Origin: Candidatus Scalindua sp.
GTDB taxonomy: Bacteria > Planctomycetota > Brocadiia > Brocadiales > Scalinduaceae
Assembly (NCBI GenBank): GCA_031316235.1
Contig: JALDRA010000001.1
Location: 1,530,001-1,562,000 of the forward strand
Length of the DNA: 32,000 bases
Direction: 5' to 3'
Made by a program: the position numbers and the translations under genes. Shown one piece after another: positions 1 through 32,000 of the stretch (the stretch's first letter is position 1; every line of letters starts with the position of its first letter). The notes beneath the pieces were generated by a model. The model ran no database searches. It had not been told where the DNA came from and was given only the letters and a program-made list of their open reading frames with translations.

Positions 1-986
1 ATGACGAACCTCTCCTTCATACCATGTATGTCGATAAAATATTGTCGGGAATCAAGGCGGTACAAACACTCTCCCGCCTTAACCGTGCCCACCCGCTGAA
101 GACAGACACCTTTGTACTGGATTTTGTGAACAGTACCGAGGTTGTTCAATTTGCCTTTTCTGATTACTACCGAACTACCATACTGAGTGATGAAACAGAC
201 CCCAACAGGCTCCATGACTTAAAATCTGCCCTGGATGGCTATCAGGTGTATAATCAATTTCAGATAGATGAGCTGGTAAGATTTTTCCTTTCTGGTGAGA
301 GCAGAGAAGTGCTTGATCCTATTCTGGATGGTTGTGTAGCGACGTATAACAGCGATCTGGATGAAGATGGACAGGTAGACTTTAAGGGTAAAGCAAAATC
401 CTTTGTTCGTACCTATAATTTTCTTGCTGCTCTTCTTTCTTACCCGAATCCTTCATGGGAAAAACTGTCTATATTTTTGAATTTCCTGATTCCAAAATTG
501 CCTGCCCCAAGAGAGGATGATCTATCAAAGGGAATCCTTGAAACCATTGATATGGACAGTTACCGTTCGGAAGTACAGAAAAGTCAGAGGATACAACTTG
601 CCGATGAAGATGCGAAGATAGATCCTATTCTTATTGGAGGTGGTGGCAAAAAAGCAGAACCGGAAATGGATCATCTGAGCAATATTATCAAGGCATTCAA
701 TGATCATTTCGGTAATATCGACTGGAAGGACACGGATAAAATCCGGAAGGTTATAGTGGAGGAATTACCGGTAAAGGTTGCTTTGGACAAGGCGTATCAG
801 AATGCCATGAAACAGGATGATAAACAAAACGCCCGTATCGAACATGACAAAGCACTTGAGCGTGTTATCGTAGATATGCTGACAGATCAGACAGAATTAT
901 TCAAACAATTCATGGATAATCCGAGTTTTAAAAAGTGGCTTGCTGATACGATTTTTAATGAAACATATAAAAGAAAGACAGCTTAA
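1..986 (+). CDS. hsdR: Type I restriction enzyme R subunit (HsdR), C-terminal ~327 aa; 5' end outside window
   Basis: The frame is open from nt 3 (DEPLLHTMYVDK...), so the Met at 24 is internal. It has an SF2 motif VI-like QTLSRLNR, then ...TDTFVLDFVN... and a long helical tail, a pattern I recognise from HsdR C-terminal halves. No search was run. Confidence 0.75.
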   Translation, partial: DEPLLHTMYVDKILSGIKAVQTLSRLNRAHPLKTDTFVLDFVNSTEVVQFAFSDYYRTTILSDETDPNRLHDLKSALDGYQVYNQFQIDELVRFFLSGESREVLDPILDGCVATYNSDLDEDGQVDFKGKAKSFVRTYNFLAALLSYPNPSWEKLSIFLNFLIPKLPAPREDDLSKGILETIDMDSYRSEVQKSQRIQLADEDAKIDPILIGGGGKKAEPEMDHLSNIIKAFNDHFGNIDWKDTDKIRKVIVEELPVKVALDKAYQNAMKQDDKQNARIEHDKALERVIVDMLTDQTELFKQFMDNPSFKKWLADTIFNETYKRKTA

Positions 987-1170
987 AAAGTAAATACTAT
1001 TGCTCCTGTGGCTGGAAGAGTCGAAGAGGGTCACCCAAACCTAATCTATTGACAAATAAACTAGCCGTTAGCCAAACAAATAGAACAAATAGGGATGGGC
1101 GGAACACGATTGGCATTCAAAACTAACATTGTGTCTGTTTCACCGCCGCACTTTCTTCAACCCCAATAAA

Positions 1171-1191
1171 GGGGTCAAGTCCATACTTGAC
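1171..1191 (+). repeat. REP-like hairpin copy C1 (GGGGTCAAGtccataCTTGAC) on the 5' flank of the RAYT-like gene
   Basis: A perfect 6-bp stem GTCAAG/CTTGAC with a 6-nt loop. The same unit recurs inverted at 2192-2211 and direct at 3552-3572. Confidence 0.7.
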
Positions 1192-1221
1192 TACATAATA
1201 GAAATAAAGTAAACTCTTATC

Positions 1222-2208
1222 ATGGCTCGTCCACTAAGAATAGAATATCCAGGTGCGTGGCATCACGCAATGAACAGAGGATTAAATCAGTACTCCATAT
1301 TTTTGCATGATTCTGATTATGAGCTTTTTATAACCGTAGTCAAAGAAGCATGTAAACTTTTTAATGTCTTTGTCTCCTCATATTGCTTGCTACCAAACCA
1401 TTACCATTTACTATTATGCACACCGGAAGGTAATCTTGGACGTTTTATGAGACATTTAAATGGCGTATACACGCAAAGACATAATAGAAAACACAAAAAG
1501 GATGGTCCCCTTTTTCGTGGTCGATATAAAGCCACTTTAGTACAAGAGGAAGAATATTTGACACGTGTTGTCAGATATATCCACAGGAATCCTCTAAATG
1601 CCAAAATGGTTGACAACTTGAGTAGTTACCAATGGAGTAGCCATAAAGTATATGAATGGGGAAAAAGTAAAGAAGATTGGCTCGATATTGATATCATACT
1701 TGAATGCTTTTCGAACAAAAGAAAACAAGCGGTTAAAATATACAAAAACTTTGTTGAAGAAGCAACAGATTCAGAATTGGAGAAATTTTATTCAAAACGA
1801 AATCAAAGTAGCATTCTTGGAGAAGAGGGTTTTATCAAAAACATAAAAGAGCGTTTTCTCTATTCAGACAAAGATTTGAAAGTTGAGATTAAAGAGAAAA
1901 AGGAGATCCAAAGTGAAGGTAGAATCGAAAAAATAAATAGAGAAGTGTGTAATATTTTTAGGGTAAGTGATGAAACACTTTACACAAGTACGAGAGGTGA
2001 GGAGAATATTCCTCGTAATATGGCTATATCATTGTCCAGGGAACTATCCGGATTTCAGTTTCCAGGAATTGCTAAAAAGTATAAAATATCTACTTACAGA
2101 ACAGTAGGAACAATATGTTTTCGTTTTAGGGAAAAATTAATGACAAATAAAAAATTAGCTAAACAATATAAAATATTAAAGGAATCATGTAGTCAAGAAT
2201 GGACTTGA
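1222..2208 (+). CDS. RAYT-like / IS200-IS605-type HUH Y1 transposase family protein with a C-terminal DnaA-domain-IV-like HTH
   Basis: The N-terminus is MARPLRIEYPGAWHHAMNRG. The HUH motif lies in LLPNHYHLLL and the catalytic-Tyr helix is RVVRYIHRNPL, followed by YQWSSH. The C-terminal IPRNMAISLSRELSGFQFPGIAKKYKISTYRTV resembles the DnaA C-terminal HTH often fused in this family. Confidence 0.85.
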   Translation: MARPLRIEYPGAWHHAMNRGLNQYSIFLHDSDYELFITVVKEACKLFNVFVSSYCLLPNHYHLLLCTPEGNLGRFMRHLNGVYTQRHNRKHKKDGPLFRGRYKATLVQEEEYLTRVVRYIHRNPLNAKMVDNLSSYQWSSHKVYEWGKSKEDWLDIDIILECFSNKRKQAVKIYKNFVEEATDSELEKFYSKRNQSSILGEEGFIKNIKERFLYSDKDLKVEIKEKKEIQSEGRIEKINREVCNIFRVSDETLYTSTRGEENIPRNMAISLSRELSGFQFPGIAKKYKISTYRTVGTICFRFREKLMTNKKLAKQYKILKESCSQEWT

Positions 2209-2211
2209 CCC
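2192..2211 (-). repeat. REP-like hairpin copy C2, inverted relative to C1; overlaps the RAYT stop codon
   Basis: GTCAAGaatggaCTTGACCC; its reverse complement matches C1 at 19 of 20 positions. Confidence 0.7.
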
Positions 2212-2357
2212 TATTTCCAAACCCCCTCCACCGTCACTTCAATAAAATTTAAAAGAGCTTGTTATAGATAGACAAACATTCTTGGTGTGATATAATTTAC
2301 AGAATATAAAGATACATGAATACGTATAATTCAACAATTAAAGAAAGGGGGACAAAC

Positions 2358-2594
2358 ATGCTCAGGAAAATAAGGGCGCGATTCTCACACGGTGTTATTG
2401 AACCCTTGGAGAAGATTAATGTAACTGAAGGTAAAGAATTGGAAATAACCATCGAAGAAAAACCAACTAAAGCAGAGGATGAATCTTTTCTCAAAGCCGC
2501 AGGAAGCTGGAAAGGGTTAATTGATGCAGAAGTAATGATTAATAATATTTATGCAGACCGTCATCTTTCTACACGTCCAGAAGTAAAGTTATGA
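2358..2594 (+). CDS. Antitoxin (AF2212/DUF104-like N-terminus), partner of VapC
   Basis: I moved the start to the ATG at 2358 (MLRKIRARFSHGVIEPLEKINVTEGKELEITI), which is preceded by the SD AAAGGGGG. Its stop overlaps the downstream PIN gene by 4 nt (ATGA). Confidence 0.7.
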   Translation: MLRKIRARFSHGVIEPLEKINVTEGKELEITIEEKPTKAEDESFLKAAGSWKGLIDAEVMINNIYADRHLSTRPEVKL

Positions 2595-2989
2595 AATACT
2601 TAATTGATACAGATTGGGCTATTCATTACTTAAACGGCAAACAAAACATTGTAGATCAATTAATTGCTCTAAGAAAAGAAGGATTGGCGATAAGTGTTAC
2701 TTCTCTAGCTGAGGTTTATGAAGGAGTTTATTATTCTCTTGATCCTAAAAGCAGTCAAGAGGGCTTAAACAACTTTTTAAAACTAGTTTCTGTTCTACCT
2801 GATAGTGATGAGATAGCCAAAATTTTCGGTAAAGTGCGCGGAGGGCTCAGGAAAAAAGGAGAGTTGATTGATAATTTTGATCTCATGATTGCATCCACCG
2901 CACTTCACCACAACCTTACAGTTCTTACTAACAACTGCAAACACTTCGAGAAAGTGGACGAGCTAGAAATCATTTCAATTAAAGTTTAA
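2591..2989 (+). CDS. vapC: PIN-domain toxin, VapC family
   Basis: MKYLIDTDWAIHYL has the N-terminal acidic residue. It also shows ...SLAEVYEG... and ...DLMIASTALHHNLTVLTNN.KHF, typical VapC hallmarks. The 132-aa size and 4-nt coupling to the antitoxin also fit. Confidence 0.9.
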   Translation: MKYLIDTDWAIHYLNGKQNIVDQLIALRKEGLAISVTSLAEVYEGVYYSLDPKSSQEGLNNFLKLVSVLPDSDEIAKIFGKVRGGLRKKGELIDNFDLMIASTALHHNLTVLTNNCKHFEKVDELEIISIKV

Positions 2990-3072
2990 ATTCATAACCC
3001 TAAAAAGCAAACAGCATACAAGTTATATGTTTTACCATTATACTGGTAATAATACTAAAAAAGCCGCTGTCA

Positions 3073-3495
3073 ATGAAAAAGAAATCCGCGGAACAACGAC
3101 AACAAGAAATAAAACATCAAATGAGGATAAGTGCGGGGCTTATTAAAGATGTTTCCCCAGATGTAAAAGAAATTGTTTTTGAATTCAAGCTTAAAGACCC
3201 TGATGGTTCAATAATCTCACCAAATTACAAACCTTCGTATAGTTCTTATAAACGATTACCCCAAGACTCAGCTTTTTTCCAATTTGAATGCAATAACCAT
3301 GAATGCGTCAATGGAGGATTTGGTCTCACAAAAGAAATTAAGAATATGACACACGTCCACAAATTAAACTCCTTCGGCACACTCATCTGCCAAGGGTGGC
3401 AAGATTCTGAACGAGTAGATCAACATTCTTGCTTAAACGAACTTACTTATAGTGTTCGCATTGTTTATTGGGAAAAATCACAGGACAGGTATTAG
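3073..3495 (+). CDS. Hypothetical 140-aa protein with a putative Cys/His metal-binding cluster
   Basis: It is the only long ORF here. It contains CNNHEC...LICQGW...HSC. I recognise no family. It lies between vapC and the third REP-like hairpin. Confidence 0.5.
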   Translation: MKKKSAEQRQQEIKHQMRISAGLIKDVSPDVKEIVFEFKLKDPDGSIISPNYKPSYSSYKRLPQDSAFFQFECNNHECVNGGFGLTKEIKNMTHVHKLNSFGTLICQGWQDSERVDQHSCLNELTYSVRIVYWEKSQDRY

Positions 3496-3551
3496 AATAT
3501 CTCCTGAATACTCACAGTTTTTCTAACCAGCAAATGAACTGAAAAGGGTCA

Positions 3552-3572
3552 GGGGTCAAATCTCCTCTTGAC
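3552..3572 (+). repeat. REP-like hairpin copy C3 (GGGGTCAAatctcctcTTGAC)
   Basis: It has the same GGGG lead and GTCAA/TTGAC stem as C1, in the same orientation, with a diverged loop. The following T(A/G)CAT is also shared. Confidence 0.55.
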
Positions 3573-3931
3573 TGCATGCCTTACTTAGCATTGCAAGATC
3601 CGAGCAGTGAGAAGTATCTTTAAACAGGCAAAGAGTATTCACAAACCAAGGTGAAGTGTTGAATGCTACGCTTGTATAAAAGGCTATAGTGGTGCAGACG
3701 GCAACACAAAGAAATGATTTTTCGGTTAATCAGGTCTCTTCTCCATTAAGATGCCAGCTTTCCAAAAAACCTCGAATTATGATGATTATTCCTCTCATTA
3801 ATTCTACTCCTGAAGCTTTACAACAATTTTCACAACATTTCTTCAAGGAGAATCATTACTCAAAAAAGAATATTGAATGAAGTTTTGCATCAAGGTGCGA
3901 TTTGATCCTTCTGCTTTGGTGGGAACAGAAA

Positions 3932-3969
3932 GGGCCGGGCAAAAACTCACACGTTGTTTTACCCGGCCC
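3932..3969 (-). terminator. GC-rich hairpin (GGGCCGGGcAAAAC...GTTTTaCCCGGCCC); possible terminator of the 4175-4762 gene or a relic of the family-A M2 module
   Basis: An 8-bp GC stem plus a 5-bp extension. On the minus strand it is followed by TTTCTGTT. CCGGGCAAAAA...TTTACCCG resembles the optional internal module of the family-A repeats. Confidence 0.3.
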
Positions 3970-4015
3970 TGAAGAACACCGTAATCTCTTATGGTTACAT
4001 TCCCTTACACTGTAC

Positions 4016-4127
4016 TATACTAAAACCGATTTGGTTTTCGGATTTACCGGAAACCAAATCCTGGTGAAGGTGTACTCGCTCAATTTTATCTCGGATTTTA
4101 TCCGAAATCCAGTATGAGATGAGTATA
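4016..4127 (+). repeat. Family-A intergenic repeat (MITE-like), copy A1, short form
   Basis: TA|TACTAAAACCGATTTGGTTTT...CTCGGATTTTATCCGAAATCCAGTATGAGATGAGTA|TA. Internal hairpins are AAAACC/GGTTTT and CGGAT/ATCCG. Confidence 0.85.
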
Positions 4128-4174
4128 TGTACCTCTTTACAACAACTTTCTCTATCTGGGACGAAGCAGCATTT

Positions 4175-4762
4175 TTACTGGCTTGCTTTCTCCGAAAAGA
4201 TTTCAGACAATTTTTTCTTAAGAGCATCACGCCGTTCTTTACTTTCGCTGCCGGCCTTGTACTCTTCCAGCATGGTGTCTACCAGAAGATCGGCCACTTT
4301 GTCTAACTGTGTACCCATCTTTTTTTCAAGATTGACCTTTATCTTCTCTTTTAACAACTGCTTCTTCGCACAATTTGCAATTTTTAACAGATCATCTACG
4401 CAGTGACCATCACCTGACTTGCATCCACTTTTCTTCCTGCAGGGGGTATCGCATCCCGGTTTACATCCATAGTTCCTGTCGTGATGACATGCATGTGAAT
4501 CGGCACTGCATCCCGGTTTACTTCCACACCTCTTTTCGTGATGACATGTCTGGTCATTTTTGCAGCAGACAGGTTTAGACTCACACTCACTCGCTGCTTT
4601 GCAAACGGGAGTTTCACTTTTATCAACGGACTTTGTCTCTTCCTTTGCAGTTTGAATCCCTTGTGCAGATACTGGAGTACCGGCTCCTGCAAAGTTCAAC
4701 ACGAAACAGGAAAGACTCAACAGTGAAACGAATAAAACTACAGGTTTTAATTTCATGAACAT
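4175..4762 (-). CDS. Secreted Cys/His-rich repeat protein, putative periplasmic metal-binding protein
   Basis: Signal peptide MFMKLKPVVLFVSLLSLSCFVLNFAGAGTPVSAQG. There are two 19-aa units, CHHEKRCGSKPGCSADSHA and CHHDRNYGCKPGCDTPCRK, encoded by a 57-nt DNA period (4451-4491 and 4508-4548). The C-terminal half is helical and charged. Confidence 0.7.
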   Translation of the reverse strand: MFMKLKPVVLFVSLLSLSCFVLNFAGAGTPVSAQGIQTAKEETKSVDKSETPVCKAASECESKPVCCKNDQTCHHEKRCGSKPGCSADSHACHHDRNYGCKPGCDTPCRKKSGCKSGDGHCVDDLLKIANCAKKQLLKEKIKVNLEKKMGTQLDKVADLLVDTMLEEYKAGSESKERRDALKKKLSEIFSEKASQ

Positions 4763-4832
4763 TCTCTTCTCCTTTTAAAATTACCAGATTAACTAAAATA
4801 AAATTACCGCTTAAAATTCCGTGGCCTCTCGG

Positions 4833-4945
4833 TATACGGAAACCTATCTGGCTTTAGATTTTTCTCAAAGCAGAGGCCCGGGTGCCGGTATACTTTCCCG
4901 GTTTATTTCCGGATCTTACCAGAAAACCATTATAAAATGATTATA
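4833..4945 (+). repeat. Family-A repeat, copy A2 (degenerate)
   Basis: TA|TACGGAAACC..GGCTTTAGATTTTTCTCAAAGCAGAGGCCCGGGTGCCGGTAT...CCCGGTTTATTTCCGGATC...AATGATTA|TA aligns along its length with copy A8. Confidence 0.6.
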
Positions 4946-5218
4946 CATTAATAAAAGTCTTTTATCTGCTAAAAAAACAGATACTTCTGCTCAAGACAAA
5001 AGGCAGTTTATGTTTCTCATGAATTTTTAGAAAAGCCCTCTTAACGAAGCAGAAGTAAACACCTCATGTCAGCAGTGAGACTTTTTAAAAAGACTGGAAA
5101 TTACCACAGGCATAGTCCTCTGAAGCGACGACCTATCTTAACTCCTGCTTTTTTTGACCGGAAGCTGCCGACTTACCGATAAACAAATAATCAACAGCTT
5201 TTGTTCCATACTGAACCC

Positions 5219-6187
5219 TTAACTTTGATCCTGCAGCGGCTCAACCCCCAGATAGGGCTGCCAGTAATGGTCAATATCTTCTTTAATGACCCGGATAACA
5301 TCAACCTGTTTTACCGGGTGAAAAAGATGATCATATCTCTCCTGTGCCACCAGATAGGTCTCAACGGGCTTGAATTTTGGAATAACGGTATGACTGAGCT
5401 CCCCGCAAATGGCCTCCTTGAGTGGCCATATACCTGTCTGAACCGCTAATTTAGAGATCTCAACTGATTTTGAATCATCAAACGACCATCCTGATGGACA
5501 GGGAGCGAAGGTAATAAACAGTTTTGGTCCTTTAAATTGAGCTGCTTTTTTGAATTTATTGGAGAGATCGACAGGATGTGAGGGTGCAATAGTCGCCATA
5601 TAGGGTGGTTTGTGTGCCCTCCAGATCTCAAACAGATCCTTCTTTTTCTGTGCGGTACCTCCCGGGTTAACACCCCCCGGAACAGAGGTGTTTGTCTTTG
5701 AACCAAATGGAGTCGCACTTGACATCTGAAAACCCGTGTTAGAGTATGCCTCATTATCATAACATAAATAGTAGAAATCCAGGTTTCTCTGCAGTACCGC
5801 AGATGTTGCCTGCAGACCGATATCGTTCGCCGTGCCATCTCCCGTAAGGACAACAACCTTCAAATCATCTTCCTTTTTTACTTTTCCTTTTTTTATGAGA
5901 ATATCAAGTGCATCCCGTATACCCTGAGCACCTGCCGGGGCGCACGCCATGGCCGTATACATCCATGATGACCTGAACGGGTTGAATGGATAAACGGACA
6001 GCAGGGTGAAACAGCCGGCTGCATTCACAATGACAACATTTTCCCCCAATACCTTCAGTGCAAGCCGTAAGGCCAATAGCCCACCGCAGCCCGAACACAA
6101 GGCAGTCCCAGGGGCAATATGCTCATCCTGAGATATATCCTTGAAATTCTCATATGCGCTCTTCTCCATATTTACATTCATACTCAT
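5219..6187 (-). CDS. porB: 2-oxoacid (probably pyruvate):ferredoxin oxidoreductase, beta (TPP-binding) subunit
   Basis: CSGCGG near the N-terminus and the TPP motif LTGDGTANDIGLQ...YDNEAYSNTG. The true start may be the ATG at 6181 (GGTGGAG 7 nt upstream). Substrate specificity cannot be read from the sequence. Confidence 0.85.
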   Translation of the reverse strand: MSMNVNMEKSAYENFKDISQDEHIAPGTALCSGCGGLLALRLALKVLGENVVIVNAAGCFTLLSVYPFNPFRSSWMYTAMACAPAGAQGIRDALDILIKKGKVKKEDDLKVVVLTGDGTANDIGLQATSAVLQRNLDFYYLCYDNEAYSNTGFQMSSATPFGSKTNTSVPGGVNPGGTAQKKKDLFEIWRAHKPPYMATIAPSHPVDLSNKFKKAAQFKGPKLFITFAPCPSGWSFDDSKSVEISKLAVQTGIWPLKEAICGELSHTVIPKFKPVETYLVAQERYDHLFHPVKQVDVIRVIKEDIDHYWQPYLGVEPLQDQS

Positions 6188-6281
6188 ACTCCACCCACTG
6201 CAATTAAGACCAGGATTATACTTATGGTCTCATTATGTGTGGCGGGCAATATCCATCATACGTTTAGTAACACTTTGCAAC

Positions 6282-6394
6282 TATACGAAAACTGATTTGG
6301 TTTTAGCTTTTTCTAAACACCAAAGCCCGGGTGCTGGCATGCCCGCACAGTTTTTCCCCGGATTTTATCCGAAGACCAATATAAGATGAGCATA
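6282..6394 (+). repeat. Family-A repeat, copy A3, between the alpha and beta oxidoreductase genes
   Basis: TA|TACGAAAACTGATTTGGTTTTAGC...CCCGGATTTTATCCGAAGACCAATATAAGATGAGCA|TA. It ends 1 nt from the alpha-subunit stop codon (6396-6398). Confidence 0.8.
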
Positions 6395-6395
6395 C

Positions 6396-7619
6396 TTATC
6401 CTTTTCCTGCTATGTTCAGAAAATTGTTCATATTTTTCATATCCTGTTCGGTATACAAAAGTTGAGTTTCCGGAACAATACCTGTTTCCACACTCTTTTG
6501 CATCTCATCGAGTATGAAGGAGAACTCGGCCAGACTTATGTCTTTTCCGCCTAAACCGCCAATAAAAGAGAGCACTGCGCCGGGACGGTTTGGTTCATGG
6601 TAGAGCGCTGATGTCACCTCATTGTAGAGGATCCCCCCTGAACCGGGACTGATATTCTGGTCTATGACGGCCAGGGCTTTTTTGCCACGTAAGTATTCCC
6701 TCAGCTCCTGAAAGGGGAAGGGTCTGACAAGTCTTAATCTTACGAGGCCGACTTTTATCCCTTTTTCTCTGAACCGGTTAACTGCATCCTTGCCTTTTAC
6801 AGTAAAAGAGTTGGTCATCAGTATGATATATTCTGCATCTTCCGTCTTGAATGGCTCAACTGCAGAGTATGCTCTCCCGAATATACTCTTGAATTCAGCG
6901 GCAACTTCATTGTGTACACGTAACGCGTTAGACGAAGCTAAATGCATTTGATATCTGAAGTATGAATAGACACTTCCGCCCAGAACTGCCACCCCCTGTG
7001 CCATCGGTTTTGATGCCAGAAAAAAAGCATGCCCGGGGCGATATTCCGGGAGAAACTCCCTAACTTCATCCAATCCGGGTATTTCAACCGGCTCTCGGGT
7101 AAAAGAGAGATAAAACCCGTCCATATTAATCAATACGGGCAGAAACACCCTTTCATCTTCTGCTATCCTGAATGCCATCAGGATAGTATCGAGGATCTCC
7201 TGGCATGTTTCCACATGTAACTGTATCAGGCCCGTATCCCTTGCGGAAAGCACATCGTTATGGTCCGGTTCCAGGGTGATCGGTGCAGACAGCCCTCTTG
7301 ATACATTGATGAGAACAAAAGGAACTCTCCATCCTGCTACGGCATACAGCATTTCACAGCCATAGAGCAGCCCCTGGCTGGAGGTAGCAGAAAATACCCT
7401 TGCACCGGTAGCAGCCGCAGTTCCTGCTGCCGTAATCATCGAGTGTTCAGAATCCATGTTCGTAAATTTTGTATCCATTACGCCACTGTTTACCCATTTT
7501 GATATAACCTCGATTATCTCTGTCTGCGGAGTAATGGGAAAGGCCGGAACATAGTCTACCCCGGAAAGCCTTGCACCCCATGCCGCCGCAAAATTCCCGG
7601 TCAACATTTCCTTTACCAT
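6396..7619 (-). CDS. porA: 2-oxoacid:ferredoxin oxidoreductase, alpha subunit
   Basis: I set the start at the ATG at 7619 (MVKEMLTGNFAAAWGARLSGVDYVPAFPITPQTEI), with GGGAGG 7 nt upstream. It overlaps the upstream stop as ATGGTAA. The N-terminus is typical of an alpha subunit. Confidence 0.88.
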   Translation of the reverse strand: MVKEMLTGNFAAAWGARLSGVDYVPAFPITPQTEIIEVISKWVNSGVMDTKFTNMDSEHSMITAAGTAAATGARVFSATSSQGLLYGCEMLYAVAGWRVPFVLINVSRGLSAPITLEPDHNDVLSARDTGLIQLHVETCQEILDTILMAFRIAEDERVFLPVLINMDGFYLSFTREPVEIPGLDEVREFLPEYRPGHAFFLASKPMAQGVAVLGGSVYSYFRYQMHLASSNALRVHNEVAAEFKSIFGRAYSAVEPFKTEDAEYIILMTNSFTVKGKDAVNRFREKGIKVGLVRLRLVRPFPFQELREYLRGKKALAVIDQNISPGSGGILYNEVTSALYHEPNRPGAVLSFIGGLGGKDISLAEFSFILDEMQKSVETGIVPETQLLYTEQDMKNMNNFLNIAGKG

Positions 7620-8536
7620 TCCCGTACCTCCCGTTTTTTCAAAATTACTTTTTTGGGACACTCCTCAAGACAGATAAGACAGCCCTTGCAATTTTCATAA
7701 TCAATCCGGGGATACCCTGCTGTATCGAGAGAGATACAACTATGCGGGCAGTGGACAAAACACGCCCGGCATCGCGAACATCTTTCATGATCAATGACCG
7801 GTTTAAAAAGGCGCCAGTTTCCGGTCTTTTTTAAGACGGTATTCCCCCTGGCATAGGTACTGGGCGTACCCAGGTATGGACCGGAATATTCCAGCTTCAC
7901 AAATGTATTATCTTCTTTCATCGGTTCTGAATGATCGATGTGAATATCTGGTGTCCGGTCAAAGCAGATAAGTGCAGCCTCTACATTTTTCTTCACAACC
8001 TCTTTGGGAATATCGACAGAAAACAGCTCTCTGACAATGGCTTCCTTCAACGACTGCCTGGTAACCATACCTGTTAATTTAGATGCTGAAGCAGCTGCAA
8101 CGCTGCTGAGCACGGGCTTTCCTATCTGAGTCAAGACAATATCGGTCATATCCAGCGTGACTATCTTTCCGGATATTCCAAATCTTTCCCTGACATGCGC
8201 AGAAGAGTAGTGCGTATTAATCATGGTTATCGTACCCCCATACACTCCCTGAAATACATTTGCCGTACGGTCGTCAAGCAACGTCTCATCTGCTATTATC
8301 GTAATATCAGGATGGACAATGACACCTCTTTCCAGAATAGGGTTTTTCGATACCCTGGTATATGCCTGTATCGGTGCGCCCCTTCTCTCTGCACCGTAAA
8401 CAGGGCAATCCTGCGCAATATATCCCTCAAGGAACGAGGCGGTACCAACGATCCTGCTGGCAGTCTTCATCCCCTGTCCGCCCCTGCCGTGAAACCGGAT
8501 TCTCTTCATAATACCATTTCCGAGATGTTTCATCAT
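7613..8536 (-). CDS. 2-oxoacid:ferredoxin oxidoreductase, fused gamma-delta subunit (two 4Fe-4S motifs at the C-terminus)
   Basis: The gamma-type N-terminus is RFHGRGGQGMKTASRIVG. The C-terminal CSRCRACFVHCP and CKGCLICLEECP are ferredoxin-type clusters. The exact start (8536, 8533 or 8509) is uncertain. Confidence 0.85.
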   Translation of the reverse strand: MMKHLGNGIMKRIRFHGRGGQGMKTASRIVGTASFLEGYIAQDCPVYGAERRGAPIQAYTRVSKNPILERGVIVHPDITIIADETLLDDRTANVFQGVYGGTITMINTHYSSAHVRERFGISGKIVTLDMTDIVLTQIGKPVLSSVAAASASKLTGMVTRQSLKEAIVRELFSVDIPKEVVKKNVEAALICFDRTPDIHIDHSEPMKEDNTFVKLEYSGPYLGTPSTYARGNTVLKKTGNWRLFKPVIDHERCSRCRACFVHCPHSCISLDTAGYPRIDYENCKGCLICLEECPKKVILKKREVREW

Positions 8537-8635
8537 CTCCCCGTTTCAGAAAAAAAACACAGACAGTCATGTTACATGCCTGCGAACAGTGTAATGTGAA
8601 ATTTATCCGGAATCTGTGGTTTGATATTTGGAATT

Positions 8636-8821
8636 TGTACTCATCTTATACTGGATTTCGGACAAAATCCGGGAATAAACAGAGCGAGTAAGGTCCTCGG
8701 TGTCTGGGGATACCTTAACCAGGATTTGGTTTCCAGCCCGCCCGGCCTGTCAGCTGTTCGTCAGCCCGATACTCATTCGACGGGGACGGGTAAAACCGGA
8801 AACCAAAGCGGTTTTCGTATA
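8636..8821 (-). repeat. Family-A repeat, copy A4, long form (186 bp) with extra internal modules
   Basis: The reverse complement reads TA|TACGAAAACCGCTTTGGTTTCC...CAGCTGACAGG...GGAAACCAAATCCTGGTTAAGGTATCCCCAGACACCGAGGACC...CCCGGATTTTGTCCGAAATCCAGTATAAGATGAGTA|CA. Confidence 0.85.
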
Positions 8822-8866
8822 GTAACACCCGCCCGGTTCTGGCTCATGCAGGCCAGGCGGACTGAT

Positions 8867-10072
8867 TCAGGCTTTTATCTCAAGAATAGCAGTTGCACAC
8901 TTCCTGCCAAATTCCTCGCAGCCATTCATCGCCTCTTCCGAAGGTATCATCCTCAGCTTAAAACCCTCTTCAACAATCCTGAAACGCAAACTCCTTAAGA
9001 TATCCTCAATGATCTGTACCGCCTCTCCACTCCATCCGTAACACCCGAATACGGCAGCTGCCTTACCCCTGACATTCAGCATCACGAGACTTGAGATAAT
9101 ATCAAATATTGGTTTCGGGGCCTTTGCATTGAGGGTGGGTGAACCAAGGATCAGCCCGTCGGATTCCTCAATCTCATCCATCAGGACATCCAAATCCATC
9201 TCTGCCGCATTAAAGAGAGAAACCTCTGTATCCGGAAGGCTGGCTCCCTTGGCAATACGCTCTGCCATCTTCTTCGTACTACCATATGAAGAAACATAGA
9301 CAACGGCAATCTTTTTTTTATGAGAGTCCCCTGTTCCTTTAGACACCAACTTTCTGTAAGTCTGTATATATTTTTCCAGATTTTCCCTCAATATCGGGCC
9401 GTGGGACGGCGCTATGATATCGATTTCAAGATCCTCTATATTATCCAGTGCCTCAGAAAGATATTTCTTAAATGGTCTCAGTATCGCATTGTAGTAAAAA
9501 GTAAAAGCCTGAAATGCCTCGTCTTTTGAATCCAGTTCGTCATTAAACCTCTGGGGACTGCAGTAATGGGAACCAAACGCATCACAGGGAAACAGTATTT
9601 TATCATCGACCAGGTACGTAAACATGGTATCAGGCCAATGGAGGAATGGAGCTGATATAAATTTCAAGGTCTTATTGCCGAGATCGATGGTTTCTCCATC
9701 TTTCACCTCTTTATAGTCAAATTCCTTATGCAGGATGTTTTTCACAAATGTCCTGGCACCTCTTGAAAAAACGGGAACTGCATTTGGCGCCAGTTCCATC
9801 AAACGAATCAATCCACCGGAATGATCAGGTTCAGTGTGATTGATAATGATATAACTGATATCCTCCAGCTTCACCACCGAACGTATTTTATCAAGAAATT
9901 CGTCTACAAACTGTTCCTTTACCGTATCAACAACCGCTATCTTTTCCCCCCGGACAAGATATGCATTGTAAGTGGTCCCATGTTCTGTCGGTACAACAAT
10001 ATCAAATACAACAAGATCGGGATCAGTTACACCGACCCAGAATACATCCTTCTTAATCTCTACAGCTTCCAT
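8867..10072 (-). CDS. Flavodiiron protein (FprA / rubredoxin:oxygen or NO reductase type)
   Basis: An N-terminal metallo-beta-lactamase-like domain with the di-iron motif HTEPDHSG, and a C-terminal flavodoxin-like domain (KIAVVYVSSYGSTKKMAERIAKG...GSPTLN). The 401-aa size is typical. Confidence 0.9.
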   Translation of the reverse strand: MEAVEIKKDVFWVGVTDPDLVVFDIVVPTEHGTTYNAYLVRGEKIAVVDTVKEQFVDEFLDKIRSVVKLEDISYIIINHTEPDHSGGLIRLMELAPNAVPVFSRGARTFVKNILHKEFDYKEVKDGETIDLGNKTLKFISAPFLHWPDTMFTYLVDDKILFPCDAFGSHYCSPQRFNDELDSKDEAFQAFTFYYNAILRPFKKYLSEALDNIEDLEIDIIAPSHGPILRENLEKYIQTYRKLVSKGTGDSHKKKIAVVYVSSYGSTKKMAERIAKGASLPDTEVSLFNAAEMDLDVLMDEIEESDGLILGSPTLNAKAPKPIFDIISSLVMLNVRGKAAAVFGCYGWSGEAVQIIEDILRSLRFRIVEEGFKLRMIPSEEAMNGCEEFGRKCATAILEIKA

Positions 10073-10075
10073 TTA

Positions 10076-10747
10076 TTATCCTCCTTGCAGATGTTTGATT
10101 TCTAATTTACGGGGAGTACTTCCGGTACTTACTGACCACCTCTTCGGAGGTTTAATCTCATCCATGCAGTCAATCCTTCCCTGTCGATCGAGCTGATCAT
10201 AGATCTGCTGCCAGACACACGGTATGTCCTGAGCCACTTCACATTTCCCCCCCATTGAACCTCCACAGGGTCCATTCATAAGGCTCTTTGAACACCTGCT
10301 GACAGGGCAAAAACCGCCTGTCTCATCAAGGACGCAATCACCGCACCCTGCACATCTCTCTAAAAACAGTCCCGGCTTGACAGGTGCACCCATAAAGGTT
10401 GTATTGAGGCCGGGAGATACCCTGGCAGACGCAAACTTTTCAACCAGCGTCTGTACCCCGATACCGCATGCAATAGAAATAACCGTATCACAATCTTTAA
10501 TATACTCACTAATCGGTTCTACATATTCCTGTTCACACTGCCTCAGGACGGTATCCTCTCTGACTTCTAATTTGCGGCCATCCCTCTTCGCAGCAATGCG
10601 TAATTTTAGCGAAAGCTCCTCGACCTGCTTCTGACCACCAGAATGACATACCGTTACACAATCCCCGCAACCGATCACCGCAACCTTATGAGACTTCTTC
10701 ACCAGTTCATTTATCTCTTCAAACGGCTTTGATTCTGCCACTATCAT
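10076..10747 (-). CDS. Methylenetetrahydrofolate reductase C-terminal-domain (MTHFR_C, MetV-like) Cys-rich Fe-S/Zn protein
   Basis: GCGDCVTVCH, CAGCGDCVLDETGGFCPVSRC and the signature LMNGPCGGSMGGKCEV. SD GGAGGG lies 7 nt upstream. Its stop is 3 nt from the flavodiiron start. Confidence 0.7.
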   Translation of the reverse strand: MIVAESKPFEEINELVKKSHKVAVIGCGDCVTVCHSGGQKQVEELSLKLRIAAKRDGRKLEVREDTVLRQCEQEYVEPISEYIKDCDTVISIACGIGVQTLVEKFASARVSPGLNTTFMGAPVKPGLFLERCAGCGDCVLDETGGFCPVSRCSKSLMNGPCGGSMGGKCEVAQDIPCVWQQIYDQLDRQGRIDCMDEIKPPKRWSVSTGSTPRKLEIKHLQGG

Positions 10748-10883
10748 CGTTCAACCCTCCGAAAAAATACCATGAGTTACAAAGGGTTATGATACCACAA
10801 AAAATGAAAAAATGAAAGGATCTAATTCACAATTTATAAGTTGGACAAATTTTATCCTTTCGCTTACAATACTTTTTTCATTG

Positions 10884-10998
10884 TATACTAAAAACCAAAG
10901 CCTGGTTGCTGTTACCCCCCGGGCAAAAAAACGCCGAGGACTTTACCCGCTCTGTTTTTTCTCGGATTTTATCCGAATTCCAGTATAAGAAGAGTATG
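10884..10998 (+). repeat. Family-A repeat, copy A5 (5' hairpin module deleted)
   Basis: TA|TACTAAAAACCAAAGCCTGGTTGCTG...GGGCAAAAAAACGCCGAGGACTTTACCCGCTC...CTCGGATTTTATCCGAATTCCAGTATAAGAAGAGTA|TG. Compared with A8 it lacks the segment between the two CTAAAA(A)CC repeats. Confidence 0.8.
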
Positions 10999-11072
10999 GC
11001 TTCTGTGTACTCAACCAAGAAACACCTTATTTGCCGGTCGAGTTTTTACATTCTTGTCTAAGGAATTTTGCA

Positions 11073-11693
11073 ATGATAATTAAAACCGTTGTCGTAGGTC
11101 CGCTTGAAGTAAATTGTTATATAATCGGGTGTGAAGAGAGTATGGAAGCTGCTATTATTGATCCGGGAGGCGATGCAGACGAAATTATCAAAACAATTCA
11201 AAGTGAAGGACTGAAACCTGAATTCATTATCAATACGCATGCACATTTTGACCACGTTGGGGCAGTAAGAGCTATCCAGGAACACTTCAAGATAGACTTC
11301 CTGCTGCATAAGGACGATTTGTTTCTCATAGAAAACCTCGATCAACAGGTAATGCAATTCGGATTCGATCGGGTGGCAAAACCTGATGTTAATAAGTTTA
11401 TCAAAAATGGTGATAACATCTCTCTGGGGAAAATGACTATCAAGGCTATTCATACCCCCGGTCATACACCCGGGGGTGTATGCTATTATGTTGACAACAA
11501 CGTATTTGTCGGTGACACACTGTTTGCGGGATCAATCGGACGAACAGATTTTCCCGGCAGCTCCTATGAACAGTTGATTCAGTCTATAAAAGAAAATCTG
11601 TTCCCTCTTGGTGATAGCGTTGTCGTATACACCGGACATGGTCCTTCAACATCAATTGGCAACGAAAAAACACACAATCCATTCTTAACTTAA
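11073..11693 (+). CDS. MBL-fold metallo-hydrolase (hydroxyacylglutathione hydrolase / GloB-like)
   Basis: I set the start at the ATG at 11073 (MIIKTVVVGPLEVNCYIIG), preceded by AAGGAA. The zinc motif is THAHFDHVG, with later HTPGHTPGG and GDTLFAGSIGRTDFPG. Confidence 0.85.
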   Translation: MIIKTVVVGPLEVNCYIIGCEESMEAAIIDPGGDADEIIKTIQSEGLKPEFIINTHAHFDHVGAVRAIQEHFKIDFLLHKDDLFLIENLDQQVMQFGFDRVAKPDVNKFIKNGDNISLGKMTIKAIHTPGHTPGGVCYYVDNNVFVGDTLFAGSIGRTDFPGSSYEQLIQSIKENLFPLGDSVVVYTGHGPSTSIGNEKTHNPFLT

Positions 11694-11711
11694 CTATTGG
11701 AGAAAAATATT

Positions 11712-12764
11712 ATGAAAAAGGTTGGAATTTTAACGGGTGGCGGAGATTGTCCAGGGCTCAATGCCACCATTCGCGGTGTTGTGAGAAAATGTATTGTCGA
11801 TTACGATTACGAGATGTATGGCATCCTGGAAGGGTGGCGGGGTTTAATTGAAGGGAAGGTAAAGACGCTTGACCTCGAAAGTGTTTCTGGAATCCTTCCG
11901 AAAGGTGGCACCATAATCGGTACAAGCCGGACTAACCCTTTTGGAAAGAATAATGCAGGGGCCCCGGAGAAAATCCTTGAAAATATTAAGAAACTGGGCC
12001 TCGACGCTGTTGTTTCTATCGGGGGAGAAGATACGCAAGGTGTTGCGCACAAGCTGTTCGAGATGGGTGTCAATATTGTCAGCATACCGAAAACAATAGA
12101 TAATGATCTCATGGGGACCGATTATACCTTTGGATTTGATACTGCCGTAAACATAGCAACCGAAGCTATTGACCGGTTACACACCACCGCTGAATCACAT
12201 AACAGAGTAATGGTAGTGGAGGTGATGGGCAGGCATGCGGGTTGGATCGCCACGTTTTCGGGCATTGCAGGCGGTGCTGACGTCATCCTGATACCGGAAA
12301 AGCCGGTAAAAATCGATGAAGTTTGCGAGTTATTAAAAAAACGTCATAAGCGTGGCAAGCGATTCAGTATCGTCGTTGTTTCAGAAGGAATTAAAATCCA
12401 ATTCGAAAACAAAGAAGATGAAGATTTTGTCCTTAAAGATGCGAAGACTGATGCATTCGGCCACGTAACACTGGGCGGTGTCGGCCCAATCATGGCAAAG
12501 ATGATTGAAAGAGGGACCGGTTTTGAGTCTCGATGCACGGTATTGGGGCATATCCTCAGAGGCGGTGCGCCTTCTGCCTTTGACCGGATACTGGGTACCA
12601 GGTTTGGCATAGCCGCTGCAGAATTAATCCATAAAGGTGAATTTGGAAAGATGGTAGTATTAAAAGGTAATGAAATCTTAACCATTGACTTAAAAGATGT
12701 ATCAGGGCAGATTAAAACAGTTGATGATTACTGGTACAACATTGCCAGGGTATTTTTTGGCTGA
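11712..12764 (+). CDS. pfp: 6-phosphofructokinase, predicted pyrophosphate-dependent type
   Basis: The start at the ATG at 11712 gives MKKVGILTGGGDCPGLNA. Other motifs are IGGEDTQG, PKTIDNDL and MGRHAGW. Asp in GGED and Lys in PKTIDND occupy the positions (E. coli 104 and 124) that separate PPi from ATP enzymes. Confidence 0.85.
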   Translation: MKKVGILTGGGDCPGLNATIRGVVRKCIVDYDYEMYGILEGWRGLIEGKVKTLDLESVSGILPKGGTIIGTSRTNPFGKNNAGAPEKILENIKKLGLDAVVSIGGEDTQGVAHKLFEMGVNIVSIPKTIDNDLMGTDYTFGFDTAVNIATEAIDRLHTTAESHNRVMVVEVMGRHAGWIATFSGIAGGADVILIPEKPVKIDEVCELLKKRHKRGKRFSIVVVSEGIKIQFENKEDEDFVLKDAKTDAFGHVTLGGVGPIMAKMIERGTGFESRCTVLGHILRGGAPSAFDRILGTRFGIAAAELIHKGEFGKMVVLKGNEILTIDLKDVSGQIKTVDDYWYNIARVFFG

Positions 12765-12783
12765 TGTGCGTAAGTGGGCGTGA

Positions 12784-12915
12784 TATACTCATCTCATACT
12801 GGATTTCGGATAAAATCCGAGATAAAATTGAGCGAGTATACCTTCACCAAGATTTGGTTTCCAGCCTGTCAGCTGTTCGGACGGGTAAAACCTAAAACCA
12901 AACCGGTTTTCGTAT
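12784..12915 (-). repeat. Family-A repeat, copy A6 (132 bp, with the CAGCTGACAGG module)
   Basis: The reverse complement reads TA|TACGAAAACCGGTTTGGTTTTAGG...GAACAGCTGACAGGCTGGAAACCAAATCTTGGTGAAGGTATACTCGCTCAATTTTATCTCGGATTTTATCCGAAATCCAGTATGAGATGAGTA|TA. Confidence 0.85.
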
Positions 12916-13039
12916 ATCAGTTAATGGTAACCGAAACAGCGGTTAATGCACATCCCTGCATAAAAAACAGGAATTCAGGAATTCATACAATCCACAATGG
13001 GAACTTCCCTATGTTATAACATTCAGCAAAATCATTGCC

Positions 13040-13459
13040 ATGAAAATCATAACTGACTCCGTAGAGATCTCTACACGGGGAAACACCGACATTATTGATA
13101 TAACGCAGGAGATAACAGATCTCCTGGATAAAGCCGATCTTACCAGGGGAACCGTAACGGTTTTTGTCTCGGGTTCCACGGCTGGTGTAACCTCAATTGA
13201 GTATGAACCAGGATTGATAAAGGACATTCCGGAAGCCTTTGAGAGGATTGCCCCTGCTGAAATGAGCTATCACCATAATGCCACCTGGGGCGACGGCAAT
13301 GGTCACTCCCATGTACGTGCCGCCCTGCTGGGCTCATCCTTTATCGTTCCCTTTCATAATGGCAAACTGCTCTTAGGTACATGGCAGCAGATCGTTGTAA
13401 TAGACTTTGATAATCGGCCGCGCAAACGGAACGTGGTTGTTCAGATGATGGGTGAATAG
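13040..13459 (+). CDS. yjbQ: YjbQ/UPF0047 family protein (secondary thiamine-phosphate synthase type)
   Basis: The 139-aa size fits. Motifs are TVFVSGSTAGVTSIEYEPG, GNGHSHVRAALLGSS and LLLGTWQQIVVIDFD.RPR.R, characteristic of the family. Confidence 0.85.
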   Translation: MKIITDSVEISTRGNTDIIDITQEITDLLDKADLTRGTVTVFVSGSTAGVTSIEYEPGLIKDIPEAFERIAPAEMSYHHNATWGDGNGHSHVRAALLGSSFIVPFHNGKLLLGTWQQIVVIDFDNRPRKRNVVVQMMGE

Positions 13460-13485
13460 CTCGTGTTTGAACGAAAAGTACCCAT

Positions 13486-13723
13486 CTACTGTGTTGCTGT
13501 AACAATTCCGTAATCCTCACGTACCTGAGTACGTTTCAGTTACGAAATTGTTGCGTGCCCTGTACACTAAAACCGATTTGGTTTTTAGCTTTCCAAAGAA
13601 CCAAATCTTGGTGAAGGTATCCCCGGACAAAAAGCGCCGAGGACTTTACGCGCTCCGTTTTAGCTCGGATTTTATCCGAAATCCAGTATGAGATGAGTAT
13701 ACCTGGGCAGTTTTGGTTCAAAC
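13486..13723 (+). repeat. Family-B hairpin repeat, copy B1, interrupted by family-A copy A7
   Basis: 13486-13564 and 13700-13723 together align with the uninterrupted copy B2 (14625-14724). The hairpin arms are 13501-13513 and 13540-13552. Confidence 0.8.
13563..13701 (+). mobile_element. Family-A repeat, copy A7, inserted into B1 at a TA with TA duplication
   Basis: Filled site: CCCTG-TA-[CACTAAAACC...GATGAGTA]-TA-CCTGGGCAG. Empty paralogous site at 14697-14712: CCTTG-TA-TCTGGGCAG. Confidence 0.85.
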
Positions 13724-13799
13724 AGAGGGTTTCCCGTTCAAGTATCAGCTACGGATTTAAGAATTTTCCCATTTGTGATATATTTTCCTTGATATCATA

Positions 13800-14075
13800 A
13801 TGTCACACTTTATAATGATAAGGATTATACCGCGATTCATTGAACCGTTTCTTCTTAAATCTCTTAAAAACGTTCCTGTTGTTACTCTTCTGGGCCCAAG
13901 GCAGGCAGGAAAGACAGCGCTTGCACAAAATCTTGTACAGAAGATAGGCAACTGGAAGCCTTTTGAATATCTCGATTTGGAGAACAAGATTGATCTTGCA
14001 TAACTGAACCAAAAGAAACTTTTTCTGAGTGGTTTCCATAAGAAATTTCTGATTATTTTTTAACAAATTATTATT
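13800..14075 (+). pseudogene. N-terminal fragment of an AAA ATPase (AAA_14/DUF4143-type), truncated
   Basis: ...VPVVTLLGPRQAGKTALAQNL...YLDLENKIDLA is followed by a TAA, then the same frame continues LNQKKLFLSGFHKKFLIIF* and stops again. Full-length relatives as I recall them are roughly 400 aa. Only about 90 codons remain. Confidence 0.6.
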
Positions 14076-14111
14076 TGAATATAGCCTGCTGAAAGTGGTA
14101 TAATTACGACA

Positions 14112-14609
14112 ATGACTATACAAATCACAAATAACTTGAGTGGTTTTCTGGATAGAAGCGGGATTGCAAAAGTACTCCAAGTAAAGAGAGACTTTGTTAA
14201 CACAGCGCGTTCGTTCACAAAGCAGGTCAAGGCGAACCGGGAAGAGAGAGGAGAGAGATTTACCGCACTTATGATGAAGGTCGCCATTTTCAAACTTTCA
14301 GCGGCAGCAGTAACGCTTGTTGTTATGGCAACGCTGTTCCTTACCCGTATTCATCTCTTTGCACCAATAACCGCGCAATTCTCAAAATGGGTCACTTCAC
14401 CCTTAATCGGATTTATTCTGTTTGTTATCGTATTAAAGTTTGCAGCCATCTCAACAGGCATTTACCTTACCGTCCTGTCTGCAAAAGAGATGACGGGTCT
14501 GGAAGCCCGCTTATGGATTAGGACAACAGTAAAACGAAAACTCCAACTCCTTTTCAGAAGGAAAATGTCGCTTCAAAGAGCTGCTGTCACTCCTTCTTCT
14601 TCAAGATAA
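14112..14609 (+). CDS. Hypothetical membrane protein (2-3 predicted TM helices)
   Basis: A 165-aa ORF with hydrophobic stretches AAAVTLVVMATLFL and LIGFILFVIVLKFAAISTGIYLTVL. There is no convincing SD and I recognise no family. It may be a relic. Confidence 0.4.
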   Translation: MTIQITNNLSGFLDRSGIAKVLQVKRDFVNTARSFTKQVKANREERGERFTALMMKVAIFKLSAAAVTLVVMATLFLTRIHLFAPITAQFSKWVTSPLIGFILFVIVLKFAAISTGIYLTVLSAKEMTGLEARLWIRTTVKRKLQLLFRRKMSLQRAAVTPSSSR

Positions 14610-14624
14610 ACTGAAACAGCACAC

Positions 14625-14724
14625 CTACTGCGTTGCTGTAATAATTTTGTAATCCTCACGTACTTGAGAACGTTCCGGTTACAAAATTATTTCGCGCCTT
14701 GTATCTGGGCAGTTCTAGTTTAAC
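14625..14724 (+). repeat. Family-B hairpin repeat, copy B2 (uninterrupted)
   Basis: CTACTGCGTTGCTGTAATAATTTTGTAATCCTCACGTACTTGAGAACGTTCCGGTTACAAAATTATTTCGCGCCTTGTATCTGGGCAGTTCTAGTTTAAC. It has a perfect 13-bp stem, 14640-14652 with 14679-14691. Confidence 0.8.
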
Positions 14725-14779
14725 TACATTTAAAATTAATAGTGGAAATCTCTTCATACCAACTATAACATGAATCCAT

Positions 14780-15300
14780 ATGCAGATATCCTTAGCACAA
14801 ATAAATCCAAAGGTTGGGGCCTTTAAACAGAATGCAAGGAAGATCTGTAAAGTATCGGGAAACAAATCTGAACTTGCCGTTGGCTATTTGTACCCTCTAT
14901 GGAGACATGTGCGGTGGTTTGGCCGTAATATCCGATATACCCAAGACCCTGGTATACCATTTGGTCAAACACATAAACCTCAGGAGGGAAATTATTCCCA
15001 GGAACACCATCGAGAACCGGTATCAGCGGAGTTAACACCGAACCAGAAGGACTAGGATTCACTTCCTCCGTATGGTACTCTCGGCAGCATACTAAAGGCC
15101 TGTGTAGATGAATCGAAAGATGTACATACTATTGTAAAGCTCGGTTTCTGTGAGTCACTTGTCAGAGATATCGTTAAGAAAGTTGACGGGAACGATTATA
15201 AACGTAATCACTGCCTCAGGAGGACTCAAGGTCACTTCTAAGGCTTTGGAACAAGCAGACGTATGCCTCTTGCACAGGGATACACGAAGATACAATAGGG
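14780..15300 (+). pseudogene. nadE: nadE (glutamine-dependent NAD+ synthetase) relic: N-terminal ~25 codons fused to the C-terminal ~150 codons, with frameshifts and an in-frame stop
   Basis: [22 protein letters not shown] runs directly into [10 protein letters not shown]. The sequence then shifts frame to [30 protein letters not shown] and shifts back to [14 protein letters not shown] follows, then DSLPPYGTLGSILKACVDE...DYKR. A final shift gives GGLKVTSKA. Confidence 0.75.
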
Positions 15301-15338
15301 GTAAAAAGACTATACCCATAAGTTGCACGCAAAAATGA

Positions 15339-18300
15339 CTATTTGAAAGATTCGATCCCACCTGCACGCTGAGAATTCAAAATTGTTCTAACACTTTGCA
15401 AGACTTCGGCCTCTGCCTCGCCAGCATCCTCTCTAATCCATTCTGATAGTTGCCTATTTATCCATCTCTTGAGTTCACTGTCATCTTGTATAGCAATAGG
15501 GATAGGATAAATCCGTGCAAACTCATGGGCAGCAATTCTATTTCTATATCCATACCTAAACCATGCTAACGAATCACGACTATTGCACCCATTTCGAATG
15601 CATAATGGTAATAAAGGCATCTCTCCTAATTGATCGCTTAAAAGGTCTGATTCCTCAAGAATAACAAGTAATGCACCAGCATAAATCGACAAGTGATGTA
15701 AGACTCTCCCTGCAAATGAGAAAATTGCAGGAATATGATTCTGCCCTTGGCTTCTTTTTCCATTTACCACATCTAGTTCTATTCCCAAGAAAACGGAAGC
15801 AATTTCAGCGTAAGTGCTTCCACTCATATACATCCAGATTAAACCGGACAACTCTGTCCACAACCCACCCCAATCATCTGGAATTTCCCATTCTACTGCA
15901 TATCCGTTTTCGCCAATGCGTTCCAGCATTTTGTCAAGGACTGTGTTCATTTTTCGTACGCTTTCAGGCATAATCTTAAGAATATCTTTGGGTGGTAGTC
16001 GCTCCATAACTTTAAGAAATAGATTTAGACAACTTTGTATATTTGTATTCTCAAACTCATCAATGTTATTATTGGAATGACCCAGGCTACACCACAACCG
16101 CCAGCATGTTAGCAAATTAATACCACCTTTCATTGTGGCCATTGGTATCCAGTCCGGCATATTATATTTTTCAACAAGGTTCTCTCCAATATCCCGAACC
16201 CTCCCAACCACTGCTTCAATATCAAGTTCTATTTGCTGTCTTTGCGCAAGATATGCACCGAGAGTATGTCTAAGCACGTCGGCATTTTGTTCTCGTTCTT
16301 TTCCAAGCTGCGCAACCAAATCGAGTTCCTCTGAACTATAGACACCAAGATCCTCGTTTGGAGACAATCTTTCAACAAATGATTTAATGGGGGAAGAAAC
16401 TTGAACGCATCTGTCCGAAACACTTAATAACCTATAACTTTGGATAACTACATCTACACCAACGTGTTCGAGCAATGGGCCAAAAAATGGATCATCTGAG
16501 ACTAATACTGCCAAACCGTGATTAGCAACCATTGCTCTCCCTGCACGGCCAAATGCATTAAGTATCGTAGCCTCAGCACCCCGAACCCCTCCTATGTTGT
16601 CTGCTTTACGGGAATCACCTAACGAAGATCCCGCAACGACGACAATATCTGCTGGCAAATTCAATCCTTGCGCAAGTGTTCGAGTAGCAAACAGAAGCCG
16701 GATAGATCTATTTCCAAAACTTCTTTCAACAGCAGCCTGTTCCGAATCCAACATTGCACTTGAATGAACCCCCACACCTTTGCGTAGTAACTCATCCACT
16801 TTTGAAGGAACACCCAATTCAGCATTGGCAAGACCAATTAATCCTTCCGTATGTTGATCTAAGACTATATCACTATTCAATTCACATTTCTCTGCACTGC
16901 TAAACACATGGTGTCTACTCGTGAGTATGAAGCACAGAACATTAAAGCCCGCGTTGTAAAACTGCTCCGAAAGCTGGCGCCCTGCAGTATTCTTCCAACT
17001 CTTAAAGTCTGCATCATCACCAAGTAGTCCTGAAGTGCCCTGCTTAGCTTTGCTCTCAAAAGTAAAAGGAACAGGAATGGACACATAGTCTTCTTCATTA
17101 CCATTTTCTTCCCAACGCAAACACATCCCTCCCAGAAGGCCCAGCGGTACATCAAACTTAACAAACTTCCTAGTAGGGGATAAAACATCAAACTGTGATC
17201 TGGCAATACTAAGAGCTTCCTCTGTTTTCTCTTGATTAACAAACAAAAGGCTCCTTAAAGTTCGACATGGTCTCCAAGGAATCTGAATTAACGGCACTTC
17301 TTGACCATCTCTTAATTTATGTAACCACTCAGTAACATCGTCACCATTTGAAACCATAGCTGACATCAGGAGAAGACGTGTTTCTGAATTCAACGTTAGA
17401 ATCTGTGCTAAACAAAGATCTAATGTAATCCCTCGATAATCGTCATTGATTGTATGAAACTCATCAACGATGCAGAGCCGACAATTTTCAAATATGTTTG
17501 GATTAATGCGAAACGCCATGGCACATTTTTCTGGAGTCATAACAGCAACAGACATCTCAGGCGGTGTTTCGAGGTGCTCTCCTGCCAAACTCGTATACTC
17601 TTGCCCTCCAACAAAAGATAGTATCTGTATCCCATGAAACAACTTAAAAGCAATTTGTAAATCACGTTGCACCTGATTTACCAGAGCATTGGTTGGAGCC
17701 AGATATAATACCCAGCCATTCTGCATGGCCTGACTACAAGCCAACTCTGCAATAAAGCTCTTCCCGCTCCCGGTAGGAACGACCACAATTGCGTCAGCTT
17801 TCGGTCCGGGAAAGGTGTCTTCTACATATTCTTTTGCAGATGGCCACAGAAAAGGACGCTGTGTTGCACGTGAGGCCAAATAACGTTCATATTCTACTGA
17901 CCCCATTTGTCGCGTCTTAATTCCTTGACCAAGTGTTGCACGTGAGGCCAAATAACGTTCATATTCTACTCTCCTATCTCCCTGCATTTCTGGACGTGGT
18001 AAATTATGCATTAAGGAGAGAGGCTTACTTGAATGAACGACATGAATTAGCAAGGTACATAGATGTAACAAATCAGAGAATGGTACAGCGGTGAAAGTTT
18101 TCGTAGCTGGTCGTAATTTCTGAGATAATTGTTTGAGTTCTTCTTCTATATTAACCGTCACCACACTTCCAGTCAACCACCTACAATAGAATTTTACAAG
18201 GTCAGCTAAACGAACCATAGCTGCAATTCGTGCAGCAACTAAAGAATTATATTGGTCATAATTAATGCTGAGAGCATTCTGAATGTTGTCAAGTTTACCC

Positions 18301-18821
18301 GTAGCAAGCGCACAGATTACATTTTGAAGATAGGAAATAATTTCAATATCTCGCTGATCATGATCATATGTTTCCAGAAATAACTGACCTTTTACTTCAT
18401 TTACAGAGCAATGAGCATTTATCTGATATTCACTCGCCAAATACAGCAAAGCGCTTTCAATTCGAGCATAAGCCATATCCACACCCACATTACCATCGTC
18501 CCGAACTGCTTTCGCAAAACTGCACCATAGGTCAATAGCTTCTGCTGCTATGAATGCATGGGAGCGCATACGTTTTAAAGCGTCCTCATCGTGACCCTCT
18601 GATTCATTAAACAAATATTGTTCCATGGCATTGGCTAAGCGTCGAAGATAATCACAAGCCTTCTCTATGGACTCCTTAGATTCCCCAAGTTCTGAACCAT
18701 TCAGTCTTAATTGAATCAAGGCAAAGTAAAGACGCGACAACCGTCTCCGACACTCCTTCCAATCAGTGTCATCCAGTTCCGGCAGTTGCTTCAAACAATC
18801 CTCTGCAAATTCATCATACAT
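15339..18821 (-). CDS. Large SF2 helicase, Ski2/Hel308-like core with long N- and C-terminal extensions; HamB-like candidate
   Basis: Motif I VVVPTGSGKS, Ia LAPTNALVNQ, Ic MTPEK, II IVDEFH (17454-17471), III SAM, V FATRTLAQGLNLPA and VI FGRAGR (16536-16553). The core spans about aa 335-790. The start overlaps the upstream gene by 8 nt (ATGTATGA), and GAGGAG lies 10 nt upstream. Confidence 0.85.
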   Translation of the reverse strand: MYDEFAEDCLKQLPELDDTDWKECRRRLSRLYFALIQLRLNGSELGESKESIEKACDYLRRLANAMEQYLFNESEGHDEDALKRMRSHAFIAAEAIDLWCSFAKAVRDDGNVGVDMAYARIESALLYLASEYQINAHCSVNEVKGQLFLETYDHDQRDIEIISYLQNVICALATGKLDNIQNALSINYDQYNSLVAARIAAMVRLADLVKFYCRWLTGSVVTVNIEEELKQLSQKLRPATKTFTAVPFSDLLHLCTLLIHVVHSSKPLSLMHNLPRPEMQGDRRVEYERYLASRATLGQGIKTRQMGSVEYERYLASRATQRPFLWPSAKEYVEDTFPGPKADAIVVVPTGSGKSFIAELACSQAMQNGWVLYLAPTNALVNQVQRDLQIAFKLFHGIQILSFVGGQEYTSLAGEHLETPPEMSVAVMTPEKCAMAFRINPNIFENCRLCIVDEFHTINDDYRGITLDLCLAQILTLNSETRLLLMSAMVSNGDDVTEWLHKLRDGQEVPLIQIPWRPCRTLRSLLFVNQEKTEEALSIARSQFDVLSPTRKFVKFDVPLGLLGGMCLRWEENGNEEDYVSIPVPFTFESKAKQGTSGLLGDDADFKSWKNTAGRQLSEQFYNAGFNVLCFILTSRHHVFSSAEKCELNSDIVLDQHTEGLIGLANAELGVPSKVDELLRKGVGVHSSAMLDSEQAAVERSFGNRSIRLLFATRTLAQGLNLPADIVVVAGSSLGDSRKADNIGGVRGAEATILNAFGRAGRAMVANHGLAVLVSDDPFFGPLLEHVGVDVVIQSYRLLSVSDRCVQVSSPIKSFVERLSPNEDLGVYSSEELDLVAQLGKEREQNADVLRHTLGAYLAQRQQIELDIEAVVGRVRDIGENLVEKYNMPDWIPMATMKGGINLLTCWRLWCSLGHSNNNIDEFENTNIQSCLNLFLKVMERLPPKDILKIMPESVRKMNTVLDKMLERIGENGYAVEWEIPDDWGGLWTELSGLIWMYMSGSTYAEIASVFLGIELDVVNGKRSQGQNHIPAIFSFAGRVLHHLSIYAGALLVILEESDLLSDQLGEMPLLPLCIRNGCNSRDSLAWFRYGYRNRIAAHEFARIYPIPIAIQDDSELKRWINRQLSEWIREDAGEAEAEVLQSVRTILNSQRAGGIESFK
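17861..17970 (-). repeat. Perfect 38-bp direct repeat (17861-17898 and 17933-17970) spaced 72 bp apart, in frame, inside the helicase gene
   Basis: GTGTTGCACGTGAGGCCAAATAACGTTCATATTCTACT occurs twice. It encodes VEYERYLASRAT twice, separated by LGQGIKTRQMGS, just N-terminal of motif I. Confidence 0.9.
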
Positions 18822-19692
18822 TGTCCACTAACTCCTCAGCTTTGATCCGCATAAAGCTTGATATCTCATCAAAAAATGCATCGAAATCATCTACAGCATG
18901 TGGCATAACCACCACCGGTGCTGTAAGATCATTAAAAGCTGTTCTTGGCCGCCCCCATTGTACAGTGACACCATTTGCTTCATAATGTGGATTAGGGATG
19001 AGAGTTCTTTCATTCTTCCATAAGGATAACGAAAGTTGCTGTTTATATGGTTTCTCGATGACTGAATTAAATGACGTAATTACTTGCCGAAGTCGTGTGT
19101 CGTGCACTCCCGCTTCTATAGATTCGAACATTATAACAGCTTTACTAATGGCTTCATTTGGATTGTTTCGATATGCTTTTGTTTCAACAAAAGACATTCC
19201 CAAGATTCCATCATCTCTTACATATAATGCGGTCACATCTAGCCCGTGGTCCTTTGGAGAGACATTAGGAAGATCGAGAGCAATAATAGTTCCTTGTGTA
19301 TGAAATTCAGGGCATTTCATCGCAATATGCATGCAACAATGCCAAATACCTTCAGCAATCCATGCATTCCGCCACTTTGATTTCCAGTCCTGTTGACTTT
19401 CTTTAGAGTCAGTGGATTGTTCAATAATCTCATTAACAGACCGCAAAATACCATATGCATAATCAGGGGTAGAGCCGATCAAATCAGAACAAATGCTACC
19501 AGCCTGATCGATGACACCAGCTCTTAATGACACTAGGTATACAGCCAAAGCATCAATAGTTTCCTCGCGTTGCCACCCAGTTACCTCTACAACAGTATGA
19601 GTCTCTGCATAAATATTGCTTACGACCAATGAATCCTTAAGAACGGATAGTGACTCGTTTATTTTACTCTTGAGTATTTCAGACAAGACCAT
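18814..19692 (-). CDS. PD-(D/E)xK-like putative nuclease, HamA (DUF1837)-like candidate
   Basis: The 292-aa protein has HGLD152VTALYV...GMSFVE170TK172AY, which gives D-x17-E-x-K in a strand-strand context. It is translationally coupled to the helicase. The family assignment is by architecture and motif only. Confidence 0.6.
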   Translation of the reverse strand: MVLSEILKSKINESLSVLKDSLVVSNIYAETHTVVEVTGWQREETIDALAVYLVSLRAGVIDQAGSICSDLIGSTPDYAYGILRSVNEIIEQSTDSKESQQDWKSKWRNAWIAEGIWHCCMHIAMKCPEFHTQGTIIALDLPNVSPKDHGLDVTALYVRDDGILGMSFVETKAYRNNPNEAISKAVIMFESIEAGVHDTRLRQVITSFNSVIEKPYKQQLSLSLWKNERTLIPNPHYEANGVTVQWGRPRTAFNDLTAPVVVMPHAVDDFDAFFDEISSFMRIKAEELVDNV

Positions 19693-19828
19693 AAGTATAT
19701 TCCGCTGAATTTTGGTTTAAATGGTTAAGTCATAATATTATCGAAAGGATCAGGTATATTACATCTTTACACATTCGCGATTCTTGTTAATAGTACTTTT
19801 AATGGGAACAATCGACGATGCCATACTA

Positions 19829-20071
19829 TCAATCAACAACACACAAAGCAAAATATGGTACTATGTTAAATACAAATATAGCAATCTTAAGATACATCAT
19901 TCCCGCATAGTGAAGAGTATCGAACTTATCAACCGGTATTTTGAACCATTTACAATGGATCCGATACACCCAATCGTGAGCAAACAGAATAAACAGGAAC
20001 CAGTAAAGCAGCAATCCCATGTTTATTACGGAACACCATCCCAGAAAAGAACGTATAATTTCAATAGTCAT
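19829..20071 (-). CDS. Small (80 aa) two-TM membrane protein, conserved-looking, function unknown
   Basis: A strong SD (AAGGAGG) lies 9 nt upstream of the ATG. The sequence is LLLYWFLFILFAHDWVYRIHCKWFKIPVDKFDTLHYAGMMYLKIAIFVFNIVPYFAL. From memory it resembles a widespread DUF-type small membrane family; this is unverified. Confidence 0.65.
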   Translation of the reverse strand: MTIEIIRSFLGWCSVINMGLLLYWFLFILFAHDWVYRIHCKWFKIPVDKFDTLHYAGMMYLKIAIFVFNIVPYFALCVVD

Positions 20072-20095
20072 TTTTTATTGCCTCCTTACTGTTCC

Positions 20096-20299
20096 TCAAT
20101 CAATAACCATAAAACATTTTTCCATAAGAAATGCCTGAAGTTTATTAATAATGTTCTTTACAAGAGTCGATTCCTTAAAATTATATTCACGAACATTGGG
20201 ACTGTTAATGCACATAATGAGATGGATATGAGTCCAACTCAATTCTCTACATGGTGTGTAGAGTTTTTCACTACTTGGAAATACATTGTGAGTTTCCAA
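20096..20299 (-). pseudogene. Possible fragment of a YhcG/DUF1016-type (PDDEXK-associated) gene
   Basis: ELSWTHIHLIMCINSPNVREYNFKES resembles the LSWSH...L......R.FY..EA segment of DUF1016 N-terminal regions. Only 67 codons remain and there is no SD. This is a weak call. Confidence 0.25.
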
Positions 20300-20763
20300 G
20301 TAGTGGATTGTTTTCGGTAAATCTAAACTGCAGTTGAGTCGTTTATGGGTATTTCATCCCACGTAACACCATCAAGAATTCTCTGTTTCACTGTGGTCTA
20401 TTGAATTTCATTATAAAAGAGGGCAGATGTTTTACAAACTAAAAGATTATTCACTACAAAAACCAGATCGAGAAGGAGAGATATTGCAAATTATGAATTA
20501 CAATTTCAGCCCGCCCTGGTGCTACTCGCCCTGCAGTCTGGTCTCGGAATTTATGATTTGAAAATAACGAATGATTCATTTTGTCAACTGGTTGCTTAAG
20601 GCTCAAAAAAAAACAACTTGCTAATTTTTCCTGGGCCCTTAGTTTGCCAGTCCAAAATTCTTTCTTGCGGGAATGTTGACCTATTGGGGACATGATTGAA
20701 ACTATTTGAAATGCACATGCCCCGATCAGTTTTTTTATACAAAATATTGTATATGTTTATCAT

Positions 20764-22836
20764 CTAAACTTTATTGTGACACAGCCTGCTTGATTGAGGA
20801 ACCTCGATGTCTTCTGGCTCTCTCCCTTCATGATACAAGAACACCATTTTTTTATATGCCGTTTCCAGACATCGGACAAAAGAGTGAGTGTCAAACAGGG
20901 GAGAGGTTGTACGATTTTCCGCCAACCTGCTCCGTACACCATCACGTTTCGCCGGTGAAGACGCTAACCCTATAGCAAGGTTCTCATATTCTGACAGGTC
21001 TTTTGCTACGAGTTCCGGCAGCCCAACTGCATGAAGCATACTTGAACCGACCCTGGAAGCAAAATGCCCCCCTTCCAGCGTGATTACCGGAACTCCCGCC
21101 CATAACGCATCACTACCCGTAGCATGTCCATTATAAATGCGTGTATCCAGCATGAGATCTGCAAGACGCAATCGCGCGAGATGATCTTCTTTTGTGTCAA
21201 CTTTATCTGTAAAGAGCAGGCGGTCAGGGTCTATGTTTTTTTTCACCGCCTCTTCCCTGAGATTTTTCTCCGCAACGGAATTACTTCGGGACAACCACAA
21301 TACACTGCCGGGTACGTGTGCTAAAATACGCATCCATACACCGAAGAGAACCGGCTCTATTTTGTACATACTATTAAGGGAACAAAACACTATTGCGTTT
21401 TCAGGCAGGTCAAAATCTCTTCTCCTGAAATGCCTTTCTGAAATTCGCTGTGCATGATCACTCACCATATAGCTATAGGGCATATATACCACTTTCTCAG
21501 AATAATGGTGGCGCAGACCATGGGGGACCAGAATCCTGTCAGCAATGATATAATCAAAGAAATCTGCACCGCTTGATCCTGCAAAGCCCAGATAATTCAC
21601 CTGGATAGGTGCCGGACGCATCGCACTGATATCGAGCCTTCCCCCTTCTGTATACACTACCAGGTCGACGAGTATGTCGACCTGATCATGAAATATTTTC
21701 TCTGCTGCTTCCCGGTCATGATAATCGCTGATATCAATGAATTGATCAGCATCTTTCATTATTTTTTCCCGGTATCTGCTGCCGTCATCTCTTCCATACG
21801 AGTAGGCAACAATCTCAAAGCAATCCCTGTCATGAAGGCTGAAAACACTTTGCATCTGGTGAGCAACGGGGTGATTATTAAAGTTGTTTGAAAGATATCC
21901 CACCTTTACCTTTTTCTTATTCAGCGTCCTCCCATCAGAAGCGAAGGGAGGAAAAATTCGGGATATCCGGCTGCTTATTTCCCTGGCCCTTGAAGATGCG
22001 ATCTTGATATTCTCTTCAGGATTTATCTTTCTTGAAACACTCATGAAAGGTGTCTCAACCGCCTTCTCTCCCCTTTCCAGATTGCTCTCTGCAATGAGAT
22101 TTAATCTTGGTTCAAATTCCTTCATCTTACACCAGCTGCAGGTTGCCTGCAGCTGCCGGAAAAGATTTACCACTGCATATTTGTCGTTCGGGTTCATCTC
22201 AAGCGCCTGCTCAAATCTCCTGATAGACTCTTCCAATTCCCCAACCGAACTTAAAGAGAGTGCAAGGTTACTGTATGATTGAGAAAAGTGTGGATCAATT
22301 TCCAGCGCACTACGAAAATTTTTAATCGCCTCTTCAAATGCTCCTGATTTGTGACATGCCTGACCCAGATTGTCATAGGCTTCAACATAACGGGAATTGA
22401 TTGCCAGTGCCCTGCGATACCGGAATATCGCCTCATGCAACCTGTTCTGTTCAAAGAGCACAACACCCAGACCATTCTGGGCACACATATTATTCTGATC
22501 AAATTTCAGGGCCTGTTGATAAGCACGGGTCGCATATCCAGGCATTCTCTTTATTCTATAGACATTGGCAAGGTTATTATAATATAAGGAACTTTCCGGT
22601 TTGATTGATATCGCTTTTGTAATCAATTCTAATGAAGTGTCATATTTACCAAGCTGAGAGCAGACGACTCCCAGCAAATTGAGCGCATCAGGATTTTGAG
22701 GATTCTCTCTTAAAATCCGCTGAAAGATAAGAGCTGCATTATCTAAATCACCCACCTGAAGGCAGGAAACACCTCTCTTCAATAATGCCACCTGTCTCTT
22801 CGTACTATATTTTTTTCTGAGAAACCTGGTTTTCAT
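20764..22836 (-). CDS. TPR-repeat protein fused to an O-GlcNAc-transferase-like (GT41/SPINDLY-type) glycosyltransferase domain
   Basis: The N-terminal ~230 aa form tandem TPRs (e.g. AIFRYRRALAINSRYVEAYDNLGQACHKSG). The C-terminal half shows VGYLSNNFNNHPV, NYLGFAGSSGADFFDYIIAD, TRIYNGHATGSDALWAGVPVITL.G..FASRV. Confidence 0.85.
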   Translation of the reverse strand: MKTRFLRKKYSTKRQVALLKRGVSCLQVGDLDNAALIFQRILRENPQNPDALNLLGVVCSQLGKYDTSLELITKAISIKPESSLYYNNLANVYRIKRMPGYATRAYQQALKFDQNNMCAQNGLGVVLFEQNRLHEAIFRYRRALAINSRYVEAYDNLGQACHKSGAFEEAIKNFRSALEIDPHFSQSYSNLALSLSSVGELEESIRRFEQALEMNPNDKYAVVNLFRQLQATCSWCKMKEFEPRLNLIAESNLERGEKAVETPFMSVSRKINPEENIKIASSRAREISSRISRIFPPFASDGRTLNKKKVKVGYLSNNFNNHPVAHQMQSVFSLHDRDCFEIVAYSYGRDDGSRYREKIMKDADQFIDISDYHDREAAEKIFHDQVDILVDLVVYTEGGRLDISAMRPAPIQVNYLGFAGSSGADFFDYIIADRILVPHGLRHHYSEKVVYMPYSYMVSDHAQRISERHFRRRDFDLPENAIVFCSLNSMYKIEPVLFGVWMRILAHVPGSVLWLSRSNSVAEKNLREEAVKKNIDPDRLLFTDKVDTKEDHLARLRLADLMLDTRIYNGHATGSDALWAGVPVITLEGGHFASRVGSSMLHAVGLPELVAKDLSEYENLAIGLASSPAKRDGVRSRLAENRTTSPLFDTHSFVRCLETAYKKMVFLYHEGREPEDIEVPQSSRLCHNKV

Positions 22837-23190
22837 GTCACATTCGCTTTCCCTGATTGATTTCTTCTCATCTGTTTGCCCTTATCAGAAAACTTCCAGC
22901 ACCAGAACTAATCAGCTAACCCTATACCAAATTTGCAAAAAAAATGCTTACCGCATAAAATTCCAGAAGCAACAACCAGGGAAACACTTATGTAACGGAT
23001 TTCATGGTAAGAAGTAAAGTCATTGATCGGATCGCTTTCCATACATTGCTGTATTGTATAAATATACATCGGGTTACGCACATCCTGCCATCCTGAATGA
23101 AGGAAGTCCGACAGGGTCCGGAAAGGTGTTTTTCCAAACAGACAACATGTTATCCTCTGATTTACCTGCAGTTGCCGACAATCGCTCAAT

Positions 23191-23595
23191 TTATTTTTTG
23201 CCAATCATCTCATACTCCTGATAGAGTGACTCTTCTTCGTGCGTTATTCGTGCATTAAGGGCAGCAAAAAGACTTTCAAAATTTATCGAAAAATCTTTGC
23301 CGGTACCTCCTTCAGAATATGTATCAAAAAATTCTGCCACAACCCTGGAAACGTACTCAGGATCCATTGCAAACAAATCTAATTCCCTTTTCAGATTTTT
23401 ATTATGCTCTGCCTCTTTTCTGAGAGCTGGATATAGTTGTTCGTCCTCATGTTTCAGATGCTCAAGCAAAACCCCTTTCAGACTCAAGAGTTTGGCCTGT
23501 CCCTCCTTTGAATGAATACCAATTTTCTTAACCTCTCTGAGCAAGGCAATGATTTCGCAATGCTCCCTCTTAAATCGTTCAATAATTTCTGACAT
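23191..23595 (-). CDS. Hemerythrin-like (HHE cation-binding) domain protein
   Basis: A 134-aa helical protein with H/E ligand spacing: KREHCEI, LEHLKHEDEQLYPAL, ITHEEESLY. Confidence 0.7.
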   Translation of the reverse strand: MSEIIERFKREHCEIIALLREVKKIGIHSKEGQAKLLSLKGVLLEHLKHEDEQLYPALRKEAEHNKNLKRELDLFAMDPEYVSRVVAEFFDTYSEGGTGKDFSINFESLFAALNARITHEEESLYQEYEMIGKK

Positions 23596-24017
23596 TTTAT
23601 TCTCCTCTATTTCCCGTCTCCTGTTGTTTCGTACGGTTTTATAGCAACAGTTCCTAGAAGTTCTCCCATTGGTATCACTTTTAATACATGTGCAGCATTA
23701 TAGCAAGAAATTTTGTTTGAAAATTTCTGCATACCGGCAGTGTACCATGCCGGCAAGGGTTACTTACTGTTGCAGAAACACCCCCACCTGCGTGGGGAAG
23801 ACCTTTCACCTGATTGTCTTTGTTCCTCCCGTGATATCTATATCGGATTTTGTAAGTTTAGTCACCCGAATTGATAATATGCGGCAGGATGTACCGCTCA
23901 TAAAGACCCATTTTTTATCCTGCTGACGAAAGCAATAGTACTGAATTAAGGAACTCGTCTCCTTTGCCCTCTTTCTTTTTACCCTCTCTCCTCAGTAAAA
24001 ATCGAGTCAATATTGTA

Positions 24018-24050
24018 ACGATACTGAAACCAAATCGGTTTCAGTATCGT
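24018..24050. repeat. Isolated 14-bp-stem hairpin related to the 5' module of family A (ACGATACTGAAACCaaatcGGTTTCAGTATCGT)
   Basis: The core TACTGAAACCAAATCGGTTT matches the reverse complement of the A-element 5' end TACTAAAACCGATTTGGTTT. It lies 41 nt downstream of the stop of the 24091-25839 gene (minus strand). Confidence 0.55.
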
Positions 24051-24090
24051 AAATTCCGGCCAGGTTCCGGTTCGACCAGGTCGTGTTCTC

Positions 24091-25839
24091 CTAATTGGCG
24101 GCACACTCAAGCACCCCGGTATAATCTTTCGTGCTCCATTGACTACCCAATACCTCACCCATTACACGGTACGATCCTGTTTCAAGTCCTATGTCCTGTT
24201 TTTCCAGTGTATAGATAAGTTTTTTGCCGCTTGAAACAAGGTGAACAGGTTTTATGTACTTCCAATCCCATGTATTACCATCACCGGAATAGCGGTAGAG
24301 TTCCCCGTCCATAACCATGTGCGAAGCTCTAATTTCATAGTTTCTAAACCCGCTGTAAACTTCGTCTGTATCTATGAAAATAACATAGTGATTTGAGAAC
24401 TTTGGTATTTTCCGAAAAACCATCTCCACGATCAGTTCCGAAACAGAGCCTGTTGAGGTCTGCAGTATAATATCCTGATGACCTTTGATTGATATATCAA
24501 TGTCATCTTCCATCTGACAGACAACATCGGTCAGGGAAACCTTTGTCACTCCCCTCAGGATGTTACTCGTATCCTGATTATCCCAGGTGGAATTCAATGT
24601 GGCAGCCATTGCTGAGACGAGTGTGTTGTTGCCTGTCTCTATTGACGAAGGGAATATCTCAGTGGTAATAGTGTTATTAATAATGGAACTCCTCACATCC
24701 CTGAGATATTCCCATGACCAGCTTGTCCCGCTACCGTTATATTTGTATAAACAGCCATCTTCTATCATATAGTTTGCAGAAAATTCGGTTGTTGTATAAT
24801 AGACAGGATCACCAGGCCTCAAGGTACTGATATATATCTGGTAGTGGGTGCTGTTTCCGGCAATATCCCCATCCATGGTAACGTGGTATTGTATCCCGTC
24901 ATCCCGGGTTTCCACCCTGAATTCTGTTATATCCACTGCCCGTTCTATGGTACTGTCCACTTCATCAGGAATCAGGTAAAGGTTCATCTGATCCAGCCGG
25001 GTAACAAATATATCTGTTGTTGAGGGTATGAATCCAAACCTGATCGCTCTTTCTATTGCAAATTTAAGCAGATCATTATCATTTCCCGTCCTGTAATCGA
25101 GTGTCCAGATATCTATCGGATAATTCTGCATCAGTTGATTTAAAAGAGTCCCTGTCTCATCAAGATAACTCAGTTCTGATCCAGACCATTTTTTATATTC
25201 TTTGGTATCAAAATCGTAGAAGGAGCTGAACTCCTCAAACAGCAATGCATCGATTGTGCCTGCTGTTTCATTTATGATGGAAAATCCCCGGTTCTGCACA
25301 AGATAATAATCAGGGTAGTTGAGTCTTATCTTGATCACCAGTGCTATCATTCCGCTAATGGTCTCCGGGTATAGATCAACGGTATCAAGGGTATCGAGGA
25401 AAAGACCCTTTATACCTCTCGATGATATCTCCGGTATTTGTGTCTGAAGAATATAATCGTGCCATGCGTTGCTGTTGGCATTGACATAGTAGGACTCCCA
25501 GACAGGATTCCGGTCTGGAAAATTATCACCATCCTGATCCAGATACCATGAAGCATATCCGCCGGGCCCATTCTTATCTCCTGTAATCAGAGTATCTGTC
25601 TCACCAATGGAGAGATAGGTGATCAAACGTGCGCGTACATCTGATAAATCAGCAGAGATATTATCCGGAGAAAAAAGCCTTATATCTATCACAAGGTTTT
25701 CGTAGTCGTTCCATTTATCCGAAAATTCATCACCATAGTAAAATCCAAATTTATCTCTGGCTTCTGCATCTCCGCAGCTTATGACTACCACAAAGCAGGT
25801 TATAAAAACTGAAAGTGTTACCTTACTCAATAATTGCAT
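24091..25839 (-). CDS. Secreted GH114-like / MJ1477-TM1410-family putative glycoside hydrolase with two C-terminal repeat domains
   Basis: I set the start at the ATG at 25839, which gives the signal peptide MQLLSKVTLSVFITCFVVVISCG. TIM-barrel motifs are LVIDIRLF, ITYLSIGETD, NPVWESYYVN..SNAWHDYIL, GIKGLFLDTLDTVDLY. The C-terminal units share G(C/E)LY(K/R)Y(N/S)G.G(T/N)(S/T)W.W(E/K)Y. Confidence 0.75.
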   Translation of the reverse strand: MQLLSKVTLSVFITCFVVVISCGDAEARDKFGFYYGDEFSDKWNDYENLVIDIRLFSPDNISADLSDVRARLITYLSIGETDTLITGDKNGPGGYASWYLDQDGDNFPDRNPVWESYYVNANSNAWHDYILQTQIPEISSRGIKGLFLDTLDTVDLYPETISGMIALVIKIRLNYPDYYLVQNRGFSIINETAGTIDALLFEEFSSFYDFDTKEYKKWSGSELSYLDETGTLLNQLMQNYPIDIWTLDYRTGNDNDLLKFAIERAIRFGFIPSTTDIFVTRLDQMNLYLIPDEVDSTIERAVDITEFRVETRDDGIQYHVTMDGDIAGNSTHYQIYISTLRPGDPVYYTTTEFSANYMIEDGCLYKYNGSGTSWSWEYLRDVRSSIINNTITTEIFPSSIETGNNTLVSAMAATLNSTWDNQDTSNILRGVTKVSLTDVVCQMEDDIDISIKGHQDIILQTSTGSVSELIVEMVFRKIPKFSNHYVIFIDTDEVYSGFRNYEIRASHMVMDGELYRYSGDGNTWDWKYIKPVHLVSSGKKLIYTLEKQDIGLETGSYRVMGEVLGSQWSTKDYTGVLECAAN

Positions 25840-25919
25840 AAAAAACTCTTTCCAAAAATGCCCTTCAGTTGAACAAAGGAACAGCAACGCATTCCGGATC
25901 AAACTGAAGATTTCTAAAA

Positions 25920-26059
25920 TATACTAAAACCGCTTTGGATTTAGATTTTTCTAAAAACCAAAGCCTGGTTGCTGGTATCCCCGGACAAAAAGCGCCGGGG
26001 ACTTTCCTCTCTGCGTTTTTTCCCGGATTGTATCCGGAATCCAGTATAAGATGTGTACA
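25920..26059 (+). repeat. Family-A repeat, copy A8 (140 bp, with the M2 module)
   Basis: TA|TACTAAAACCGCTTTGGATTTAGATTTTTCTAAAAACCAAAGCCTGGTTGCTGGTATCCCCGGACAAAAAGCGCCGGGGACTTTCC...CCCGGATTGTATCCGGAATCCAGTATAAGATGTGTA|CA. Confidence 0.85.
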
Positions 26060-26736
26060 ATAAAATTACATCCCTTCTTTTTATGAGACTAAATATTTGA
26101 TACTGTACGGTTCCTGGGTGTACCTTTATCGCAGGAGATACATATGGTAAGAGTACAAATACCGCTCTCATGCCGGAAAAGATAATGCATTAACACGCAA
26201 CACAAGTACCATCACAAACAAATCACAAATAATTGTTATACTTTACAGAAATTGTTGCACTTGTGATTATTTCCTGGTTGAGGCAGCTGTTTCTCTCAAT
26301 TTGAAGTATTGCCTATTTACTGTACGAGTACAAACCCTGTCTTTCAATGGAAATTGATCAGATATCATGCACACAAAAAGTTCGTAACCTGGACATTCTC
26401 AAACATTTGAGATCACTGAATCATTACAGCCGTCCTGTCAATTACTCGTTTTGTTCAACCACCAGATAACAGAGCTCCGGGATAGGAAATAAACCCTTTC
26501 AAGCTTGCATTTCCGGAAAATTATCAATATAATCTACTCCGTATTTACCCCCCCACCTCACCTTCCATTGAACTTTAATATGAAAATTTCCAAAAAGGGT
26601 ATAATACAATTTGTGTAGTGCTGGTTTTACAATTTCCTCTCCGCATCAACAATACAGCAGATGGATAGTTTCCGTGTAGCAGCAGATTAAATTTTACCCC
26701 TCTTCCACAAAGACAACATTATAGCGCAGGCAGGAG

Positions 26737-27627
26737 ATGAACAGGCAAATTCGTATTTTATTTGTTGAGGATTCGCAGAATGATCTAGAATCGATGCTGG
26801 AAGAACTCCGGAATGGAAACTATGAACCGGTCTATGAGACGGTAAATACACCGGATGCTTTAATTGCAGCACTTGACAGTCAGCACTGGGACTTGATCAT
26901 ACTAGACTATTCCATGCAGAATGTAAAAGGAGTTGACGTTTTGAATCTTATACAGGAAAGGCAACTCAACCTGCCCTGCATTTTTGTATCAGACGTTAAA
27001 GGGGAAGATTTTGCGGTAGAGGCAATGAAAGCCGGCGCTGCTGACTATATCATGAAATACAACCTGAAAAAAATGGTGCCTTCTGTTGAACTTGCACTAC
27101 AGAAAGCGGATGAGCAGGTTAGAAAAAAGTCAGAGTCAGTGGAATTGAAAAAGAAGATTCTTGAGCATAAACAGACCGAAAAGACTTTACGCAAGAACGA
27201 AAAAAGGCTTCGGGGAATACTTGCCTCGCTTCATGAAACTGCCATTGCAGCCTATGACAGGAAAGGCTATATTGTTTCATTATGGGGTTCCCCAGCGCTG
27301 GATAAACGCTATGGTCTTCGTGCCGCTGACGTGGTTGGGAAGAAGCTTGTCGATCTTCTTCCGCCGGATCAGGCTGAGAAAAGACTTGCAGAACACAAAG
27401 AGGTCTTTGATACCGGCGAGGGCATGCCTGAAGATGCCAGGATGAATATATTTGACCCATTTTTTACTACAAAGCTGCCGAAGGGAACCGGATTAGGCAT
27501 GAGCGTGAGCTACAGTATCATCAGAAGACATGACGGCACGATAGAAGTTGAAAGCGAAACAGGCAGAGGAACCACAATTACCATACAATTACCGGTAAGC
27601 AAGGATCAAAGCCGAAGAGGTGAATAA
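26737..27627 (+). CDS. Response-regulator receiver domain fused to a partial PAS domain and only the C-terminal part of an HATPase_c domain (probable internally deleted hybrid kinase)
   Basis: The REC domain is RILFVEDSQND...DLIILDYSMQ...AGAADYIMK. A coiled coil follows, then the PAS start LRGILASLHETAIAAYDRKGYIV. The sequence DTGEGMPEDARMNIFDPFFTTKLPKGTGLGMSV.... contains G1-F-G2 boxes. No H-box or N-box is present. Confidence 0.75.
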   Translation: MNRQIRILFVEDSQNDLESMLEELRNGNYEPVYETVNTPDALIAALDSQHWDLIILDYSMQNVKGVDVLNLIQERQLNLPCIFVSDVKGEDFAVEAMKAGAADYIMKYNLKKMVPSVELALQKADEQVRKKSESVELKKKILEHKQTEKTLRKNEKRLRGILASLHETAIAAYDRKGYIVSLWGSPALDKRYGLRAADVVGKKLVDLLPPDQAEKRLAEHKEVFDTGEGMPEDARMNIFDPFFTTKLPKGTGLGMSVSYSIIRRHDGTIEVESETGRGTTITIQLPVSKDQSRRGE

Positions 27628-27704
27628 TGTTTCCCCCTACCCGGGTAGTTGTAATTTCCATCTCTGTTGTTAAAATATTCTTGAATTTCATCAGTTAATG
27701 TTCT

Positions 27705-27889
27705 ATTCTCACTCAGTAACGTCCGGTTAGGTTTTTGCGTATTTAATTTATTGCCCGAAAACTGTCATTCACGCATGTTTTAAGCGGGAATCTATGATAA
27801 AACGAGTCTCTGGATACCCGATAAAGGCGTTCGGGTATGACGAAAGCCGCCTAAGCAAAAACCTAACCGGACAATGATGATTCTCACTC
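27705..27889. repeat. MITE-like element: perfect 18-bp terminal inverted repeats with a flanking 10-bp direct repeat
   Basis: GTCCGGTTAGGTTTTTGC (27721-27738) pairs with GCAAAAACCTAACCGGAC (27855-27872). ATTCTCACTC occurs at 27705-27714 and 27880-27889. There is an internal 8-bp hairpin ATACCCGA/TCGGGTAT. Confidence 0.6.
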
Positions 27890-27935
27890 TGCTTATTCGC
27901 AACAATTTCGTATCACCGATCATCTTCTCTTCTCC

Positions 27936-28676
27936 ATGGATAAAGAAGTGCTGGTCAGACAAATTGAGGCCTTACCTTACTGGTACCATAAGATAGAACT
28001 TGTTGATGGTATTGTTACACCGGGTTGGGCCCCTGTCAACAAGGACGCTTACAAAATACCCGCTGATCTTAGCGGAAAGAGGGTATTGGATATTGGTGCG
28101 TGGGACGGGTTCTGGACATTTGAGGCACTCAAGAGAGGTGCAAGAGAGGTGGTAGCTATTGATGATTTTTCTGATTTTTTGGGCACATTACACAAAGGTG
28201 ATCGACGTGCCTGGGCCACCTTTGATTTATGCCGTTCTATTTTGCGATATACCGAAGATTGTTGTAAAAGAACCGAAATGTCAGTTTATGATATTTCCGA
28301 AAAAAAACTGGGAAGATTTGATGTTGTCTTTTTCTTTGGGACGATTTATCATCTGCGTTATCCCCTTTTGGCATTGGACCTGATCTCTTCTCTGTGTGAC
28401 GAGGATATTTTTGTTGAATCCGCAATTCTGGATGATTACAGTGCGTTTCAAGGAGGATTAGAACGCGGGTACCCGGGCAAACAGATGGTTATGGAGTTTT
28501 ACCCTGGAAACCAATACGGAGGAAATGAGAGTAATTGGTGGAGCCCGACACTCTACTGCCTTACGAATATGGTATATTCTGCCGGATTTAACAAAGATAT
28601 CGAGGCCTGGAAATTAGTGGAGAAACCTGAAACACTGCCGTCCTGCAGGGGTTTCATTCACGGATCGAAAAGGTAG
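27936..28676 (+). CDS. Class I SAM-dependent methyltransferase (WYH-motif, DUF1698/CmoB-like)
   Basis: LPYWYHKIELVDGIVTPGW, then SAM motif I RVLDIGAWDGFWTFEALKRGAREVVAID, and later FDVVFFFGTIYHLRYP. Confidence 0.8.
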   Translation: MDKEVLVRQIEALPYWYHKIELVDGIVTPGWAPVNKDAYKIPADLSGKRVLDIGAWDGFWTFEALKRGAREVVAIDDFSDFLGTLHKGDRRAWATFDLCRSILRYTEDCCKRTEMSVYDISEKKLGRFDVVFFFGTIYHLRYPLLALDLISSLCDEDIFVESAILDDYSAFQGGLERGYPGKQMVMEFYPGNQYGGNESNWWSPTLYCLTNMVYSAGFNKDIEAWKLVEKPETLPSCRGFIHGSKR

Positions 28677-28737
28677 GCCTTCCGGCATCTGCAACCTTCT
28701 CCTTCCAATAAAACCCTCCTCAAGCGAGAACGTTGAG

Positions 28738-28950
28738 GGGCCCAGGAAAAAATACCTTGGTGGTCTCACGCACTCAGGCTGGTTTGGACGGGGGACTGGC
28801 ACCAGTCGATATCATTGAATTTTCAGGCCATCTCGTCCACTCTTCACCCGCTCAATTCTCCGACTACACCCCTGGCAAAACCTCATCATATCGAACAGAC
28901 CCGACCTCACACTAAACGTCACAAATTACCAAGGATTTTTTCCTGGGCCC
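28738..28950. other. Long-range inverted repeat (23 nt vs 22 nt, one bulge) enclosing 168 nt of relatively GC-rich non-coding sequence: candidate structured RNA or MITE
   Basis: GGGCCCAGGAAAAAATACCTTGG (28738-28760) pairs with CCAAGGATTTTTTCCTGGGCCC (28929-28950). It lies between convergent genes. No ORF here has coding features. Confidence 0.35.
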
Positions 28951-29009
28951 AAAGCTCATCCCGCCGGGAAAAGCTGAACGCCTTCCAAGCGGGTGGGTAA
29001 GAAAATGAA

Positions 29010-30182
29010 TTATTTAAGCCCTGCCTCTTTTCTCAAAATCGCTGCCTTGTCGGTCTTCTCCCAGGTGAAGGAGCTTCCTGTCCTTCCAAAATGACCGTCC
29101 CAGGCAGTTACCTTGTATATTGGCCTTCTCAGATCTAAATGATTGATTATGCCGGCAGGAGTAAGGTCGAAGTGCTTTTCAACCAATTTTTCAATCTTTT
29201 CTTCAGGAATCTTCGCTGTACCTTCGGTTGAGACCAATACGGAAACAGGCTTTGCAATACCAATAGCATACGAAAGCTGCACTTCACATCTATCTGCAAG
29301 CTTGGCAGCCACAATATTTTTGGCAACATAACGAGCTGCATAACAGGCGCTGCGGTCAACCTTTGAAGGATCTTTTCCCGAAAATGCACCACCACCATGC
29401 CGTGCCCTGCCTCCGTAGGTGTCTACAATGATCTTTCTCCCCGTTAATCCGCAATCTCCCTGTGGCCCGCCTATGACAAAACGACCGGTAGGATTGATAA
29501 AAAATTTCGTTTTCTTATCTAAGTACTTCGCAGGAATAACCTTCTTGATGATCTTGTCGATAACATCTTTTTTCAATTTGCTATGGGTTATATCCGGGGT
29601 ATGCTGCGTAGAGATAACGACCGTATCCACCCTTACCGGTTTATGGTCTTCATACTCGACCGTTACCTGAGATTTGCCATCAGGGCGGAGATAGGGGAGA
29701 ACATTCTTTTGCCTCAATTCTGTAAGTTTTCCTATCAGCTTGTGGGCCATACAGATTGGAAGCGGCATCAACTCCTTTGTTTCATTACAGGCAAAACCAA
29801 ACATCAATCCCTGGTCACCTGCTCCCTGTTCTTTAAACAGCCCCTCACCCTCACTGACCCCTCGTGAAATATCCGGAGATTGCCTGCCAAGCGTATTAAT
29901 AACCGCACATGATTTGTAGTCAAAGCCCATTGCTGAATCGTCATAGCCAATCCTCTTAATCGTATCCCTGACAATATCCTGAACAGAAATAACTGCCTTT
30001 GTGGTTACTTCTCCCGCCACAAGGACCATACCCGTTGTTACCAGGGTCTCACACGCGACTCGTGAAAGCGGATCCTGTTCAAGGAAAGCATCTAATATTG
30101 AGTCAGAAATTTGATCAGCTATTTTATCAGGATGCCCCATAGACACCGATTCAGAAGTAAATAAATATCTTCCTGCTTTCAT
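29010..30182 (-). CDS. metK: S-adenosylmethionine synthetase
   Basis: [54 protein letters not shown]. The 390-aa size fits. The match is unambiguous. Confidence 0.97.
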
Positions 30183-30221
30183 ACACCCTCCCTCTCTTGA
30201 TTTAAAATTTTCATTTAGTTT

Positions 30222-32000
30222 CTATTTACCGCAACACTGTTTAAATTTCTTTCCGCTCCCACAGGGACAAGGCTGATTTCTCCCTACTTTTGCACCAATA
30301 CGGATAGGTTCAAGTTTCTGCTCTTCCTGCTGGCTGCGTCCTGACGATGAAACCTTCTCTTTTTTTGCAGCCGGAGCTTCTGGTACTGAATTCTCTGAGT
30401 CCTGGTACACAAAGTTATCAGGATGCCATACATCTTTATAGCGGTCTATTGTTTCAGGCTTGATTCGGATCTTGAATATCAGATCAGTAACCTCTTCCCG
30501 AATAGAGGTCGACATACTCTCGAACATTATCAATGCTTCCCGTTTATACTCTATCTTCGGATCTACCTGGGCATACCCCCTTAACCCTATTCCCGATTTC
30601 AGGTGATCCATGGCATATAAATGATCTTTCCATTTGGTGTCAATTTTATCGAGCATGAGAATCTGTTCAATTTTCCGTAACGATTCTTCGCCTATCTCCT
30701 TCTCTTTTTCTTGATAAGTCTGAAAAGCCTTATCAATTAACACCTTCTCAATATCTTCCCTCGTCTCTTCCTCCACGCTTTTCTTGTTGTCCAGCACTAT
30801 CCCCAGTTTCTGTTCATACCATTTGAACAGGCTCTCCAATTCCCACTCGCTGTTGTGCAATTTTGGATTTAAATAGTAATCAACTGAATCCTGTATACTC
30901 TCCTCGATCATCTGGAGCATATCTTCTCTGAGACCTTCCTGTCTTAAAATCTTCTGCCGTCGCGTATAGATAGTCTTTCTCTGTTCATCCATAACTTCAT
31001 CATACTCAAGCAAATTCTTACGTATTTCGAAATTGTGCTCTTCAACCTTCTTCTGTGCCCTCTCTATTGATTTGTTTATCATGGTATGCTCAATTGCCAT
31101 GCCATCGACCATACCAAATTTTTTCAAAATTGCTCCCACTCTTTCCGGTGCAAAGATACGCATCAAATCGTCTTCGATTGAAACATAAAACCGTGATGAA
31201 CCGGGATCCCCCTGACGGGCTGCACGGCCACGTAGCTGATTATCGATACGTCTCGATTCATGTCTTTCTGTTCCAATTATGTGAAGGCCTCCCTCTTCAG
31301 CAATACCATCGCCGAGAACAATATCTGTCCCCCTCCCGGCCATGTTCGTAGCAATCGTAACATTTCCTCTCTGCCCTGCCTTTGAGACTATGGCAGCTTC
31401 CCGTTCGTGATGTTTGGCATTAAGCACCTCATGTTCAATCCCGCATCTCCTGAGCATGGTACTGAGCAGCTCAGATTTCTCTATCGAAATGGTTCCAACC
31501 AATATAGGCCTGCCTGTTTTATGAACCTCTACTATTTCCTCTACGATCGCATTATGTTTTTCTTTCGGGGTACAATACACCTTATCAGGATAGTTATGGC
31601 GCCTCAAAGGTTTATTTGTTGGGATAACAACGACCTCCAGACCATAGATCTTGTCAAATTCTGTTGCCTCGGTAAAGGCTGTTCCCGTCATACCTGAAAG
31701 TTTTTTATAAAGTCTGAAATAGTTCTGAAGCGTGATTGTTGCTAATGTCTGGTTCTCCTCCTTTATTTTCAGGCGCTCCTTTGCCTGCACAGCCTGATGA
31801 AGGCCATCACTCCACACTCTGCCTTCCATTAATCTCCCGGTAAATTCATCAACGATGATGACGTCTCTCCCCCTCACGATATAGTCGGTATCAATACTAT
31901 ATAACGAATGTGCTCGCAGGCTCTGTTCTATATAATGGGGCCAATCCATGTTGATATCTTCATAGATGCTGTCAACACCAAGCTGGTTTTCGACAAAGTT
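30222..32000 (-). CDS. secA: Preprotein translocase ATPase SecA, C-terminal ~590 aa; 5' end outside window
   Basis: The frame stays open to the window edge (...NFVENQLGVDSIYEDINMDWPHY...). Motifs are TGMTGTA, TNMAGRGTDI, RIDNQLRGRAARQGDPGSS, and the C-terminal SEC-C zinc motif CPCGSGKKFKQCCG. Confidence 0.95.
   Translation of the reverse strand, partial: NFVENQLGVDSIYEDINMDWPHYIEQSLRAHSLYSIDTDYIVRGRDVIIVDEFTGRLMEGRVWSDGLHQAVQAKERLKIKEENQTLATITLQNYFRLYKKLSGMTGTAFTEATEFDKIYGLEVVVIPTNKPLRRHNYPDKVYCTPKEKHNAIVEEIVEVHKTGRPILVGTISIEKSELLSTMLRRCGIEHEVLNAKHHEREAAIVSKAGQRGNVTIATNMAGRGTDIVLGDGIAEEGGLHIIGTERHESRRIDNQLRGRAARQGDPGSSRFYVSIEDDLMRIFAPERVGAILKKFGMVDGMAIEHTMINKSIERAQKKVEEHNFEIRKNLLEYDEVMDEQRKTIYTRRQKILRQEGLREDMLQMIEESIQDSVDYYLNPKLHNSEWELESLFKWYEQKLGIVLDNKKSVEEETREDIEKVLIDKAFQTYQEKEKEIGEESLRKIEQILMLDKIDTKWKDHLYAMDHLKSGIGLRGYAQVDPKIEYKREALIMFESMSTSIREEVTDLIFKIRIKPETIDRYKDVWHPDNFVYQDSENSVPEAPAAKKEKVSSSGRSQQEEQKLEPIRIGAKVGRNQPCPCGSGKKFKQCCGK

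What the first reader, a model, noticed from the sequence alone, without database searches (positions are those of the whole stretch)
4016..26059. Very dense, modular, TA-flanked intergenic repeat family (eight copies plus one hairpin fragment in 32 kb)
Copies lie at 4016-4127, 4833-4945, 6282-6394, 8636-8821(-), 10884-10998, 12784-12915(-), 13563-13701 and 25920-26059. There is also a hairpin-only fragment at 24018-24050.

- All copies share the ends TAC(T/G)AAAACC...GATGAGTA.
- The 5' hairpin is AAAACC-gattt-GGTTTT.
- The 3' segment CGGATTTTATCCGAAATCC can fold in two mutually exclusive ways.
- Lengths range from 112 to 186 bp because optional internal modules come and go. Examples are CCCCGGACAAAAAGCGCCGAGGACTTTACGCGCTC and GAACAGCTGACAGGC.
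- One copy shows a deletion between internal CTAAAA(A)CC direct repeats.
- Five of the eight copies are flanked by TA on both sides. The other three have TA at the 5' flank and CA or TG at the 3' flank.
- Both orientations occur relative to neighbouring genes, which argues for mobility rather than a fixed regulatory role.

Established knowledge: TA target duplication is the hallmark of IS630/Tc1-mariner-type transposition. The terminal inverted repeat here is only about 4-6 bp (TACT...), which is atypically short for such MITEs. No autonomous partner is present in the window.
Basis: partly seen in the sequence, partly recalled or inferred. Interest (0 to 1): 0.7.

Follow-up and report, generated by a model that had tools for sequence, protein, structure and literature searches.

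The report
TA-duplicating MITE family in Scalindua
The repeats are real copies of a small non-coding jumping-DNA element (a MITE) that is very abundant in marine anammox bacteria (Candidatus Scalindua); it inserts at TA dinucleotides and duplicates them, so it is an ordinary kind of bacterial mobile element, though not described for this group in the papers I could search.

Summary
All eight copies and the hairpin fragment are at the stated coordinates, and chance would give none.

The mobile-element reading is also confirmed, with direct evidence:
- **Distribution.** The same family fills four Scalindua/Scalinduaceae genome assemblies: 179 profile hits outside the window, 130 distinct full-length copies once the window's are included.
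- **Target-site duplication.** A relative about 88% identical in DNA lacks five of the six copies in the shared region. At copy c4 it shows a clean empty site, GGAATT-TA-TTAAC, against TG-[TAC…GTA]-TA in the window. Copy c7 sits inside another repeat whose roughly 45 uninterrupted copies carry a single TA at that spot. So the element duplicates a 2-bp TA.
- **Inverted ends.** They are a two-part 26-nt repeat, TATACT-N10-TGGTTTTCGG. Minimal 57-bp elements consist of two such ends and a short loop.
- **No RNA signal.** Orientation relative to genes is random, there is no Rfam match, and covariation is negligible.

The transposase was not found. An IS630/Tc1-mariner-type enzyme is inferred only from the TA duplication and the target preference.

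In kind this resembles Correia and RUP elements: a new member of a known class, of modest interest.

Side findings: two further MITE-like families in the window, and an IS110-family element inserted in the loop of one of the family's optional hairpins in another genome.

The parts
4016..4127 (+). Copy c1, 112 bp basic form, with a TA on each side (4016-4017 and 4126-4127)
   Evidence: nhmmer score 106.5 covering the whole model. Both 26-nt ends match the end pattern. 98% identical to c6 over 80 nt (I1).
4833..4945 (+). Copy c2, 113 bp basic form; old and diverged (67-72% identical to the other window copies over the 3' 57 nt)
   Evidence: Not detected in the orthologous spacer of the relative L200.
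6282..6394 (+). Copy c3, 113 bp basic form, in the spacer between the pyruvate:ferredoxin oxidoreductase alpha and beta subunit genes, 1 nt from the stop codon of the alpha subunit gene
   Evidence: The relative L200 has a 139-bp copy in the same spacer sharing the same right-hand junction, but in the opposite orientation.
8636..8821 (-). Copy c4, 186 bp, carrying modules M1 (long form) and M2. The flanking dinucleotides are TG at 8636-8637 and TA at 8820-8821.
   Evidence: Clean empty site in L200: GGAATT-TA-TTAAC, against GGAATT-TG-[TAC...GTA]-TA-GTAAC in the window.
10884..10998 (+). Copy c5, 115 bp, with an internal 5' deletion between the CTAAAACC repeats; carries M2; lies in a divergent promoter region
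   Evidence: Absent from the orthologous spacer of L200.
12784..12916 (-). Copy c6, 133 bp, carrying a short M1 module, between the phosphofructokinase and yjbQ genes
   Evidence: No copy in the orthologous L200 spacer.
13563..13701 (+). Copy c7, 139 bp, carrying M2, inserted at a TA inside a unit of a different repeat family (family 3)
   Evidence: The host reads ...GTGCCCTG-TA-[CAC...GTA]-TA-CCTGGGCAGTTTTGGTTCAAAC. Uninterrupted family-3 units read ...GCGCCTTG-TA-CCTGGGCAG.
25920..26059 (+). Copy c8, 140 bp, carrying M2; old and diverged; lies in a divergent intergenic region
24019..24049 (.). Micro-derivative: a roughly 30-bp palindrome made of the outer 12 nt of the 5' end, a 5-nt loop and the complement of those 12 nt
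   Evidence: (I16). The same form occurs at L029:7024-7049.
13460..13751 (+). Host unit of repeat family 3, a separate MITE-like element of about 150 bp that is interrupted here by c7. Its outer limits are approximate.
14600..14727 (+). Uninterrupted family-3 unit. It serves as a within-window 'empty site' for c7: CGCGCCTTG-TA-TCTGGGCAG at about 14692-14711.
   Evidence: (D5).

Best explanation
These are copies of a non-autonomous DNA transposon (a MITE) specific to the anammox lineage Candidatus Scalindua/Scalinduaceae.

**Anatomy.** The element proper runs from TAC to GTA. Each end carries an imperfect 26-nt inverted repeat when the flanking TA is counted: TATACT-N10-TGGTTTTCGG. The basic form is 112-113 bp. 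Longer forms of about 132-223 bp carry one to three optional GC-rich hairpin modules at fixed internal points. Shorter forms of 57 bp, and of about 30 bp, are little more than the two ends.

**Mechanism.** A transposase encoded elsewhere in the genome binds the two ends, cuts the element out or copies it, and inserts it at a TA dinucleotide, which becomes duplicated on both sides.

**What is shown.** The inverted ends, the 2-bp TA duplication, presence/absence differences between related genomes, the random orientation and the intergenic spread.

**What is inferred.** The enzyme is a DDE transposase of the IS630/Tc1-mariner type; I put that at about 0.55. Some copies in this lineage (c1, c6, c7) look recent.

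Any effect on neighbouring genes would be a by-product. Examples are hairpins carried in operon transcripts, or a TATACT end that resembles a -10 promoter box.
For: **Family size and host range.**
All were in four Scalindua/Scalinduaceae assemblies.
- The nhmmer profile found 187 hits, 131 of them full length.

**Ends.**
- The 5' end TATACT-AAAACCGATT-TGGTTTTCGG and the reverse complement of the 3' end TATACT-CATCTCATAA-TGGTTTTCGG share their outer 6 and inner 10 positions. This pattern matches 13 element termini in the window against 0.27 expected.
- 57-bp mini-elements consist only of two ends and a 5-nt loop, in 5'-3', 5'-5' and 3'-3' combinations (L002:2557-2613, L113:1105-1161, L115:5944-6000). 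So the ends are the functional unit and are interchangeable.
- A second, 182-bp family shares the same end consensus.

**TA duplication.**
- c4 has an empty site in the syntenic relative L200 with exactly one TA.
- c7 is nested at the single TA of a family-3 unit. About 45 uninterrupted units act as empty sites, and the same nested site is filled in L006, L012 and L048.
- Less clean empty sites: L110 against L003, and L047 against L114.
- Abutting elements share one TA (L112:5499, L082:6317).
- 119 of 130 distinct full-length copies have TA on both sides.

**Mobility.**
- L200 is about 87-90% identical in DNA and has the same gene order. It has only one copy in the region where the window has six, and that copy is inverted.
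- Window copies are 67-98% identical to each other, so they are a mix of ages.

**Target preference.** C-A-T-A|TA|T is enriched around insertions. From memory, this resembles the Tc1 target consensus CAYATATRTG.

**Not regulatory.** 39 copies are sense and 48 antisense between co-directional genes, and only 8 of 187 overlap predicted ORFs.

**Literature.** TA-flanked bacterial MITEs with inverted ends are an established class. RUP is thought to be mobilised by IS630-Spn1 (PMC2229807). IS630-family insertion sequences are reported in anammox genomes of other genera (PMC7814187).
Against: - No autonomous element with these ends was found. None is in the window. No pair of ends 0.6-3 kb apart encloses a transposase in 0.94 Mb of Scalindua DNA.
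- A crude regular-expression search for IS630/Tc1 catalytic motifs found nothing.
- The only candidate is the right end of a longer multi-copy element that broke three SCAELEC01 contigs (L007, L071, L076). Its interior is unknown, and its 34-residue reading frame found no database match.
- An element that inserts 3' of a TA and itself ends in TA would look the same at empty sites, so the duplication is the most economical reading rather than a proof of chemistry.
- Other DDE families, such as some IS5 subgroups, also make 2-bp duplications (from memory).
- A few compensatory changes in old copies (c2, c3) keep the first hairpin paired. This could hint at some constraint on structure.
Confidence: 0.8

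Rival explanations
1. It is the same kind of non-autonomous transposon, but mobilised by a DDE transposase of a family other than IS630/Tc1-mariner. A candidate would be an IS5-type or PIF/Harbinger-like enzyme that also makes very short duplications.
For: No IS630-type gene or catalytic motif was found in 0.94 Mb of Scalindua DNA. The one candidate long element is known only from its terminal 125 bp. The target preference is only partly palindromic.
Against: A strict 2-bp TA duplication with inverted ends is the classic signature of IS630/Tc1-mariner (PMC2229807). IS630-family elements are reported in other anammox genera (PMC7814187).
Confidence: 0.2
2. They are REP/REPIN-like palindromic units moved as single-stranded DNA by an HUH tyrosine transposase (a RAYT, or an IS200/IS605-type TnpA). 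The TA would then be the preferred cleavage or target site rather than a duplication.
For: The 5' end contains a small hairpin (AAAACC-GATTT-GGTTTT) preceded by a conserved hexamer, as REPs do. A Y1-transposase gene (PF01797) lies in the window at 1222-2208. Empty sites cannot formally tell 'inserts 3' of TA and ends in TA' from a TA duplication.
Against: - The window's Y1 gene is flanked by its own, unrelated 28-nt inverted repeats (I14).
- The 3' end and the ends of the 182-bp family are not palindromic.
- The ends are interchangeable in 5'-5', 3'-3' and 5'-3' mini-elements. That fits a protein binding double-stranded inverted repeats, not distinct left and right hairpins.
- Orientation shows at most a weak link with local GC skew: 67% against 53% in '+' orientation.
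Confidence: 0.05
3. They are a family of structured cis-acting RNA elements, such as transcript stabilisers, processing sites or attenuators, kept for their fold. Mobility would be secondary.
For: The elements fold into several hairpins. Some sit inside operons (c3 between the por alpha and beta genes; c4 between the flavodiiron protein gene and the por gamma/delta gene). One-sided changes at three pairs of the first hairpin keep G-U pairing on the element's '+' strand, and three pairs show a compensatory change in single old copies.
Against: - No orientation preference relative to transcription: 39 sense against 48 antisense.
- No Rfam match, even at E<=1.
- The covariation term is -0.19 kcal/mol, and stems are conserved by sequence identity.
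- No excess of terminator- or promoter-like sites.
- Five of six sites are empty in a close relative with the same operons.
Confidence: 0.04
4. They are deletion derivatives (left end plus right end) of the IS110-family element seen inside two copies, and are moved by its recombinase.
For: In L055 and L091 a 1.7-kb segment encoding DEDD_Tnp_IS110 and Transposase_20 domains lies between a 5' part and a 3' part of the repeat.
Against: - The 1.7-kb insert is 99.5% identical between the two sites, while the surrounding repeat copies differ in module content. This fits two independent site-specific insertions into the loop of the M2 hairpin.
- IS110-family elements insert at defined sequences of 10 nt or more, such as REPs (PMC11208160). 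The flanks of the repeat copies are random beyond the TA.
Confidence: 0.03

Closest known systems
Correia elements (NEMIS/CREE) of Neisseria
   Same: Small (about 107 and about 155 bp) non-coding repeats with inverted ends of about 24-26 bp that begin with TA. They duplicate TA, number in the hundreds, lie mostly between genes in both orientations, and come in length variants that differ by an internal block. No cognate transposase is known (PMC2229807).
   Different: I saw no sequence resemblance; this was not formally tested. The host phylum is different (Planctomycetota). The Scalindua ends are two-part (6 + 10 conserved positions). Up to three optional GC-rich hairpin modules occur. An IHF site and RNase III processing were not examined.
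RUP of Streptococcus pneumoniae (thought to be mobilised by IS630-Spn1)
   Same: A MITE of about 107 bp that inserts at TA. Its mobilisation is inferred from end similarity to an IS630-family element, and it often lands in other mobile elements (PMC2229807). Here, c7 and at least three other copies sit inside another repeat family.
   Different: For RUP a partner insertion sequence with matching ends exists in the same genome. Here none was found in the DNA available.
ERIC/IRU and related enterobacterial small mobile sequences
   Same: TA-flanked imperfect palindromes of about 127 bp, lying between genes, often co-transcribed, with length variants (PMC2229807).
   Different: ERIC has a shorter contiguous inverted end (7 bp in that review's table), is far less dense, and has an unrelated sequence.
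REP/REPIN elements with RAYT transposases
   Same: Very abundant intergenic palindromic units, and targets for IS110-family insertion (PMC11208160). Here an IS110-family element sits in the loop of the M2 hairpin.
   Different: REPs make no target duplication and are tied to a single RAYT gene flanked by the same REPs. Here there is a TA duplication, and the Y1-transposase gene in the window has unrelated flanking repeats.

Membership tests
Bacterial MITE (non-autonomous DNA transposon) | Small (under about 300 bp), non-coding, many dispersed copies | tested here: met
   Copies are about 30-223 bp. There are 187 profile hits in the window plus 118 blocks from four assemblies. Only 8 of 187 overlap predicted ORFs.
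Bacterial MITE (non-autonomous DNA transposon) | Terminal inverted repeats | tested here: met
   The 26-nt two-part ends TATACT-N10-TGGTTTTCGG match 13 termini in the window against 0.27 expected. 57-bp mini-elements are made of two ends only.
Bacterial MITE (non-autonomous DNA transposon) | Target-site duplication, shown by comparing filled and empty sites | tested here: met
   TA is duplicated at the c4 site compared with L200. c7 is nested at the single TA of a family-3 unit, with about 45 uninterrupted paralogues and three further filled ones.
Bacterial MITE (non-autonomous DNA transposon) | Insertion differences between related genomes | tested here: met
   The syntenic relative L200 has 1 copy where the window has 6, and that copy is inverted.
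IS630/Tc1-mariner-derived MITE | Strict TA target, duplicated on insertion | tested here: met
   (119 of 130 copies with TA on both sides).
IS630/Tc1-mariner-derived MITE | An IS630-family insertion sequence (DDE_3 transposase) in the same genomes whose ends match the MITE ends | tested here: inconclusive
   None was found among end pairs 0.6-3 kb apart, by catalytic-motif search or among multi-copy ORFs. Only about 0.94 Mb of repeat-selected blocks could be searched. One multi-copy longer element with a matching right end exists, but its interior is missing.
IS630/Tc1-mariner-derived MITE | AT-rich, roughly palindromic target context around the TA | tested here: inconclusive
   Position -4 is C in 42% of copies, -3 is A in 46%, -2 is T in 47%, -1 is A in 58% and +1 is T in 46%. 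The right side is only weakly symmetric.
REP/REPIN-RAYT system | No target duplication; a RAYT gene flanked by the same repeat | tested here: not met
   A TA duplication is shown. The window's Y1_Tnp gene (1222-2208) is flanked by unrelated 28-nt inverted repeats.
Curated structured RNA family (Rfam) | Match to a covariance model, or covariation supporting one fold | tested here: not met
   No match at the gathering threshold over the whole window. No match at E<=1 on c4. The covariation term is -0.19 kcal/mol, and 3 of 27 pairs show a double change, each in a single sequence.
Correia/NEMIS family proper | Sequence homology to the Neisseria consensus; IHF-binding site; RNase III processing of the hairpin | not tested
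   No Neisseria sequence was at hand in the tools used. The resemblance is in architecture only (PMC2229807).

The most novel reading that the evidence does not exclude
Scalindua genomes may carry a whole 'ecosystem' of TA-flanked MITE families: at least two that share one end consensus, plus two more families seen in this window. There may be no resident cognate transposase, as with Correia elements, which would imply mobilisation by an unrecognised or horizontally visiting enzyme. The optional GC-rich hairpin modules at fixed internal points may be more than deletion variants: they could serve as dedicated landing pads for RNA-guided IS110-family recombinases, as seen in the M2 loop in L055 and L091. 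That would make the MITEs natural 'safe harbours' that shape where other mobile DNA goes.
Probability: 0.1. Interest if true: 0.55.

Novelty: new member of a known kind. Interest (0 to 1): 0.3.

Why it matters
- **Assembly and binning.** Scalindua are the main marine anammox bacteria and are known almost only from metagenome assemblies. A repeat present about once every 4 kb here explains why their assemblies fragment. An independent Logan contig covering this region ends inside another repeat, and three SCAELEC01 contigs start inside a related longer element.
- **Strain markers.** Presence/absence of copies gives cheap markers for telling strains apart and for dating divergence.
- **Possible effects on genes.** Copies inside central-metabolism operons (pyruvate:ferredoxin oxidoreductase, the flavodiiron protein gene, phosphofructokinase) could alter transcript stability or create promoters, as shown for Correia elements. 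This was not tested here.
- **General biology.** It is another example of a well-known class, not a new mechanism.

Tried and rejected
**Searching for the transposase**
1. End pairs 0.6-3 kb apart: the only hits were two IS110-family insertions inside copies.
2. Solo ends with their inward sequences compared to each other: these were mostly truncated remnants.
3. Multi-copy ORF clustering found nothing.
4. Regular expressions for IS630/Tc1 catalytic motifs found nothing.
Padded with X, it had no database match.
6. A scan of viral contigs for the end pattern gave 0 hits.

**Searching for orthologous empty sites**
1. Exact look-up of the window's YjbQ and the por beta subunit protein found neither on record.
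3. Most spacers between genomes about 75-85% identical were too diverged for base-exact empty sites.

**Readings considered and rejected**
1. The IS110-family element as parent of the repeats. The flanks are random, and the host copies differ while the insertion sequence is 99.5% identical.
2. GC-rich modules as independent repeats. They occur only inside the elements.
3. A terminator or promoter role. There is no enrichment of such sites.
4. A 5-bp direct repeat, TGTAC, flanking c1. Other copies show nothing similar, so it is chance.

**Literature.** No paper in the searchable library describes MITEs in Scalindua or other anammox bacteria.

Full report

Yes. The repeat finder recovers the family as several direct and inverted groups. 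MAFFT aligns eight copies.

The conserved 3' core occurs 7 times against 0.00 expected in shuffles. The optional modules and the internal deletion in c5 are also real. The 'hairpin-only fragment' is a palindrome of about 30 bp at 24019-24049.

**2. Where does the window come from, and how widespread is the family?**

The genes are typical of an anammox planctomycete with about 42% G+C. They include pyruvate:ferredoxin oxidoreductase subunits, a flavodiiron protein, PPi-type phosphofructokinase, MetK and SecA.

Every block came from one of four Candidatus Scalindua/Scalinduaceae assemblies: SCAELEC01, RBC_AMX3, OFTM1 and CBDCUS01. The profile finds 187 hits in the window plus these blocks, 131 of them full length. 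No match occurs in the viral collection.

**3. Anatomy**

All full-length copies begin TATACTAAAACC and end GATGAGTATA, and the DNA beyond these ends is unrelated from copy to copy.

- 5' end: TATACT-AAAACCGATT-TGGTTTTCGG
- reverse complement of the 3' end: TATACT-CATCTCATAA-TGGTTTTCGG

The outer 6 and inner 10 positions are the same. This two-part pattern marks 13 termini in the window against 0.27 expected.

The ends are sufficient to define an element. Mini-elements of 57 bp consist of two ends and a 5-nt loop, in every combination:
- 5' end with 3' end: L002:2557-2613 and L002:2896-2952
- 5' end with 5' end: L113:1105-1161
- 3' end with 3' end, a perfect palindrome: L115:5944-6000

Forms of about 30 bp, such as the window's fragment, keep only the outermost 12 nt on each side.

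Lengths cluster at 112/113, 132-142, 162-169, 177-196 and 219-223 bp. The differences come from up to three GC-rich hairpin modules at fixed points. These modules are found only inside elements, so they mark subfamilies or deletion series and are not independent repeats.

A second family of 182 bp in the other genomes has ends of the same consensus, TATACCCATCRCRAAWTGGTTTTMGG. It is probably served by the same or a related enzyme.

**4. Is it mobile, and is the TA a duplication?**

Three lines of evidence say yes.

(a) *A close relative lacks most copies.* A contig from a relative (L200; por beta subunit 92% identical in protein, DNA about 87-90% identical) has the same gene order across window positions about 4.2-14.6 kb. 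It carries only one copy there, where the window has six. At c4 the alignment is exact. L200 reads GGAATT-TA-TTAAC. The window reads GGAATT-TG-[TAC…GTA]-TA-GTAAC. That is one TA in the empty site and two around the element, one since mutated. The one shared spacer (c3) holds a copy in L200 too, but in the opposite orientation and in the 139-bp form, with the same right-hand junction.

(b) *c7 is nested inside another repeat.* The 95-nt repeat found by the repeat finder next to c7 (D5) turned out to be the core of a third, very abundant family of about 150 bp. About 45 uninterrupted units read …GCGCCTTG-TA-CCTGGGCAGTTTT…, including one at about 14600-14727 in the window itself. Around c7 the window reads …GTGCCCTG-TA-[CAC…GTA]-TA-CCTGGGCAGTTTT…. 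The same TA is occupied by copies of other length classes in L006, L012 and L048. This shows both the 2-bp duplication and a favoured target.

(c) *Further support.* There are less clean empty sites (L110 against L003, L047 against L114). Abutting elements share a single TA. Among 130 distinct full-length copies, 119 have TA on both sides. The flanks show a mild preference for C-A-T-A|TA|T.

**5. Is it a regulatory or structured RNA instead?**

Nothing supports that.
- Between co-directional genes, 39 copies are sense and 48 antisense. Copies also lie in divergent and convergent spacers.
- Rfam gives no match, even at E<=1.
- In 38 distinct basic-form copies, the RNAalifold covariation term is -0.19 kcal/mol. 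Only three pairs show a double change, each in a single old copy.
- Promoter-like and terminator-like sites are not enriched.

The hairpins are largely the inverted ends themselves.

**6. Which enzyme?**

This part is inferred, not shown. A strict TA duplication with inverted ends is the signature of IS630/Tc1-mariner elements and of the MITEs attributed to them, such as RUP (PMC2229807). IS630-family insertion sequences are reported in other anammox genera (PMC7814187).

I could not find a partner, however. No end pair encloses a transposase other than two IS110-family insertions. No IS630-like catalytic motif turned up, and there are no multi-copy ORFs. All of this rests on only 0.94 Mb of repeat-selected DNA.

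One lead remains. Three SCAELEC01 contigs start with the same 100 bp followed by a matching end (…CCTAAAACCATTTCGTAATGAGTATA) and then unique DNA. That is the right end of a longer multi-copy element that broke the assembly. Its interior is not available, and its open frame found nothing.

An HUH/RAYT mechanism is unlikely. The Y1-transposase gene in the window (1222-2208) is flanked by unrelated repeats, and the ends are interchangeable double-strand-type inverted repeats.

Derivation from the IS110-family element found inside two copies is also unlikely. That 1.7-kb insert is 99.5% identical at both sites, while its host copies differ. In addition, IS110-family elements insert at defined sequences (PMC11208160), whereas these repeats have random flanks.

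**7. Comparison with what is known, and novelty**

In architecture and behaviour this is closest to Correia/NEMIS elements: inverted ends of about 24-26 bp starting with TA, short and long forms, hundreds of copies, no known transposase. It is also close to RUP (PMC2229807). It meets every defining feature of a bacterial MITE that I could test. Membership in the IS630-derived subgroup is met for the TA duplication and left open for the partner element.

I found no paper describing MITEs in Scalindua or other anammox bacteria in the searchable library. It is therefore best called a new member of a known kind.

**8. Verdict**

The correction is that the ends are a 26-nt two-part inverted repeat. 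The additions are direct proof of the TA duplication and of insertion differences between relatives.

Interest is modest at 0.3. The element matters in practice for assembling and typing Scalindua genomes, and it may touch expression of central-metabolism operons, but the mechanism is well known. The most novel reading still open is a transposase-less MITE ecosystem whose hairpin modules act as landing pads for IS110-family elements; I give that about 0.1.

Noticed in passing
window 13460-13751 (interrupted by c7) and window 14600-14727: A third, very abundant Scalindua repeat family of about 150 bp. It has TA-bounded inverted ends (TAGTGTYTGAACGAAAAC...) and a long central hairpin. At least 49 near-full copies occur in blocks that were not selected for it. 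It looks like another TA-flanked MITE, and it hosts a favoured insertion site for the family under study.
   Followed up: partly
window about 27705-27885: A fourth repeat of about 175 bp with 18-nt inverted ends (GTCCGGTTAGGTTTTTGC...GCAAAAACCTAACCGGAC). Copies occur in L112, L105, L063, L098, L064 and L011. The independent Logan contig L001 ends inside it, at window position 27835.
   Followed up: partly
window 1172-2211: A gene at 1222-2208 encodes a Y1_Tnp (IS200-like HUH) domain plus a DnaA-type helix-turn-helix domain. It is flanked by 28-nt inverted repeats that contain a hairpin (GGGTCAAGTCCATACTTGACTACATAAT). This is a RAYT-like arrangement, unrelated in sequence to the repeats studied. 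L200 has a deleted remnant of it.
   Followed up: partly
L055:4509-6210 and L091 (about 3240-4940), Scalindua RBC_AMX3: A 1.7-kb IS110-family element (DEDD_Tnp_IS110 and Transposase_20 domains; the reading frame is split in L055) is inserted exactly in the loop of the optional M2 hairpin of two different repeat copies. It has a non-coding 3' end of about 325 bp that could encode a bridge RNA.
   Followed up: partly
L010:4156-4337, L012:453-634, L042:5114-5295, L115:1273-1454 and others: A second MITE family of 182 bp whose 26-nt ends share the consensus of the family studied (TATACCCATCRCRAAWTGGTTTTMGG). It is not present in the window.
   Followed up: partly
L007:1-125, L071:1-126, L076:1-123 (starts of three SCAELEC01 contigs): An identical 100 bp followed by a matching end, then unique flanks. 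This is the right end of a longer multi-copy element that broke the assembly, and the best lead to an autonomous partner.
   Followed up: partly
window 15339-19692: A 1160-residue DEAD/ResIII helicase matches Hachiman HamB and PDC-M23B defence models (E down to 3e-46). It overlaps an upstream 292-residue ORF that has no family match. This is possibly a Hachiman-like defence pair.
   Followed up: partly
window 17861-17898 and 17933-17970: An exact 38-nt direct repeat, 72 nt apart, inside the helicase ORF. It gives an in-frame duplicated peptide (…VEYERYLASRAT… twice).
   Followed up: no
window 4451-4564: A 57-nt tandem repeat (70% identical) inside the Cys/His-rich 195-residue ORF at 4175-4762, which lies between c1 and c2 and has no Pfam match.
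   Followed up: no
window 6282-6394 compared with L200:9728-9866: The same spacer between the por alpha and beta subunit genes holds a copy in both genomes, with the same junction on one side. The orientation is opposite and the length class differs, and L200 has 26 extra bp on the other side. This means either independent hits at one TA or an inversion or replacement in place.
   Followed up: partly

Follow-up and report, generated by a model that had tools for sequence, protein, structure and literature searches.

Is the 135-bp segment that separates the two halves of a repeat in Candidatus Scalindua a mobile element that doubled a TA dinucleotide as it inserted, and, if so, what kind of element is it and what does it target? 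We addressed this in the window (the whole 32,000-nt stretch of DNA analysed), in which one copy of the repeat, B1, is interrupted and another, B2, is not, and in a sample of 100 loci comprising 789 kb of Scalindua DNA. The analysis shows the filled and empty states of the site, single and double TA, the termini of the insert, its dispersed multi-copy distribution and the order of events. Features are collected in Table 1.

A filled and an empty site in one window

B1 reads ...GTGCCCTG-TA-(CACTAAAACC...GATGAGTA)-TA-CCTGGGCAGTTTTGGTTCAAAC, with the 135-bp insert in brackets, and B2 reads ...GCGCCTTG-TA-TCTGGGCAGTTCTAGTTTAAC. Their alignment (MAFFT) contained one gap only, starting directly after the TA, and the two were 79% identical over the 5′ 95 nt; B1 minus 135 bp and one TA is colinear with B2, as the initial annotation had proposed. 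When this excision was made in silico, the junction of the B1 site could be aligned gap-free with 89 uninterrupted B copies of other genomes, with ~89–90% identity to the best match; the halves of B1 abut exactly at one TA. The window copy of the insert, a member of what we call family A, carries a T-to-C change at its first base.

The resemblance between B1 and B2 is not due to chance, since the 19-nt core of the B apex occurs twice in the window against 0.01 expected. Among 185,579 species genomes this core was confined to three from Scalindua/Scalinduaceae, in which 96 stretches carry it. B1 and B2, described earlier as two paralogous repeats, are no simple pair: both belong to a large mobile family, B, with ~100 copies in the sample. 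The sequences quoted for them had been placed correctly, but B1 is larger than first described and B2 starts at ~14602.

Table 1 Features of the B1 and B2 sites and the family A copies of the window.
Feature	Position	Strand	Remarks
Family B element B1	13463-13745	+	Includes the 135-bp insert and both TA copies
B1 target duplication, 5′ copy	13457-13462	+	TAGCTC, ancestrally TAGCTA; 6 bp
B1 left part	13463-13562	+	5′ terminal repeat GTGTTTGAACGAAAAG, 5′ arm, conserved apex GTAATCCTCACGTACCTGAGTACG, start of 3′ arm
Left TA of duplicated target in B1	13563-13564	none	Single TA in 93 uninterrupted B copies and in the L101 orthologue
Family A insert in B1 (MITE, long form, 135 bp)	13565-13699	+	No ORF
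5′ terminal repeat of A in B1	13565-13588		CACTAAAACCGATTTGGTTTTTAG
3′ terminal repeat of A in B1	13676-13699		CCGAAATCCAGTATGAGATGAGTA
Right TA of duplicated target in B1	13700-13701	none	
B1 right part	13702-13745	+	CCTGGGCAGTTTTGGTTCAAAC, then long-form 3′ extension AGAGGGTTTCCCGTTCAAGTAT
B1 target duplication, 3′ copy	13746-13751	+	CAGCTA here; TAGCTA in L085 and L101
Family B element B2, uninterrupted, diverged	14602-14725	+	
Unoccupied TA of B2	14702-14703	none	Homologous to the TA hit in B1
Family A, short form, 108 bp	4018-4125	+	TA/TA flanks
Family A, diverged, 109 bp	4835-4943	+	TA/TA flanks
Family A, diverged, 109 bp	6284-6392	+	TA/TA flanks; inside pyruvate:ferredoxin oxidoreductase gene cluster
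Family A, 182 bp, extra sequence in 5′-hairpin loop	8638-8819	-	Flanks TA, decayed CA
Family A, first hairpin arm deleted	10886-10996	+	5′ flank TA; 3′ flank decayed TG
Family A, 129 bp	12786-12914	-	TA/TA flanks; inverted relative to the B1 copy, the pair bracketing the YjbQ gene
Family A, long form, 136 bp	25922-26057	+	Flanks TA, decayed CA

Family B is a MITE with its own target duplication

We scored 104 B copies from the window and three Candidatus Scalindua/Scalinduaceae genomes. Family B elements are 126 or 145 nt long and hairpin-forming, with ends GTG(T/G)TTGAAC...GTTCAA(A/C)CAC (the terminal sequence starts GTGTTTGAAC), and 35 of 78 copies lie between 6-bp direct repeats of the form TANNTA (up to one mismatch allowed). 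With its terminal inverted repeats, 6-bp TANNTA duplication and many copies, family B is a MITE. Freed of its insert, B1 folds into one long hairpin (−51.3 kcal/mol, z = −7.0), and the long hairpin of B contains 18 covarying pairs; the element also shows a TT bulge and a TTTTGGTT motif. The 135-bp segment is not part of other B copies, 93 of the 104 being uninterrupted and carrying a single TA at the position hit in B1.

ORFs take their 3′ ends from B elements, which sit on stop codons. In B1 the overlap is with the stop of a YjbQ/UPF0047 gene (13040-13459), the TAG of which lies inside the 5′ copy of the B1 target duplication, and the 5′ end of B2 overlaps the final codons and stop of an ORF at 14112-14609. 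The 3′ end of B2 is cut at ~14725, the left breakpoint of a 6-kb segment that is absent from related genomes (a rearrangement).

An orthologous empty site and the order of events

A B1 locus without the insertion exists in a related genome, the Scalinduaceae MAG CBDCUS01 (L101). There the gene order is that of the window (PFK, YjbQ, 150-aa ORF, TPR-GT41), and the orthologous B1 reads CACGCCTTG-TA-CCTGGGCC, with one TA, no family A and the 6-bp target duplication kept at the same place (TAGCTT/TAGCTA). In Scalindua sp. SCAELEC01 (L085), 84.6% identical to the window in alignment, B1 is filled at the same TA with the same insertion, its copy of A lacking 7 and 27 internal nt. The insertion in B1 is old, being common to the window genome and SCAELEC01. 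The YjbQ locus has no B element in L102 and L103.

The comparison shows that a family B element landed first, on the YjbQ stop codon, before the split of the three Scalindua lineages, and that a family A element inserted later, at one TA in the 3′ arm of B1, in the common ancestor of the window genome and SCAELEC01. A metagenome scan for further B1 orthologues with an anchor adjoining B1 gave 0 matches, and around the A copies at 10886 and 12786 the orthologous intergenic regions have diverged too far to reveal a clean empty site.

Family A is dispersed at TA dinucleotides

Across the 789 kb we found 43 complete family A copies of 79–182 nt, eight of them in the window; they are mostly intergenic, and no credible coding ORF lies within any copy. 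Length forms of 108–109 and 134–139 bp occur. The complete copies run from TAC to GTA between TA flanks, which agrees with the element termini that the initial annotation had drawn from B1. Outside B, TA stands at −2/−1 in 35/35 copies and at +1/+2 in 33/35, flanks that the search pattern did not impose, and the 34 varied sites share no target motif longer than TA (none of 4–5 nt or longer). Four further family A sites, all outside B, are matched by an empty site that has one TA, in filled/empty pairs with the empty site in another genome (L043 versus L017/L057, L049 versus L011 and L033 versus L077) or within SCAELEC01 (L014 versus L015). That insertion of family A ends in a duplicated TA, as first proposed from B1 and B2, is seen at both paralogous and orthologous filled and empty sites.

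The ends of A are 24 nt each, TACTAAAACCGATTTGGTTTTCGG at the 5′ side and TACTCATCTCATAATGGTTTTCGG as the reverse complement of the 3′ side. They form imperfect terminal inverted repeats with 16/24 matches, made up of the terminal 4 nt (TACT), a subterminal 10 nt (TGGTTTTCGG) and 2 between, and local hairpins lie near both ends. The sister family C has the end TACCCATCACAAATTGGTTTTCGG, which matches the A 3′ repeat at 20/24 positions; A and C have symmetric TATAC...GTATA ends, and perfectly palindromic mini-variants exist. In the sample, 106 of 142 TIR-like ends are flanked by TA.

Beyond the sampled loci, probing metagenomes with the 3′ repeat of A returned only two copies, ordinary and TA-flanked, and viral contigs contained neither A nor B. 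Rfam 15 at gathering thresholds and a tRNA scan gave no match in the window, and a promoter and terminator scan around the locus detected nothing attributable to A or B. Family A abuts the ends of other elements in three cases (L003, L015 and L029), against about one expected from intergenic TAs, which is not significant.

We also considered the inverted A pair at 12786-12914 and 13565-13699 as a composite transposon carrying YjbQ and rejected it: between the two copies stands the left half of B1, which shows that they did not enter B1 together as one unit.

Probable insertion by a transposase acting in trans

The family A copies, their termini and the filled and empty TA sites make A a MITE flanked by a duplicated TA, like elements of the IS630/Tc1-mariner type. 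Transposases of that type insert almost only at TA, which is duplicated, as ISY100 does in vitro, and the TAs on either side do not belong to the element (PMC2170065). ISY100 and its relatives are autonomous and encode a DDE/DDD transposase, whereas A shares their TA insertion and TA duplication but encodes nothing. We consider it likely, with a probability of roughly 0.8, that family A, ~108–182 bp long, is a non-autonomous, TA-inserting DNA transposon of Candidatus Scalindua moved in trans by an IS630/Tc1-mariner-type transposase; as no transposase was found in the 789 kb, the enzyme is one that we only infer. Such a DDE transposase would bind the A terminal repeats and join the 3′ ends of A to TA at a 2-bp stagger; repair of the gaps would then double the TA. 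Cut-and-paste and copy-and-paste movement of A both fit the sequence, which alone cannot separate them.

An autonomous parent of A or C was found neither in the window, nor in the 100 loci (789 kb), nor in the two metagenome matches. No TIR pair 0.4–6 kb apart encloses a transposase ORF, the candidates holding a glycosidase (L029) and integrase fragments (L022). Clustering of ORFs in the 789 kb found none in multiple copies, and its six-frame translation contained none of the IS630/Tc1 motifs DE[ST]GF, LDNxxxH and PYSPxLNPxE. IS630 is not the sole candidate family, a 2-bp duplication being also made by the IS427 subgroup of the IS5 family. Also against the IS630/Tc1-mariner explanation, a palindromic TA target does not predict the single polarity seen at the hot spot described below, and the terminal repeats of A are only 16/24 identical.

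That polarity, in all 14 hot-spot insertions, and the position of the target in a hairpin-forming repeat speak for conservative recombination at the TA core, with the second TA being the element's own and the enzyme a serine recombinase (IS607-like), an IS110-type or an HUH/Y1 protein (IS200/IS605, RAYT-like). IS110- and IS200-type elements behave likewise with REP sequences (PMC1525189), hairpins form locally near either end of A, and the window encodes a Y1 transposase-like protein (1222-2208). We nevertheless regard this route as unlikely, given the inverted 24-nt terminal repeats and symmetric ends of A and C and the 34 varied sites outside B with only TA in common. IS200/IS605 elements are without terminal inverted repeats, have a conserved 4–5-nt target 5′ of the element and show no symmetric flank; A, with inverted 24-nt ends and TA symmetric on both sides, falls outside the IS200/IS605 and REP/RAYT classes. 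Around the Y1 gene lie hairpin repeats of its own (GGGTCAAGTCCATACTTGAC..., three copies in the sample), which are unrelated to A, B and C, and we rejected this RAYT-like gene as an unlikely mobiliser. Judged from the letters of the DNA only, a TA duplication made by repair and a conservative exchange at a 2-bp TA core would look the same.

An orientation-specific hot spot in family B

The TA that was hit in B1 has taken up nine A and five C insertions across B copies, all 14 in one polarity. At least seven of the A insertions are independent, against ~0.1–0.5 expected by chance, and the guests comprise A subfamilies of 101–138 nt as well as family C (~178 nt). This TA is a strong, orientation-specific hot spot for A and C. 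As a candidate cause we considered a TTGGTT motif that resembles the TIR and lies 3′ of the TA; it was not enriched next to the 34 non-B insertion sites, which for B itself speaks neither for nor against the idea. A second insertion site with TA doubling was found inside B in L082 (GCTG-TA-[A]-TA-AAAATT).

Position and orientation are the same in all cases, as they would be if there were no true hot spot and the recurrence reflected gene conversion between B paralogues, or a composite of B and A moved by the B transposase. In L007 and L081-6313, indeed, the A copies are 100% identical and their hosts 97%, each with its own 6-bp B duplication, and this pair could be a transposed composite. Four A copies are 99–100% identical to one another in host B elements that are only 83–97% identical. 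Near-identical A copies in differing B hosts mark recent activity of family A, and those in hosts of only 83–90% identity speak against both processes, as do differences between these hosts that begin no more than 8–10 nt from either junction, leaving too little room for homologous exchange. Each host is nearest (93–98%) to a different uninterrupted B, and the grouping of B parts and A parts is so far the opposite of the one matching clade that a composite would give. Different A subfamilies and C occupying the same TA also count against both processes, and we regard both as improbable, more so than conservative recombination.

Hardly any credence is left for the 135-bp segment as an original module of one B subfamily, with B2 and the other uninterrupted copies as deletion derivatives: the bare B1/B2 comparison would allow it, but we reject it on the 93 single-TA B copies, the same element at at least 34 sites unrelated to B and the empty B1 of L101, and independent deletions would not all take the element and exactly one TA.

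Returning to repeated insertion by a transposase, we tentatively suggest, at somewhat less than even odds, that the A/C enzyme does not take just any TA but is guided, always in the same orientation, to one TA of the B 3′ arm, which would make B a dedicated ‘safe-harbour’ landing pad. The source of steering could be the structure of B, or B sequence resembling the A/C terminal repeat. If true, this would be an example of a TA-duplicating bacterial transposon that integrates in one orientation and with a preference for one site.

Comparison with known elements

MITEs nested within MITEs are familiar from eukaryotes, and Stowaway MITEs have TA as their target duplication. Jiang and Wessler (2001) reportedly used filled and empty pairs of nested Stowaway and Tourist MITEs within one genome, in maize and rice, to define termini, duplication and target preference. 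The logic of A in B is the same, in a bacterium; we know of no single-nucleotide, orientation-specific hot spot reported for nested Stowaway or Tourist MITEs.

TA is also found at the termini of the bacterial MITEs Correia, ERIC and RUP, the last of which has been ascribed to IS630-Spn1 (PMC2229807). RUP of Streptococcus pneumoniae resembles A as a MITE of ~107 bp with short terminal repeats, terminal TA and roughly 100 or more copies that tends to insert into other mobile elements (PMC2229807). It differs in having a candidate parent IS with matching terminal repeats, where none was found for A, whereas A singles out a particular TA within another MITE and enters it in a single orientation. 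Correia/NEMIS elements of Neisseria, like A, come in length variants set by an internal segment (~107/155 bp against 108–109/134–139 bp), have terminal repeats of ~24 nt with TA at the termini, owe their boundaries to filled versus empty sites and have no known transposase (PMC2229807, PMC10969869). They belong to another phylum and presumably differ in sequence, and Correia terminal repeats are near-perfect, against 16/24 in A; with Correia/NEMIS and RUP alike, the resemblance of A noted here is in organisation.

Hairpin-forming intergenic repeats also serve as preferred landing sites for REP-targeting IS (ISPa11, ISPpu9/10, ISPsy8, ISRm22 and others; PMC1525189). As in B, such a repeat hosts another mobile element. 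Those guests are full-length and highly target-selective, unlike A and C, which are MITEs using many unrelated TAs, and B, unlike REP hosts, is a transposon in its own right and makes a target duplication.

Implications

The kind of element is known; families A, B and C are new. Our literature search found no paper on Scalindua MITEs or repeats, and none appears in a 183,232-genome MITE survey. The anammox genus Scalindua gains three previously undescribed families of small mobile elements whose ends and target duplications are exactly defined. Short-read assemblies break at these repeats, one Logan contig (L001) beginning within the A copy. Single insertions, present or absent, offer a clean phylogenetic marker among Scalindua lineages, as here, with B1 first and A second. 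The nesting of A in B is clean but ordinary transposon biology, and only the hot spot adds to the textbook picture of MITEs. Should it reflect real target steering, Scalindua would hold a natural, simple transposon with a preferred, orientation-defined docking site.

Insertion of a family-A element into B1

B1 is one of the window's two copies of B, a hairpin-forming MITE family, and is interrupted by a 135-bp copy of family A (non-coding MITEs of ~108–182 bp); the other copy, B2, is uninterrupted. The initial annotation had read B1 as a filled site with an exact TA duplication and B2 as its empty counterpart, and we found the sequences it quoted where it had placed them. B1 runs ...GTGCCCTG TA, the element (CACTAAAACC ... 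GATGAGTA) and TA CCTGGGCAGTTTTGGTTCAAAC, and B2 reads ...GCGCCTTG TA TCTGGGCAGTTCTAGTTTAAC. Their pairwise alignment contained one gap, opening directly 3′ of the TA, with 79% identity in the 95 nt to its left. The similarity of B1 to B2 is beyond chance, because the 19-nt B apex core was observed twice in the window against an expectation of 0.01.

Three independent tests agree that the 135-bp segment is an insertion. Among the 104 B copies scored at the position hit in B1 (those of the window and of sampled loci with sufficient flank), 93 were uninterrupted with a single TA, so that the segment is not a general part of B; with 135 bp and one TA removed, the halves of B1 abutted at the TA and could be aligned to 89 of those 93 with no gap at the junction. 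Family A also occurred at many sites unrelated to B. The strongest evidence was an orthologous empty site in the genome CBDCUS01 (locus L101, reached via homologues of the YjbQ protein), which supports the annotated insertion of A into B and supplies the B1 without insertion that had been suggested for a search of relatives. Gene order at L101 was that of the window on both sides, and B1 lay on the same YjbQ stop codon with the same target duplication (TAGCTT ... TAGCTA), its site being empty of family A (CACGCCTTG TA CCTGGGCC).

At the orthologous locus of SCAELEC01 (L085), within an alignment of 84.6% identity, the same TA was filled by an A copy that had private variants in common with the window copy and had lost 7 + 27 internal nt. 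Two further relatives (L102 and L103) kept the gene order and lacked B1 altogether. These filled, empty and B1-less loci show that B1 arrived first; A followed in the ancestor shared by the window genome and SCAELEC01.

Ordinary chromosomal genes surround the B1 locus (pyruvate:ferredoxin oxidoreductase, PFK, SAM synthetase and SecA). The YjbQ gene lies between two oppositely oriented A copies, a layout like that of a composite transposon; these copies did not enter B1 as a unit, since the pair encloses the left half of B1. Logan contig SRR28338161_754084, a short-read assembly apparently of the same strain, was 100% identical to window 13676–17216; it breaks inside the family-A copy of B1, and A-type repeats therefore fragment metagenome assemblies.

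Features of the window, with their positions and content
Feature	Position	Strand	Remarks
Hairpin repeats	1172–1199, 2184–2211		Inverted, flanking ORF 1222–2208; one similar in locus L029
Y1 transposase-like ORF	1222–2208		IS200-like Y1 transposase domain and DnaA-C-like HTH; best NCBIfam match REP-associated tyrosine transposase (65.5 bits, under the cut-off of 80)
ORF pair	2316–2989		AF2212-like small ORF then PIN-domain ORF, 4-nt overlap, next to the Y1 transposase-like gene; probably a toxin–antitoxin pair
Tandem duplication	4451–4564		57 nt, 70% identical, inside ORF 4175–4762
A copy	12786–12914	−	
YjbQ/UPF0047 gene	13040–13459		Stop codon included in first copy of B1 duplication
B1	13463–13745		Flanks TAGCTC and CAGCTA, ancestrally TAGCTA
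A copy in B1	13565–13699	+	TAs at 13563–13564 and 13700–13701
AAA_14 ATPase fragment	13800–14003		67-aa N-terminal pseudogene remnant between B1 and next gene; kept in window, SCAELEC01 and CBDCUS01, missing in L102 and L103
ORF	14112–14609		Last codons come from B2
B2	~14602–14725		Diverged copy; single TA at 14702–14703; 3′ end truncated by rearrangement breakpoint
6-kb segment	14726–20793		Missing from L085 and L101; left breakpoint within B2 3′ end; helicase and two ORFs without family match
DEAD/DEAH helicase	15339–18821		1160 aa
Direct repeat	17861–17898, 17933–17970		Perfect, 38 nt, spaced 72 nt apart, inside helicase ORF
ORF	19784–20320		In 6-kb segment; sub-threshold DUF4679 match only
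4.8-kb segment	23077–27870		Missing from L085; GH114-like ORF, A copy, response-regulator/HATPase ORF
Solo palindrome	24020–24048		Resembles A 5′ hairpin
A copy	25922–26057		In 4.8-kb segment

Families A and C

Searching with end patterns, from which the flanks were left out, we recovered 43 complete A copies of 79–182 nt. For copies outside B, the preceding two bases were TA in 35/35 and the following two in 33/35, and the target sites showed no motif beyond TA, with a weak A at −3 only. For four more copies, in-silico excision recovered an empty counterpart having exactly one TA: three of these counterparts lie in another genome (L043 versus L017/L057, L049 versus L011 and L033 versus L077) and one lies within SCAELEC01 (L014 versus L015); at L082, a second TA inside B was likewise doubled by A. 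The ends of A are imperfect inverted repeats (TACTAAAACCGATTTGGTTTTCGG and, reverse-complemented, TACTCATCTCATAATGGTTTTCGG; 16/24 matching), a third terminus copy lies internally and pairs with the 3′ end, and palindromic mini-variants of ~55 nt were found. The sister family C (~178 nt) is likewise TA-flanked and has ends, TACCCATCACAAATTGGTTTTCGG, matching the A 3′ repeat at 20 of 24 positions; it was seen at L017, L022, L026, L043, L015, L029 and L062, with no copy in the window. A TA flank accompanied 106 of 142 ends of the terminal-inverted-repeat type. Two A copies of the window have 80 nt in common at 98% identity. Family A was recently active, since four SCAELEC01 copies are 99–100% identical.

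Mechanism of family-A transposition

Small, non-coding and multi-copy, with inverted terminal repeats and an insertion that doubles TA, A is a MITE. A TA doubled in this way is the signature of IS630/Tc1-mariner elements, whose 3′ ends attack the two strands of a TA 2 bp apart, so that repair leaves a copy on each side (PMC2170065). TA termini like those of family A are also found in Correia, ERIC and RUP, bacterial MITEs of which the last has been attributed to IS630-Spn1 (PMC2229807); by analogy, an enzyme of the IS630/Tc1-mariner type would move A. A search of the 789 kb of sampled loci detected neither an autonomous element nor an ORF in multiple copies, and no catalytic motif of the IS630/Tc1 type, and a metagenome scan added two further A copies only. 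Sequence comparison does not tell cutting from copying, nor a duplication made by repair from a TA core exchanged conservatively. Movement by an IS200/IS605-, RAYT-, IS607- or IS110-type mechanism is argued against by the inverted terminal repeats of A and by the lack of a longer target motif at its sites, and the Y1 transposase-like gene of the window has its own flanking hairpins, unrelated to A.

Family B

B is itself a mobile element. Its core, searched for as an exact match in one genome per species (185,579 species), turned up in 96 stretches, all within three genomes: Candidatus Scalindua sp. SCAELEC01, Scalindua sp. RBC_AMX3 and the Scalinduaceae MAG CBDCUS01. This distribution assigns the window to a Scalindua-like anammox planctomycete. 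The ends of B are GTG(T/G)TTGAAC...GTTCAA(A/C)CAC, and it has a short form of 126 nt and a long form of 145 nt in which the 3′ end is repeated. The target duplication is 6 bp, TANNTA (for example, TAAGTA|B|TAAGTA and TACCTA|B|TACCTA), and repeats of this form with at most one mismatch flanked 35/78 copies. The arms form a 49-pair hairpin with 93% of cells paired and 18 pairs showing compensatory changes, values matched by 0/500 shuffles.

A preferred insertion site in B

The TA hit in B1 is a preferred site, not an ordinary TA. It was occupied by A in nine B copies (window, L085, L007, L014, L034, three at L081, and L092) and by C in five (two at L017, and L022, L026 and L043), with identical polarity in 14/14; other TAs of B had two or three insertions only. 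Chance would give 0.5 hits, with ~58 elements landing on the 13,472 TAs outside long ORFs, ~110 of which are of this kind. Within the B hairpin, the preferred TA falls in a short helix of 3 bp, with an internal loop on one side and a TT bulge on the other, and it is adjoined by a TTGGTT motif, like that of the terminal repeats, which was not enriched at other insertion sites.

Selection on the composite may lie behind this pattern. For the four near-identical A copies, gene conversion, or the spread of one composite, was ruled out by host divergence, with one pair as a possible exception. Their B hosts were 83–97% identical, each was nearest a different uninterrupted B, and they diverged from one another no more than 8–10 nt from the junctions; these A copies are thus, with that same exception, separate insertions.

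Insertion of this kind is well known. Families A, B and C themselves appear undescribed, with no match in Rfam and nothing on them in a literature search. Hairpin repeats are known landing sites for IS elements (PMC1525189), whereas here host and guest are both MITEs, and the hot spot, with its single orientation, adds modestly to textbook MITE biology.
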